Assembly: GCF_006345805.1 (NCBI RefSeq)
Contig: NC_043024.1
Span: 14,508,001-14,572,000 of the forward strand
From: Octopus sinensis
Lineage: Eukaryota
DNA length: 64,000 nucleotides
Reading direction: 5' to 3'
Under the pieces are notes generated by a model that was given only the letters and a program-made list of their open reading frames with translations, made no database searches and was not told where the DNA came from. Below are positions 1-64,000 of the stretch, in pieces. How positions within the stretch are numbered: position 1 is the stretch's first letter; the number at the start of each line of letters is the position of its first letter. The translations under genes were made by a program, and so were the position numbers.

Positions 1-186
1 CATATACACACACACATATATACAACGGGCTTCTTTCAGTTTCCATCTACCAAATCCACTCACAAGGCTTTGGTCAGCCCAAGGCTATAGTAGAAGACAC
101 TTGCCCAAGGTGACACACAGTGGGACTGAACCCGGAACCATGTGGTTTGTAAGCAAGCTACTTACCACACAGCCACTCCTACACCT
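1..186 (-). mobile_element. tRNA-derived SINE family A, 5' half (window edge)
   Basis: Reverse complement of ggagtggctgtgtggtaagtagcttgc...gggttcagtccc...ccttgggcaagtgtcttc. Confidence 0.85.
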
Positions 187-296
187 AATTAAATCTTCTA
201 TAAGACTTAAAGCGTAAATCTAAAGCATTGAATTTTTCTACGAATGTTAGCAGTGTAAAATAGTTTATAATAAAATGGTTTGCTTCCCCTTTTCAG

Positions 297-332
297 TTAC
301 AAAAAAGATTAAATCACCTGTGTCTTCAGAAG
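297..332 (+). CDS. Micro-exon 36 nt, (V)[11 protein letters not shown]
   Basis: cttcccctttTCAG acceptor, AG|gtaagt donor, phase 1-1; unique sequence in the window. Confidence 0.6.
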
Positions 333-2513
333 GTAAGTAAATTTAACACTACAATTATTATAACAAAGGTCTTCACTGTTTATATTTATCTATTCTATCA
401 TATATAGTGAAGGCGCATGGCCCAGTGGTTAGAGCATCGAACTTACAATCGTGAGGTTGTGAGCTCGAATCCCCGACCGGGCTGCGTGTTGTGTTCTTGA
501 GCAAGACACTTTATTTCATGTTGCTCCAGTTCACTTAGCTGTAGAAATGAGTTGCGATGTCACAGGTGCCAAGCTGTATCAGTCTTTGCCTTTCTGTTGG
601 TGTGGAGAGGGGAGGCGGCTATGCATGAGCGACTGCTGGTCTTCCCTAAACAACCTTGCCAGGGCTTGTGCCTCGGAGGGTAACTTTCTAGGTATAACCC
701 CATGGTTTGTGTCATGACCGAAGGGGGTCTCAGAATTCTGTCATAGAATTTTAACTATTTTTTTAAGAAGATTTGTAGCTGTGTGGTAAAAAGATTGCTT
801 CTCAACCATGTGGTTCCAGGTTTAATAATAATCAACTTTATGGGACAAATATATAAAAGTTTAACAATAAAAAAAACTTATTATTTAGTTTGATTTTACA
901 TTAAACGCTCTTAAAGTTTTACTTTACAAATCAGGAAAAAAATCTCTCAATAAATATAAATTCGATTTTTTAAAAACTTTCATTCATCATTATCATCATC
1001 ATCATCGTTTAATGTCCGCTTTCCATGCTAGCATGCGTTGGACAATTTGATTGAGGACTGGCGAACCAGATGGCTGCACCAGGCTCCAATCTGATCTGGC
1101 AGAGTTCCTACAGCTGCATGCCCTTCCTAATGCCAACCACTCTGAGAGTGTAGTGGGCGATTTGACATGCCACCGGCACGAGGGCCAGTCAATCAGTACT
1201 GGCAACAGCCACGCTCACATGGTACTTTTTCTGTGCCACTTGCACAGGAGGCAGTCCAGTGGCACGGACAACAACTTCCTTTGAATGTTTTTTCACATGC
1301 CACCAGGACAAGTGCTAGAAAGGCAACACAGGTGACAATCACACTCGATTGGTGCTTTGTCCATGCTACCGGCACGGAGGCCAGCTTGTTGCTCTGGCAA
1401 CAATCTCACTCATATGGTACTCTTAGCGCTCCACTAGCACGGATGCCAGTCATCGAATTTGATTTCGATTTTGATATTATTTATTAATCAAATCTTCTCC
1501 AAGATTAAAGTATATACATGCCATATATTGAAGAACCCTATTAGCTATTAACGATACAAAAATGATATATAATACATATGAATTGCCATTTTCTTGCAGG
1601 ACCAGCTGTTACTCCATCAGGCAAGTACAATTCTACTGTTTGTTTAGTTATTAAAATGAAAGTATTTGAGGTGGTGAGCTGGCAGAATCGTTAGCATGCT
1701 GGACAAAATGCTTAGTGGTATTTCATCTATCGTTCTGTTCTGAGTTCAAATTCCGCTAAGGTCAACTTTACTTTTCATTCTTTTGGGGTCGATGAAATAA
1801 GTACCAGTTGAATACTGCATTGACACCCACATTTCAGTACCATGTAGCATACATGTTTATACAATAAGATTGATAGCATATGATAGAGGAATTCAAATCT
1901 AACATCTGTAATGTACATGACATTGACAATCAAATAAATACTATGCTTGCTCATATTTCTTTGCTTTTGTTTTTCTTTTTCATTCAACATATTATATAAT
2001 CTCATTCATTTCTTTCATTTGAACAGTTTTTTATTTTTTTGTCATTTTCTTCATTTCTGTTTTTTGTACATTTGTTTTACATGTGACTTTCATTTGTACA
2101 TTATACATGGATGTTTTTATAATTTTCTAACATAGTATATTATGTGATACATGATAATATAAGTAATGTACATCTGATATGGTACTACAGTGAGTAACTG
2201 GTATTTATCATCAGTACACATCTCACACTGGTATGTAAGTTTTAATATCAATATATGTAAGTCTAATGATGAAAACATTATCAGTCACACATACATAGTT
2301 TATATGTTTACTTTATAAACACCCAGTGTCATGTAAAGAGTTTCCTCAGGACACTATCCTGCAGCAAGTTGGTATATAAACAAACAACATACACTGTGTA
2401 TGTGCATCTGATGATATATATATGTGGATATATACTGCAAACACTCTATTCATTTTAAAAAAAAACAGTAGTACTTGGGAAATATTGGTGAATGTATGTA
2501 TGTATGTAACTAT

Positions 2514-2609
<96 letters not shown>

Positions 2610-5600
2610 AGCTGTCTGTCTGTCTGTTTGTCTCCCAAATGTTTTGAAAATATTTCTGAAATGCAGCCAAATATTCGATCTTTTTTTTTTTAAATTATGA
2701 ACAAATCTTTTTTGAAATTTTTTTCATACATTGAATTTTATGAACAGAAAAGTCATATTCAACTTTATGGGATTTATATATTTAGAAGTTTAGCAGTAAA
2801 AAAAAATGTTTAATATTTAGTTTGATTTTACATTAAACAATCCTAAAGTTTTGCTTTACACATCTGGAAAAACTCTCTCAATATAAATTCGTTTTCATTT
2901 TTAAAACTTCATTATTTATTATCAAATGTTCTCTAACATGCTATATATTGAAGAACCCTATAGCTATTAACGATACCAAAATGATATATAATACAAAATA
3001 AATTGCCATTTTCTTGCAGGGCCAGCTGTTACTCCATCAGGTAAGTACAATTCTACTGTTTGTTTAGTTATTAAAATGAAAGTGTTTAAGGTGGTGAGCT
3101 GGCAGAATCGTTAGCATGCAGGATAAAATGCTTAGTGGTATTTCATCAATTGCTACGTTCTGAGTTCAAATTCCGCTAAGGTCAACTTTACCTTTCATCC
3201 TTTTAGGGTCGATAAAATAAGTACCAGTTGAATACTGCATTGAGGCCCTCATTTCACTACCATGTAGCATACATGTTTATACAATAAGATGTTAGTTTCA
3301 CAAGACTTCTCTCTTGCATCTTACAACTCTTTTTTCCTATGGCTAATTTTTCTCTCAGAACATTTGCACTTTGTCATACATGCACACTAACGTTGCACAT
3401 ACATTAGAGTTTGTGCCAATGCTATCAAACCATCCAATGTGCTCTGCATTCAGGCCCACATCTCACTACCATGTAGCATACATATTTATACCCTAGGATG
3501 ATACTTTCAGCGAGAGGAAATGAAAGCAAAACTGTAATGTAATAGATAACATGGACAATCAAGAAATATATGCATTGTTCATAAGATGACCATCGGTTAG
3601 TTTGTCTTTTCTCACTCAACATATTACATAGAATGACAAACATCTTTTAAACTTTGAATATGTCAGCAGTTAATCCATTCATAATACATTTACTGTTACA
3701 CTTAAACAGAGATATTTTTAGTTTAAGCATTCAATGTAATTTTCCACATTTACTGAAATATTTTCATTAGATGGTAATTTGTTTTTCTAACACAGCATAA
3801 ATGTTATGTGATTGGAGGTAAATGGATATTTATGCTTTGATTTCAGAGGTAACTGGTACTATACGCCCTCACACTGGTATGTAAGTTTTAATATCAATAT
3901 ACGAAATGTCTTTATATTCTAAATATATATATATATACTGATTATAACTACAATGGACCATATTCTTCAACATGGAAGTAGTGGCAAAATTTTGGTTTCT
4001 ACTTTGGTTGTTTTCATTTTGTTTATGTTGAATTCATCTGTGAAGACAAAATAATCATCATATCAGGATCCTTTGAATTCTCTTGGCAGGATTTTTGCCA
4101 ATTTATGTCTACAGCAGTTGACAAATAATAACAAAAAAGGAAGTGAAGTAGAATCAGTACACGTGCTTTTATATTGTGAAACAACGCTCAAGAGATCCAA
4201 CACCATCTTGTTACACATTCTTTTCCACATCATGAATCTTGTGAAACTTAAATAGCATAAAAAATATCAGATGGTTTTGAAGAAAAATTAGAAGAATTTT
4301 AGCATTTCATTTTTATAGGGTGGAAAGATATTGTATGTAAAATGAAAAAGCACCAATTTTCAGCAGCACATATTCTAATTCTAAAAAATAATTTTTATAA
4401 TTCTCTTTCAGTTACATATTCTACAATCTCACCCATGCTAATTTATACCTTCTCTTATTGTCAGTCTGTCTGTCTCTCTCCCAAACAATTTGAAAATAGT
4501 TCTGAAATGCAGCCAAATATTCAATCGTATTTTTTTCTGAATTATAAACAAAACTTTTGTGAAATTTTTTTCATAGACTGAATTTTATGAACAGATGTCA
4601 TATTCAATTTTATGGGACATATATATTTAAAAGTTTAACAATAAAAAAATGTTTAATATTTAGTTTGATTTTACATTAAGCAATCCTAACGTTTTGCTTT
4701 TCAAATCTGGAAAAAGTCTGTCAATAAATATAAATTCGTTTTCATTTTTAAACTTTCATTATTTATTAATCAAATATTCTCCAACACCTTATACATTGAA
4801 GAACCATATTAGCTGTTAACGATACAGAAATGATATATAATTCAAAATAAATTGCCATTTTTTTTGCAGGACCAATTGTAACTAGCATAGCTGTTACTCC
4901 ATCAGGTAAGGACAATTCTACTGTTTGTTTAGTTATTAAAATGAAAGTATTTAGGGTGTTGAGCTGGCAGAATCGTTAGCATGCTGGGTGAAATGCTTAC
5001 CGGTATTTCGTCTGCCATTACGTTCTGAGTTCAAATTCCGCCGAGGTTGACTTTGCCTTTCATTCTTTTGGGGTTGATAAAATAAGTACTAGTTACGCAC
5101 TGGGGTCGATATACGACTTATTCCATTTGTCGGTGTTTGTCCTCTCTGTATTTAGCCACTTGTGGATAGTAAATAAATAGGTATTTCATCTATCTCTACG
5201 TTCTGAGTTCAAATTCCGCTAAGGTCAACTTTACCTTTCATCCTTTTGCGGTCGATAAAATAAGTACCAGTTGAATGTTGGATTGAGTCCCACATTTCAC
5301 TACCATGTAGCATACATGTTTATGCAATAAGCTGATGGTTTCACATGACCAAACTATCACATCACATCACATTACCAAACTATCAAAGTCTTCTCTCTTG
5401 CATCTTATAACTCCTTCCTCCTATGGCTAATTTTTCTCTCAGAACATTTGCACTTTGTCATACATGCACACTAACGTTGCACATACATAAGAGCCTGTTC
5501 CAATCCTATTAAACCATCCAATGTGCTCTGCATTCAGGCCCACATCTCACTACCATGTAGCATACATGTTTATACACTAGGATGATACTTTCAGATAAAA

Positions 5601-8600
5601 GAATTAAAAGCAAAACTGTAACGTAATAGATAACACGGACAATCAAGAAATATATGCATTGCTCATAAGATGACCATCGGTCAGTTTGTCTTTTCTCACT
5701 CGTCAGCAGTTAATTCATTCATAATACATTTACTGTTACATTTAAACAGAGATGTTTTTAGTTTAAGCATTCAATGTAATTTTCCACATTTACTGAAATA
5801 TTTTCTTTTAGATGGTAATTTGTTTTTCTGACACGACATAAATGTTATGTGATTGGAAGTAAATGGCTATTTATGCTTTGATTACAGAGGTAACTGGTAC
5901 TATACACCCTCACACTGGTATGTAAGTTTTAATATCAATATATGAAATGTCTTTATATTCTAAATATATATATTATATACTGATTATAACTACAATGGAA
6001 AACATTCTACAACATTTTTAAACCTTCATTATAAACCTTCATAATATTCTCCAACATGCTATATATTGAAGAACCCTTTTAGCTATTAATGAGACAAAAA
6101 TGATATATAATACATATAAATTGCCATTTTCTTGCAGGACCAGCTGTTACTCCATCAGGTAAGGACAATTCTACTGTTTGTTTCATTATTAAAATGAAAG
6201 TATTTAAGGTGATGAGCTGGTAGAATCATTAGAACACCGGACGATATGCTTGGCGGTATTTAATCTATCACTATGTACAGAGTTCAAATTCTGCTAAGGT
6301 CAACTTTACATTTCATCATTTCGGTGTCGATAAAATATGTACAAGTTGAAAAAATGTGTCGATGTGATCAACTCATCCCCTCCCACCAAAAATTACTTCT
6401 CTTGTGGCAAAAGTTGAAACCATTATTATGAAAGTATTACTGAATGTAATTCGTTATTCTATGACAGAATGTTTAGCTTAATCACAAATGCTTTGAAATA
6501 ATTATTGGTTGCTTATGAAGCTATTTCTCATCAGAAACCTTTAACCCTGCTGAGTTCACTTGTCCTGTAATGCTTATAAATAGAGTTGAAATTAAACTGA
6601 GTGACTGGTTTATTGTGTAAAAATAACAAAAGGACAGTAAACATAATTCTATATGAAATACTGTATGTATAATTAATTTGAGAGAGATGAGAGCAAAAGT
6701 CACTCAGTAATGTGTGGCTGCCACGCGGATAACATGGATTCCTGAACGAAGTGTAGGCATTGCTCAAAAGCTATCAGTTTGTCTTTTTTCACCCAACTTA
6801 TTAGCTATAATGATTAATATCATTTAAATTTGATTATGCTAGGAGTTAATTCAACATCATCATTATTTAATGTCCATGTTCCATGCTGGCATCAGTTGGA
6901 TAGGTTGACAGCATTCAATGAGTTCAAAAACTGTACTGTGATCCAGTGTCTACTTTGGTCTGGTTCCTACAGCTGCATTTCCTTTCCAAATACCAACCAT
7001 CTTGCAGTGTGTACTCAATGCTTTTTGTACTCTCGTGCTATATTGAGGTCATCATTCAGCTCAGAAGACTACAAAACACTGGTGGAGGGAGTCAGCTTTA
7101 TGTTGGTAACAAGTTGAGTGAGAAAAGACAACAAACAGTCCATGAGTAATACATATATTTCTTGCAGAAAATGTTCTGTATTGCAAGACTAGCAGCATAG
7201 CCCGGCGTTGCCTGGGTATGTAAGAGCCCCTAGTAGGCAACGACTAATCCCAATCTAGTCCTTTCCCTCTAGGGAATGAAGGCGCATGTGTAGGTTGCAA
7301 TGTCTTCTCTTCACTCGAATACTTCTGTGTATACGATGTTCCTAGCTGTCCCTTTGGGCGATAAAAAGGTCGAGTTGTGTCCCCAAGACAGAAAATGTGT
7401 TGCATATAAAAAGCTTAGATTCTCGACCCCATGTCGAATTTATCAATTTTTTTCAGAACTGGGGAAACTTTTAAAATTATAGCTGCGTTAGTTTTGAATT
7501 ATGACATTGGGCTATGTGTGTGTCAAGTTTCATCAGAATCGGTTGAAAGCCGTGGTCAGGGTGAGGGTACAACCTGACAGACACACAGACAGACAAACTG
7601 CCATTTATATATAGAGAGATTTTATGTGGAGCAGATGAGATGATATGGAGGCAGCTAGCAACTATAAAATAGTAGGGTAGAGCTAAAGAGTGCTCCCCAA
7701 TGAGTTACGAGGTGGGAATGGACACGGGGATGCAGGAGGAAGTGGGTGAGATGAAAGCAGGAGGCTGATAATAATACTGATGTTCATGGGAAAACAAGAG
7801 AGATGACAAGATGAGGAAGACTGTAAGAATGGGAGAAGAGGTAGGAATTGAGTATTTAGTTTGCTTCTCTTGGGGTGAGAGGAATCAATGTAAAATATGG
7901 GTGGAGAGCACAATGTACCCAGCACTTCCAGAACTCAGTTTTGCTGATATGGACGGGTCTTCTTGAGAACCTCCTGTTGTCACACATCCTTGTGCTTTTT
8001 CATTTCCTCTGTGAGGTTTAACATCTTGATATCAACCCTCACCATGTCATCTCACACTTTACTGGTTCTCCTTCTTCAACAAGTTTCATCCATTTTGATG
8101 ATTTAAAATTCTTTATACAGCTGTCCACACACATCACATGACCAAACTATCACATGACCAAGCTATCAAAGTCTTCTCTCTTGCATCTTACAACTCCTTT
8201 ATTCTACGGATAATTTTTCTCTCAAACATTTGCACTTTGTCATACATGCACACTAATTTTGCACATACATTAGAGCTTATTCCAATCCTATCAAACCACC
8301 CCACATGCTCTGCATTCTGGCCCACACCTCACTACCATGTAGCATACATGTTTTTACATTTGGAGGATAGTTTCAGATAGAGGAATTGAAAGCAAAACTG
8401 TAATGTAATAGATAACATGGACAATCAAGAAATATATGCATTGCTCATAAGATGACCATCGGTCAGTTTGTCTTTTCTCACTTAACATTTTATGTATAAT
8501 GACTAACATCATTTAAACTTTAAATATGTCAGCAGATAATCCATTCATAATCCATTTACTGTTACATTTAAACAGAGATATTTTTATTTTAAGCATTCAA

Positions 8601-11600
8601 TGTAATTTTCCACATTTACTGAAATATTTTCATTAGATGGTAATTTGTTTTTCTAACACGACATAAATGTTATGTGATTGGAAGTAAATGGCTATTTATG
8701 CTTTGATTTCAGAGGTAACTGGTACTATACACCCTCACACTGGTACGTAAGATTTACTATATTTACATGTATATATGTTAATATCTATCTATCTATCTCC
8801 CAAACAATTTGAAAATATTTCTGAAATGCAGCGAAATATTTGATCTTTTTTTTTTTTAATTATAAACAACATTTCCTTGAAATTATTTTTAAACACTGAA
8901 TTTTATGAACAGAAGTAGTATTCAACTTTATGGGACATATATATTTACTAGTTTAACAATAAAAAAATATTTCATTTTTAGTTTGATTTTACATTAAACA
9001 ATCCTGAAGTTGCTTTGGAAATCTGGAAAAAGTCTGTCGATAAATACAAATTCGTTTTTATTTCTAAACCTTCATTATTTATTAATTAAATATTCTCCAA
9101 CATGTTATATATTGAAGAACCCTATTAGCTATTAACAATACAAAAATGATATTTAATAAAAAATAAATTGCCATTCTGTTGCAGGACCAAGTATATCTAG
9201 CATAGCTGTTTCTCCATCAGGTAAGTACAATTCTACTGTTTGTTTAATTATTAAAATGAAAGTATTTGAGGTGGTGAGCTGGCAGAATCGTTAGTATGCT
9301 GGACAAAATGCTTAGTGGTATTTCATCTATCGTTCTGTTCTGAGTTCAAATTCCGCTAAGGTCGACTTTACTTTTCATTCTTTTGGGGACGATAAAATAA
9401 GTACCAGTTGAATACTGCATTCCCACATTTAACTGCCATGTAGCATACATGTTTATACAATAAGGTGATGGTTTCACATGATCAAACTATCACATGACCA
9501 AGCAATCAAAGTCTTCCCTCTTGCATCTTACAACTCCTTCCTCCTATGGATAATTTTTCTCTCACATCATTTGCACTTTGTCATACATGCACACTAATTT
9601 TGCACATACATTAAAGCTTGTTCCAATCCTATCAAACCATCCCACGTGCTCTACAGTCAGGCCCACATCTCACTACCATGTAGCATACATGTTTTCACAT
9701 TTGGAGGATAGTTTCAGATAGAGGAATTGAAAGCAAAACTGTAATGTAATAGATAACATGGACAATCAAGAAATATATGCATTGCTCATAAGATGACCAT
9801 CGGTCAGTTTGTCTTTTCTCACTCAACATATTACATATAATGACTAATATCATTTAAACTTTGAATATGTCAGCAGATAATCCATTCATAATACATTTAC
9901 TGTTACACTTAAACAGAGATGTTTTTAGTTTAAGCATTAAACGTAATTTTCCACATTTACTGAAATATTTTCATTAGATGGTACTTTGTTTTTCTGACAC
10001 AGCATAAATGTTATGTGATTGGAGGTAAATGGATATTTATGCTTTGATTACAGAGGTAACTGGTACTATACCCCCTCACACTGGTATGTAAGTTTTAATA
10101 TCAATATATGAAATGTTTCTATATTCTAAATATATACATATATACTACAATGGACCATATTCTTCAACATGAAAGTAGTGGCAAAATCTTGGTTTTTACT
10201 TTGGTTGTTTTCATTTTCTTTATGTTGAATTCATCTGTGAAGACAAAATGCTCATCATATCATGATCCTTTGAATTCTCTTGGCAGAAAATAATATTCTT
10301 TTCTCCTACGAGAAAACGATATTCTTTGGTTTATTCCAAAATCATGCACAGCTACCTGTGATTTCATTGTGCTTTTAGCCAAAATGGAGATAAGCACCAA
10401 CATCCCATGTGGCAGGCTAGATGGTCGCTGAGATTGCTCTCAGCCTGAAATTCATGGTAGCCTTGTCGACTTACAAATAAAGAATATTTATCTACCAATG
10501 CAGTGTTGAGCAATCATTCCTACAGTTTAATATTAGCATATACGTAATTTCAAAGTGAAAGCAGCTCTAATGATGAAAACATTATCAGTCAAACAGACAT
10601 AGTTTATATATATTTTCTTTATCAACACCCAGTGTCATGTAAAGGACAACACCCAGTGTCTGCAGGACACTATCCTGCAGACAGTTGGTATATGAACAAA
10701 CAACATACACTGTGTATATGCAACTGATAATATATATATATATATGGATATATACTGCAAACACTCTATTCATTTCAAATTAAATAGTAGAAGAATTTTA
10801 GCATTTCATTTTTATAGGGTGGAAAGATATTGTATGTAAACGAAAAAGCACCAATTTTCAATAGTACATATTCTATTTCTGAAAAATAATTTTCAGAATT
10901 CTCTTTCAGTTACATATTCTACATTCTCAGCCATGCTAAATTATACCTTTTCTGTCTGTCTATATGTATGTATACATCTATCTATCTATCTATCTGTCTT
11001 TCTTTCTTTCTATCTCCCAAACAATTTCAAAATATATCTGAAATGCAGCCAAAGATTCAGTCTTTTTTTTTTATTATTATAATCAAAACTTTTTTGAATT
11101 GTTTCATACACTGAATTTTATGAACAGAAGTCAGATTCAACATTATGGGACATATATATTTAGAAGTTTATCAATAAAAATAAATATTTAATATTTAGTT
11201 TGATTTTACATTAAGCAATCCTAAAATTTTGCTTTACAAATCTGGTTAAAGTCTGTCAATAAATATAAATTCGTTTTCATTTTTAGACCTTCATTATTTA
11301 TTAATTAAATATTCTCCAACATGCTATATATTGAAGAACCCTATTAGCTATTAACAATACAAAAATGATATTTAATAAAAAATAAATTGCCATTCTGTTG
11401 CAGGACCAAGTGTATCTAGCATAGCTGTTTCTCCATCAGGTAAGTACAATTCTACTGTTTGTTTAGTTATTAAAAGGAAAGTATTTGAGGTGGTGAGCTG
11501 GTAGAATCGTTAGTATGCTGGACAAAATGCTTAGTGGTATTTCATCTATCGTTTGTTCTGAGTTCAAATTCCGCTAAGGTCAACTTTACTTTTCATCCTT

Positions 11601-14600
11601 TTGGGGACGATAAAATAAGTACCAGTTGAATACTGCAGGCCCACATTTAACTGCCATGTAGCATACATGTTTATACAATAAGGTGATGGTTTCACATGAT
11701 CAAACTATCACATGACCAAGCAATCAAAGTCTTCCCTCTTGCATCTTACAACTCCTTCCTCCTATGGATAATTTTCTCTCACACATCATTTGCACTTTGT
11801 CATACATGCACACTAATTTTGCACATACATTAAAGCTTGTTCCAATCCTATCAAACCATCCCACGTGCTCTACATAGTCAGGCCCACATCTCACTACCAT
11901 GTAGCATACATGTTTCATCACATTTGGAGGTTAGTTCAGATAGAGGAATTGAAAGCAAAACTGTAATGTAATAGATAACATGGACAATCAAGAAATATAT
12001 GCATTGCTCATAAGATGACCATCGGTCAGTTTGTCTTTTCTCACTCAACATGTTACCTGTAATGACTAATATCATTTAAACTTTGAATATGTCAGCAGAT
12101 AATCCATTCATAATACATTTACTATTACACTTAAACAGAGATGTTTTTAGTTTAAGCATTCAATGTAATTTTCCACATTTACTGAAATATTTTCATTAGA
12201 TGGTAATTTGTTTTTCTGACACAGCATAAATGTTATGTGATTGGAAGTAAATGGCTATTTATGCTTTGATTACAGAGGTAACTGGTACTATACCCCCTCA
12301 CACTGGTACGTAAGTTTTAATATCAATATATGAAATGTCTTTATATTCTAAATATATATATATATACTACAATGGACCATATTCTTCAACATGAAAGTAG
12401 TGGCCAAATCTTGGTTTTTACTTTGGTTGTTTTCATTTTCTTTATGTTGAATTCATCTGTGAAGACAAAATGCTCATCATATCATGATCCTTTGAATTCT
12501 CTTGGCAGAAAATAATATTCTTTTCTCCTACGAGAAAACGATATTCTTTGGTTTATTCCAAAATCATGCACAGCTACCTGTGATTTCATTGTGCTTTTAG
12601 CCAAAATGGAGATAAGCACCAACATCCCTGTGGCAGGCTAGATGGTCGCTGAGATTGCTCTCAGCCTGAAATTCATGGTAGCCTTGTCGACTTACAAATA
12701 AAGATATTTATCTACCAATGCAGTGTTGAGCAATCATTCCTACAGTTTAATATTAGCATATACGTAATTTCAAAGTGAAAGCAGCTCTAATGATGAAAAC
12801 ATATCAGTCAAACAGACATAGTTTATATATATTTTCTTTATCAACACCCAGTGTCATGTAAAGGACAACACCCAGTGTCTGCAGGACACTATCCTGCAGA
12901 CAGTTGGTATATGAACAACACACATACACTGTGTATATGCAACTGATAATATATATATATATATGGATATATACTGCAAACACTCTATTCATTTCAAATT
13001 AAATAGTAGAAGAATTTTAGCATTTCATTTTTATAGGGTGGAAAGATATTGTATGTTAAACGAAAAAGCACCAATTTTCAATAGTACATATTCTATTTCT
13101 GAAACTATTTTCAGAATTCTCTTTCAGTTACATATTCTACATTCTCAGCCATGCTAAATTATACCTTTTCTGTCTGTCTCTCTGTCTGTCTATATGTATG
13201 TATACATCTATCTATCTATCTATCTGTCTTTCTTTCTTTCTATCTCCCAAACAATTTCAAAATATATCTGAAATGCAGCCAAAGATTCAGTCTTTTTTTT
13301 TTATTATTATAATCAAAACTTTTTTGAATTGTTTCATACACTGAATTTTATGAACAGAAGTCAGATTCAACTTTATGGGACATATATATTTAGAAGTTTA
13401 TCAATAAAAATAAATATTTAATATTTAGTTTGATTTTACATTAAGCAATCCTAAAATTTTGTCTTTACAAATCTGGTTAAAGTCTGTCAATAAATATAAA
13501 TTCGTTTTCATTTTTAGACCTTCATTATTTATTAATTAAATATTCTCCAACATGCTATATATTGAAGAACCCTATTAGCTATTAACAATACAAAAATGAT
13601 ATTTAATAAAAAATAAATTGCCATTCTGTTGCAGGACCAAGTGTATCTAGCATAGCTGTTTCTCCATCAGGTAAGTACAATTCTACTGTTTGTTTAGTTA
13701 TTAAAAGGAAAGTATTTGAGGTGGTGAGCTGGTAGAATCGTTAGTATGCTGGACAAAATGCTTAGTGGTATTTCATCTATCGTTCTGTTCTGAGTTCAAA
13801 TTCCGCTAAGGTCAACTTTACTTTTCATCCTTTTGGGGACGATAAAATAAGTTCCAGTTGAATACTGCAGGCCCACATTTAACTGCCATGTAGCATACAT
13901 GTTTATACAATAAGGTGATGGTTTCACATGATCAAACTATCACATGACCAAGCAATCAAAGTCTTCCCTCTTGCATCTTACAACTCCTTCCTCCTATGGA
14001 TAATTTTTCTCTCACATCATTTGCACTTTGTCATACATGCACACTAATTTTGCACATACATTAAGCTTGTTCCAATCCTATCAAACCATCCCACGTGCTC
14101 TACAGTCAGGCCCACATCTCACTACCATGTAGCATACATGTTTGTCATTTGGAGGATAGTTTCAGATAGAGGAATTGAAAGCAAAACTGTAATGTAATAG
14201 ATAACATGGACAATCAAGAAATATATGCATTGCTCATAAGATGACCATCGGTCAGTTTGTCTTTTCTCACTCAACATGTTACCTGTAATGACTAATATCA
14301 TTTAAACTTTGAATATGTCAGCAGTTAATCCATTCATAATCCATTTACTCTTACATTTAAACAGAGATGTTTTTAGTTTAAGCATTCAATGTAATTTTCC
14401 ACATTTACTGAAATATTTTCATTAGATGGTAATTTGTTCTTCTAACACGACTTAAATGTTATGTGATTGGAAGTAAATGGATATTTATGCTTTGATTACA
14501 GAGGTAACTGGTACCATACGCCCTCACACTGGTACGTAAGTTTTAATATCAATATATGAAATGTCTTTATATTCAAAATATATATATATATACTGATTAT

Positions 14601-17600
14601 AACTATCCTGCAGCAAGTTGGTATACGAACAAACAACATACACTGTGTATGTGCAACTGATGATATATATATATATATGTGGATATATACTGCAAACACT
14701 CTATTCATTTCAAATTAAATAGTAGAAGAATTTTAGCATTTCATTGTTATAGGGTGGAAAGATATTGTATGTAAAACGAAAAAGCACCAATTTTCAACAG
14801 TACATATTCTATTTCTGAAAATAAATTTCAGAATTCTCTTTCAGTTACATATTCTACATTCTCAGCCATGCTAATTTATACCTTTTCTGTCTGTCTGTCT
14901 GTCTGTCTATATGTATGTATAAATCTATCTATCTATCTGTCTTTCTTTCATTCTATCTCCCAAACAATTTCAAAATATATCTGAAATGCATCCAAAGATT
15001 CAGTCTTTTTTTTTTTTGATTATAAACAAAACTCTTAAAATTTTTTTCTTAGACTGAATTTTATGAACAGAAGTCATATTCAACATTATGGGACATATAT
15101 ATTTAGAAGTTTATCAATAAAAATAAATATTTAATATTAACTTGATTTTACATTAAGCAATCCTAAAGTTTTGCTTTACAAATCTGGTAAAAGTCTATCA
15201 ATAAATACAAATTCGTTTTTATTTCTAAACCTTCATTATTTATTAATCAAATATTCTCCAACATGCTATATATTGAAGAACCCTATTAGCTATTAACAAT
15301 AGAAAAATGATATTTAATACAAAATAAATTGCCATTTTCTTGCAGGACCAAGTGTATCTAGCATAGCTGTTACTCCATCAGGTAAGTACAATTAGTTATT
15401 AAAATGAAAGTGTTTAAGGTGGTGAGGTGGTAGAATCGTTAGCATGCTGGACAAAATGCGTAGTGGTATTTCATCTATCGCCATGTTCTGAGTTCAAATT
15501 ACGCTCAGGTCAACTTTAACTTTCATCCTTTTGGGATCGATAAAATAAGTACCAGTCTAATACTGCATTGAGGCCCACATTTCACTGCCATGTAGCATAC
15601 ATATGAATACAATAACATGATAGTTTCACATGACCAAACTATCAAAGTCTTCTCTCTTGCATCTTACAATTCCTTCCTCCTATGGATAATTTTCTCTCAC
15701 AATATTTGCACTTTGTCATACATGTACACTAATTTTGCAGAACCCTATGAGCTATTAACAATAGAAAAATTATATTTAATACAAAATAAATTGCCATTTT
15801 CTTGTAGGACCAAGTGCATCTAGCATAGCTGTTACTCCATCAGGTAAGTACAATTCTACTGTTTGTTTAGTTATTAAAATGAAAGTATTTAATGTGGTGA
15901 GCTGGCAGAATCGTTAGCATGCCGGGCGAAATGCTTAGCAGTGTTTCGTCTACCATTACGTTCTGAGTTCAAATTCGCCGAGAATGTCTGTCTGTGTGTT
16001 CCCCTAAAACTTGAGAACAGCACAACCAATTTCATTCAAATTTTACACATGCCTTACTTAGGGTCCATGCAGTTTCATGGGCAAAAACAATGTTCAACCT
16101 CTTGCCTAGGCAAGCCCATAGCAATATCATATCTTCTCCACTATTTCAGTATTACGTGTTAAAAGTGATATAAAAACATTTCTCTATCTATCCCCCAAAC
16201 AAGTTGAAAATATTTTTGAAATCTGGAAAAAGTCTGTCCATAAATATAACTGCGTTTTCATTTTTAAACCTTCATTATTTATTAATCAAATATTCTCCAA
16301 CATGCTGTATATTGAAGAACCCTATTTGCTATTAACGATAAAAAAATGATATTTAATACAAAATAAATTGCCATTTTGTTGCAGGACCAAGTGTATCTAA
16401 CATAGCTGTTACTTCATCAGGTAAGTACAATTCTATTTGTTTAGTTATTAAAATAAAAGTATTTAAGGTGGTGAGCTGGCAGAATCGTTATAACACCGGG
16501 CGATATGCTTAGTGGTATTTAATCTATTGCTATGTTCTGGGTTCAAATTCTGCTAAGGTCAACTTTACCTTTCATCATTTTGGTTTTGATAAAATAAGTA
16601 CCAGTTGAATACTAGATTGAGGCCCACAATTCACTGCCACGTAGCATACATTTTTATACAATAAGATAATAGTTTCACATGACCAAACTATCACATCACA
16701 TGACCAAACTATCAAAGTCTTCTCTCTTGCATCTTACAATTCCTTCCTCCTATGGCTAATTTTTTCTGAGAACATTTGCACCTTGTCATACAGCACACTA
16801 ATTTTGCACATACATTAGAGCTTGTTCCGATCCTATCAAACCATCCCATGTGCACTGCACTCAGGCCCACACCTCACTACCATGTAGCATAGATGTTTAT
16901 ACACTAGGATGATACTTTCAGATAGAGGAATTTAAAGCAAAACTGTAATGTAATAGATAACATGGTCAATCAAGAAATATATGCATTGTTCATAAGATGA
17001 CCATCGGTTAGTTTGTCTTTTCTCACTCAACATATTACATATAATGACTAACATCATTTAAACTTTGAATATGTCAGCAGATAATCCATTCATAATACAT
17101 TTACTGTTACATTTAAACAGAGATGTTTTTAGTTTAAGCATTCAATGTAATTTTCCACATTTACTGAAATATTTTCATTAGATGGTAATTTGTTTTTCTA
17201 ACACAGCATAAATGTTATGTGATTGGAAGTAAATGGATATTTATGCTTTGATTTCAGAGGTAACTGGTACCATACGCCCTCACACTGGTACGTAAGTTTT
17301 AATATCAATATATGAAATGTCTTTATATTCAAAATATATATATATATACTGATTATAACTACAATGGACCATATTCTTCAACATGAAATTAGTAGCAAAG
17401 TCTTGGTTTATACTTTGGTTGTTTTCATTTTCTTTATGTTGAATTCATCTGTGAAGACAAAATGCTCATCATATTAGGATCCTTTGAATTCTCTTGGCAA
17501 AATATAATATTCTTTTCTCATACGAGAAAATGATATTCTTTGGTTTATTCCAAAATCATGCGCGGCTACCTGTGATTTCATTGTGCTTTTAGCCAAAATG

Positions 17601-20600
17601 GAGACAAGCACCAACATACCATGTGGTAGGTTAGATGGTAGCTGAAATTTATGGTAGTCTTGTCGACATGCAAATAAAGAATATTTATCTACCAATGCAG
17701 TGTTGAGCAATCGTTCCTACAGTTTAACATTAGCATATTCGTAATTTCAAAGTGAAAGCAGCTCTGATAGAAACATTATCATACATAGTTTTTCCTGAAA
17801 AGAGTTTCCTCAGGACACTATCCTGCAGCAAATTGGTATATAGACAAACAACATACACTGTGTATGTGCAACTGATGATATATATATATATGTGTATAAA
17901 TACTGCAAACACTCTATTCATTTGAAATTAAATAGTAGAAGAATTTTAGCATTTCATTTTTATAGGGTGGAAAGATATTGTATGTAAAACGAAAATGCAC
18001 CAATTTTCAACAGTATAAATTCTAATTCTGAAAAATAATTTTCAGAATTCTCTTTCAGTTACATATTCTACATTCTCAGCCATGCTGAATTATACCTTTT
18101 CTGTCTTTCTGTCTGTCTATATGTATGTATAAAGCTATCTATCTATCTGTCTTTCTTTCTTTCTATCACCCAAACAATTTCAAAATATATCTGAAATGCA
18201 GCAAAAGATTCAGTCTTTTTTTTTTTTTGATTATAAACAAAACTTTAAAAATTTTTTCGATACACTGAATTTTATGAACAGAAGTCATATTCAACATTAT
18301 GGGACATATATATTTAGAAGTTTATCAATAAAAATAAATATTTAATATTAACTTGATTTTACATTAAGCAATCCTAAAGTTTTGCTTTACAAATCTGGTA
18401 AAAGTCTATCAATAAATACAAATTCGTTTTTATTTCTAAACCTTCATTATTTATTAATCAAATATTCTCCAACATGCTATATATTGAAGAACCCTATTAG
18501 CTATTAACAATAGAAAAATGATATTTAATACAAAATAAATTGCCATTTTCTTGCAGGACCAAGTGTATCTAGCATAGCTGTTACTCCATCAGGTAAGTAC
18601 AATTAGTTATTAAAATGAAAGTGTTTAAGGTGGTGAGGTGGAATCGTAGAATGCTGCTGGACAAAATGCATAGTGGTATTTCATCTATCGCCATGTTCTG
18701 AGTTCAAATTACGCTCAGGTCAACTTTAACTTTCATCCTTTTGGGATCGATAAAATAAGTACCAGTCTAATACTGCATTGAGGCCTACATTTCACTGCCC
18801 TGTAGCATACATATGAATACAATAACATGATAGTTTCACATGACCAAACTATCAAAGTCTTCTCTCTTGCATCTTACAATTCCTTCCTCCTATAGATAAT
18901 TGTCTCTCACAATATTTGCACTTTGTCATACATGCACACTAATTTTGAAGAACCCTATTAGCTATTAACAATAGAAAAATGATATTTAATGCAAAATAAA
19001 TTGCCATTTTCTTGTAGGACCAAGTGCATCTAGCATAGCTGTTACTACATCAGGTAAGTACAATTCGACTGTTTGTTTAGTTATTAAAATAAAAGTATTT
19101 AATGTGGTGAGCTGGCAGAATCGTTAGCATGCCGGGCGAAATGCTTAGCAGTGTTTCGTCTACCGTTACGTTCTGAGTTCAGATTCGCCGAGAATGTCTG
19201 TCTGTGTGTTCCCCTAAAACTTGAGAACAGCACAACCAATTTCATTCAAATTTTACACATGCCTTACTTATGGTCCATGCAGTTTCATGAGCAAGAACAA
19301 TGTTCAACCTCTTGCCTAGGCAAGCCCATAGCAGTATCATATCTTCTCCACTATTTCAGTATTACGTGTTAAAAGTGATACAAAAACATTTCTCTATCTA
19401 TCCCCAAACAATTTGAAAATATTTTTGAAATCTGGAAAAAGTCTGTCCATAAATATAAATTCGTTCTCATTTTTAAACCTTCATTATTTATTAATCAAAT
19501 ATTCTCCAACATGTTGTATATTGAAGAACCCTAGTTGCTATTAACGATAAAAAAATGATATTTAATACAAAATAAATTGCCATTTTGTTGCAGGACCAAT
19601 TGTATCTAGCATAGCTGTTACTTCATCAGGTAAGTACAATTCTATTTGTTTAGTTATTAAAATAAAAGTATTTAAGGTGGTGAGCTGGCAGAATCGTTAT
19701 AACACCGGGCGATATGCTTAGTGGTATTTAATCTATTGCTATGTTCTGGGTTCAAATTCTGCTAAGGTCAACTTTACCTTTCATCATTTTGGTTTTGATA
19801 AAATAAGTACCAGTTGAATACTAGATTGAGGCCCACAATTCACTGCCATGTAGCATACATTTTTATACAATAAGATGATAGTTTCACATGACCAAACTAT
19901 CACATCACATGACCAAACTATCAAAGTCTTCTCTCTTGCATCTTACAATTCCTCCCTCCTATGGCTAATTTTTCTCTGAGAACATTTGCACCTTGTCATA
20001 CAGCACACTAATTTTGCACATACATTAGAGCTTGTTCCAATCCTATCAAACCATCCAATGTGCACTGCACTCAGGCCCACACCTCACTACCATGTAGCAT
20101 AAATGTTTATACACTAGGATGATACATTCAGATAGAGGAATTGAAAGGAAAACTGTAATGTAATAGATAACATGGTCAATCAAGAAATATATGCATTGCT
20201 CATAAGCTGACCATCGGTTAGTTTGTCTTTTCTCACTTAACATATTACATGACTAACATCATTTAAACTTTGAATATGTCAGCAGTTAATCCATTCATAT
20301 TACATTTACTCTTACATTTAAACAGAGATGTTTTTACTTTAAGCATTCAATGTAATTTTCCACATTTACTGAAATATTTTCATTAGATGGTAATTTGTTT
20401 TTCTAACACAGCATAAATGTTATGTGATTGGAGGTAAATGGATATTTATGCTTTGATTTCAGAGGTAACTGGTACTATACCCCCTCACACTGGTACGTAA
20501 GTTTTAATATCAATATATGAAATGTCTTTATATTCAAAATATATATATATATACTGATTATAACTACAATGGACCATATTCTTCAACATGAAAGTAGTGG

Positions 20601-23600
20601 CAAAATCTTGGTTTATACTTTGGTTGTTTTCATTTTCTTTATGTTGAATTCATCTGTGAAGACAAAATGCTCATCATATTAGGATCCTTTGAATTCTCTT
20701 GGCAAAATATAATATTCTTTTCTCATACGAGAAAATGATATTCTTTGGTTTATTCCAAAATCATGTGCGGCTACCTGTGATTTCATTGTGCTTTATCCAA
20801 AATGGAGACAAGCACCAACATCCCATGTGGTAGGCTAGATGGTAGCTGAAATTTATGGTAGCCTTGTCGACTTACAAATAAAGAATATTTATCTACCAAT
20901 GCAGTGTTGAGCAATCGTTCCTACAGTTTAACATTAGCATATTCGTAATTTCAAAGTGAAAGCAGCTCTGATAAAAACATTATCATACATAGTTTTTCCT
21001 GAAAAGAGTTTCCTCAGGACACTATCCTGCAGCAAATTGGTATATAAACAAACAACATACACTGTGTATGTGCAACTGATGATATATATATATATATGTG
21101 TATAAATACTGCAAACACTCTATTCATTTGAAATTAAATAGTAGAAATAATTTTCAGAATTCTCTTTCAGTTACATATTCTACATTCTCAGCCATGCTGA
21201 ATTATACCTTAACTGTCTTTCTGTCTGTCTATATGTATGTATAAAGCTATCTATCTATCTGTCTTTCTTTCTTTCTATCACCCAAACAATTTCAAAATAT
21301 ATCTGAAATGCAGCAAAAGATTCAGTCTTTTTTTTTTTGATTATAAACAAAACTTTTTTAATTTTTTTCATACACTGAATTTTATGAACAGAAGTCATAT
21401 TCAACTTTATGGGACACATATATTTAGAAGTTTATCAATAAAAATAAATATTTAATATTTAGTTTGATTTTACATTAAGCAATCCTAAAATTTTGCTTTA
21501 CAAATCTGTTAAAAGTCTGTCCATAAATATAAATTCGTTTTCATTTTTAGACCTTCATTATCTATTAATCAAATATTCTCCAACATGCTATATATTGCAG
21601 AACCCTATTAGCTATTAACAATAGAAAAATAATATTAATACAAAATAAATTGCCATTTTCTTGCAGGACCAAGTGTATCTAGCATAGCTGTTACTCCATC
21701 AGGTCAGTACAATTCTACTGTTTGTTTAGTTATTAAAATGAAAGTATTTAATATGGTGAGCTGGCAGAATCGTTAGCATGCCGGGCGAAATGCTTGGCAG
21801 TGTTTCGTCTGCCGTTACATTCTGAGTTCAAATTCGCCGAGATTAACTTTGACTTTCATCCTTTCGGGGTTCGGTTAAATAAGTACCAGTCACGCACTGG
21901 GATCGATCTAATCAACTTAATCCGTTTGTCTGTCCTTGTTTGTACTCTCTGTGTTTAGCCCCTTGTGGGTAGTAAATAAATTGGTATTTTATTTTTTGCT
22001 ACGTTCTAAGATGACTATCAATTTCTTTGTATTTTCTCACTCAACATATTACATAGAATGACTAATATCATTTAAACTTTGAATATGTCAGCAGTTAATC
22101 CATTCATAATACATTTATTAATTACATTTAAACAGAGATGTTTTTAGTTTAAGCATTCAATGTAATTTTCCCACATTTACTGAAATATTTTCATTAGATA
22201 GTAATTTGTTTTTCTAACACAGCATAAAATTAGCATGCAGAAATGGAATAGTCCAGATGGAGGTGTGCACATATCGTTTACCACGGCTTTTACATTAGAT
22301 TATCTGCTAATTAGCTAGCATTAAGTATCTATATGAAGTTTGGCTGTATGTAACGTCTGTTTTCTTGAACAGCCACTTCTACTGAGTACTGCTGTTGGTT
22401 TATTTTTATACATAAAGGACTATAGCTTCAACTGCGTACTGCTTTTTGATTCACCGTAAGGTTTGCTGTTATTATTATTACTGCTTAACTATTGTTATCA
22501 CGTTAGTTGGTTCCTTGTAAGGGAAACGTTGTTGTGTTGCATTTGTTAAATAATTGTAAACTGAAACCCGCCCCCTTTGATTATTGTTTAAAATTGAATT
22601 GTGTCCCTCTTTGGGGAAATTGACAATATTTTCACCGTTTACACATAAGTATTTCTGTTAAAATGCCTTCTTTAGGAGAAAGTCCAAAAATGAATTTCAC
22701 TGCAGTCTTCGGCGGGCGCAAACTTAAAATGGAAGAAAAACAATCCTATTTCGGATTGATCACCGACAAAGACGGTGAATCTAGGATAACACAACCAAAC
22801 AAAATAAAAAATTAAATTAAACAGAAGACTATTGTCTATAAAGTATACAATGTAGAGAAAAGAAAAGATTTGAAAACCTGGAGGAAAGCACCATTGAAAA
22901 GTTACATGGTGTGACTATGAAAGATATCTATCCAGAGGCGGTAAATTCGCCACAATGGAAGCAAGGTTCGAGTCAACGGCGCATGCAAGGGAGTACTCGA
23001 CTCGAACCTTGCAAAGTGGAAATATTTTATTTTTACTTTTATATCTGGGATGGAGAACGTCCCGGATAAAAATTAAAATGTTCCCACAGAAGTAGAGGTA
23101 GGCTGGATTGTAGCCACACTTCTATAGAAGAGGGCGGACAAGATACAATTGATCGAAATTGCAAGAGATGGACCTACAATTCCAGTCTGTTATATATTTT
23201 GAGTATTGTTATCACAAGCAATATCAAGATATAACTTTGTATTTTGTATTTTATGTGTAGATGTATATAGATCGATGTACACATATATCTACACATATAT
23301 ACATGCACTAAGCACTATGACCAGGCAACGACAGGTCATAATGCTAGTAAGATATAAACTTTCAAAGCAGGTGACACTCAGACATAAACTTAGATTGTCA
23401 CAAACTTACATAGAATAAAAATATCAGATGGTTTTGAAGAAAAAGTAGAAGAATTTTAGCATTTCATTGTTATAGGGTGGAAAGATATTGTATGTAACAC
23501 GAAAGAAGCACCAAATTTCAGCAGCCACTTTCAGTTACATATTCTACATTCTCAGCCATGCTAATTTATACCTTCTCTTACTGTCAGTCTGTCTGACTGT

Positions 23601-23631
23601 CTGTTTGTCTGTCTATGTATGTATGTAACTG

Positions 23632-23694
<63 letters not shown>

Positions 23695-26600
23695 CTCAAA
23701 CAATTTGAAAATATTTTTGAAATCTGGAAAAAGTCTGTCCATAAATATAAATCCGTTTTTATTTCTAAACCTTCATTATTTATTAATCAAATATTCTCCA
23801 ACATGCTATATATTGAAGAACCCTATTTGCTATTAACGATACAAAGATGATATTTAATACAATATAAATTGCCATTTTCTTGCAGCACCAAATGTTACTA
23901 GCATAGCTGTTACTCCATCAGGTAAGTACAATTCTACTGTTTGTTTAGTTATTAAAATGAAAGTGCTTAAGCTGGTGAGCTGGTAGAATCATTAGCATGC
24001 TGGACAAAATGCTTAGTGGTATTTCATCAATCACTACGTTCTGAGTTCAAATTCCGCTAAGGTCGACTTTCCCTTTTATCCTTTTGGGGTTGATAAAATA
24101 AGTACCAGTTGAATACTACATTGAGGCCCACAATTCACTACCATGTAGCATACATGTTTATACAATAAGATGATACTTTCAGAGAGAGGAATTGAAATCA
24201 AAACTGTAATGTAATAGATAACATGGACAATCAAGAAATATATGCATTTCATATAAGATGACCATCGGTCAGTTTGTCTTTTCTCACTCAATATATTACA
24301 TAGAATGACTAATATCTTTTAAACTTTGAATATGTCAGCAGTTAATCCAATCATAATACATTTATTAATTACACTTAAACAGAGATATTTTTAGTTTAAG
24401 CATTCAATGTAATTTTCCACATTTACTGAAATATTTTCATTAGATGGTGGTTTGTTTTTTCTGACACGCAACATATGTAAATGTTATTTGATTGGAAGTA
24501 ATGGCTATTTATGCTTTGATTTCAGAGGTACTGGTACTATACACCCTCACACTGGTACGTAAGTTTTAATATCAATATATGAAATGTCTTTATATTCTAA
24601 ATATATATATATATATATACTGATTATAACTACAATGGAAAACATTCTACAACATTTTTAAACCTTCATTATAAACCTTCATAATATTCTCCAACATGCT
24701 ATAAATTGAAGAATTTTAGCTATAATGATACGATATATAAACATATAAATGCCATTTTCTTGCAGGACCAGCTGTTACTCTCCATCAGGTAAGTACAATT
24801 CTACTGTTTGTTTAGTTATTAAAATGAAAGTATTTAAGGTGATGAGCTGGTAGAATCATTAGAACACCGGGCGATATGCTTATTGGTATTTCATCTATCG
24901 CTACGTACTGAGTTCAAACTGTGCTAAGGTCAACTTTACCTTTCATCCTTTTGGGGTCGGTTAAATAAGTACCAGTTGAATACTGGAGTCAATGTAATCA
25001 ACTCATCCCCTCCCCCCAAAAATTACTTCTCTTGTGGCAAAAGTTGAAACCATTATTATGAAAGTATTACTGAATGTAATTTGTTATTCTATGACAGAAT
25101 TTTTAGCTTAATCACAAATGCTTTGAAATAATTATTGGTTGCTTATGAAGCTATTTCTCATCAGAAACCTTTAAACCCTGCTGAGTTCACTTGTCCTGTA
25201 ATGCTTATAAATTTTGCACATACATTAGAGCTTGTTCCAATCTTGTCAAGCCATCCAATGTGCTCTACATTCAGGCCAACATCTCACTACCATGTAGCAT
25301 ACATGTTTATACACTAGGATGATACTTTCAGAGAGAGGAATTGAAAGCAAAAATCTAATGTAATAGATAACATGGACAATCAAGAAATATATGCATTGCT
25401 CATAAGATGACCATCGGTTAGTTTGTCTTTTCTCACTCAATATATTACATATAATGACTAACATCATTTAAACATTAAATATGTCAGCGGTTAATCCATT
25501 CATAATCCATTTACTGTTACATTTAAACAGAGATGTTTTTAGTTTAAGCATTCAATGTAATTTTCCACATTTACTGGAATATTTTCATTAGATGGTAATT
25601 TGTTTTTCTAACACAGCATAAATGTTATGTGATTGGAAGTAAATGGATATCTATGCTTTGATTACAGAGGTAACTTGTACTATACACCCTCACACTGGTA
25701 TGTAAGTTTTAATATCAATATATGTAAGTCTAATGATGAAATCATTATCAGTCACACATACATAGTTTATATGTTTACTTTATAAACACCCAGTGTCATG
25801 TAAAGAGTTTCCTCAGGACACCATCCTGCAGCAAGTTGGTCCCTAAAACTTGAGAACTGCACAACCAATTTCATTAAAACTTTACACATGCCTTACTTAG
25901 GGTCCATGTAGTTTCATGGGCAAAAACAATGTTCAACTTCTTACCTAGGCAAGCCCATAGCAATATCATATCTTCTCCACTATTTCAGTATTACGTGTTA
26001 AAATTGAAGCAAAAACATTTCTCTATTTTATGTCAGATACTTTCACTTTAACAATAAAAATTAGAGATAATAATAATAATTGAATTATATGTAGTAAGTA
26101 ATAATTAAAATCAAATTAAAGTATAATATAATCGTTACATAACAAAAGTAAAAATAGCAATTAGTATAAAATTGCATCAATGACTTGAACTTGAATAAGT
26201 GATTTCACATGAATGAGAATAAATTAAAAATAAAATTATCATGCAGAAATGGAATAGTCCAGATGGAGGTGTGCACATATCGTTTACTATGGCTTTTACA
26301 TTAGATTATCTGCTAATTAGCTAGCATTAAGTATCTATATGAAGTTTGGCTGTATGTAATGTCTGTTTTCGCGAACAGCCACTTCTACTGAGTACTGCTG
26401 TTGGTTTATTTCTTATACATAAAGGACTATAGCTTCAACTGCGTACTGCTTTTTGATTCACCGTAAGGTTTGCTGTTATTATTATTACTGTTTAACTATT
26501 GTTATCACGTTTGTTGGTTCCTCGTAAGGGAAACGTTGTTGTGTTGTATTTGTTAAATAATTGTAAACTGTAACCATCCCACTTTGGGAGAAGGAGCGTT

Positions 26601-29600
26601 GGTTATTGTTTAAAAATTGAATTGTGTCCCTGTTTGGGGAAATTGACAATATTTTCACCATTTACACAGAAGCATTTTTGTTAGAATGCCTTCGATAAAA
26701 GAAGAAATACAAAATGGAAGAAATACAAACCTTTTTCGGATTAATCACCGACAAAGATGGTGAATCTAGGATAACACCACCAAACGAAATAAAAAATTAA
26801 ATTAAACAAAAGACTATTGTCTATAAAGTATACAATGTAGAGAAAAGAAAAGATATGAAAACCTGGAGGAAAGCACCATCGAAAAGTGTTTTGGTGCGAC
26901 TATGAAAGATAACTAACCAGAGGCGGTAAATTTGCCACAATAGAAGCAAGGTTCGAGTCAACGGAGCATGCAAGGGAGTACTCGACTCGAACCTTGCAAA
27001 GTGGAAATATTTTATTTTTACCTTTATATCTGGGACGGAGAATGTCCCGGATAAAAATTTAAAATGTCCCCCCCAGAAGTAGAGGTAGGCTGGATTGTAG
27101 CCACACTTCTATACAAGAGGGCAGACAAAATACAACTGATCGAAATTGCAAGAGACGGGCCTACAATTCCAGTCTGTTATATATTTTGAGTATTGCTATC
27201 ACGAGCAATATCAAGATATAACTTTGTATTTTGTATTTTATGTGTAGATGTATATATATAGATGTACATGTAATATGTACACATATATCTACACATCTAT
27301 ACATGCACTAAGCACTACGACCAGGCAACGACGGGTCATAACGCTAGTAGGATATAAACTTTCAAAGCAGGTGACACTCAGACATAAACTTAGATTGTCA
27401 CAAACTTACATAGCATAAAAAATATCAAATGGTTTTGAAGAAAAAGTAGAAGAATTTTAGCATTTCATTGTTATTGGGTGGAAAGATATTGTATGTAAAA
27501 CGAAAAGAAGCACCAATTTTCAGCAGCCACTTTCAGTTACATATTCTACATTCTCAGCCATGCTAATTTATACCTTCTCTTACTGTCAGTCTGTCTGACT
27601 GTCTGTTTGTCTATGTATGTATGTATGTATGTATATATGTAACTGTCTATCTATCTATCTATCTATCTATCTCCCAAACAATTTGAAAATATTTTTGAAA
27701 TCTGGAAAAAGTCTGTCAATGAATATAAATTCGTTTCTCTTTCTAAACCTTCATTATTTATTAATCAAATATTCTCCAACATGCTATATATTGAAGAACC
27801 CTATTAGCTATTAACGATAGAAAAATGATATATAATACAAAATAAATTGCCATTTTCTTGCAGCACCAAATGTAACTAGCATAGCTGTTACTCCATCAGG
27901 TAAGTACAATTCTACTGTTTGTTTAGTTATTAAAATGAAAGTGTTTAAGGTGGTGAGCTGGCAGAATCGTTAGCATGCTGGACAAAATGCTTAGTGCTAT
28001 TTAATCAATCACTACGTTCTGAGTTCAAATTCCGTTAAGGTCGACTTTCCCTTTCATCCTTTTGGGGTTGATAAAATAAGTACCAGTTGAATACTACTTT
28101 GAGGCCCACAATTCACTACCATGTAGCATACATGTTTATACAATAATATGATACTTTCAGATAGAAGAATTAAAAGCAAAACTGTAACGTAATAGATAAC
28201 ATTGACAATCAAGAAATATATGCATTGCTCATAAGATGACCATCAGTCAGTTTGTCTTTTCTCACTCAATATATTACATAGAATGACTAATATCTTTTAA
28301 ACTTTGAATATGTCAGCAGTTAATCCAATCATAATACATTTATCAATTACACTTAAACATAGATATTTTTAATTTAAGCATTCAATGTAATTTTCCACAT
28401 TTACTGAAATATTTTCATTAGATGGTAATTTGTTTTTCTAACACGGCATAAATGTTATGTGATTGGAAGTAAATGGCTATTTATGCTTTGATTTCAGAGG
28501 TAACTGGTACTATACACCCTCACACTGGTATGTATGTTTTAATATCAATATATGAAATGTCTTTATACTCTAAATATATATATATATATACTGATTATAA
28601 CTACAATGGAAAACATTCTACAACATTTTTAAACCTTCATTATAAACCTTCATAATATTCTCTAACATGCTATATATTGAAGAACCCTTTTAGCTATTAA
28701 CGATACAAAAATGATATATAATACATATAAATTGCCATTTTCTTGCAGGACCAGCTGTTACTCCATCAGGCAAGTACAATTCTACTGTTTGTTTAGTTAT
28801 TAAAATGAAAGTATTTAAGGTGATGAGCTGGTAGAATCATTAGAACACCGGGCGATATGTTTGGCAGTATTTAATCTATCACTATGTACTGAGTTCAAAT
28901 TCTGCTAAGGTTAACTTTACATTTCATCATTTCGGGGTCGATAAAATATGTACAAGTTGAAAAAATGAGTCGATGTGATCAACTCATCCCCTCCCCACAA
29001 AAATTACTTCTCTTGTGGCAAAACTTGAAACCATTATTATGAAAGTATTACAGAATGTAATTCGTTATTCTATGACAGAATTTTTAGCTTAATCACAAAT
29101 GCTTTGAAATAATTATTGGTTGCTTATGAAGCTATTCCTCATAAGAATCCTTTAACCCAGCTGAGTTCAGTCATCTCGCATGCACATAAATTTTGCAGAT
29201 ACATCAGAGCTTGTTCCAATATTATCAAGCCATCCCATGTGCTCTACATTCAGGCCCACATCTCACTACCATGTAGCATACATATTTATACACTAGGATG
29301 ATACTTTCAGAGAGAGGAATTGAAAGCAAAACTGTAACGTAATAGATAACATGGTCAATCAAGAAATATATGCATTGCTCATAAGATGACCATCGGTTAG
29401 TTTTTCTTTTCTCACTCAACATATTACATATAATGACTAATATCATTTAAACTTTGAATATGTCAGCAGATAATCCATTCATAATCCATTTACTGTTACA
29501 TTTAAACAGAGATGTTTTTAGTTTAAGCATTCAATGCAATTGTCCCACATTTACTGAAATATTTTCATTAGATGGTAATTTGTTTTTCTAACACGACATA

Positions 29601-31845
29601 AATGTTATGTGATTGGAAGTAAATGGATATCTATGCTTTGATTACAGAGGTAACTGGTACTATACGCCCTCACACTGGTATGTAAGTTTTAATATTAATA
29701 TATGTAAGTCTAATGATGAAATCATTATCAGTCACACATACATAGTTTATATGTTCACTTTATAAACACCCTGTGTCATGTAAAGATTTTCCTCAGGACA
29801 CTATCCTGCAGCAAGTTGGTATATAAACAAACAACATACACTGTGTATGTGTAACTGATAATATATATATGTGGATATATACTGCAAACACTCTATTCAT
29901 TTCAAATTTAATAGTAGCACTTGGGAAATATTGGTGAAAACTCAGATCCAAATTTTGATCCATACCAATTTTTAAGCAAGTAACCATCTCTATATATATA
30001 TAAAACTGAGAATGTCTGTCTGTGTGTTTCCCTAAAACTTGAGAACTACACAACCAATTTCATTCAAATTTTACACATGCCTTACTTAGGGTCCATGTAG
30101 TTTCATGGGCAAAAACAATGTTCAACTTCTTACCTAGGCAAGCCCATAGCAATATCATATCTTCTCCACTACTTCAGTATTACGTGTTAAAATTGAAACA
30201 AAAACATTTCTCTATTTTATGTCAGATACTTTCACTTTAACAATAAAAATTAGAGATAATAATAATAATTGAATTATATGTAGTAAGTAATAATTAAAAT
30301 CAAACTAAAGTATAATATAATCGTTACATAACAAAAGTAAAAATAGTAATTGGTATAAAATTGCATGAATGACTTGAACTTGAATCAGTGGTTTCACATG
30401 AATGGGAATAAATTAAAAATAAAATTAGCATGCAGAAATGGAATAGTCCAGATGGAGGTGTGCACAAACCGTTCACCACGGCTTTTACATTAGATTATCT
30501 GCTAATTAGCTAGCATTAAGTATCTATATGAAGTTTGGCTGTATGCAATGTCTGTTTTCTCGAACAGCCGCTTCTACTGAGTACTGCTGTTGGTTTATTT
30601 CTTATACATAAAGGACTATAGCTTCAACTGCGTACTGCTTTTTGATTCACCGTAAGGTTTGCTGTTATTATTATTACTGTTTAACTATTGTTATCACGTT
30701 TGTTGGTTCCTCGTAAGGGAAACGTTGTTATGTTGCATTTGTTAAATAATTGTAAACTGTAACCATCCCACTTTGGGAGAAGGAGCATTGGTTATTGTTT
30801 AAAAATTGAATTGTGTCCCTGTTTGGGGAAATTGACAATATTTTCACTGTCTACACGGAAGCATTTTTGTTAGAATGCCTTCGATAAAAGAAAGTCCAAA
30901 AATGAATTTCGCTGCAGCCTTTGGCGGGCGCGAACTCATTAAAATTAAAATGGAAGAAATACAAACCTATTTCGGATTAATCACCGACAAAGATGGTGAA
31001 TCTAGGATAACACAACCAAACGAAATAAAAAATGAAATTAAACAAAATACTATTGTCTATAAAGTATACAATGTAGAGAAAAGAAAAGATTTGAAAACCT
31101 GGAGGAAAGCACCATCGAAAAGTGTTTTGGTGCGACTATGAAAGATAACTAACCAGAGGCGGTAAATTTGCCACAATAGAAGCAAGGTTCGAGTCAACGG
31201 AGCATGCAAGGGAGTACTCGACTCGAACCTTGCAAAGTGGAAATATTTTATTTTTACCTTCATATCTGGGACGTAGGACGTCCCGGATAAAAATTTAAAA
31301 TGTCGCCCCAGAAGTAGAGGTAGGCTGGACAGTAGCCACACTTCTATAGAAGAGGGAGGACAAGATACAATTGATCGAAATTGCAAGAGACGGGCCTACA
31401 ATTCCAGTCTGTTATATATTGTGAGTATTGCTATCACAAGCAATATCAAGATATAACCTTGTATTTTATGTGTAGATGTATATATATAGATGTATGTAAT
31501 ATGTACACATATATCTACACATCTATACATGCACTAAGCACTACGACAAGGCAATGACGGGTCATAACGCTAGTAGGATATAAACTTTCAAAGCAGGTGA
31601 CACTCAGACATAAACTTAGATTGTCACAAACTTACATAGCATAAAAAATACCAAATGGTTTTGAAGAAAAAGTAGAAGAATTTTAGCATTTCATTGTTAT
31701 TGGGTGGAAAGATATTGTATGTAAAACGAAAAGAAGCACCAATTTTCAGCAGCCACTTTCAGTTACATATTCTACATTCTCAACCATGCTAATTTATACC
31801 TTCTCTTACTGTCAGTCTGTCTAACTGTCTGTTTGTCTGTCTATG

Positions 31846-31879
<34 letters not shown>

Positions 31880-34800
31880 TGTATGTATGTTTGTATGTAC
31901 CTGTCTATCTATCTATCTATCTCCCAAACAATTTGAAAATATTTTTGAAATCTGAAAAAAGTCTGTCCATAAATATAAATCCGTTTTTATTTCTAAACCT
32001 TCATTATTTATTAATCAAATATTCTCCAACATGCTATATATTGAAGAACCCTATTTGCTATTAACGATACAAAAATGATATATAATACAAAATAAATTGC
32101 CATTTTCTTGCAGCACCAAATGTTACTAGCATGGCTGTTACTCCATCAGGTAAGTACAATTCTACTGCTTGTTTAGTTATTAAAATGAAAGTATCTAAGG
32201 TGGTGAGCTGGCAGAATCGTTAGTATGCTGGACAAAATGTTTAGTGGTATTTCATCTGTCGCTATGTTCTGAGTTTAAATTCCGCTAAGGTCAACTTTCC
32301 CTTTCATCCTTTTGGGGTCGATAAAATAAGTACCAGTTGAATACTACATTGATGCCTAAATTTCACTACCATGTAGCATACATGTTTATACAATAAGGTG
32401 ATGGTTCCACATGACCGAACTATCACATCACATCACATGACCAAACTATCAAAGTCTTCTTTCTTGCATCTTACAACTCCTTCCTCCTACGGTTAATTTT
32501 TCTCTTACAACATTTGCACTTTGTCATACATGCACACTAAATTTTGCACATACATTAGAGCTTGTTCCAATCCTATCAAACCATCCCACGTGCTCTACAG
32601 TCAGGCCCCCATACCTCACTACCATGTAGCATACATGTTTATACAATAAGATGATACTTTCAGCGAGAGGAAATGAAAGCAAAACTCTAATGTAATAGAT
32701 AACATGGACAATCAAGAAATATATGCATTGCTCATAAGATGACCATCGGTTAGTTTGTCTTTTCTAACTCAACATATTACATATAATGACTAACATCATT
32801 TAAACTTTAAATATGTCAGCAGTTAATCCATTCATAATACTTTTATTAATTACACTTAAACAGATATTTTTAGTTTAAGCATTCAATGTAATTTTCCACA
32901 TTTACTGAAATATTTTCATTAGATGGTCATTTGTTTTTCTGACACAGCATAAATGTTATGTGATTGGAAGTAAATGGATATTTATGCTTTGATTTCAGAG
33001 GTAACTGGTACCATACGCCCTCACACTGGTACGTAAGTTTTAATATCAATATATGAAATGTCTTTATATTCAAAATATATATATATATACTGATTATAAC
33101 TACAATGGACCATATTCTTCAACATGAAATTAGTGGCAAAATCTTGGTTTTTACTTTGGTTGTTTTCATTTTGTTTATGTTGAATTCAACTGTGAAGACA
33201 AAATGCTCCTCATATCAGGATCCTTTGAATTCTCTTGGCAGGATTTTTGCCAATTTATGTCTACAGCAGTTGACAAATAAGGACAAAAAAGGAAGTGAAG
33301 TAGGATCAGTGCACGTGCATATCTGTTTAATGTTAGTTTTATTCGTGTATTTGCCACATACAAACACTATTTTGTCTCTTAACCTTCCTGTGATTCAAGC
33401 ATATCTCTCATATGTCAACAAATCATGATATTTTTACTTTAAACATGCAATATTATTTTCCGCATTTGCTCAAATATTTACACAATAGAGTAATTTGTTA
33501 TTGTAACATATATCAGCTTAAGTGGTGTATAATAGAAAGTAAATAGATGTTTATTCTTTGATTACAGGGATAACTGGTTCAACAGGGCCTAAAACTTAAT
33601 ATTCTAATTATACATATTAATTTTAAATATAATTTTGAGTTCTCCTGTTTTTTGATGACTTTTGTCTAGAAAATGTATATTTGATGACTGAACAAAAATT
33701 GTAGATATATTATCATCATCATCATCATCATCATCGTTTAACGTCCGCTTTCCATGCTAGCATGGGTTGGACGGTTCAACTGGGGTCTGGCAAGCCCGAA
33801 GGCTGCACCAGGCCAGTCAGATCTGGCAGTGTTTCTACAGCTGGATGCCCTTCCTAACGCCAACCACTCCGAGAGTGTAGTGGGTGATTTTATGTGCCAC
33901 CGACACAGGTGCCAGACGAGGCTGGCAGACGGCCACGCTCGGATGGTGTTTTTTATGTGCCACCGACACAGGTGCCAGACGAGGCTGGCTGACGGCCACG
34001 CTCAGATGGTGTTTTCTTATGTGTCACCGACACAGGTGCCAGACGAGGCTGGCGGACGGCCACGCTCGGATGGTTTTTGTTACGTGCCCTCAGCACGGAG
34101 GCCAGTCATTGCGGTACTGGCTACGGTCACTTTTGGATGGTTTTCTTATGTGCCACCGGCACTGGTACCACAAGGATACAAATTCCATTGATGTTCATCT
34201 ATTTTGATTTGGTTCGATTTGATTTGATTCGATTCTCACTTGCCTCAACAGGTCTTCACAAGTGTCACAAGAAGGAAGGTATGCACAGGTGGACTGACTA
34301 CGTCCCAGGTAGGGGCCACGGATTATGGCTTGACGGGTCTTCTCACGCACAGCATACTTCCATAGTTCTTGGTCTCTAGTCATTTCCATGGTGAGACCTA
34401 ACGTCCGAAGGTCATGCTTCACCACCTCGTCCCAGGTTTTCCTGGGTCTACCTCTTCCACGGGTTCCCTCAACTGCTAGGGATTGGCACTTTCTCACACA
34501 CCTATCTTCATCCATTCTCGCCACATGACCATACCAGCGCAATCGTCTCTCTTGCACACCACAACTGATGCTTCTTAGGTACAACATTTCTCTCAAGGTA
34601 CTAACGCTCTGTCAAGTAAGTACACTGACATTACACATCCATCGGAGCATACTGGCTTCGTTCCTCATGAGCTTACGCATGTCCTCAGCAGTCACGGCCC
34701 ATGTTTCACTGCCATGTAGCATAGCTGTTCATACACATGCATCATATAGTCTGCCTTTTACTCTGAGCGAGAGGCCTTTAGTCACCAGCAGAGGTAAGAA

Positions 34801-35920
34801 CTCCCTAAACTTTGCCCAGGCTATTCTTATTCTAGCAGTTACACTTTCAGCGCACCCACCCCCACTACTGACTTGGTCACCTAGATAGCAGAAGCTATCA
34901 ACTACTTCTAGTTTTTCCCCCCGGAAAGTGACGGAAGTTGTTTTCTGCAGATTTTCGGAGGTCAATGCTCCAGAGCATCTGCCACATACAAAAACTATCT
35001 TCCCAGTTAGCCTACCTTTGACATTGCTGCACCTCTTATGTGTCCATAGCTTACACTGGGTACATCTTATAGAGTTTCTACCTACACCTTTTCTACAGAT
35101 CGAGCAGGGCCATCTTCCTGAGGATATTTGTGGATTGTCTACCTTTCTACTTATTAGTACTTTGGTTTTAGCTAGATTGACTCTAAGGCCCCTCGATTCT
35201 AAACCCTCCTTCCACACCTGGAACTTCTCCTCCAGTTCTGATAGTGACTCAGCAATTAGAGCGAGGTCGTCAGCATAGAGGAGCTCCTAGGGGCAACCTG
35301 TCTTGAATTCCTCCACAATTGCCTGGAGGACTATGATAAATAGGAGGGGGCTGAGTACTGAACCCTGGTGGACCCCAACCTCTACTTTGAATTCTTCTGT
35401 GTACATGTTGCCAACTCTAACCTTACTTACGGCATCTCTGTACATGGCTTGCACAGCCCTCACCAGCCATTCATCTATCCCTAGTTTCCTCATTGACCAC
35501 CAGATGAGGGATCGGGGGACCCTATCAAAGGCTTTCTCCATGTCAACGAAAGCCAGGTACAGGGGCTTATCTTTGGCTAGGTATTTCTCCTGCAGCTGCC
35601 TTACCAGGAATATAGCATATATATATATATATATATATAAATAAATGAAAGAATGGAGTTGAACGACGAATTAACAAAATTCCTTTATTTTCGACATATG
35701 TTTCGAAACATATGTCGAAAATAAAGGAATTTTGTTAATTTGTCGTTCAACTCCATTCTTTCATTTATTTGTATTTAAAAAAACAAAAAATTTCCACACG
35801 ATAGCACGTGATCTCTGCACTAGGCATGTAGCTTCAACCATGTTTCTCTGATGTGAATTTGCTACTCAGGTATCGGTTAACCGAATTATCCATAATAAGA
35901 TAATTCATTCAACTACTCAT

Positions 35921-36015
<95 letters not shown>

Positions 36016-38301
36016 CAGGAGTGGCTGTGTGGTAAGTAGCTTGCTAACCAACCACATGGTTCCGGGTTCAGTCCCACTGTGTGGCATCTTGGGCAAGTGT
36101 CTTCTGCTATAGCCCCAGGCCGACCAATGCCTTGTCAGTGGATTTGGTAGACGGAAACTGAAAGAAGCCTGTCGTATATATGTATATATATATATGTGTG
36201 TGTGTGTGTTTGTCCCCCTAGCATTGCTTGACAACCGATGCTGGTGTGTTTATGTCCCCATAACTTAGCAGTTCAGCAAAAGAGATCGATAGAATAAGTA
36301 CTGAGCTTACAAAGAATAAGCCCCGGGGTCGATTTGCTCGACTAAAGGTGATGCTCCAGCATGGTCGCAGTCAAATGACTGAAACAAGTAAAAGAGTAGA
36401 GTAATATATATTACAGTTATGTTGAAACAGGTGATATGGGAAAGTGCAGCATTGATGACAAAACATTTGAGGAGTAAATGACGGTCTAATTCGACTAACT
36501 GACATGTAATATGTCTGTTTGAAGGATTCGAAGCCATAACCTATCATAGAAAATTGGGAGTGGGGAGGTACGTAATTTTTTAACTCACCCAAAAGCTGTC
36601 AGTGGATATACTCGCGTTTGAGGCAGTGAGTACTGTGTCTAGCATGACCCATCATATTGTTGACAGTCAAACGAATGGAGGTGTAATGGAGATATATATA
36701 TATATAAAACTGTAGTTGTGTGAGTGTCTGTCCCCTTCGATTTAGATTCCTAACTACTCCCACATTTTGTGGTGCAGTTTAACCAAATTCGGGTATCTTA
36801 TAGTCGTGATTCATATCGAGCCCGTCTGAGTTTTAGCGCGCGTCTACGATGAGTCTACGATTTTAAAAATAATTTAACATCATTTTTTATTCCATTTTAA
36901 TGCATAATTTTTCGTGTGTCGATGGTGGCGGAGTTGGCGTCCATGGTCACACCTGCACCTGTTTGCTTCTCCCCCTTCCCTCCCTCGTGAAGCTGTGGGG
37001 AAGGGAGTGTAAGGAAATCAACGTCGTAAAGCGTTGTCAAGGAGACCAGCGTTTTTTTAGAACAACGACTTCATGGCTTAAAGACACTGAGTCAACGATT
37101 TAAAAAAAAAATTATCATCATTTTTTATTCCATTTTTAATGCATTTTTTTTGCTATAACTCTCTAAAAATGCTTATATAGTTATTTCCCTTACAAACCCG
37201 AGCAACACCGGGCGATACTGCTAGTTATACATAAATGGGTACATTCCAGAAATGGGCAGGAATGGGAGATGGCAACAGGGAAGTGAACTGTTGAAATGTT
37301 GCAGAAGGCAAAGTGGATTGCATGTGTGGTTGTTTGATTGATGGCAATCCCTCAAGGTCGAGGATGATGGTCTTCGCGCAAATTTACTGGTGAGTCTGTA
37401 GGTGACCGATAGGACCAATCCTTGCTTGAAAAGATCCGTCGCAGATCTTCTACTCTCAACTCAAAGACGGCAAGCGTACAAAAGGAGGCCAGAAGAAACG
37501 CTACAAGGACTCCCTGAAAACGAACCTCAAAAAGTGTGACATCGACTTCACTAACTGGGAAGAAACGGCAAAAAACAGACCACTCTGGAAAACCACCATC
37601 CATGAGGGAACGGCGACTTTCGAGTCGAAAAGGTCTGCAGAGCTGGAGGAGAAAAGACGACGATGGAAGGAGCGCCAACAACAACCACGTGCGACTCTCC
37701 CTATGTGTGGTTGTAGAATAAGAAACATAAATTGAGTCTATGCAGTCACAGGAGAATATGTAGCAATGAATTACTCGAAATAATAAGAGATAATGTCTTA
37801 CTGTGTGGTATGTATATAGTATGTCTGTATTTTTGTATGCAGTGTAAATTAATGAAATATAAGCAAACGAACAAAATAGAAGTACATGTATGGAACTGCT
37901 AATTTAATGGTAAATAGCACAATAATTATTTCAGAGAGACAAAGAATTATATATATACATATATAGTGAGGGCACGTGGCTTAGTGGTTAGGGCATTCGG
38001 CTCATGATCATAAGGTTTTGAGTTCGCTTCCCGGCGACGCGTTGTGTCCTTGAGCAAGACACTTTATTTCACGTTACTCCAGTCCACTCAGCTGGCAAAA
38101 ATGAGTAGTATCTGTATTTCAAAGGGTCAGCCTTGTCACATTCTGTGTCACACTGAATCTCCCTGAGAGCTACGTTAGGGGTACGCGTGTCCGTGGAGTG
38201 CTCAGCCACTTGCACATTAATTTCACGAGCAAGCTGTTCCATTGATCTGATCAACTGGAACCCTCATCGTCATAACCAATGGAGGCTCCTATATACATAT
38301 T

Positions 38302-38391
<90 letters not shown>

Positions 38392-39024
38392 ATATATATA
38401 TATGTAGGATAAATTTCTTAATGTAAGGGTAAATATGTAAATACCTTGCAATACTGCTGTGATAGTTATTAACTGGTAATGGAACAGTAAATGTGTGTTT
38501 TTTATATATACCTTGGACCTTGCCAAATCATTGTTTTTTTTTCTAGAGTTTCACATCTAGAACTTATATACATACATCCAGGCATGTCAGTCCTCATATA
38601 TATATATATATATATATATGTGCACATGTGTGTGTGTTTAATAACATATATAACGCAAAACACACACACACTCACAGACACATACATGCTCATACACTCA
38701 CAGATATACACTCATATACAAAAATGTGGAATAAAATGTTACTGACATACACTCACATACATATACTAAGATAGTCACACAGAGACATATTCACGCATGT
38801 CAGTCATAGCATATGTATATGTATGTGTAGATATGTATATGTTTAATAACATACCTAATGCGGAAAGACACACATACTATGAGACAGATACACAGTCAAT
38901 ACAAAATGTGACGTTGTCGTGGTATAAAATGTCCTGTTGGCAATAGAAAGATTATATCTATGAAATTTTTATACTGTTTTAATCGAAATGAAAATATAAT
39001 TTCATATTGACACTGGCCAGCCAT

Positions 39025-39059
<35 letters not shown>

Positions 39060-42000
39060 GGCTGATCGAATTGGCCGCCGATTTCTTCGCGGGGTTCTCT
39101 TCCCCTTCTCTCCCCCTCTTTTTACATTGTCTGTCTGGACTCCTCTCTTCCTACTTCTCTCCATGGCTATGCATACTTCAGCTAGTAACCTGCCTCATTC
39201 TTGATTCCGAATTCCTTTTGCCAAGTCTGTCCGTAAACGATGTGATCCCAAGATAAGAAATCTTTGAACTTTAATTCACCCCGTATCTCTATTTATTATT
39301 ATTATTATGTATCATTATTCTGAGCCCCCTAGTCGCCACTCTGTTACTATTTCAGCCTCGCCTCGTTTTTGCATATTCTGTATAATTCATTAGTTATCGT
39401 TATAGATATTTAAGATCTATCTCCTTACAGGGCTGATCGAATTGGCCGCCGATTTCTTCGCGGGGTTCTCTTCCCCTCTCTCCCCCTCTTTTTACATTGT
39501 CTGTCTGGACTCCTCTCTTCCTACTTCTCACCATGGCTATGCATACTTAAGCTAGTAACCTGCCTCATTCTTGATTCCGAATTCCTTTTGCCAAGTCTGT
39601 CCATAAACGAAGTGATCCCAAGATAAGAAATCTTTGAACTTTAATTCACCCCGTATCTCTATTTATTATTATTTATTATGTATCATTATTCTGAGCCCCC
39701 TAGTCGCCACTCTGTTACTATTTCGGCCTCGCCTCGTTTTTGCATATTCTGTATAATTCATTAGTTATCGTTATAGATATTTAAGATCTATCTCCCTTAC
39801 AGGGCTGATCGAATTGCCCGCCGATTTCTTCGCGGGGTTCTCTTCCCCTTCTCTCCCCCTCTTTTTACATTGTCTGTCTGGACTCCTCTCTTCCTACTTC
39901 TCTCCATGGCTATGCATACTTCAGCTAGTAACCTGCCTCATTCTTGATTCCGAATTCCTTTTGCCAAGTCTGTCCGTAAACGATGTGATCCCAAGATAAG
40001 AAATCTTTGAACTTTAATTCACCCCGTATCTCTATTATTATTATTTATTATGTATCATTATTCTGAGCCCCCTAGTCGCCACTCTGTTTACTATTTCAGC
40101 CTCGCCTCGTTTTTGCATATTCTGTATAATTCATTAGTTTCGTTATAGATATTTAAGATCTATCTCCCTTACAGGGCTGATCGAATTGGCCGCCGATTTC
40201 TTCGCGGGGTTCTCTTCCCCTTCTCTCCCCCTCTTTTTACATTGTCTGTCTGGACTCCTCTCTTCCTACTTCTCTCCATGGCTATGCATACTTCAGCTAG
40301 TAACCTGCCTCATTCTTGATTCCGAATTCCTTTTGCCAAGTCTGTCCATAAACGAAGTGATCCCAAGATAAGAAATCTTTGAACTTTAATTCACCCCGTA
40401 TCTCTATTTATTATTATTTATTATGTATCATTATTCTGAGCCCCCTAGTCGCCACTCTGTTTACTATTTCAGCCTCGCCTCGTTTTTGCATATTCTGTAT
40501 AATTCATTAGTTATCGTTATAGATACTTAAGATCTATCTCCTTACAGGGCTGATCGAATTGGCCGCCGATTCTTCGCGGCGCGCCCGCCCTACCCACCCC
40601 CTCCACCACCACCACCACCAATACCGGATATCTCTATTTTGCTCCAACTATACCGGATGTCGTTTCTCCCACCACCATTATAGGTGTCTACTCTTTGAAC
40701 CCCCCTCTTCAATACGCTATTTCACCATGCATTACCCCTCTCTCGATATCCTACGTTCTACTTGCCTAGAACCTGTCCTCTGAACCACCCCTCCCACTGG
40801 TGCTCCCCTATATTTCTGCATCCCCCACCACCACCATTATAGGTGTCTACTCTTTGAACCCCCCTCTTCAATACGCTATTTCACCATGCATTACCCCTCT
40901 TTCGATATCCTACGTTCTACTTGCCTAGAACCTGTCCTCTGAACCACTGGTGCTCCCCTATATTTCTGCACACCCCCCCACCACCATTATAGGTGTCTAC
41001 TCTTTGAACCCCCCTCTTCAATACGCTATTTCACCATGCATTACCCCTCTCTCGATATCCTACGTTCTACTTGCCTAGAACCTGTCCTCTGAACCACCCC
41101 TCCCACTGGTGCTCCCCTATATTTCTGCACCCCCCCACCACCATTATAGGTGTCTACTCTTTGAACCCCCCTCTTCAATACGCTATTTCACCATGCATTA
41201 CCCCTCTTTCGATATCCTACGTTCTACTTGCCTAGAACCTGTCCTCTGAACCACTGGTGCTCCCCTATATTTCTGCACCCCCCCACCACCATTATAGGTG
41301 TCTACTCTTTGAACCCCCCTCTTCAATACGCTATTTCACCATGCATTACCCCTCTCTCGATTTCCTACGTTCTACTTGCCTAGAACCTGTCCTCTGAACC
41401 AGCCCTCCCACTGGTGCTCCCCTATATTTCTGCACCCCCCCATAAAAAGCACCATCCGAACGTGGCCGATGCCAGACCCCTCTGGCACCTGTGCAGGTGG
41501 CACGTAAAAAACACCCACTACACTCGCGGAGTGGTTGGCGTTAGGAAGGGCATCCAGCTGTAGAAACACTGCCAGACTAGACTGGAGCCTGGGGCAGTCC
41601 CGAGCTCCCCAGACCCCGGTCGAAACCGTCCAACCCGTGCTAGCGCGGAAAACGGACGTTAAACGATGATGATGATGATGATGATATATATATATATATA
41701 TAATGAAATGTTATACTGTTTTAATCAAAATGAAAGTAAAATTTGGTATTGACACTGGCTAGCCCTCACACACATAGTAAGACAGAATTTCATATTGACA
41801 CTGGCCATCCCTCACATACATATAGTAAGATAGGCACACGCAGGCATAATTCATGCATGTCAGTCGTTACGTATGTATACGTAGATGTGTGTGTGTTTAA
41901 TAATGTACCATTACATATCTGTAGATGTGTGTTTAATAATGCACCTAACTTGGAAAGACACAAACTGAGACATATACACATTCATACGCTTACACACATA

Positions 42001-42528
42001 CACTCACAGACAGATATACAGTCATATACAAAATGTGATGTCGTCGTCGTTGTGGTATAAAATGTCCTGTTGACAATAGAAAGATTATTCCTATGAAATC
42101 TTGTATTGTTCTAATCGAAATGAAAATAAAATTTCGTAATAACACTGACCAGCCCTCACATACATATAGTGTGTTTAATAATGTACCTAACGCAGAAAGA
42201 CACACATACACACTGTGAGACATATATACACTCATGCACATACATTCACAGACAGATACATAGTCATATACAAAATGTGATGTCGTCGTCGTCAGTTGTC
42301 ACATATGTATGTGTAGATGTGCATGTGTGTTTAATAATGTACCGTTATATATGTATGTGTAGGAGTGTGTGTATGTATGTATGTATGTATGTATGTATGT
42401 ATGTGAACATGTACATATTTAAGTGTGTAGACGTGTCTGCATGTGTATATGTACATGTAAATGTATGTTTATATACTGATATGTTTGTCTGTTCAAGTTG
42501 TATACATAACTCTTACTCCATCGAAGGT

Positions 42529-42591
<63 letters not shown>

Positions 42592-45500
42592 TCCGAGCAC
42601 ATGATATCAGATCAAGTCACTTGCTATGCAAGTATATCTCTGTAAGTAGAAAGATTATCTCTATGAAATGTTATATTGTTTTTAATCAAAATGAAATACA
42701 TATAGGGTGTTTAATAACATACCTAACGCAGAAAGACACACATACTGTGAGACATATACACACTTATACACTCACACACATACATTCACAGATAGATATA
42801 CAGTCATATACAAAATGTTACAACGTCGTCGTCAGAATTAAAAGTAAAAGTATAAAAGTGAAACAATATATCACATTACAATGTAGATGTTATTTTTTCA
42901 CTTTTATTCTTTGAGTTTTGACACGTATTATGGAACCAGTGCCAATGTTGCATTGCTTTAATCCAAAAAAATTACATGTTAACACTCATGGGGTCTGATA
43001 GTATTACCATATAAAATTTGATTTGATTTGGTTGAGCCGTTTGAGAATGCATTGGGAATAGACAGAGAGACAAAGGATTTTTTATATGTATAGATGAAGA
43101 TTCAGCTTTGAACTGAGCAGCAGATTATGATCTTGGATCATAATCTGAACTGGATAATCAGAACTCAGTATCATATACTGGTGAAAAATCAACTATCAAA
43201 ATTTTGAGATGTTTACTCTTTTACTTGTTTCAGTCATTTGACTGTGGCCATGCTGGAGCACCACCTTTAGTCGAGCAAATTGACCCCAGGACTTATTCTT
43301 TGTAAGTCCAGTACTTATTCTGTCAGTCTCTTTTGCCGAACTGCTAAGTTACAGGGATGTAACACACCAGCATCGGTTGTCAAGCGATGTTGGGGGCGGG
43401 GGACAAACACAGACACACAAATGTATAAACACACACACACACACACATATATATATACATATATACGACGGCTTCTTTCAGTTTCCACCTACCAAATCCA
43501 CTCACAAGGCTTTGGTCAGCCTGAGGCTATAGTAAAAGTCACTTGCCCAAGGTGCCACTCAGTGGGCCTGAACCCAGAACCATGTGGTTGGTAAGCAAGC
43601 TACTTACCACACAGCCACTCCTACACCTATGTTTGTCAACTTTGGATCTAATTTAAAAGAATTTTAGCATTCCCTCATTAATAAATGGGAACACTATTTC
43701 ATGTACAGCAAAAGAACACATTTTCAATGACAGTTATTCAAAAACAATTTTTCATAATTCTCTATCAAAAACACATTAAAATTTCAACCATACTTATCTA
43801 CAAACACTCTCTCTTTCCTTTTCTCTCTATTTCTCAATATTTTTGGAATTATTGTGAAATTCATACGTGTCCAATTTTTAGAATTATCATTGAAAACATT
43901 TTAAATATTTTATGAATAGGGAAGTCATATTCGTTTGTAAATGGTTGATAAAAAGAAATGATTCTTTCCCATTCATAAATTTCTGGCACATATGAGGTGT
44001 ATTCAAGTATCCAACATCAATTTTTTTTTTTGCTCGAAATAATGATGCATGAGCGTTTTGGCCGCTGTGTCCTTCCTGAACATGCACAAAATTTTTTGTG
44101 TTTGTCGGTTGCGCCAGTCACCCACATGTTGAGTACAGACAGGGTGTGCTGTGTGATTTTTCTGTTTGAGCCAAGATGACCGAGCGGATTGAGCAAATAT
44201 ATTTCTTTGTTGCCCACAAGGGGCTAAGCATAGAGGGGACAAACAAGGACAGACAAAGGGATTAAGTCGATTACATCGACCCCAGTGCGAAACTGGTACT
44301 TTATTTATCGTACCCGAGAGGATGAAAGGCAAAGTTGACCTCGGCGGAATTTGAACTCAGAATGTAACGACAGACGAAATACAGCCACACATCGGCATGC
44401 TAGCGTTTCTGCCAGCTTGCCACAGATTGAGCAAATATACTGTACAAAATTCTATCAAAAACTTGGTGATACACAAGCCTAGACTATGGAGAAGATTCAG
44501 AAGGCTTTGGAAGCTGATACCATGGGGAAAACACAAATAAAGGAGTGGTACAACTGGTTTAAAGATGGATGCACCTCAGTGGATGCTGAGCCACGTTGTG
44601 GCAGACCAACTAGCAAAAACTACGAAATGATTGAAAAGGTTCAAGGAATAGTCTATGAAGACTGTCATGTGACTATTAAGGATCTGTGAGCAGCAAAGAA
44701 CGGGCAACTCCACCATGACAATGCTCCTACTCATTTCAGTACAGGGGTTTCTTTTTGGCTAGATATTTCTTCTGAAGGCACAGGAGTGGCTGCGTGGTAA
44801 GTAGCTTGCTTATGAACAACATGGTCCCGGGTTCAGTCCCACTGCATGGCACCTTGGGCAAGTGTCTTCTACTATAGCCTCGGGCCGACCAAATGCTTGT
44901 GAGTGGATTTGGTAGACGGAAACTGGAAGAAGCCTGTTGTATATATGTATATGTGTGTGTGTATGTGTGCTTGTGTGTCTTTTATCCTCCTAGCATCGCT
45001 TGACAACCAGTGCTGGTGTGTTTACATCCCCGTAACTTAGCGGTTCGGCAAAAGAGACCGATAGAATAAGTACTGGGCTTACAAAGAATAGGTCCCGGGG
45101 TCGATTTGCTTGACTAAAGGCGGTGCTCCAGCATGGCCGCAGTCAAATGACTGAAACAAGTAAAAGAGAGAGAGTAATTAAATGTGTAAAACTTCATAAT
45201 ACAAATAAGTTCTCTTTTGTAGTTGCAAGCATATCTGTATCAACGGTTTCTGCAACAGGTTTGTAAACTTAATGCTAAACAAGTCCACTATATGTTTAGT
45301 TAATATAATGAAAGTATTTACCATGTCTCTATGTTTACCTTGTCTGTCACAAAATATAATAAAGTCATTCAGTAATATAATAGATAACATGTATACAAGC
45401 AAGAAATATAGACATTACTTTGAAGCTGTCGGACAATTTGTCTTCTCTTATTCAACATGTTACCTGTAATGACTAATATCATTTAAACATTGAATATGTC

Positions 45501-48500
45501 AGCAGTTAATTCATTCATGATATATTTACTGTTACATTTAAATACAGGTGTGTTTACTTCAAATATTCAGCTTGATTTGTAACAATTAGTGGAATGCTCA
45601 CATCGTAGAATTGGTCATCTGGGATAGCTGGATTATTTGGCCTACCTGTACTACTGCCAATTAAATTCGGCTACAATATTCAGAATTTATTAACATGTTA
45701 TAATATATTTACTGTTACATTTAAATACAGGTGTGTTTAGTGTGCGTGTGTGTGTATATATGTTTGTGTGCCTGTGTTTGTCCCCCCAACGTCGCTTGAC
45801 AACCTATGGTGGTGTATTACGTCCCTGTAACTTAGCGGTTCGGTAAAAGAGGCTGATAGAATAAGTACTGAGCTTACAAAGAATAAGTCCTGGGGTTGAT
45901 TTGCTCGACTAAAGGCGGTGCTCCAGCATGGCCACAGTCAAATGACTGAAACAAGTAAAAGAGTAAACATTTTGATATTTGATTTTTCACCAGTATATAA
46001 TATTGAGTTCTGATTATCCAAGATCATAACCTGCTGCTCAGTTCAAAGCTGAATTTTCATCTATATATATAGATTTACGGATTGATGTTACTTTACAGAG
46101 AGGTATTTTTGCTGAATACCAATAGCTAGTGAGTGAGAATGACTTGTCTGGTGAGAAATTTTTTTACATGAGGTTTTGAAAGGCATAGAAAACCTCCACA
46201 AATCCTCTGGCACCTCAGCAATCCTCTGTATCGTATTCCCCATTTACTTCAATTTATAACCATGATTTGGTGCAAAACTGCATGGAATTTTACATTAATC
46301 TTAACCGCACAGAGTTTTGAATGCTGAGTGCTGCTACAATGGTATATTACACTAATTTGTTTTTGCATCGTTTATCAGCTAAAATGTATTACAGGAATTA
46401 AATTGATATTTATTTTTGGTTACAGGTGTAACAGGTTCAAAAGGTCCTCAAATAGGTATGAACATTTTAATATCAACATATGAAATTTTATATTCTCTCT
46501 ATATATCGGGTTGTCTGGAAAGTTTGTGCCGATTTTTAAAGGAAAGAAAACGGTCAATAAATACTTGCCATTACATTTTTAATCAACCAAATATGAACCA
46601 TTTTGTTGCACAATGCATCTCTATCTTTTCTTTAACTTGAAAATACCCTCTTCCTAGAACTGAGGTGGTTTCATGGCAAAGAATTCATCAAGGTATCTTT
46701 TTATGTCATCCAAGGAATTGAAATTTTTACCATTAAGACTATTCTGCAGAGACCTGAATAAGTGGAAATCTGAAGGAGCAATATCTGGTGAATATGGAGG
46801 GTGGGGTAACACATCCCAGCCGAGCTGCAGCAATTTTTGTTTGGTTCCCAAAGCATCAAGTGCCGAAAATGAACTTTCTTATCTTCCATTTTAAAGGGTT
46901 ACAGAATTAACACAGGTTATAGGAACATAAACCTTCTTCCACGAAAAGATAGCTTAAACTGTGCTCTAAATGGAGGTGTAGTCAAATCCTATTTTATGGA
47001 CTGAACTATGTTCTAAAATAAGTCAAAATGTAAGCTGCTATAAATCGGCATGAACTTTCCGGACAACCCAATATAATGATAACTACAGTTTGCCATGTTC
47101 TACAACATGGAAGCAGTGAGAAAATCTCGCTTTATAATTGGTTGCTTGTGTATGTTAGTAATTACTGTGAAGGCAATGAACATATCGTTAGGATCCTTTC
47201 AATTCCCTTAAAGAATATTTGGCAGAAAGTATCTATGGTTGGCTTAAGAATAACTACATATTTAACGTATCAAATATGAATGGGTGCAAATAGATGGAAG
47301 AGATAGTTTTGGAAAAGACAGAATATAGATTATTAATTCAACTAATAGTAAAAATAGACAGGGTCACATCAAGAAATTTAATCAAAAAGATGCATTGGTG
47401 TTTCGTTGTAGATAAGTTATATAAGTAGAACCTTTAGCACACCGGGCGAAATGCTTAGCAAAATGCTTAGCGAAATGCTTCATCTGCCATTATGTTCTGG
47501 GTTCAAATTCCGCCGAGAACAACTTTGCCTTTCATCCTTTTGGGGTCGATAAATTAAGTACCAGTTACGCACTGGCGCCAATGTAATTGACTTAATCCCT
47601 TTGTCTGTTATATGTACAATAATAATAAAGGACGTTACCATATACATTTTTACAAACCAAGGACGTTATATAGACCTCCTTGACTCAAGTTAGAGAAGGG
47701 GTGCATATTATACACAAGGTTTAGGTTTTCCAGAGGTATAGCTCCCTAAAAATCCCCTGCGTATAATACTCAAGGGTGGACTGTACTCGAGGAGTTACGG
47801 TATACATGTGAGGCATCAACATTTTGTGTAATTATTTGCCACAAAAACTGGTGTATATGACACATGTATAATGTTTCAATTTTACAGTAGCAATTGTTCC
47901 ATTTATTTGTACCAAATGTATATATCTTTAAAACTAAGTCTTCATTATCATCATCATCATTTAACATCCATGATCCATGTGATGGATGATTTGAAAGGAA
48001 ATGATGTTTTTATAACACTAAGCACCATCCGAACAGGGCCGATGCCAGCGCTGCCTTGACTGGCTTCCGTGCCGGTGGCACATAAAAAGCAACAATCCAA
48101 TGATGGCCGTTGCCAGCCTCCTCTGGCCCTTGTGCTGGTGGCACGTAAAAAGCACCCACTACACTCACGGAGTGGTTGGTGTTAGGAAGGGCATCCAGCC
48201 GTAGAAACACTGCCAGATCAGACTGGAGCTTGGTGCAGCCTTCTGGCTTCCCAGATCCCGGTCGAACCACCCAACCCATGCTAGCATAGAGAACAGACGT
48301 TAAACGATGATGATGATGATGATGAATCAGTTGAACTGTTCTATGATAGGAATTGAATAGATATTTATTCTTTGATTGCAGGGACAACTGGTTCTGAAGG
48401 CCCTAAAACTGGTATGGAAATTTTAATATCAATATATGAAATGTCTTTATATGCTAACAATATATAATGGTTATAACCTCAATTTATGATGTTCTACAAC

Positions 48501-51500
48501 ATGGAAGCACTCTGATAATTCTGGTTTCCAAGCTGGTTACTCATGTTAACACTAACTGTGAAGTTTAACACTTTTGTTATCATTTTCTTATTTTCTGTTG
48601 AGATGCTTTGTATTTCTTTCAATTATTTTAAATATAACAAAGAATTTAGTAAAATAACTTAGTTATCATTTAGCTAGTGTTAGGAACATAAATTGTGACT
48701 AAGGTTTGGTGGAAGATTTTAATTCAAAACTTATCAAAAAACAAGACATTTGTACTCAGAGCCAGAGCTGGTTTCAGCTGGGTTGGTATCAAAAGGTTTA
48801 AGAATTGTTTCTCTATTATATATTTTAACCCTTTTGTTACCATATTTCTGTTGAGATGCTCTGTGTTTCTTTCAATTAATTTTAAATATAACAACGAATT
48901 TAATAAAATAACTTAGTCACCATTAAGCTAGTGTTCAGAACATAAATTGTGACTAAGATTTGGTGGAAGATTTTAATTCAGAACTTTTGGAAACAAAACA
49001 TTTGTACTCAGAGCCAGAGCCGGTTTCAGCCGGGTTAGTAACGAAAGGGTTAAGAAGTCCTCATATATTCAGGATCCTTCAATAACATTTGAGTATTCTT
49101 GTTGATAAGGTTTACAAAAAGAATGTAACTACAGATGGCTTTAGAAAAAGGGTAGATTAAAGTCTAAGAATCAAAACCGGTCCAGGCATGGCTGTGTGGT
49201 AAGAAGCTTGCTTTCAAACCACATGATTTTGAGTTCAGTCCCACTGCATGGCACTTTAAGTATGTGTCTTCTCCAATAGCCTCAAGCTGGACAAAGACTT
49301 GTGAGTGGATTTGGCAAATGGAAACTAAATGAAGTCCGGCGTATATATATATATATATATATGTATATATGTGTGTGTGTGCATGGGGGTGCATTTTGTG
49401 TGTGTCTTTGTCACACCACCATCACTTGATGAAAACCAGTGTTGGAGTATTTGTCTCCATAACTTAGCATTTCAACAAAAGTGAATTAATAAAATAGCTC
49501 TTGATGTCAATTCATTCGGTTAAAATTTCTTCAAGGCGACTGGAACAATAGAAACAAAAAAGTACCGTAAATCCTCGAGTATAACCCGCACTTTTTCCCC
49601 AAAATTTAAAGGTCAAAATCCCTAGTGCGTACTATATACGAGGTTAAAAACGAAAAATATTTTCTAAGCAATGTCCGAGTCTCTATTTGCTGTCCGGCAA
49701 TGTTTATTCAGACGCATTTTGTGATGTTGGGCACGAAAATACCTTAAGCTAAGCCTGAAAGCAATGAAGTCATAAAAGAATCATCCATAACTTGCAGTAA
49801 GCAACATTTATTAAACGTTATTACTGTTATTTCTTTATTTTCTGCAAACAAAATGCACAAAAAAGCTACACGTTTGCATTATGTTATATATACAATAATA
49901 ATAAAGAATGTTACCGTATACACTTTTACATACAAAGGACGTTATATAGACCTCCTTGACTCAAGTTAGAGAAGGGGTGTGTGTTATACACAAGGTTTAG
50001 GTTTTTCAGAGTTACAGCCCCCTAAAAATCCCCTGTGTATTATACTCAAGGGCGGACTATACTCGAGGATTTACGGTATACATGTGAGGCATTTCTAGAA
50101 TGGTGAATGAATGAACAGTAGATTAAAGTAGCATTTCTGAAGAGTTGATACTCAGATTGCTACTCCGAGTTAGCTGTTAGTACTACAGTACAAAGGACAG
50201 TGTGTCATTGAGAGTTTAATCACACATAAAAAGCACCATTTAAACTTACTGGTACGTGAAAAACATTTGAGCGAGGTCGTTGCCAGTGCCAATGGACTGG
50301 CTCCTGTGCAGGTGGCATGTAAAAAACACTACTTGGGCATGGCTGTTGCCAGTACCGCCTGACTAGCCCTCGTGCCGGTGGCACGTAAAAGCACCCACTA
50401 CACTCTCGGAGTGGTCGGCATTAGGAATGGCATCCAGCTGTAGAAACTATGCCAGATCAGATTGGAGCCTGGTGCAGCCTTCTGGTTTGCCAGTCCTCAG
50501 TCAAATCATCCAACCCATGCCAGCATGGAAAGCGGAGATTAAACGATGATGACGATGATACTCAATAGTCTATCATTGTAAATGAGTTGTATAGACATAT
50601 ATGCTATTAAACAACTTGAAATATCCATAGACTGTATTACATGAATTTATATCTAACCCTGTCTTTTGTAATGAAATATTCCATCTCGAAATCGATCAAT
50701 GGAAATTGCAGATGTGTTACCAGTGCCGGTGGCATGTAAGAGAACCTTCCGTTTCGCGACCGTTGCCAGCACCGCCCCATTTCGTGTCCGTTGCCAGCCT
50801 CGCCTGGCCCTCGTGCCGGTGGCACATAAAAAGCACCATCTGTTCGTGGCCGTTTGCCAGCTCTGTCTGGCACCTGTGCGGGTGGCACGTAAAAAGCACC
50901 CACTACACTCTCGGAGTGGTTGGCGTTAGGAAGGGCATCCAGCCGTAGAAACACTGCCAGATTTGACTGGGCCTGATGAAGCCTTCTGGCTTCACAGACC
51001 CCAGTAGAACCGTCCAACCCATGCTAGCATGGAAAACGGACGCTAAACGATGATGATGATGATGATGATGATATACATACATTTGGAGTATGTTTTTTCT
51101 AAACAAGTTTATAATAGGAATATTTTGCTCTTTTACAGGTGGAACTAGTCCATCTATTTCAATCACAGGTATGTATATTTAACACTAAATAATTCCTGTA
51201 TTTGTTAAATATTTATATGGAAATTACAGTCTCCCTCTGTAGATTATATTTTACATATGTTGTAGTAATTTCTCATCCTAAATGATTGAATTAATTTGGG
51301 TTGCCTTACTTTGATGGGATTTCATGTATGTTCAATCACTTCTTGATATATAGACATTTATATATTACCATATCTGGGAAGCACTCTGTCGGTTACGACG
51401 ACGAGGGTTCAGGTTGATCCGAATCAACGGAACAGCCTGCTCATGAAATTAACGTGTAAGTGGCTGAGCACTCCACAGACACGTGCACCCTTAACGTAGT

Positions 51501-54500
51501 TCTCGGGGATATTCAGCGTGACACAGAGAGTGACAAGGCCGGCCCTTTGAAATACAGGTACAGCAGAAACAGGAAGTAAGAGTGAGGGAAAGTTGTGGTG
51601 AAAGAGTACAGCAGGGATCACCACCATCCCCTGCCGGAGCCTCGTGGAGCTTTAGGTGTTTTCGCTCAATAAACACTCACAACGCCCGGTCTGGGAATCG
51701 AAACCGCGATCCTATGACTGCGAGTCCGCTGCCCTAACCACTGGGCCATTGCGCCTCCACTATTACCATATCTATTAGACTATCAGATGCTGTTATGCAA
51801 ACATTGTTATAGCTTTCAAATGATACCACCCAACTGGCTACGGAAACAGGCCAACATTTTCCCTGATCAGAAAGTTATTCCGTTGTGGGTTTATCCATTT
51901 AAAGCTGAGTGAACTGAAACAAAGTATTTTCAAGAACAAAATATGTCTCCCAGTCTACTAATCCCTCATGATGTAGTGATTGTGTGGGCAATGCTCTAAC
52001 CACTAATCCATGCACCTTCACATAAATACATATATACTATTTTACTCTTTACTCTTTTACTTGTTTCAGTCATTTGACTGCGGCCATGCTGGAGCACTGC
52101 CTTTAGTTGAGCAAATCGACCCCGGGACTTATTCTTTGTAAGCCCAGTACTTATTCTATCGGTCTCTTTTGCCAAACCGCTAAGTGACGGGGACGTAAAC
52201 ACACCAGCATCGGTTGTCAAGCAATGCTAGGGGGACAAACACAGACACACAAACACACACACCCACACACATACATATACATATATATACATATATATGA
52301 CGGGCTTCTTTCAGTTTCCGTCTACCAAATCCACTCACAAGGCATTGGTGAGCCCGGGGCTATAGCAGAAGACACTTGCCCAAGATGCCACGCAGTGGGA
52401 CTGAACCCGGAACCATGTGGCTGGTTAGCAAGCTACTTACCACACAGCCACTCCTAGTGTATTTATTCGAGGCTGAGCTGTGATCGATATTGGTTAAGTC
52501 TAATTTGAATTTCCACAATGCTTTATGGCTGTGTTTATTTCACCACCACCACCACCACTTGATAACCGGTGATTGTGTGTTTATGTTCCCCATAACTTAA
52601 CACTTCTACAAGTGCAAAAAACAAAGCATGAAATATATGTAGTAATATATTAATACAATGGTGAATGAATAACTGAATGGTGAATGAAAGTAGCATTTTG
52701 AAGAGATGATACTTAGATGATACATAGGCGTAGGAGTGGCTGTTTGGTAAGTAGCTTGCTTACTAACCACATAGTTCTGGGTTCAGTCCCACTGCGTAGC
52801 ACCTTGGGCAAGTGTCTTCTACTATAGCCTCGGGCCGACCAAAGCCTTGTGAGTGGATTTGGTAGACGGAAACTGAAAGAAGCCTGTCGTATATTTGTAT
52901 ATATATGTATATGTATGTGTGTATATATGTTTGCGTGTCTGTGTTTGTTTCTCCCTCCCCCACATCGCTTGACAACCGATGCTGGTGTGTTTACATCACC
53001 GTAACTTAGCGATTTGGCAAAAGAGACTGATAGAATAAATACTAGGTTTACAAAGAATAAGTCCTGGAGTCGATTTGCTCGACTAAAGGTGCTGCTCCAG
53101 CATGGCCACAGTCAAATGACTGAAACAAGTAAAAGAGTAAAAGAGATTGCTATTTCAATTAAGGAAAATCTGTTACAGCTGAGGTACAAGGGACATTGTG
53201 ACACTCCGAGTTTTAATCAAAAATACTCAATCGTCTATCACTGTAAACGAATTGTATGGACATATATTTAATTAAATATCTTGAAATATCCTTAGATTGT
53301 AATACAAAATTTATATCTAACTCTATGTTCATGTAAGGAAATCTTTTATAATATATACATACAAGCAATGGACAGTGCTGAGTTGTCAAACATTTAAACC
53401 AAATTTTCTCAAAACAATTTCTCCGATCATCCCATAGGCCTCCCCCCACCCTTTGAGAAACACTGATTTAACCTAAATTTGAGACACCAGCAAAAGAAGA
53501 AATAAAGATAGACTTTTTTACTATTCCAAGAAAAACAATTTTACAAATGCACGTTCCCACGGCTTTATTGATCGCATTCTCACCTGGAATCGATTTTTGT
53601 AATTTTTTAAAGACTTTTACACGCCCTGATACTGTTGGTATCTACATATCAAATTTGAGTGCAATTGGATGGAGGATGCCCGAGATCCTAGAAGACACAC
53701 ACACAGACAGACAGAATGGATTTTATATAATAGATGTTTGAAGTATGTTTTCTATAAACCAGTTTATAATAAGAATATTTCACTTTTTTACAGGTGGATC
53801 TAGTCCATTTGTTTCATCTACAGGTATATATATTTAACGCTAAATAATTCTTATACTTGACAAATCTTATATGGACATTGCTGTCTCTTTGTAGATGTTT
53901 TATATATTATGTTGTCATGGTTTCTCGTTATAAATGATTGAACTGATTTGGATTGTGTCTCTATGATGGTATTTCATGTATGCTTAACTTCATTTTGATA
54001 TATATACATACTAGCAGTATTGCCCGGCTCAACAGGGATTTCAGGGGAGAGTTTCAGGGAGTCACTGGCGATGTCACGTGATGATCAAAAATCCGGCCTG
54101 CTAAAATTTGGTTAAAGTGATTCAAACTGCAGACTCAATGCAAAATGGTCACATTTAATTCAAAGTGTTAAAAATGCTATGAAAACAATTGGTATGTGTT
54201 CACAAAGTCCAAACGATTAATATGAAAAAACCCTCCAGGCTACATCCCAAAAATTCATTTCTTTGCTGAATTTCTACAATGTTTACGGCGATTCGTTTTT
54301 ATATCTTGATTTTTTTATTTTTCATGCAATTTATGCATGCTTGCACGCATGGTAAACACAGTTCACGTCAAGCAACTGACTGAATAAAGTTCACTATTCA
54401 ATGCATGGGATAAGGCCTAAACAAACACATTATCGATTTTTGCACTTGCGAGATGAATTTCGGAACAGAAATAGCGCAGTTCAATTTTCATTCGCCTAAA

Positions 54501-54980
54501 CTTTAAGTGACCCATTTTTGGTGGTTCTACGATTTGTTGACTAGGAGGAGATGTGCCGGGAAGTTAAACACACAAGTTGAGTTTTATATATATAGATATC
54601 ATGATATCAACGAAACTATCGGATGGTGTTCTACATTGCTAGTCACAATGTGCTTTAAATTGTTTGAGCCACTCCACTGGCTGGGTGAGCAGGACAACAT
54701 TCCCCTTGATCAGAAGAGTCACCCATTTACAGCTGAGCGAACTGAAATGAATTATTTTCCTTAACACAGTGCACTACCTTGACTATGAATGAAACCAATG
54801 ATATAGTGATTGTGACAGCAATGGTCTAACCTCTAAGCCATTGACTTTTTCCTAAATACATACATGTATATATATGTGTGTGTGTGTGTGTGCATGTGTG
54901 CATGTGTGTATGTGTGTGTGTGTATGTGTATATATATATATTTATATATCTATATATATATGTATATATATATGTATATA

Positions 54981-55011
<31 letters not shown>

Positions 55012-55321
55012 ATGTATGTATGTATATATATTTATATATGTATGTATGTATATATATTTATATATATATGTATGTATGTATATATATTTATATATATATG
55101 TATGTATGTATATATATTTATATATATATATGTATGTATGTATATATATTTATATATATATGTATGTATGTATATATATTTATATATATGTATGTATGTA
55201 TATATATATTATATATGTATGTATGTATATATATATATATATGTATGTATGTATATATATATATGTGTATGTATGTATATATATATATGTATGTATGTAT
55301 ATATATATATATGTATGTATG

Positions 55322-55354
<33 letters not shown>

Positions 55355-55674
55355 GTATATATATATATATATAATGTATGTATGTGTATATATATATGTA
55401 TGTAGTGTATATATATATGTATGTATGTATGTGTATATATATATGTATGTATGTATGTGTATATATATATGTATGTATGTTATATATATGTATGTATGTA
55501 TGTGTATATATATATGTATGTATGTATGTGTATATATATATGTATGTATGTATGTGTATATATATATATATGTATGTATGTATGTGTATATATATATATA
55601 TATGTATGTATGTATGTGTATATATATATATGTATGTATATATATATATATAAATATGTATGCATATATATATG

Positions 55675-55715
<41 letters not shown>

Positions 55716-57167
55716 AGTTTGTATATATACCCAATAAGGTTCGAAAATCGATTAAAGTTGTGCATCATTTTTTTGGTATAGGCGCAGGAGTGGCTGTGTG
55801 GTAAGTAGCTTGCTTACAAACCACATGGTTCCAGGTTCAGTCCCACTGCATGGCACCTTGGGCAAGTGTCTTCTACTATAGCCTCGGGCCACCCAAAGCC
55901 TTGTGAGTGGATTTGGTAGATGGATACTGAAAGAAACCCATTGTATATATGTATACATCTATATGTGTATGTGTGTGTGTGTGTGTGTATAAATGTAGCA
56001 GTAATTTTATTCAGCTGAATACACATCATTGATTGGTTGAAATTACTGAAATAGGACTACTTTAACGTGAAATTACTTCGTAAATATAAGTTTTTCTCAA
56101 AAATGCTAAGAATAAAAGATGTTTTATATGATACATTCTACCAGTGTCCGAAGTTTGAAAGTGCTTAGTTACAAAAAATTATTTTTTAAATCTGTAGCTC
56201 CAAAGGTAAAGATCCCATTTTTACTATACACAGTTCTGATGGTTTGATCTGCAAATCTTGAAAAGAATCTCTGAATAAATATGATATTTTGATCACATTT
56301 ATTTAATCAAATCATACATAGAACACATTGAAGAATTGTATTAGTTATTAACAATACAAAAACATCATGTAATGCAAACAAATTGCCATTTTCTTGTAGG
56401 ACCAAGTGTATCTGGCATATCTCTTACTTCACCAGGTAAGTGCAGTTCTGCTGTATGTTTTGTGACTATCATGAAAGTATTACTGAATGTAATTTGTTAT
56501 TCTGTGATAGAATTTTTAGCTCAAGGTGGCGAGCAGGCAGAAACGTTAGCATGCTGGGCAAAATGCTTACGGGTAGTTCATCTGTCTTTACGTTCTGTGT
56601 TCAAATTCTGTGTAGGAGTGGCTGTGTGGTAAGTAGCTTGTTTACCAACCACATGGTTCCGGGTTCAGTCCCACTGCATGGCACCTTGGGCAAGTGTCTT
56701 CTATTATAGCCTCAGGCCGACTATTCAGTTTAATTTAAGAGACCTGCTGTTTTTGTCCTGTTTTTACATGTGAAGGTTTCTAAATAAAGATAAATACCTT
56801 ATAAAGTCATGTTTTTATTTTTGCTTTTGTTTTGGGGGTTTCACTTTAGTGACACCAATTACACATGGTACCAGAAATTTGCTTGGAGTTGCCAATATGG
56901 AAAAAGTGTTTTTTAAGTTTTTGAAAATTTTAAATAAAAAGGCATGTTTTTTAAAACTGTCTGTCACAGAGATGTGAAAAATGGCTTCTACCTGTTAATT
57001 TCAAATTTAACTTACCAAAGCTGAGGGTCTTTCAGCACTCCCCAAGTCTCTTAATGCACCCCCACTAGCACCCCTTTGCTCCAAAACACCCCCATCGAGC
57101 TCCAAATGATCCCTTTTGAGAACCTTTGTTTTAGACCACACTGACATATATTCTCTCTGTCTCTCTG

Positions 57168-57199
<32 letters not shown>

Positions 57200-60100
57200 A
57201 TATTCATTTGTAAGTGATTGATAAAAACATATGATACTTTCCCATTAATAAGTTTCTGGCACATATATTTAGATATTTATCATCAAAACAATTATTATTT
57301 CTTTATTGCCCACAAGGAGCTAAGCACAGAGGGTACAAACAACGACAGACAAAGGGATTAAGTCAATTACATCGACCCCAGTGCGTAACTGGTACTTAAT
57401 TTATCAACCCCGAAAGGATGAAAGGCAAAGTCGACTTCGGCAGAATTTGAACTCAGGGCGTAACGGCAGACGAAATACCTATTTCTTTATTACCGACAAG
57501 GGGCTAAACACAGAGAGGACAACCAAGGACAGACATAGGTATTAAGTCGATTACATCGACCCCAGTGCGTAACTAGTACTTAATTTATCGACCCCGAAAG
57601 GATGAAAGGCAAAGTCGACTTTGGCAGAATTTGAACTCAGAACGTAATGGCAGACAAAATACCGCTAAGCATTTCGCCCGGCGTGCTAACGTTTCTGCCA
57701 GCTCGCCACCTTAGCCACTGTTTTAACCATATTGTGCCTAGATGTACTACACTTTTTTTTAGGGATAACACCCTTTTCTTCAACATAATACGCAGCATTC
57801 ACCTCTGTCATCAAAGCAATTATTTCTGCTTAGTTCATCTTTATGATGCACAGTTCTGATGGTTTAGCCTGCAAATCTTGAGAAAAATCTCTAAATAAAC
57901 ATGGCATATTCTTTTTGCAAACAACTGTTATTTATTTGATCAAATCCTGCAGGTAACATTTAAAGAATTGTATTAGTTATTAACAATCCAAAAATAACAT
58001 ATAATGCAAACAAATTGCTATTTTCTTGCAGGACCAAGTGTATCTGGCATATCTCTCACTCCATCAGGTAAGTACACTTCTACTGTATGTTTAGTGATTA
58101 TTATAAAAGTGTTACTGAATGCAATTTGTGATTCTGTGATAGAATTTTTAGCTTATCATAAAGCGGTTTGAAATAATTATCAATAGATGTCTTGCAAACA
58201 ACTTGCACATGCAAGTGCTACCAGCCAAGAACTCTGCATACCGGAAGCCAGGTAGTGTATGGGGTCATCAGGAGAGAATGCTCACCATTTTGGGGCCTAC
58301 ATCTCGACGGCATCAATGTGCACCAGCCTCCTCACTGATATGAGGCTCTGCTTGCTAGATCAACTGGTTATCAAATAAAGCTCAATATTCTTCTGCCCAT
58401 TGCTCATCGTCTCTTTTTAACCAAATCCAGTGGCTAGCCTTCTCCACCGTAGTTTGGATATTGGTCACGGTGGGATTGACTTTACAATGAGTTAGGCCTA
58501 ACGATAACAACAGTCGTCTCACACTGTGTCCAACGAACCCTCTACATCCAACTTCGAAACATCAGAAACATTCAGCCTGGCTGGGTTCACTTGTGGTAAA
58601 ATGCTTACATATGGAGTTGGAACTGTTGTGGTGATAGACAGGAACATTGCAAAGCCAGCAGATCATACAATATTCATTTCTTTCAAGCTTTCACATGTCC
58701 TCTGCAATCACAACCCATGTTTCGTGACAGAGGAAATGTGAAAGCGTGACAGAAATGAATCTAGAATGCTCCACAAGATGAGCAATGTCAATTTGCATGT
58801 ATGACTGAATCTAAGCATCTTGAAAGAAAAACCAGGCATAATAAACATCAGATGTGGTGCACATGAGAGGCATCTGTGCTGGTATGGTCATGTATGTATG
58901 TATGTATACATTTCTGTACGCCACAAGGCTTTGGCTGGCCCAAGGCTGTAGTAAAAGACACTTGCCCAACGTAACCTGTCACACAGTAGGACTCAGTGCG
59001 TGAACCATGTGGTTGCTTAAACATTATAATTCTAAGAAAACTTTAAATATTCATTTCAAATATTGGCTTTATATATAACGGGAAGGTTTATGAAAATAAA
59101 CAAAAGACGAAGGCAGGTGGAGTAGAAGCAAACTAATGTATTAGTATGGCGCTCAGGAATAGAAATGGAACAAGTTTTTACATTTTGAGCGTACGCTCTT
59201 CGACAGAAAGATACACAGAAAAAACAAGGAGAGAAAAAATGCGTGTAGGAGCTAACGATCTATCATGGCGTCCTGACCAAGTGGTTGAGCACTCCACAGA
59301 CACATGTACCCTTATATATATATATGTGTGGAGGCGCAATGGACCAGTGGTTAGGGCAGTGGACTTGTGGTCGTAGGATCGCGGTTTCAATTCCCAGACC
59401 GGGCATTGTGAGTGTTTATTAAGCAAAAACACCTAAAGCTGCACGAGGCTCCAGCTGGGGATGGTGGTGAACCCTGCTGTACTCTTTCACCACAACTTTC
59501 TCTCACTCTTTCTTCCTGTTTCTGTTGTACCTGTATTTCAAAGGGCCAGCCTTATCACACTCTGTGTTATGCCGAATCTCCCCAAGAACTACGTTAAGGG
59601 TACATGTGTCTGTGGAGTGCTCAGCCACTTGCACATTAATAAATGAGTTGCGACGTCACAGGTGCCAAGCTGTATCAGCCTATTCCTTTCCCTTTGATAA
59701 CACTGCTTGCGTAGAGAGGGGAGGCTGGTATGCATGGGCGACTGCTGGTCTTCCATAAACAACCTTGCCCAGACTTATGCCTCAGAGGGTATCTTTCAAA
59801 TATTCATGACCGAATGGTGTCACATATATATCATCAAAATAAGCAACAAGAATAACATCGGTAATTTGGTATGATCGTTTCGCACTACATCATTTTATTA
59901 AATGTTGTAAGTATTACAACAGTTTTAAAATGCTGAGCACTCATCAACCATTAATAGAGGTTTTCCATTAATACATAATTTTCATATCAATTGATAACAT
60001 TATAGAGAAGGTAGATATATAGACAAAGATGTGGATTTAAATTTTAAGAACATTTAAGGTAGTGGAGTTTATCAACTGACTGGATAATATTCAGTTGCTA

Positions 60101-62282
60101 TGAACTGCTAGAAGATTCTGAGAAGAATGGACAATTGAAAGGAGACAAAAAAGATTTTCTATTTATAGAAATAGGGGTGAAATAGATGTCAAAGTTCCAT
60201 ATAAAAAATTTAGGTACATGTCACATTATTTTAATCAAAGTTTTTCAAAGAATGCATCTGTACATAATTAGTTAGTGAAAATTTATGTAATTTATTAACT
60301 GTGTAAAATTGTATAATACAAATAAATTATTTCTCTTTTGCAGCTGCAAGCACAGGTACTCCAACAGTCTCTTCAGCAGGTTTGTATATTTGATACTAAA
60401 CCATATGTTTAGTCAATATAATGAAAGTACTTACTAGGTGTCTAAGTTTACCTTGTCTGTCACAGAATATAACTTATCAGTTTTGAATTAGTTTTAGTTA
60501 GGTTCATACAATCTAAAAGAAACAAAAAGAAAATTCAAAAGTAACATTTGAACTTTACTTGTTGGTGTTGGCTGTAAATGTTCACCTCTTGTAGAACCAA
60601 GACTGAGGAAATTTTAGTTGGTGTTACTGAAAACTATATTCTCCAAAACGACCAGATCCAAGAAACAACTGACACTACCTTAGTCTCGTTGGCTCTAGTA
60701 GAACATGTGACAAATGGCTGAACACTGAAATATCACCAACTGAATTAAAGATTACTTATATAAATATGAAGAGTCAACTTAGAGCTGAACAGCAGGTCGG
60801 GATCTTAGATAATCTGAATTCAATATTCAATAGTGCCGGTGGCACGTAAAAAGCACCATCCGATCGTGGCCTTTTGCCAGCCTCGTCTGGCACCTGTGCA
60901 GGTGGCACATAAAAAGCACCCATTACACTCTCGGAGTGGTTGGCGTTAGGAAGGGCATCTAGCTGTAGAAACGCTGCCAGATGTACTACACTTTTTTTTA
61001 GGGATAACACCCTTTTCTTCAAAATAATACGCAGCATTCACCTCTGTCATCAAAGCAATTATTTCTGCTTAGTTCATCTTTATGATGCACAGTTCTGATG
61101 GTTTAGCCTGCAAATCTTGAGAAAAATCTCTAAATAAACATGGCATATTCTTTTTGCAAACAACTGTTATTTATTTGATCAAATCCTGCAGGTAACATTT
61201 AAAGAATTGTATTAGTTATTAACAATCCAAAAATAACATATAATGCAAACAAATTGCTATTTTCTTGCAGGACCAAGTGTATCTGGCATATCTCTCACTC
61301 CATCAGGTAAGTACACTTCTACTGTATGTTTAGTGATTATTATAAAGTGTTACTGAATGCAATTTGTGATTCTGTGATAGAATTTATAGCTTATCATAAA
61401 GCGGTTTGAAATAATTATCAATAGATGTCTTGCAAACAACTTGCACATGCAAGTGCTACCAGCCAAGAACTCTGCATACTGGAAGCCAGGTAGTGTATGG
61501 GGTCATCAGGAGAGAATGCTCACCGTTTCGAGGCCTACCTCTCGACAGCATCAATGTGCACCAGCCACCTCACTGATATGAGGCTCTGCTTGCTAGATCA
61601 GCTGTTTATCAAATAAAGCTCAATATTCTTCTAGCCATCACTCATCGTCTCTTTTTAACCAAATTCAGTGGCTAGCCTTCTCCACTGTAGTTTGGATATT
61701 GGTCACGGTGGGATTGACTTTACGATGAGTTAGGCCTAACGATAACAACAGTCGTCTCACACTGTGTCCAACGAACCCTCTACATCCAACTTCGAAACAT
61801 CAGAACATTCAGCCTGGCTGGGTTCACTTGTGGTAAAATGCTACATATGGAGTTGGAACTGTTGTGGTGATAGACAGGAACATTGCAAAGCCAGCAGATC
61901 ATACAATATTCATTTCTTTCAAGCTTTCACATGTCCTCTGCAATCACAACCCATGTTTCACGACAGAGGAAATGTGAAAGCGTGAAGAAATGAATCTAGA
62001 TGTTCCACAAGATGAGCAATGTCAATTTGCATGTATGACTGAATCTAAGCATCTTGAGAGAAAAACCAGGCATAATAAACATCAGATGTGGTGCACATGA
62101 GAGGCATCTGTGCTGGTATGGTCATGTATGTATGTATGCATTTCTGTACGCCACAAGGCTTTGGCTGGCCCAAGGCTGTAGTAAAAGACACTTGCCCAAC
62201 GTAACCTGTCACACAGTAGGACTCAGTGTGTGAACCATGTGGTTGCTTAAACATTATAATTCTAAGAAAACTTTAAATATTC

Positions 62283-62319
<37 letters not shown>

Positions 62320-63543
62320 CGGGAAGGTTTATGAAAATAAACAAAAGACGAAGGCAGGTGGAGTAGAAGCAAACAATGTATTAGTATGGCGCTCAGGAAT
62401 AGAAATAGAACAAGTTTTTACATTTTGAGCGTACGCTCTTCGACAGAAAGATACACAGAAAAAACAAGGAGAGAAAAAAATGCGTGTAGGAGCTAACGAT
62501 CTATCATGGCGTCCTGACCAAGTGGTTGAGCACTCCACAGACCCATGTACCCTTATATATATATATGTGGAGGCGCAATCGACCAGTGGTTAGGGCAGTG
62601 GACTTGTGGTCGTAGGATCGCGGTTTCAATTCCCAGACCGGGCATTGTGAGTGTTTATTAAGTGAAAACACCTAAAGCTGCACGAGGCTCTTTCTTCCTG
62701 TTTCTGTTGTACCTGTATTTCAAACGGCCAGCCTTGTCACACTCTGTGTCATGCTGAATCTCCCTGAGAAGTACGTTAAGAGTACACATGTCTGTGGAGT
62801 ACTTAGCCACTTGCACATTAATAAATGAGTTGCGACGTCACAGGTGCCAAGCTCTATCAGCCTATTCCTTTCCTTCGATAACACTGTTGCGTAGAGAGGG
62901 GAGGCTGGTATGCATGGGCGACTGCTGGTCTTCCATAAACAACCTTGCCCAGACTTATGCCTCAGAGGGTATCTTTCAAATATTCATGACCGAATGGGGT
63001 CACATATATATCATCAAAATAAGCAACAAGAATAACTTCAGTAATTTGGTATGATCGTTTCACACTACATCATTTTATTAAATGTTGTAAGTATTACAAC
63101 AGTTTTAAAATGCTGAGCACTCATCAACCATTAATGGAGGTTTTCCATTAATACATAATTTTCATATCAAGTGATAACATTATAGAGAAGGTAGATATAT
63201 AGACAAAGATGTGGATTTAAATTTTAAGAACAAGGTAACTGACTGAATAATATTCAGTTGCTATGAACTGCTAGAAGATTCTGAGAAGAATGGGCAATTG
63301 AAAGGAGACAAAAAAGATTTTCTATTTATAGAAATAGGGGTGAAATAGATGTCAAAGTTCCATATAAAAAAATTTAGGTACATGTCACATTATTTTAATC
63401 AAAGTTTTTCAAAGAATGCATCTGTACATAATTAGTTAGTGAAAATTTATGTAATTTATTAACTGTGTAAAATTGTATAATACAAATAAATTATTTCTCT
63501 TTTGCAGCTGCAAGCACAGGTACTCCAACAGTCTCTTCAGCAG
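297..63543 (+). CDS. Internal portion of a multi-exon mucin-like (Pro/Thr/Ser-rich) protein gene built from 41 intact symmetric phase-1 micro-exons (21 x 36 nt, 16 x 30 nt, 4 x 21 nt)
   Basis: Recurrent polypyrimidine-(C/T)AG acceptors and GT(GC) donors bound 21/30/36-nt segments. All end in G, are stop-free in phase 1 and translate to related PTS-rich peptides. No start or terminal exon was identified. Confidence 0.85.
407..731 (+). mobile_element. tRNA-derived SINE family B
   Basis: gaaggcgcatggcccagtggttagagc (A box) ... gctcgaatcccc (B box) ... cttgagcaagacacttt central domain. Confidence 0.8.
991..1470 (-). mobile_element. RTE-tail short retroposon (SINE or LINE 3' UTR fragment)
   Basis: catcatcatcgtttaatgtccgctttccatgctagc, same as the LINE tail at 33712. 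Confidence 0.75.
1600..1620 (+). CDS. Micro-exon 21 nt, GPAVTPS (GC donor)
   Basis: ttttcttgcag / CAG|gcaagt. Confidence 0.65.
2512..2606. repeat. (TATC)n microsatellite
   Basis: Direct inspection; shorter allelic forms in paralogous units (e.g. 23625-23693). Confidence 0.95.
3020..3040 (+). CDS. Micro-exon 21 nt, GPAVTPS
   Basis: ttttcttgcag / gtaagt. Confidence 0.8.
3847..3876 (+). CDS. Micro-exon 30 nt, [10 protein letters not shown]
   Basis: tttgatttcag / gtatgt. Confidence 0.8.
4870..4905 (+). CDS. Micro-exon 36 nt, [12 protein letters not shown]
   Basis: ttttttgcag / gtaagg. Confidence 0.8.
5888..5917 (+). CDS. Micro-exon 30 nt, [10 protein letters not shown]
   Basis: tttgattacag / gtatgt. 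Confidence 0.8.
6138..6158 (+). CDS. Micro-exon 21 nt, GPAVTPS
   Basis: ttttcttgcag / gtaagg. Confidence 0.8.
7189..7619 (-). mobile_element. Short non-autonomous Helitron-like element
   Basis: Minus strand A|TCtctatatataa...tgtctgtctgtg 5' end; cccaggcaacgccggg hairpin then CTAG|T. Confidence 0.7.
7930..8095 (-). mobile_element. Degenerate RTE LINE 3' fragment
   Basis: Minus-strand [31 protein letters not shown] resembles [32 protein letters not shown] of the 34-kb LINE. Confidence 0.45.
8713..8742 (+). CDS. Micro-exon 30 nt, [10 protein letters not shown]
   Basis: tttgatttcag / gtacgt. Confidence 0.8.
9185..9220 (+). CDS. Micro-exon 36 nt, [12 protein letters not shown]
   Basis: ttctgttgcag / gtaagt. 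Confidence 0.8.
10054..10083 (+). CDS. Micro-exon 30 nt, [10 protein letters not shown]
   Basis: tttgattacag / gtatgt. Confidence 0.8.
11404..11439 (+). CDS. Micro-exon 36 nt, [12 protein letters not shown]
   Basis: ttctgttgcag / gtaagt. Confidence 0.8.
12276..12305 (+). CDS. Micro-exon 30 nt, [10 protein letters not shown]
   Basis: tttgattacag / gtacgt. Confidence 0.8.
13635..13670 (+). CDS. Micro-exon 36 nt, [12 protein letters not shown]
   Basis: ttctgttgcag / gtaagt. Confidence 0.8.
14502..14531 (+). CDS. Micro-exon 30 nt, [10 protein letters not shown]
   Basis: tttgattacag / gtacgt. Confidence 0.8.
15346..15381 (+). CDS. Micro-exon 36 nt, [12 protein letters not shown]
   Basis: ttttcttgcag / gtaagt. 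Confidence 0.8.
15808..15843 (+). CDS. Micro-exon 36 nt, [12 protein letters not shown]
   Basis: ttttcttgtag / gtaagt. Confidence 0.8.
16385..16420 (+). CDS. Micro-exon 36 nt, [12 protein letters not shown]
   Basis: ttttgttgcag / gtaagt. Confidence 0.8.
17258..17287 (+). CDS. Micro-exon 30 nt, [10 protein letters not shown]
   Basis: tttgatttcag / gtacgt. Confidence 0.8.
18557..18592 (+). CDS. Micro-exon 36 nt, [12 protein letters not shown]
   Basis: ttttcttgcag / gtaagt. Confidence 0.8.
19018..19053 (+). CDS. Micro-exon 36 nt, [12 protein letters not shown]
   Basis: ttttcttgtag / gtaagt. Confidence 0.8.
19594..19629 (+). CDS. Micro-exon 36 nt, [12 protein letters not shown]
   Basis: ttttgttgcag / gtaagt. 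Confidence 0.8.
20463..20492 (+). CDS. Micro-exon 30 nt, [10 protein letters not shown]
   Basis: tttgatttcag / gtacgt. Confidence 0.8.
21667..21702 (+). CDS. Micro-exon 36 nt, [12 protein letters not shown]
   Basis: ttttcttgcag / gtcagt. Confidence 0.75.
22227..23347 (+). mobile_element. 5'-truncated copy of the 1.6-kb Helitron
   Basis: Homologous to 30420-31573; ends gtcataatgCTAG|T. Confidence 0.7.
23886..23921 (+). CDS. Micro-exon 36 nt, [12 protein letters not shown]
   Basis: ttttcttgcag / gtaagt. Confidence 0.8.
24526..24554 (+). pseudogene. Frameshifted copy of the 30-nt EVTGT exon (29 nt); pseudo-exon or consensus error
   Basis: aggtactggt instead of aggtaactggt; splice sites intact; flanks have other 1-nt deletions. 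Confidence 0.6.
24766..24788 (+). pseudogene. Frameshifted copy of the 21-nt GPAVTPS exon (23 nt); pseudo-exon or consensus error
   Basis: gttactctccatcag carries an extra TC; splice sites intact. Confidence 0.6.
25668..25697 (+). CDS. Micro-exon 30 nt, [10 protein letters not shown]
   Basis: tttgattacag / gtatgt; GGT>TGT gives Cys. Confidence 0.75.
25840..27347 (+). mobile_element. 5'-truncated copy of the 1.6-kb Helitron
   Basis: Homologous to 30030-31573; ends acgacgggtcataacgCTAG|T. Confidence 0.75.
27864..27899 (+). CDS. Micro-exon 36 nt, [12 protein letters not shown]
   Basis: ttttcttgcag / gtaagt. Confidence 0.8.
28498..28527 (+). CDS. Micro-exon 30 nt, [10 protein letters not shown]
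   Basis: tttgatttcag / gtatgt. Confidence 0.8.
28749..28769 (+). CDS. Micro-exon 21 nt, GPAVTPS (GC donor)
   Basis: ttttcttgcag / CAG|gcaagt. Confidence 0.65.
29648..29677 (+). CDS. Micro-exon 30 nt, [10 protein letters not shown]
   Basis: tttgattacag / gtatgt. Confidence 0.8.
29987..31573 (+). mobile_element. Non-autonomous Helitron-like element (1,587 bp), complete copy
   Basis: A|TC tatatata 5' end, tgtctgtctgtgtg subterminal microsatellite, GC-rich subterminal stem-like motif, CTAG|T 3' end. Confidence 0.75.
32114..32149 (+). CDS. Micro-exon 36 nt, [12 protein letters not shown]
   Basis: ttttcttgcag / gtaagt. Confidence 0.8.
32999..33028 (+). CDS. Micro-exon 30 nt, [10 protein letters not shown]
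   Basis: tttgatttcag / gtacgt. Confidence 0.8.
33568..33599 (+). pseudogene. Donor-less exon copy [10 protein letters not shown] followed directly by TAA (pseudo-exon or alternative terminal/poison exon)
   Basis: tttgattacag acceptor; homologous to exon 48382-48411 but lacks G|gtatgg; reads ...AAA ACT TAA. Confidence 0.6.
33712..35618 (-). mobile_element. 5'-truncated RTE-clade LINE, inactivated (RT C-terminal half, 3' UTR, (GAT)n tail)
   Basis: Minus-strand EKAFDRVPR...[26 protein letters not shown] (TGG>TAG stop), [17 protein letters not shown]; (cat)n at 33712-33735. Confidence 0.92.
35639..35770. repeat. 132-bp spacer-less palindrome (66-bp arms, one mismatch)
   Basis: Centre tttc|gaaa between 35704 and 35705; arms checked base by base. 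Confidence 0.95.
35919..36014. repeat. (TA)n microsatellite
   Basis: Direct inspection. Confidence 0.95.
36016..36400 (+). mobile_element. SINE family A, full length
   Basis: ggagtggctgtgtggtaag ... internal (TA)/(TG) tract ... aatgactgaaacaagtaaaagag. Confidence 0.85.
36693..37224 (+). mobile_element. Short non-autonomous Helitron-like element
   Basis: (TA)n-aaaactg start; ends cccgagcaacaccgggcgatactgCTAG|T; contains an internal duplicated segment. Confidence 0.65.
37436..37700 (+). mobile_element. 3' fragment of an RTE/BovB-like LINE ORF
   Basis: Translates [52 protein letters not shown], typical of the RTE ORF C-terminus. Confidence 0.75.
37966..38290 (+). mobile_element. SINE family B-related
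   Basis: tggcttagtggttaggg...gagttcgcttccc...ccttgagcaagacacttt. Confidence 0.75.
38297..38403. repeat. (TA)n microsatellite
   Basis: Direct inspection. Confidence 0.95.
39060..40570. repeat. Tandem repeat, about 372-bp unit x4 plus a partial copy
   Basis: ggctgatcgaattggccgccgattt starts at about 39060, 39431, 39804, 40175 and 40548. Confidence 0.95.
40673..41440. repeat. C-rich minisatellite, about 150-bp unit x5 with alternating variants
   Basis: ccaccattataggtgtctactctttgaacccccc recurs five times. Confidence 0.95.
41443..41685 (+). mobile_element. RTE-tail short retroposon
   Basis: taaaaagcacc...ggcgttaggaagggcatccagc...ttaaacgatgatgat. Confidence 0.8.
43213..43628 (-). mobile_element. 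SINE family A, full length
   Basis: Reverse-complement match to 36016-36400. Confidence 0.85.
43990..44740 (+). mobile_element. Degenerate mariner transposase remnant interrupted by a SINE
   Basis: After SINE removal, ATG at 44176 reads [31 protein letters not shown]...[10 protein letters not shown]...EPRCGRP (HTH); LHHDNAPTH near 44706. Confidence 0.75.
44202..44424 (-). mobile_element. tRNA-derived SINE (same family as the array-embedded SINE) with a 15-bp TSD
   Basis: GATTGAGCAAATATA at 44187-44201 and 44425-44439. Confidence 0.9.
44783..45175 (+). mobile_element. SINE family A, full length
   Basis: Match to 36016-36400. Confidence 0.85.
45223..45258 (+). CDS. Micro-exon 36 nt, [12 protein letters not shown]
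   Basis: tctcttttgtag / gtttgt; flanks homologous to those of exon 60344-60379. Confidence 0.7.
45740..45967 (+). mobile_element. SINE family A, 3' half
   Basis: gtcgcttgacaacc...aaacaagtaaaagag. Confidence 0.8.
46426..46455 (+). CDS. Micro-exon 30 nt, [10 protein letters not shown]
   Basis: tttttggttacag / gtatga; downstream intron homologous to EVTGT-type introns (tttaatatcaa-atatgaaat). Confidence 0.75.
46506..47071 (-). mobile_element. Internally deleted mariner (566 bp) with TIRs and TA target duplication
   Basis: Left TA|tcgggttgtctggaaagtttgtgccgattt, right aaatcggcatgaactttccggacaacccaa|TA; minus-strand [28 protein letters not shown] catalytic motif. Confidence 0.9.
47430..47606 (+). 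mobile_element. SINE fragment, same family
   Basis: gggcgaaatgcttagc...gggttcaaattccgccgag...aagtaccagttacgcactgg. Confidence 0.75.
47608..47800. mobile_element. Right-end fragment of the same Tc2/pogo-like MITE
   Basis: Homologous to 49890-50076, ends tactcgaggagttacgg|TA. Confidence 0.75.
48022..48324 (+). mobile_element. RTE-tail short retroposon
   Basis: Same 3' end with (GAT)n tail. Confidence 0.8.
48382..48411 (+). CDS. Micro-exon 30 nt, [10 protein letters not shown]
   Basis: ttctttgattgcag / gtatgg; same conserved downstream intron. Confidence 0.75.
48569..48797. mobile_element. piggyBac-like MITE, degenerate copy
   Basis: TTAA|cacttttgttatc ... ggtatcaaaaggt|TTAA; homologous to 48829-49049. 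Confidence 0.65.
48829..49049. mobile_element. piggyBac-like MITE (221 bp)
   Basis: TTAA|cccttttgttac ... gtaacgaaaggg|TTAA. Confidence 0.8.
49185..49552 (+). mobile_element. SINE family A, degenerate
   Basis: ggctgtgtggtaagaagcttgc...gagttcagtccc...gtggatttgg. Confidence 0.7.
49565..50076. mobile_element. Non-autonomous Tc1/mariner-superfamily element (Tc2/pogo-like MITE, 512 bp)
   Basis: TA|ccgtaaatcctcgagtata ... tatactcgaggatttacgg|TA terminal inverted repeats. Confidence 0.8.
50245..50558 (+). mobile_element. RTE-tail short retroposon
   Basis: Same 3' end with (GAT)n tail. Confidence 0.8.
50712..51071 (+). mobile_element. RTE-tail short retroposon
   Basis: Same 3' end with (GAT)n tail. 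Confidence 0.8.
51139..51168 (+). CDS. Micro-exon 30 nt, [10 protein letters not shown]
   Basis: gctcttttacag / gtatgt; paralogous to exon 53794-53823 including flanks. Confidence 0.7.
51376..51760 (-). mobile_element. SINE family B-related with a 13-bp TSD
   Basis: TATTACCATATCT at 51363-51375 and 51761-51773. Confidence 0.85.
52040..52455 (-). mobile_element. SINE family A, full length
   Basis: Reverse-complement match. Confidence 0.85.
52725..53142 (+). mobile_element. SINE family A, full length
   Basis: Match to 36016-36400. Confidence 0.85.
53794..53823 (+). CDS. Micro-exon 30 nt, [10 protein letters not shown]
   Basis: cactttttttacag / gtatat. Confidence 0.7.
54011..54596 (-). mobile_element. 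Short non-autonomous Helitron-like element
   Basis: Minus strand A|TCtatatatataaaactc 5' end; gagccgggcaatactgCTAG|T 3' end. Confidence 0.65.
54862..55728. repeat. Complex (TA)n/(TATG)n/(TG)n microsatellite, about 870 bp
   Basis: Direct inspection. Confidence 0.95.
55778..55990 (+). mobile_element. SINE family A, 5' half
   Basis: ggagtggctgtgtggtaag...aaagaaaccc. Confidence 0.8.
56400..56435 (+). CDS. Micro-exon 36 nt, [12 protein letters not shown]
   Basis: ttttcttgtag / gtaagt. Confidence 0.8.
56522..56722 (+). mobile_element. Nested SINE fragments (array-type SINE head fused to family A head)
   Basis: ggtggcgagcaggcagaaacgttag...gttcaaattctg then ggagtggctgtgtggtaag. Confidence 0.7.
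57292..57711 (-). mobile_element. Tandem/partially duplicated copy of the same SINE family
   Basis: Two successive ...aggatgaaaggcaaagtcgac...gaactcag blocks. Confidence 0.8.
58032..58067 (+). CDS. Micro-exon 36 nt, [12 protein letters not shown]
   Basis: ttttcttgcag / gtaagt. Confidence 0.8.
59328..59822 (+). mobile_element. SINE family B-related composite
   Basis: gtggaggcgcaatggaccagtggttaggg...ggtttcaattccc; duplicated at 62567. Confidence 0.75.
60344..60379 (+). CDS. Micro-exon 36 nt, [12 protein letters not shown]
   Basis: tctcttttgcag / gtttgt. Confidence 0.75.
60832..60983 (+). mobile_element. RTE-tail fragment truncated at the duplication junction
   Basis: gtgccggtggcacgtaaaaagcacc...acgctgccaga then joins tgtactacac. 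Confidence 0.75.
61271..61306 (+). CDS. Micro-exon 36 nt, [12 protein letters not shown]
   Basis: ttttcttgcag / gtaagt. Confidence 0.8.
62567..63001 (+). mobile_element. SINE family B-related composite (duplicate, with internal deletion)
   Basis: Copy of 59328-59822 lacking about 59 bp after gcacgaggctc. Confidence 0.75.
63508..63543 (+). CDS. Micro-exon 36 nt, [12 protein letters not shown]
   Basis: tctcttttgcag / gtttgt. Confidence 0.75.
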
Positions 63544-64000
63544 GTTTGTATATTTGATACTAAACCATATGTTTAGTCAATATAATGAAAGTACTTACTA
63601 GGTGTCTAAGTTTACCTTGTCTCTCACAGAATATAACTTATCAGTCTGGGATTAGTTTTAGTTAGGTTCATACAATCTAAAAGAAACAAAAATAAAATTC
63701 AAAAGTAACATTTGATCTTTACTTGTTCGTGTTGGCTGTAAATGTTCACCTCTTGTAGAACCAAGACTGAGGAAATTTTAGTTGGTGTTACTGAAAACTA
63801 TATTCTTCAAGACGACCAGATCCAAGAAACAACTGACACTACCTTAGTCTCGTTGGCTCTAGTAGAACATGTGACAAATGGCTGAACACTGAAATATCAC
63901 CAACTGAATTAAAGATTACTTATATAAATATGAAGAGTCAACTTAGAGCTGAACAGCAGGTCGGGATCTTAGATAATCTGAATTCAATATTCAATAGTGC

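What the first reader, a model, noticed from the sequence alone, without database searches (positions are those of the whole stretch)
297..63543. Hidden gene: a mucin-like protein encoded entirely by 41+ micro-exons across 63 kb
Seen: 41 segments of exactly 21, 30 or 36 nt, each between a polypyrimidine-AG and a GT/GC donor, stop-free in phase 1. They concatenate to 440 aa of Pro/Thr/Ser/Val/Gly-rich repeat (…[46 protein letters not shown]…) and none is detected by the ORF track. Established: many gel-forming and membrane mucins encode their PTS repeat domain within one large exon as a VNTR. Inference: here each repeat unit is its own exon, so an O-glycosylated domain grows by exon+intron duplication. 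Such genes are easily missed or mis-annotated.
Basis: partly seen in the sequence, partly recalled or inferred. Interest (0 to 1): 0.92.

Follow-up and report, generated by a model that had tools for sequence, protein, structure and literature searches.

The report
Octopus mucin linker made of micro-exons
The 41 tiny in-frame exons are really there, but they are not a gene of their own: they encode one Ser/Thr/Pro-rich spacer between two folded domains of a very large octopus mucin-like gene, and the spacer grew by copying exon-plus-intron units, a rare way of encoding mucin repeats that has been described before.

Summary
Observation confirmed. The window (Octopus sinensis, C28:14,508,001-14,572,000, + strand) holds exactly 41 segments of 21, 30 or 36 nt. 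All have an AG acceptor, 39 a GT and 2 a GC donor, and all are phase 1-1. They join into 1,320 nt / 439-440 aa (S 20%, T 17%, P 14%).

Interpretation partly right. This is not a stand-alone gene made only of micro-exons. It is part of one roughly 165-kb linker between two discoidin-fold domains of a gene of at least 356 kb. That gene probably also includes VWD/C8 modules 147-212 kb upstream, and a 21-nt repeat array of more than 24 kb lies downstream.

The O. bimaculoides orthologue (XP_052833088.1, "uncharacterized") joins the same exon types in the same order at the same boundaries, but has one A-B pair where this window has about 30 exons. The O. sinensis and O. vulgaris models seen here are fragments.

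Growth by exon+intron duplication is shown: tandem 2.2-4.2-kb units are 93-98% identical. Exon and splice cores vary half as much as introns (p=0.012). pN/pS is at least 1.

No RNA from this species was available, so use of all the young copies is unproven. Precedents are chicken Muc13 and lophotrochozoan F5/8-domain mucins. Verdict: new variant of a known kind.

The parts
297..332 (+). 36-nt exon, [12 protein letters not shown]; first linker exon inside the window, not the first of the gene
   Evidence: cag|..|gtaagt. Matches TKEIKPSVSSA of O. bimaculoides XP_052833088.1 at 7/11. Preceded by phase-1 exons at -5030 and -2103.
1600..1620 (+). A21 exon, GPAVTPS (GC donor)
   Evidence: An A36 exon with a 15-nt in-frame deletion.
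2215..2230 (+). decayed B-type copy, 16 nt, not 3n
3020..3040 (+). A21 exon, GPAVTPS
3847..3876 (+). B30 exon, [10 protein letters not shown]
   Evidence: 8/9 to EVTGPIRPHT of the orthologue
4870..4905 (+). A36 exon, [12 protein letters not shown]
5888..5917 (+). B30 exon, [10 protein letters not shown]
6138..6158 (+). A21 exon, GPAVTPS
8713..8742 (+). B30 exon, [10 protein letters not shown]
9185..9220 (+). A36 exon, [12 protein letters not shown]; start of the 2.2-kb [A36-B30] tandem units
10054..10083 (+). B30 exon, [10 protein letters not shown]
11404..11439 (+). A36 exon, [12 protein letters not shown]
12276..12305 (+). B30 exon, [10 protein letters not shown]
13635..13670 (+). A36 exon, [12 protein letters not shown]
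14502..14531 (+). B30 exon, [10 protein letters not shown]
15346..15381 (+). A36 exon, [12 protein letters not shown]; start of the 3.2-kb [A36,A36,A36,B30] units
15808..15843 (+). A36 exon, [12 protein letters not shown]
16385..16420 (+). A36 exon, [12 protein letters not shown]
17258..17287 (+). B30 exon, [10 protein letters not shown]
18557..18592 (+). A36 exon, [12 protein letters not shown]
19018..19053 (+). A36 exon, [12 protein letters not shown]
19594..19629 (+). A36 exon, [12 protein letters not shown]
20463..20492 (+). B30 exon, [10 protein letters not shown]
21667..21702 (+). A36 exon, [12 protein letters not shown] (donor gtcagt)
23886..23921 (+). A36 exon, [12 protein letters not shown]; start of the ~4-kb units; closest to APNISGTAVTLS of the orthologue
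24526..24554 (+). B-type copy with a 1-nt deletion (29 nt). A tandem acceptor at 24528 would give an in-frame 27-nt exon GTGTIHPHT.
24766..24788 (+). A21-type copy with a 2-nt insertion (23 nt): out of frame, probable pseudo-exon or assembly error
25668..25697 (+). B30 exon, [10 protein letters not shown]
27864..27899 (+). A36 exon, [12 protein letters not shown]
28498..28527 (+). B30 exon, [10 protein letters not shown]
28749..28769 (+). A21 exon, GPAVTPS (GC donor)
29648..29677 (+). B30 exon, [10 protein letters not shown]
32114..32149 (+). A36 exon, [12 protein letters not shown]
32999..33028 (+). B30 exon, [10 protein letters not shown]; last of the young A/B block
33568..33597 (+). diverged B-type copy without a GT donor (pseudo-exon)
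34198..35670 (-). non-LTR retrotransposon fragment (RVT_1, PHD) inside the 12.2-kb intron; not part of the coding sequence
45223..45258 (+). 36-nt exon, [12 protein letters not shown] (C-type, donor gtttgt)
46426..46455 (+). 30-nt exon, [10 protein letters not shown]
   Evidence: 6/9 to GITGSKGPET of the orthologue
48382..48411 (+). 30-nt exon, [10 protein letters not shown]
51139..51168 (+). 30-nt exon, [10 protein letters not shown]
53794..53823 (+). 30-nt exon, [10 protein letters not shown] (weak donor gtatat)
56400..56435 (+). A36v exon, [12 protein letters not shown]
58032..58067 (+). A36v exon, [12 protein letters not shown]; first of five compared 3.25-kb [A36v-C36] units that run on past the window end (A36v copies to +74178)
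   Evidence: 11/11 to the orthologue
60344..60379 (+). C36 exon, [12 protein letters not shown]
   Evidence: 11/11 to the orthologue
61271..61306 (+). A36v exon, [12 protein letters not shown]
63508..63543 (+). C36 exon, [12 protein letters not shown]; last exon in the window, the array goes on

Best explanation
The window lies inside one very large secreted, mucin-like gene of Octopus sinensis on the + strand of C28.

The protein alternates discoidin-fold (F5/8-C-like) domains of about 133 aa with Pro/Thr/Ser-rich linkers. Each domain is built from two ordinary exons. The linker between domain D' (window -12.8 to -7.9 kb) and the next domain (+152.4 to +156.8 kb) is about 165 kb of DNA. Its coding sequence consists only of symmetric phase 1-1 micro-exons of 21-42 nt, and the 41 in the window are its first part.

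Each micro-exon starts with the last two bases and ends with the first base (always G) of a split codon. Any exon can therefore be added, lost or skipped without changing the frame.

The linker grew by unequal tandem duplication of 2.2-4.2-kb segments, each carrying 2-4 exons with their introns. The young A/B block at 1600-33028 is probably specific to the O. sinensis/vulgaris lineage.

Shown: the anatomy, the duplication mode, collinearity with the sister-species model, and the fold of the flanking domains.

Inferred: that the VWD/C8 modules 147-212 kb upstream belong to the same transcript (which would make it a gel-forming-type mucin); that the linker is O-glycosylated; and that all or most of the young copies are spliced in.
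For: (1) Anatomy. 41/41 have an AG acceptor, 39 a GT and 2 a GC donor, all have 3n length, all end in G, and the frame is open.

(2) Orthologue. The only database relative of the 439-aa peptide is P0001. Its cluster holds XP_052833088.1 (O. bimaculoides LOC106881592, 1,260 aa, gene span 158 kb).
- Its linker 3 reads TKEIKPSVSSA|APNISGTAVTLS|EVTGPIRPHT|GITGSKGPET|...|[12 protein letters not shown]|VPRIAGPSVTPT|...|[12 protein letters not shown]|GITGPNCTHT|APPGSPISST|GPSVSAAGVTPS.
- The units are 10 or 12 aa, collinear with the exons here, with up to 11/11 identity and the same junction residues.
- P0001 and P0002 differ by exactly two 10-aa units (GITGPNCTHT, APPGSPISST). These correspond to two 30-nt exons here, at +136640 and +137922, as expected of cassette exons.

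(3) Flanking domains map to this locus on the same strand. D' lies at -12782..-12498 and -8093..-7917 (84% and 64% identity). The next D lies at 152438-152701 and 156638-156772. The last domain lies at C28:14746992 and 14795485. Phase-1 boundaries join the domains and linker exons.

(4) O. vulgaris CAI9741633.1 joins exon +144023 (GPSVSGAAVTPA) to the D exon.

(5) Duplication. Whole units, introns included, are 93-98% identical. Between older families only the exon and 60-80 nt either side still align.

(6) Constraint. Pairwise divergence is lowest at -20..-1, in the exon and at +1..+6, and rises outward. Among young units, substitutions affect 12/692 core columns against 332/9506 deep-intron columns (odds ratio 0.49, p=0.012).

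(7) Domain fold. AlphaFold2 with a 10-sequence alignment gives pLDDT 86.4. Foldseek's top hits are neuropilin b1/b2, factor VIII C2, DDR2 and retinoschisin, with probability 1.0.

(8) Mucin context.
- Patella vulgata 'mucin-2-like' XP_055959230.1 has VWD x3, C8, TIL and LDLa, then an array of the same domain with PTS linkers.
- In G000, VWD and C8 hits lie on the same strand at C28:14.296-14.361 Mb.
- The same VWD/C8-then-domain-array layout recurs at C9:75.05-75.23 Mb and C2:30.77-30.86 Mb.
- Lophotrochozoan mucin-like proteins are known to carry F5_F8 domains (PMC4948705).
Against: No transcript or protein evidence from O. sinensis itself could be reached.

The O. sinensis RefSeq models XP_036370448/9 stop in a terminal exon at about -4.0 kb, upstream of the window.

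The O. bimaculoides model has one A-B pair where the window has about 30 exons. Many young copies could therefore be unused, or its model could be collapsed.

pN/pS among copies is 2.3 (A36) and 1.2 (B30), so there is no purifying selection on the residues.

The copies are so young (2-7% divergence) that intact splice sites and frames in most of them are close to what neutral decay would still leave. This is my rough estimate, not a computed test.

Four copies are already broken.

No Cys-knot hit was found near the 3' end of this gene. Linkage of the VWD/C8 exons to the same transcript is not shown.
Confidence: 0.75

Rival explanations
1. The gene is real, but the young A/B block (about 31 exons, 1600-33028) is mostly silent. 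A recent segmental amplification copied one or two true exons with their introns, and most copies are skipped (pseudo-exons). The mature linker would then resemble the much shorter O. bimaculoides one.
For: The O. bimaculoides model has a single A-B pair. Units are 93-98% identical including introns. pN/pS is at least 1. Four copies have already decayed. The O. sinensis RefSeq model ends before the array.
Against: Substitutions are halved in exon and splice cores compared with introns among these very units, and the divergence valley is centred on the splice sites. 31 of 35 copies keep AG, GT or GC, and 3n length. The 15-nt and other length changes that survived are in frame.
Confidence: 0.2
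2. This is a stand-alone 'hidden' gene encoded entirely by micro-exons within the 63 kb.
For: No long ORF and no domain exon lies inside the window.
Against: There is no start or terminal exon in the window. The exon at 297 continues a phase-1 chain from exons at -5030 and -2103 and from domain D'. The array continues beyond 63543 to +144058 and into the next domain. The orthologous protein has the linker between two domains.
Confidence: 0.03
3. This is non-coding tandem DNA. The exon-like look is inherited from one ancestral unit and has no function.
For: There are few founder families and high copy identity.
Against: Units match annotated proteins of two other octopus species at exact boundaries, in order. 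Eight or nine diverged families all keep 3n length, phase 1 and PTS composition. Constraint is seen on the splice cores.
Confidence: 0.03
4. The anatomy is the same, but the linker is an unglycosylated flexible or elastic spacer (like elastin or titin PEVK), not a mucin domain.
For: Val, Ile, Ala and Gly make up about 37% of residues, and S+T is 37%, modest for a mucin. The gene architecture (phase 1-1 cassette exons with split Gly codons) is that of elastin (own knowledge).
Against: The context is VWD/C8 modules plus relatives named mucin-2-like. A TTSIPSA-type repeat array lies in the same locus. Pro sits next to Ser/Thr throughout.
Confidence: 0.12

Closest known systems
Octopus bimaculoides LOC106881592 (XP_052833088.1, 'uncharacterized protein', 1,260 aa, gene span 158 kb)
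   Same: Orthologue. It has the same domain order and the same linker unit types in the same order, and its flanking domains are 78-88% identical.
   Different: It has one A-B pair where this window has about 30 exons. The model lacks a signal peptide and VWD part, so it is probably partial. No publication mentions it.
Chicken (and zebrafish) Muc13 PTS domain (Lang, Hansson, Samuelsson 2006, PMC1552070)
   Same: Each PTS repeat unit is one exon. The authors already proposed that PTS length could be set by alternative splicing.
   Different: Muc13 is a SEA/transmembrane mucin with at least 12 exons of 20 aa (60 nt). Here the exons are 7-14 aa, there are more than 80 in the 254 kb examined, there are several unit families, and the gene is of VWD/discoidin type. 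The two are not homologous.
Lophotrochozoan gel-forming mucin-like proteins with F5_F8 domains (Lang et al. 2016, PMC4948705), e.g. Patella vulgata 'mucin-2-like' XP_055959230.1
   Same: VWD-C8-TIL modules followed by repeated discoidin-like domains separated by PTS linkers. The Patella domain aligns with the octopus one (E=9e-5, 28% identity).
   Different: The Patella linkers are 20-60 aa, and its gene structure was not examined. The octopus linker spans about 165 kb. Pfam's F5_F8_type_C model does not detect the octopus domain.
Classical mucin VNTR in one large exon (e.g. human MUC genes; PMC13345508, PMC1552070)
   Same: PTS repeats of variable number. The same locus seems to hold one such array: a 21-nt unit over more than 24 kb.
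   Different: In the window the repeat unit is the exon plus its intron, and the period is kilobases rather than tens of bases.
Elastin and titin-PEVK genes (own knowledge, not tested here)
   Same: Long runs of short cassette exons, all 3n and in the same phase, with split codons at the junctions. They expanded by exon+intron duplication and are used variably by splicing.
   Different: Different proteins and composition; they are not glycoproteins. No homology.
Schistosome micro-exon genes, MEGs (bioRxiv 10.1101/2023.06.21.545858; PMC4350168)
   Same: Symmetric micro-exons (3-81 nt) separated by long introns in secreted proteins.
   Different: MEGs are small whole genes with non-repetitive micro-exons. 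Here the micro-exons are tandem repeats within a giant modular gene. No homology.

Membership tests
Gel-forming (VWD-type) mucin / lophotrochozoan mucin-like protein | Long Pro/Thr/Ser-rich (PTS) region | tested here: met
   439 aa with S 20.3%, T 17.1%, P 13.9%. Further PTS linkers lie up- and downstream. This rests on composition only.
Gel-forming (VWD-type) mucin / lophotrochozoan mucin-like protein | N-terminal VWD-C8(-TIL) modules in the same gene | tested here: inconclusive
   VWD hits at C28:14296409, 14352970 and 14356175, and C8 hits at 14320081, 14336144 and 14360777, all on the + strand, 147-212 kb upstream of the window. The same layout occurs at the C9 and C2 paralogues and in Patella XP_055959230.1. 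One transcript joining them is not shown, and the DNA could not be fetched.
Gel-forming (VWD-type) mucin / lophotrochozoan mucin-like protein | F5_F8 (discoidin) domains within the PTS region (characteristic of Lophotrochozoa per PMC4948705) | tested here: met
   Met by fold: model pLDDT 86.4, and Foldseek top hits are neuropilin b1/b2, FVIII C2 and DDR2 with probability 1.0 and TMq up to 0.67. Cys residues sit near both ends of the domain. Not met by sequence: the Pfam HMM gives no hit.
Gel-forming (VWD-type) mucin / lophotrochozoan mucin-like protein | C-terminal cystine knot | tested here: not met
   No PF00007 hit on C28 near 14.7-14.9 Mb at E<=1. One hit lies after the C2 paralogue, at C2:30895759. 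A six-frame search can miss a split domain.
Gel-forming (VWD-type) mucin / lophotrochozoan mucin-like protein | Dense O-glycosylation and secretion | not testable with these tools
   No glycosylation predictor or proteome is available, and the signal peptide was not located.
PTS domain with one repeat per exon (chicken Muc13 type) | Exon boundaries coincide with repeat units | tested here: met
   Each 7-, 10- or 12-aa unit is one exon, and the units of the orthologous protein have the same lengths.
PTS domain with one repeat per exon (chicken Muc13 type) | Transcript evidence that the exons are joined | tested here: inconclusive
   The only evidence is gene models of O. bimaculoides (two versions that differ by two whole units) and O. 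vulgaris. Their RNA support could not be inspected, and there is no O. sinensis RNA.
Schistosome-type micro-exon gene (MEG) | Small secreted protein whose coding sequence is mostly non-repetitive symmetric micro-exons | tested here: not met
   Symmetric micro-exons: yes. But they are tandem repeats inside a gene of at least 356 kb that also has ordinary domain exons.

The most novel reading that the evidence does not exclude
The array of more than 80 frame-neutral micro-exons is used combinatorially. Octopus tissues or individuals would set the length and unit composition of a mucin linker by cassette splicing, on top of copy-number change by unequal crossing-over. One gene would then combine two ways of encoding PTS repeats: kilobase-period micro-exon arrays and a 21-nt array of more than 24 kb in one exon. 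The conserved 60-100 nt either side of each exon would be the signals that allow 21-36-nt exons to be recognised.
Probability: 0.2. Interest if true: 0.8.

Novelty: new variant of a known kind. Interest (0 to 1): 0.55.

Why it matters
Mucin repeat domains are usually described as sitting in one large exon (PMC13345508, PMC1552070), and their length is thought to change only by recombination. Chicken Muc13 was the noted exception.

This octopus gene is a far more extreme case. It has at least 80 symmetric exons of 7-14 codons spread over more than 200 kb, with recent kilobase-scale duplications still visible. That makes two ideas directly testable: that PTS length can be tuned by splicing, and how the spliceosome recognises long runs of near-identical micro-exons.

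It is also a practical warning. Of the three octopus annotations seen, two break this locus into fragments, and one calls a gene on the wrong strand of the repeat array. Mucin repertoires of molluscs are probably under-counted.

Tried and rejected
- Protein search with the 439-aa peptide gave one hit only. A 104-aa A/B peptide gave none, so there is no direct transcript-derived match for the young block.
- Profile search with the domain alignment added only two short octopus fragments and one unrelated TSP1 protein.
- Pfam on the orthologue and its fragments gave nothing significant. A PDB sequence search with the domain profile gave nothing. The fold came only from structure prediction with an alignment, because the single-sequence model failed (pLDDT 39).
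- Looking up the O. sinensis RefSeq protein's contig failed because the record is withheld. O. bimaculoides DNA was not delivered because the gene is longer than 100 kb.
I could not check whether the paralogues use micro-exons, nor see the gene ends.
- Literature searches for the accessions, and for octopus plus micro-exon, gave nothing.
- dN/dS as a coding test was uninformative: pN/pS is at least 1, as expected for PTS sequence.
- A tRNA scan of the window gave 0 genes.
- I first considered that the Na_Ca_ex 'gene' next to the O. vulgaris model marks the gene's end. I rejected this because it overlies the 21-nt array on the opposite strand.

Full report
WHAT IS IN THE WINDOW

The window is G000:C28:14,508,001-14,572,000, + strand. 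The genome is 2.72 Gb in 13,516 contigs. Two RefSeq proteins of Octopus sinensis that match the locus sit on a contig of exactly C28's length, 20,263,137 bp, so the genome is O. sinensis.

Regex scans, BLAST of exon+flank queries and a splice-site/frame scan recover 41 segments between 297 and 63543:
- 21 of 36 nt, 16 of 30 nt and 4 of 21 nt.
- All have an AG acceptor behind a pyrimidine tract; 39 have a GT and 2 a GC donor.
- All end in G, the first base of a split codon.

Joined, they give 1,320 nt and a stop-free 439-aa peptide (S 20%, T 17%, P 14%, V 12%, G 10%).

The segments fall into a few families:
- A36 ([12 protein letters not shown]).
- A21 (GPAVTPS), which is A36 minus 15 nt.
- B30 ([10 protein letters not shown]).
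- C36 ([12 protein letters not shown]).
- A36v ([12 protein letters not shown]).
- Four diverged 30-nt exons, one diverged C-type 36-nt exon at 45223, and the exon at 297.

Four further copies are decayed: 2215 (16 nt), 24526 (29 nt, rescuable by a tandem acceptor two bases on), 24766 (23 nt) and about 33568 (no donor).

IT IS NOT A GENE OF ITS OWN

I fetched 60 kb upstream and 130 kb downstream. The same kind of exon continues on both sides:
- 42-nt exons (PSSPTPYLGxSPT, SSVSMPYSESTVT) from -53.4 to -23.3 kb.
- A 33-nt exon at -19.9 kb.
- A36v/C36 units up to +74 kb.
- PRIAGPSVTPT-type and other exons up to +144 kb.
- A 42-nt exon at +158 kb.

All 31 genome-wide matches of an A36 exon with its flanks lie on C28:14.509-14.652 Mb, + strand.

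THE ORTHOLOGUE

The only relative of the 439-aa peptide among 5.8 billion proteins is P0001. Its 90% cluster holds XP_052833088.1, 'uncharacterized protein LOC106881592' of O. bimaculoides. That protein is 1,260 aa and its gene spans 158 kb.

The protein alternates PTS stretches with four globular domains of about 130 aa. Its third PTS stretch is a chain of 10- and 12-aa units: TKEIKPSVSSA, APNISGTAVTLS, EVTGPIRPHT, GITGSKGPET, ..., [24 protein letters not shown], ..., [44 protein letters not shown].

These units are collinear with the exons found here, up to 11/11 identical, and with the same junction residues. The two O. bimaculoides models (P0001, P0002) differ by exactly two 10-aa units. 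These correspond to two 30-nt exons here, at +136640 and +137922, which is what cassette exons would give.

The flanking domains map to this locus:
- D' at -12782..-12498 and -8093..-7917.
- The next D at 152438-152701 and 156638-156772.
- More D copies at -58 to -48 kb and further up, to C28:14,439,462.
- The last domain at C28:14,746,992 and 14,795,485.

Reading the junctions shows one continuous phase-1 chain: D' ends ...GCLMK+G, then a 33-nt exon VIPVDFETPYQ at -5030, a 30-nt exon DYFGTVHSEY at -2103, then exon 297. The D module itself is phase 1-1 with an internal phase-0 intron.

So the window is the first 64 kb of a linker of about 165 kb between two consecutive domains, in a gene of at least 356 kb.

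WHAT THE DOMAINS AND THE GENE ARE

The domain has no Pfam or PDB sequence match. A single-sequence model was useless. With a 10-sequence alignment, AlphaFold2 gave pLDDT 86.4. Foldseek then placed it firmly in the discoidin / F5/8 type C fold: neuropilin b1/b2, factor VIII C2, DDR2 and retinoschisin, with probability 1.0 and TMq 0.56-0.67.

An exhaustive HMMER search found few relatives. They are octopus fragments, a 5,655-aa Macrostomum protein with 24 copies, and Patella vulgata 'mucin-2-like' XP_055959230.1. The Patella protein has a signal peptide, VWD x3, C8, TIL and LDLa, followed by an array of this domain separated by short PTS linkers.

In G000, VWD and C8 hits lie on the + strand at C28:14.296-14.361 Mb, upstream of the domain array. 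The same layout of VWD/C8 followed by a domain array recurs at C9:75.05-75.23 Mb and C2:30.77-30.86 Mb. The C2 copy is followed by a Cys-knot hit; none is seen for the C28 gene.

Lang et al. 2016 state that the F5_F8 domain is characteristic of lophotrochozoan mucin-like proteins (PMC4948705). The gene is therefore best filed as a lophotrochozoan VWD-type mucin-like gene. Linkage of the VWD part and glycosylation remain inferred.

HOW THE ARRAY GREW, AND WHETHER IT IS CONSTRAINED

Neighbouring units align over their whole length, introns included:
- [A36-B30], 2.2 kb, three copies, 97% over full length between the first two; the third is shorter (1.7 kb) and aligns in two blocks at 97% and 92%.
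- [A36,A36,A36,B30], 3.2 kb, two copies, 95-97%.
- About 4-kb units, two copies, 93%.
- [A36v-C36], 3.25 kb, five compared units, 95-98%.

Between older families only the exon and 60-80 nt either side still align. A SINE-like element sits about 45 nt after 21 of 22 A-type exons, so it was part of the unit before amplification.

Pairwise divergence among copies is lowest at the acceptor (-20..-1), in the exon and at the donor (+1..+6), and rises outward. Among the young units, substitutions hit 12/692 core columns against 67/1975 near-flank and 332/9506 deep-intron columns (p=0.026 and 0.012). With gapped columns included the contrast is 2.3% against 8.7%.

Residues are not conserved: pN/pS is 2.3 for A36 and 1.2 for B30. 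That is usual for PTS sequence. What is kept is splicing, frame and composition.

The young copies differ by only 2-7%, so their intactness alone is weak evidence.

WHAT REMAINS OPEN

No RNA from this species could be reached. The O. sinensis RefSeq models XP_036370448/9 contain only D' (plus the -5030 exon in one isoform). They end in a terminal exon GLSYCKHMCQV* at about -4.0 kb. This is either a real short isoform or a truncated model.

O. vulgaris CAI9741633.1 starts inside the intron before exon +144023 and joins that exon to the D exon. The O. bimaculoides model has one A-B pair against about 30 exons here. Either the block expanded in the O. sinensis/vulgaris lineage, which its low internal divergence favours, or most copies are skipped, or that model is collapsed. 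I give 0.75 to the overall explanation and 0.2 to the rival that most young copies are silent.

COMPARISON WITH WHAT IS KNOWN

The statement that mucin PTS repeats lie in one large exon is in the literature (PMC13345508; PMC1552070). The exception is also known. [quoted passage not shown] Zebrafish Muc13 is similar (PMC1552070).

The architecture also parallels elastin and titin PEVK (own knowledge) and, superficially, schistosome micro-exon genes.

What is new here is the degree and the setting:
- 7-14-codon exons.
- At least 80 of them in the 254 kb examined.
- Several unit families.
- Duplications still in progress.
- A VWD/discoidin-type invertebrate mucin-like gene that also seems to carry a classical repeat array.

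No paper mentions the locus. Verdict: new variant of a known kind, interest 0.55.

Noticed in passing
outside the window: window coordinates ~169,670 to beyond 194,000 (C28:14,677,670-14,702,000+; loci L047-L049): A tandem array of a 21-nt unit (CAACAACATCAATACCATCAG; about 330 copies in L048 alone), more than 24 kb long. It is entered through a phase-1 acceptor. One + frame reads ATTSIPS/TTSIPTT, with open stretches up to 2,968 aa and single-base frame slips between them. It looks like a classical big-exon mucin VNTR in the same locus, or a minisatellite. It is open in several frames on both strands, so coding is not proven.
   Followed up: partly
L050 31,100-34,395 (O. vulgaris OX597840.1: 6,392,368-6,426,762): The orthologous O. 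vulgaris stretch is collinear with G000 at 95-99% identity and carries the same 21-nt array. The public annotation calls a 645-aa gene with a Na_Ca_ex mark on the minus strand of that array, probably an artefact.
   Followed up: partly
window 1665-1815 and 20 further places (e.g. 3085, 4955, 9265, 11484, 13715, 15413, 23967, 27944, 32198, 56524): A SINE-like element of about 150 nt sits about 45 nt downstream of 21 of 22 A-type exons, always on the + strand. It was in the unit before amplification. It could have promoted unequal crossing-over or could contribute splicing signals.
   Followed up: partly
window 34198-35670, minus strand: Fragments of a non-LTR retrotransposon (RVT_1 E=1e-12; PHD finger) inside the 12.2-kb intron between exons 32999 and 45223.
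   Followed up: yes
outside the window: window coordinates about -4041..-4007 (L036): A phase-1 terminal exon, GLSYCKHMCQV-stop, is used by both O. sinensis RefSeq isoforms of LOC118768321. It lies in the intron between the -5030 and -2103 linker exons. It may be an alternative 3' end giving a one-domain product, or a truncated model.
   Followed up: partly
G000 C2:30.77-30.90 Mb and C9:75.05-75.23 Mb (+ strand): Paralogous loci with VWD/C8 hits followed by dozens of copies of the same discoidin-like domain, only about 2.1-4 kb apart. C2 ends with a Cys-knot hit. Their linkers must be short, so the 165-kb linker of the C28 gene is exceptional within the family.
   Followed up: partly
window 24526-24554: The 1-nt deletion in this B-type copy can be compensated by the tandem acceptor CAGAG, which gives exon 24528-24554 (27 nt, in frame). 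The neighbouring 23-nt copy at 24766 has no such rescue.
   Followed up: no
window 2515-2608, 54,840-55,780 and elsewhere: Long simple repeats in the introns ((TCTA)n; (TATG/TATA)n-type arrays that read as CVY/IYI 'ORFs'). They account for the long spurious ORFs in the ORF list.
   Followed up: no

What the first reader, a model, noticed from the sequence alone, without database searches (positions are those of the whole stretch)
1600..63543. Every exon is a frame-neutral cassette ending in G: a built-in combinatorial splicing and copy-number system
Seen: all intact exons are multiples of 3, phase 1-1, and end in G, so the junction codon is always G+NN (Gly, Glu, Ala or Val) whichever exon is upstream. 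No skipping pattern can shift frame or create a stop. Inference: the gene can vary mucin length and glycosite pattern by alternative splicing (tissue or stage isoforms) and by unequal crossing-over between individuals.
Basis: partly seen in the sequence, partly recalled or inferred. Interest (0 to 1): 0.75.

Follow-up and report, generated by a model that had tools for sequence, protein, structure and literature searches.

The report
Octopus mucin-like micro-exon cassette arrays
The window lies inside a very large octopus gene whose Ser/Thr/Pro-rich (mucin-like) protein seems to be encoded by dozens of tiny 21-36-base exons copied in tandem with their introns, all in the same reading phase; adding, losing or skipping a copy therefore cannot break the frame, but no data here show that the animal uses this.

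Summary
On the + strand the window carries 43 candidate micro-exons with canonical splice sites. 41 are multiples of 3 (36, 30 or 21 nt) and 43 of 43 end in G. Junction codons are Gly, Glu, Ala or Val. Only the phase 1-1 frame is open in every copy. Two adjacent copies are frame-broken (29 and 23 nt). All 13 C-type exons (one of them a broken copy) have a rival donor 4 nt downstream that would give 34 nt.

The exons sit in exon-intron cassettes repeated in tandem (2.2, 3.2, 4.0 and 3.25 kb units, 95.5-98.6% alike). The cassettes belong to one + strand locus of at least 184 kb and descend largely from one ancestral cassette. Frame-neutrality and the terminal G are therefore inherited and follow the splice-site consensus. 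They need not be a designed system.

Alternative splicing and copy-number variation between individuals remain untested. Four putative RNA contig sets covered only the repeats in a 6-kb test stretch.

The design is known from tropoelastin, schistosome micro-exon genes and DMBT1. This scan has noted similar micro-exon arrays elsewhere in this genome, and a giant mucin gene lies just downstream. I rate it a new variant of a known kind, of moderate interest.

The parts
297..332 (+). H exon, 36 nt, (V)[11 protein letters not shown]; unique copy
   Evidence: ttttcag|..|gtaagt; flanks related to G/K/P cassettes
1600..1620 (+). A exon, 21 nt, GPAVTPS; GC donor (gcaagt)
2191..2230 (+). degenerate C-type copy, 40 nt, not a multiple of 3 (pseudo-exon)
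3020..3040 (+). A exon, 21 nt
3847..3876 (+). C exon, 30 nt, [10 protein letters not shown]; rival donor at +4
4870..4905 (+). B exon, 36 nt, [12 protein letters not shown]
5888..5917 (+). C exon, 30 nt
6138..6158 (+). A exon, 21 nt
8713..8742 (+). C exon, 30 nt; donor GTACGT with GTAAGA at +4
9185..15345 (+). three tandem units [B C]: two of 2.2 kb and a shorter third of 1.7 kb. B exons at 9185-9220, 11404-11439, 13635-13670; C exons at 10054-10083, 12276-12305, 14502-14531
   Evidence: neighbouring units 98.6% and 96.3% alike; exons
15346..21666 (+). two 3.2-kb units [B B B C]: B exons at 15346-15381, 15808-15843, 16385-16420, 18557-18592, 19018-19053, 19594-19629; C exons at 17258-17287, 20463-20492
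   Evidence: units 97.4% alike; exons
21667..21702 (+). B exon, 36 nt, weak donor GTCAGT; the C exon of this unit is deleted
23886..33028 (+). 4-kb units [B' C A C]: B' exons at 23886-23921, 27864-27899, 32114-32149; C exons at 25668-25697, 28498-28527, 29648-29677, 32999-33028; A exon at 28749-28769 (GC donor)
   Evidence: units 95.6% alike; exons
24526..24554 (+). broken C copy, 29 nt (one A missing)
24766..24788 (+). broken A copy, 23 nt (CT inserted)
33568..33596 (+). dead V-type copy; donor lost
33029..45222 (+). 12.2-kb gap with no exon found, read as an intron full of repeats; reverse-transcriptase fragment on the - strand at 35290-35541
   Evidence: RVT_1, E 2.4e-9
45223..45258 (+). 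K-type exon, 36 nt, [12 protein letters not shown]; donor GTTTGT
46426..46455 (+). E exon (V-type), 30 nt, [10 protein letters not shown]
48382..48411 (+). F exon (V-type), 30 nt, [10 protein letters not shown]
51139..51168 (+). G exon, 30 nt, [10 protein letters not shown]
53794..53823 (+). G exon, 30 nt, [10 protein letters not shown]
56400..56435 (+). D exon (P-type), 36 nt, [12 protein letters not shown]
58032..64000 (+). start of the 3.25-kb [D K] array, six units in all, running on past the window end to about 77 kb in window numbering. D exons at 58032-58067, 61271-61306; K exons at 60344-60379, 63508-63543 ([12 protein letters not shown]; donor GTTTGT). Each unit adds 72 nt = 24 aa
   Evidence: units 97.8-98.5% alike, cassette cores identical

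Best explanation
The window is an internal part of one very large + strand gene. The gene spans at least 184 kb, G000:C28:14467811-14652086, in what is probably Octopus sinensis.

Here its product is a low-complexity polypeptide rich in Ser, Thr, Pro, Val and Gly (mucin-like). It is encoded only by micro-exons of 21-42 nt separated by introns of 0.2-12 kb. About 2% of the DNA is coding.

The exons lie in exon-intron cassettes that were multiplied in tandem, alone or in blocks of 2-4 exons, most likely by unequal crossing-over or replication slippage. Most cassettes go back to one ancestral symmetric cassette.

Only an exon whose length is a multiple of 3 can be multiplied without breaking the frame. 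The donor consensus also puts G at the last exon base. Every descendant is therefore phase 1-1 and ends in G, and every junction codon is GNN.

Shown here: the exon anatomy, the single shared open frame, the coding-type periodicity, the tandem unit structure and the common descent.

Inferred: that the exons are spliced into an mRNA; that the array tolerates gain, loss or skipping of units and so changes length easily in evolution and probably between individuals; and that the two broken copies must be skipped.

Not shown: regulated, combinatorial isoform production.
For: - Splice sites: all 43 exons have an AG acceptor after a pyrimidine tract and a GT or GC donor.
- Strand bias: the scan finds 63 candidates on the + strand and 3 on the - strand.
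- Frame: one frame is open in 44 of 44 unique exon sequences, while the others carry stops.
- Periodicity: 60% of codons are NCN in that frame, against 12-18% in the others.
- Substitutions are uneven across codon positions (39/19/25, p = 0.022), with position 2 the most conserved. This keeps Ser/Thr/Pro/Ala.
- Exon length is conserved in divergent copies, while flanks carry many indels.
- Tandem units are 95.5-98.6% alike.
- P, K, G and H cassettes share their flanks.
- All genomic matches of three cassette types lie on one strand of one locus.
- The 184 kb examined has no N and no long + strand ORF that looks coding.
- Composition: S 20%, T 17%, P 14%.
Against: - No transcript evidence. In four putative RNA contig sets laid on 23800-29799, only SINE and other repeat parts were covered. 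Bins holding the C and A exons had about zero depth, and none of the joints listed lay at a predicted splice site.
- No run is on record as RNA.
- pN/pS is 0.8-2.1, so there is no classical purifying selection on residues.
- Exons are no better conserved than the 20 nt of intron on either side.
- Two broken, two degenerate and one truncated cassette lie in the window, and all 13 C-type exons have a frame-breaking rival donor.
- The gene's ends, signal peptide and any globular domain were not seen.
Confidence: 0.7

Rival explanations
1. The uniform phase and terminal G form a selected, built-in system. Tissue- or stage-regulated cassette splicing picks subsets of exons and so sets mucin length and glycosite pattern.
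For: - Any subset of intact exons is in frame.
- Many exons have weak or unusual donors (GTTTGT, GTACGT, GTCAGT, GCAAGT).
- The 20 nt of intron on either side are more conserved than the exons. From general knowledge, this is typical of regulated cassette exons.
- The two broken exons must be skipped if the gene is live.
- Precedents exist: tropoelastin, schistosome MEGs and frog FIM-C.1.
Against: - No isoform data; the RNA lay was blank at the exons.
- The features follow from descent from one cassette plus the splice consensus, so no selection for combinatorics is needed.
- In DMBT1 the isoforms proved to be mainly copy-number alleles.
Confidence: 0.25
2. Most of the array is dead weight. 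The cassettes are duplicated pseudo-exons inside huge introns of a gene (or of a dead gene), and few or none reach the mRNA.
For: - No RNA coverage.
- pN/pS is about 1 or higher.
- Broken, degenerate and truncated copies exist.
- A frame-breaking rival donor has arisen in the C-type exons.
- The neighbouring note calls the locus unannotated.
Against: - 41 of 43 copies keep splice sites, length and an open frame.
- NCN periodicity is strong.
- Frame-breaking indels in exons are fewer than expected.
- Divergent families (U42, K, G, V, P) all keep the same phase over at least 184 kb.
Confidence: 0.15
3. Assembly artefact. The near-identical units are over-collapsed or over-expanded long-read assembly, and the two broken exons are consensus errors.
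For: - Cassette cores of the six D units and five of the K units are 100% identical.
- One broken exon is a 1-nt loss within AA.
Against: - There is no N in the 184 kb.
- Whole units differ by 1.4-4.5% with many unit-specific indels, so they are distinct copies.
- DNA runs of three organism labels hold a third to half of the sampled words.
Confidence: 0.05

Closest known systems
Tropoelastin (ELN) gene
   Same: [quoted passage not shown] The protein is low-complexity and repetitive, with replicated exon regions. The split codon starts with G.
   Different: - Elastin exons are larger and alternate hydrophobic and Lys cross-linking domains.
- There is no Lys-Ala motif here; the composition is Ser/Thr/Pro.
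- No homology is claimed.
- Here the exons are 21-42 nt and sit in kb-scale tandem cassettes.
Schistosome micro-exon genes (MEGs)
   Same: The coding sequence is built from very short exons, mostly multiples of three (6-81 bp), separated by long introns. The products are secreted, and variation comes from duplication and alternative splicing (PMC10526429).
   Different: - MEGs have 10-20 exons and encode small proteins.
- This locus has about 80 micro-exons over at least 184 kb and probably belongs to a giant protein.
- No sequence relationship was tested.
- Splicing variation is not shown here.
DMBT1 / salivary agglutinin (mucin-hybrid) tandem exon array
   Same: A tandem array of exons with their introns, including short glycosylated Ser/Thr-rich SID segments, acts as a coding copy-number polymorphism of 7-21 SRCR domains (PMC9038570).
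   Different: - DMBT1 units carry a folded SRCR domain.
- Its isoforms are mainly genetic, not splicing.
- Here there are only PTS-type micro-exons and no population data.
Frog integumentary mucins (FIM-C.1 and relatives)
   Same: [quoted passage not shown]
   Different: The frog mucins have TFF or VWD cysteine-rich modules. Their exon anatomy was not checked here, and no such domain was seen in my 184 kb.
Titin PEVK region; spider flagelliform silk gene; LPA kringle IV-2 array (from my own knowledge, not checked here)
   Same: These are long runs of symmetric repeated exons (PEVK), iterated exon-intron units with homogenised introns (Flag silk), and a two-exon coding tandem unit whose copy number varies (LPA).
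   Different: - The protein types differ and the exons are larger.
- None is a mucin-like micro-exon array.

Membership tests
Mucin / mucin-like PTS protein | Long region rich in Pro, Thr and Ser, in tandem repeats | tested here: met
   The 41 exons give 440 aa with S 20%, T 17% and P 14%. Repeats are 22-24 aa, made of exon pairs such as B+C and D+K. V+I is 20%, which is high for a classical mucin.
Mucin / mucin-like PTS protein | Dense O-glycosylation | not testable with these tools
   This needs glycoproteomics or lectin/PAS staining of the product.
Mucin / mucin-like PTS protein | Signal peptide or membrane anchor; for gel-forming mucins VWD/C8/TIL and CK domains | not tested
   - The 184 kb has no long + strand ORF that looks coding.
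- A note on DNA 122 kb downstream reports a 35-kb PTS exon and a discoidin-like domain; I did not verify this.
- PF00754 found nothing on this contig.
Micro-exon gene architecture (MEG-type) | Most coding exons are very short and multiples of 3, with long introns | tested here: met
   41 of 43 exons are 21, 30 or 36 nt; introns are 211 nt to 12.2 kb.
Micro-exon gene architecture (MEG-type) | Protein variants produced by exon skipping | tested here: inconclusive
   One lay of four contig sets on 23800-29799 showed no exon coverage and no splice joints. The tissue is unknown, and pieces of 21-36 nt are hard to lay.
Micro-exon gene architecture (MEG-type) | Sequence homology to schistosome MEG families | not tested
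Tropoelastin-type all-phase-1:1 cassette gene | Every intron is in phase 1, so any exon can be removed in frame | tested here: met
   This holds for the predicted exons. Only the offset-2 frame is open in all families. The P-type exons have stops in both other frames, which fixes the phase for the whole chain.
Tropoelastin-type all-phase-1:1 cassette gene | Alternating hydrophobic (VPG-type) and Lys/Ala cross-linking domains | tested here: not met
   K is 1.1% and there are no KA/KP motifs; Ser/Thr dominate. The locus works like tropoelastin in exon logic but is not a member.
Coding tandem exon-intron array (coding VNTR) | Head-to-tail units of exon(s) plus intron, with high identity and an in-frame increment per unit | tested here: met
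   Units of 2.2, 3.2, 4.0 and 3.25 kb are 95.5-98.6% alike. Increments are 66, 138, 117 and 72 nt per unit.
Coding tandem exon-intron array (coding VNTR) | Unit number differs between individuals | not tested
   Reads were laid on the RNA question, so no second individual was compared.

The most novel reading that the evidence does not exclude
An octopus giant mucin-like gene encodes a large part of its glycosylated region through about 80 or more interchangeable symmetric micro-exons instead of one giant exon. It uses them both as a fast-evolving copy-number array and as a splicing menu. This would be a schistosome-MEG-like 'pick and mix' strategy on the scale of titin PEVK, in a mollusc, giving tissue-specific mucus or surface coats.
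Probability: 0.2. Interest if true: 0.65.

Novelty: new variant of a known kind. Interest (0 to 1): 0.45.

Why it matters
Mucin PTS regions are normally single huge exons whose length varies by in-exon VNTRs. A mucin-like region built from micro-exon cassettes would add splicing as a second way to vary length.

It would also explain why such genes escape annotation. About 2% of the DNA is coding and each exon is 7-12 codons, so gene finders and short-read aligners tend to miss them.

This scan has noted several other micro-exon arrays in the same genome. Together they hint that cassette multiplication of symmetric micro-exons is a general way in which octopus genomes build disordered linkers and stalks.

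Isoform and population data would decide between regulated use and mere tolerance of copy change.

Tried and rejected
- RNA test. The look-up of sequencing runs on 56000-64000 returned only Logan contig sets guessed to be RNA. Read laying of X1, X2, X5 and X7 on 23800-29799 at 90% likeness covered only SINE and repeat stretches, and no joint fell at a predicted splice site. This gives no support.
- PF00754 (discoidin) on the own genome gave no hit on this contig.
- Rfam at gathering threshold found nothing in the window.
- Protein-level searches were not made. Single exons are too short for the tools, and the joined spliced model was deliberately neither built nor searched.
- I considered 26-nt AG..GT segments 27 nt downstream of the P-type donors as extra exons. 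I rejected them: the intron would be 27 nt, they are not a multiple of 3, and they sit at a SINE edge.
- I considered a collagen-like reading and rejected it. Gly is not at every third residue.

Full report
**Where the window lies.** The window is G000:C28:14508001-14572000 of a 2.72-Gb genome in 13,516 contigs. Notes of this scan name it Octopus sinensis, and the assembly figures fit my memory of that assembly; I did not verify this. GC content is 30-45%, and the window is full of microsatellites, SINE-like elements and a reverse-transcriptase fragment on the - strand.

**What is there.** A splice-site scan and alignments of the repeated cassettes find 43 candidate micro-exons on the + strand between 297 and 63543. 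They fall into a few families.

| Family | Length | Encoded peptide | Splice context |
|---|---|---|---|
| P-type: A | 21 nt | GPAVTPS | ttgccattttcttgcag \| … CAG \| gtaagt |
| P-type: B/B' | 36 nt | [12 protein letters not shown] | same |
| P-type: D | 36 nt | [12 protein letters not shown] | same |
| V-type: C | 30 nt | [10 protein letters not shown] | CTG \| gtatg |
| V-type: E, F | 30 nt | (variants) | CTG \| gtatg |
| K | 36 nt | [12 protein letters not shown] | donor GTTTGT |
| G | 30 nt | — | — |
| H (single copy) | 36 nt | — | — |

- 41 exons are multiples of three (21 of 36 nt, 16 of 30 nt, 4 of 21 nt).
- All 43 end in G.
- Junction codons would be GGA (17), GAG (12), GCA (3), GGT (3), GTT (2), GGG (2) and GCT (2).

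**Is it coding, and in which phase?**
- Among 44 unique exon sequences from five families (window plus flanks), the offset-2 frame (phase 1-1) has no stop. The other frames have stops in 29 and 14 of them.
- P-type exons are closed in both other frames. Since symmetric exons keep the phase along a transcript, this fixes phase 1 for the whole chain.
- In that frame 60% of codons have C at position 2 (Ser/Thr/Pro/Ala), against 12% and 18% in the other frames.
- Changes among copies fall unevenly on codon positions (39/19/25, chi-square p = 0.022). Position 2 is the most conserved, which is what one expects if composition rather than exact sequence is kept.
- pN/pS is 0.8-2.1. Exons are no better conserved than the 20 intron bases on either side.
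- Exon length is kept even in the most divergent copies. There are 3 distinct gap patterns in 174 exon columns against 48 in 913 flank columns, and one of the three is an in-frame 15-nt difference (A versus B).
- As a control, the same scan finds 63 candidates on the + strand of the window and 3 on the - strand.
- The pooled product of the window is 440 aa: S 20%, T 17%, P 14%, V 12%, G 10%, I 8%, A 7%.

**Exceptions.**
- Two adjacent copies are broken: 24526-24554 (29 nt) and 24766-24788 (23 nt). Together they add 52 nt, so a live mRNA must skip both.
- Copies at 2191-2230 and 33568-33596 are degenerate, and the C exon of the unit starting at 21667 is deleted.
- All 13 C-type exons read CTG|GTAY|GTAAG (GTATG in the copy at 28498). 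The second donor would make a 34-nt exon and run into a stop in the next B exon.
- The older E/F copies and the downstream V-type copies lack this second donor, so 30 nt is the ancestral form.
- Outside the window, two P-type exons end in A. That is still safe, because only a terminal T could make TAG or TGA with the AG- and GA-starting exons.

**Array structure and extent.**
- The exons sit in tandem exon-intron units:
  - [B C] x3: two units of 2.2 kb and a shorter third of 1.7 kb;
  - [B B B C] x2, 3.2 kb;
  - [B' C A C] x2-3, 4.0 kb;
  - [D K] x6, 3.25 kb, running past the window end.
- Neighbouring units are 95.5-98.6% alike.
- In the flanks I fetched (window numbering -40000 to 144000) the same kind of exon continues. 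Upstream there is a 42-nt family (ASSVSIPYSESTVT) in nine copies and a 33-nt exon. Downstream there are more P, V, K and G copies, some of them dead.
- Genome-wide searches with three cassette types hit only C28:14467811-14652086, always on the + strand.
- The 184 kb has no N and no long + strand ORF that looks coding.
- Aligning one cassette of each family shows that P, K, G and H share their intron flanks. The gene therefore seems to be built largely from one ancestral cassette.
- In the 1.6-33 kb array, a SINE inserted about 50 nt after the P-type donor was copied along with the cassette.

**How it most likely works.**
- A symmetric micro-exon with its introns was multiplied in tandem. Only symmetric exons survive such multiplication, so the uniform phase is a precondition and an inheritance.
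- The terminal G is the consensus last exon base before a donor (general knowledge). Two relatives with A show it is not absolute.
- The array structure supports past unequal exchange.
- Present-day copy-number variation and regulated splicing are inferences.

**RNA test.**
- The one run search returned contig sets only guessed to be RNA.
- Laying four of them on 23800-29799 covered only repeats. Exon-bearing bins had about zero depth and no joints fell at the predicted sites.
- This is no support, and it is only weak evidence against.
Single exons are below the size limits of the protein tools, so no protein-level homology search was made.

**Comparison with what is known.**
- Tropoelastin: all borders are phase 1:1, which allows cassette-like splicing.
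- Schistosome micro-exon genes: short exons that are multiples of three, long introns, and variation by duplication and splicing.
- Frog skin mucin FIM-C.1: polymorphic through alternative splicing.
- DMBT1: a tandem exon array whose isoforms are mainly copy-number alleles rather than splicing.
- Two full-text searches found no paper on cephalopod micro-exon arrays or octopus mucin gene structure.
- This scan has noted comparable micro-exon arrays elsewhere in this genome, and a giant mucin gene 122 kb downstream that may be the same gene. I did not check that link.

**Verdict.** I rate it a new variant of a known kind, with interest 0.45.

Noticed in passing
window 7186-7621: A roughly 435-bp element has at least 40 scored copies (4,991 first-look candidates) at 95-98% identity spread over many contigs. 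It looks like a young, very abundant interspersed repeat inserted in an intron of the array.
   Followed up: partly
window 1660-1800, 3080-3230, 9260-9400 and after every A/B-type exon: A SINE-like element (ggtgagctggcagaatcgttagc...) starts about 50 nt after the P-type donor in the 1.6-33 kb array but is absent from the D-type cassettes. It was inserted once and then amplified together with the cassette. In the lay of putative RNA contigs it carried nearly all of the depth.
   Followed up: partly
window 34198-35541, - strand: Fragments of a non-LTR retrotransposon lie in the 12-kb intron: RVT_1 (E 2.4e-9) and a PHD-like zinc-finger ORF.
   Followed up: yes
window 1051-1487, 33754-34207 (+); 48010-48387, 50637-51017, 60774-61037 (-): A repeated element with internal 63-bp tandem repeats gives a recurring pseudo-ORF (…[18 protein letters not shown]…YVPPA…). 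It has no Pfam match and is probably another SINE- or MITE-like family.
   Followed up: partly
window 39060-40579 and 40668-41442: Two satellite-like tandem repeats lie in the large intron: 372 bp x4.1 (97% alike) and 157/305 bp x5 (92-98% alike), C/T-rich.
   Followed up: no
window 54929-55729: An 800-bp (TATA/TATG)n compound microsatellite with 26-nt periodicity produces long spurious ORFs in all frames.
   Followed up: no
L004-L006 (window numbering -40190 to -23247): An upstream array holds about ten 42-nt exons (ASSVSIPYSESTVT) with weak GTTTGT/GTTCGT donors. They share the phase and terminal G, and the second codon position never varies among copies.
   Followed up: partly
window 1600-1620 and 28749-28769: Two A-type exons have GC-AG introns (CAG|GCAAGT) where their sister copies have GT.
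   Followed up: no
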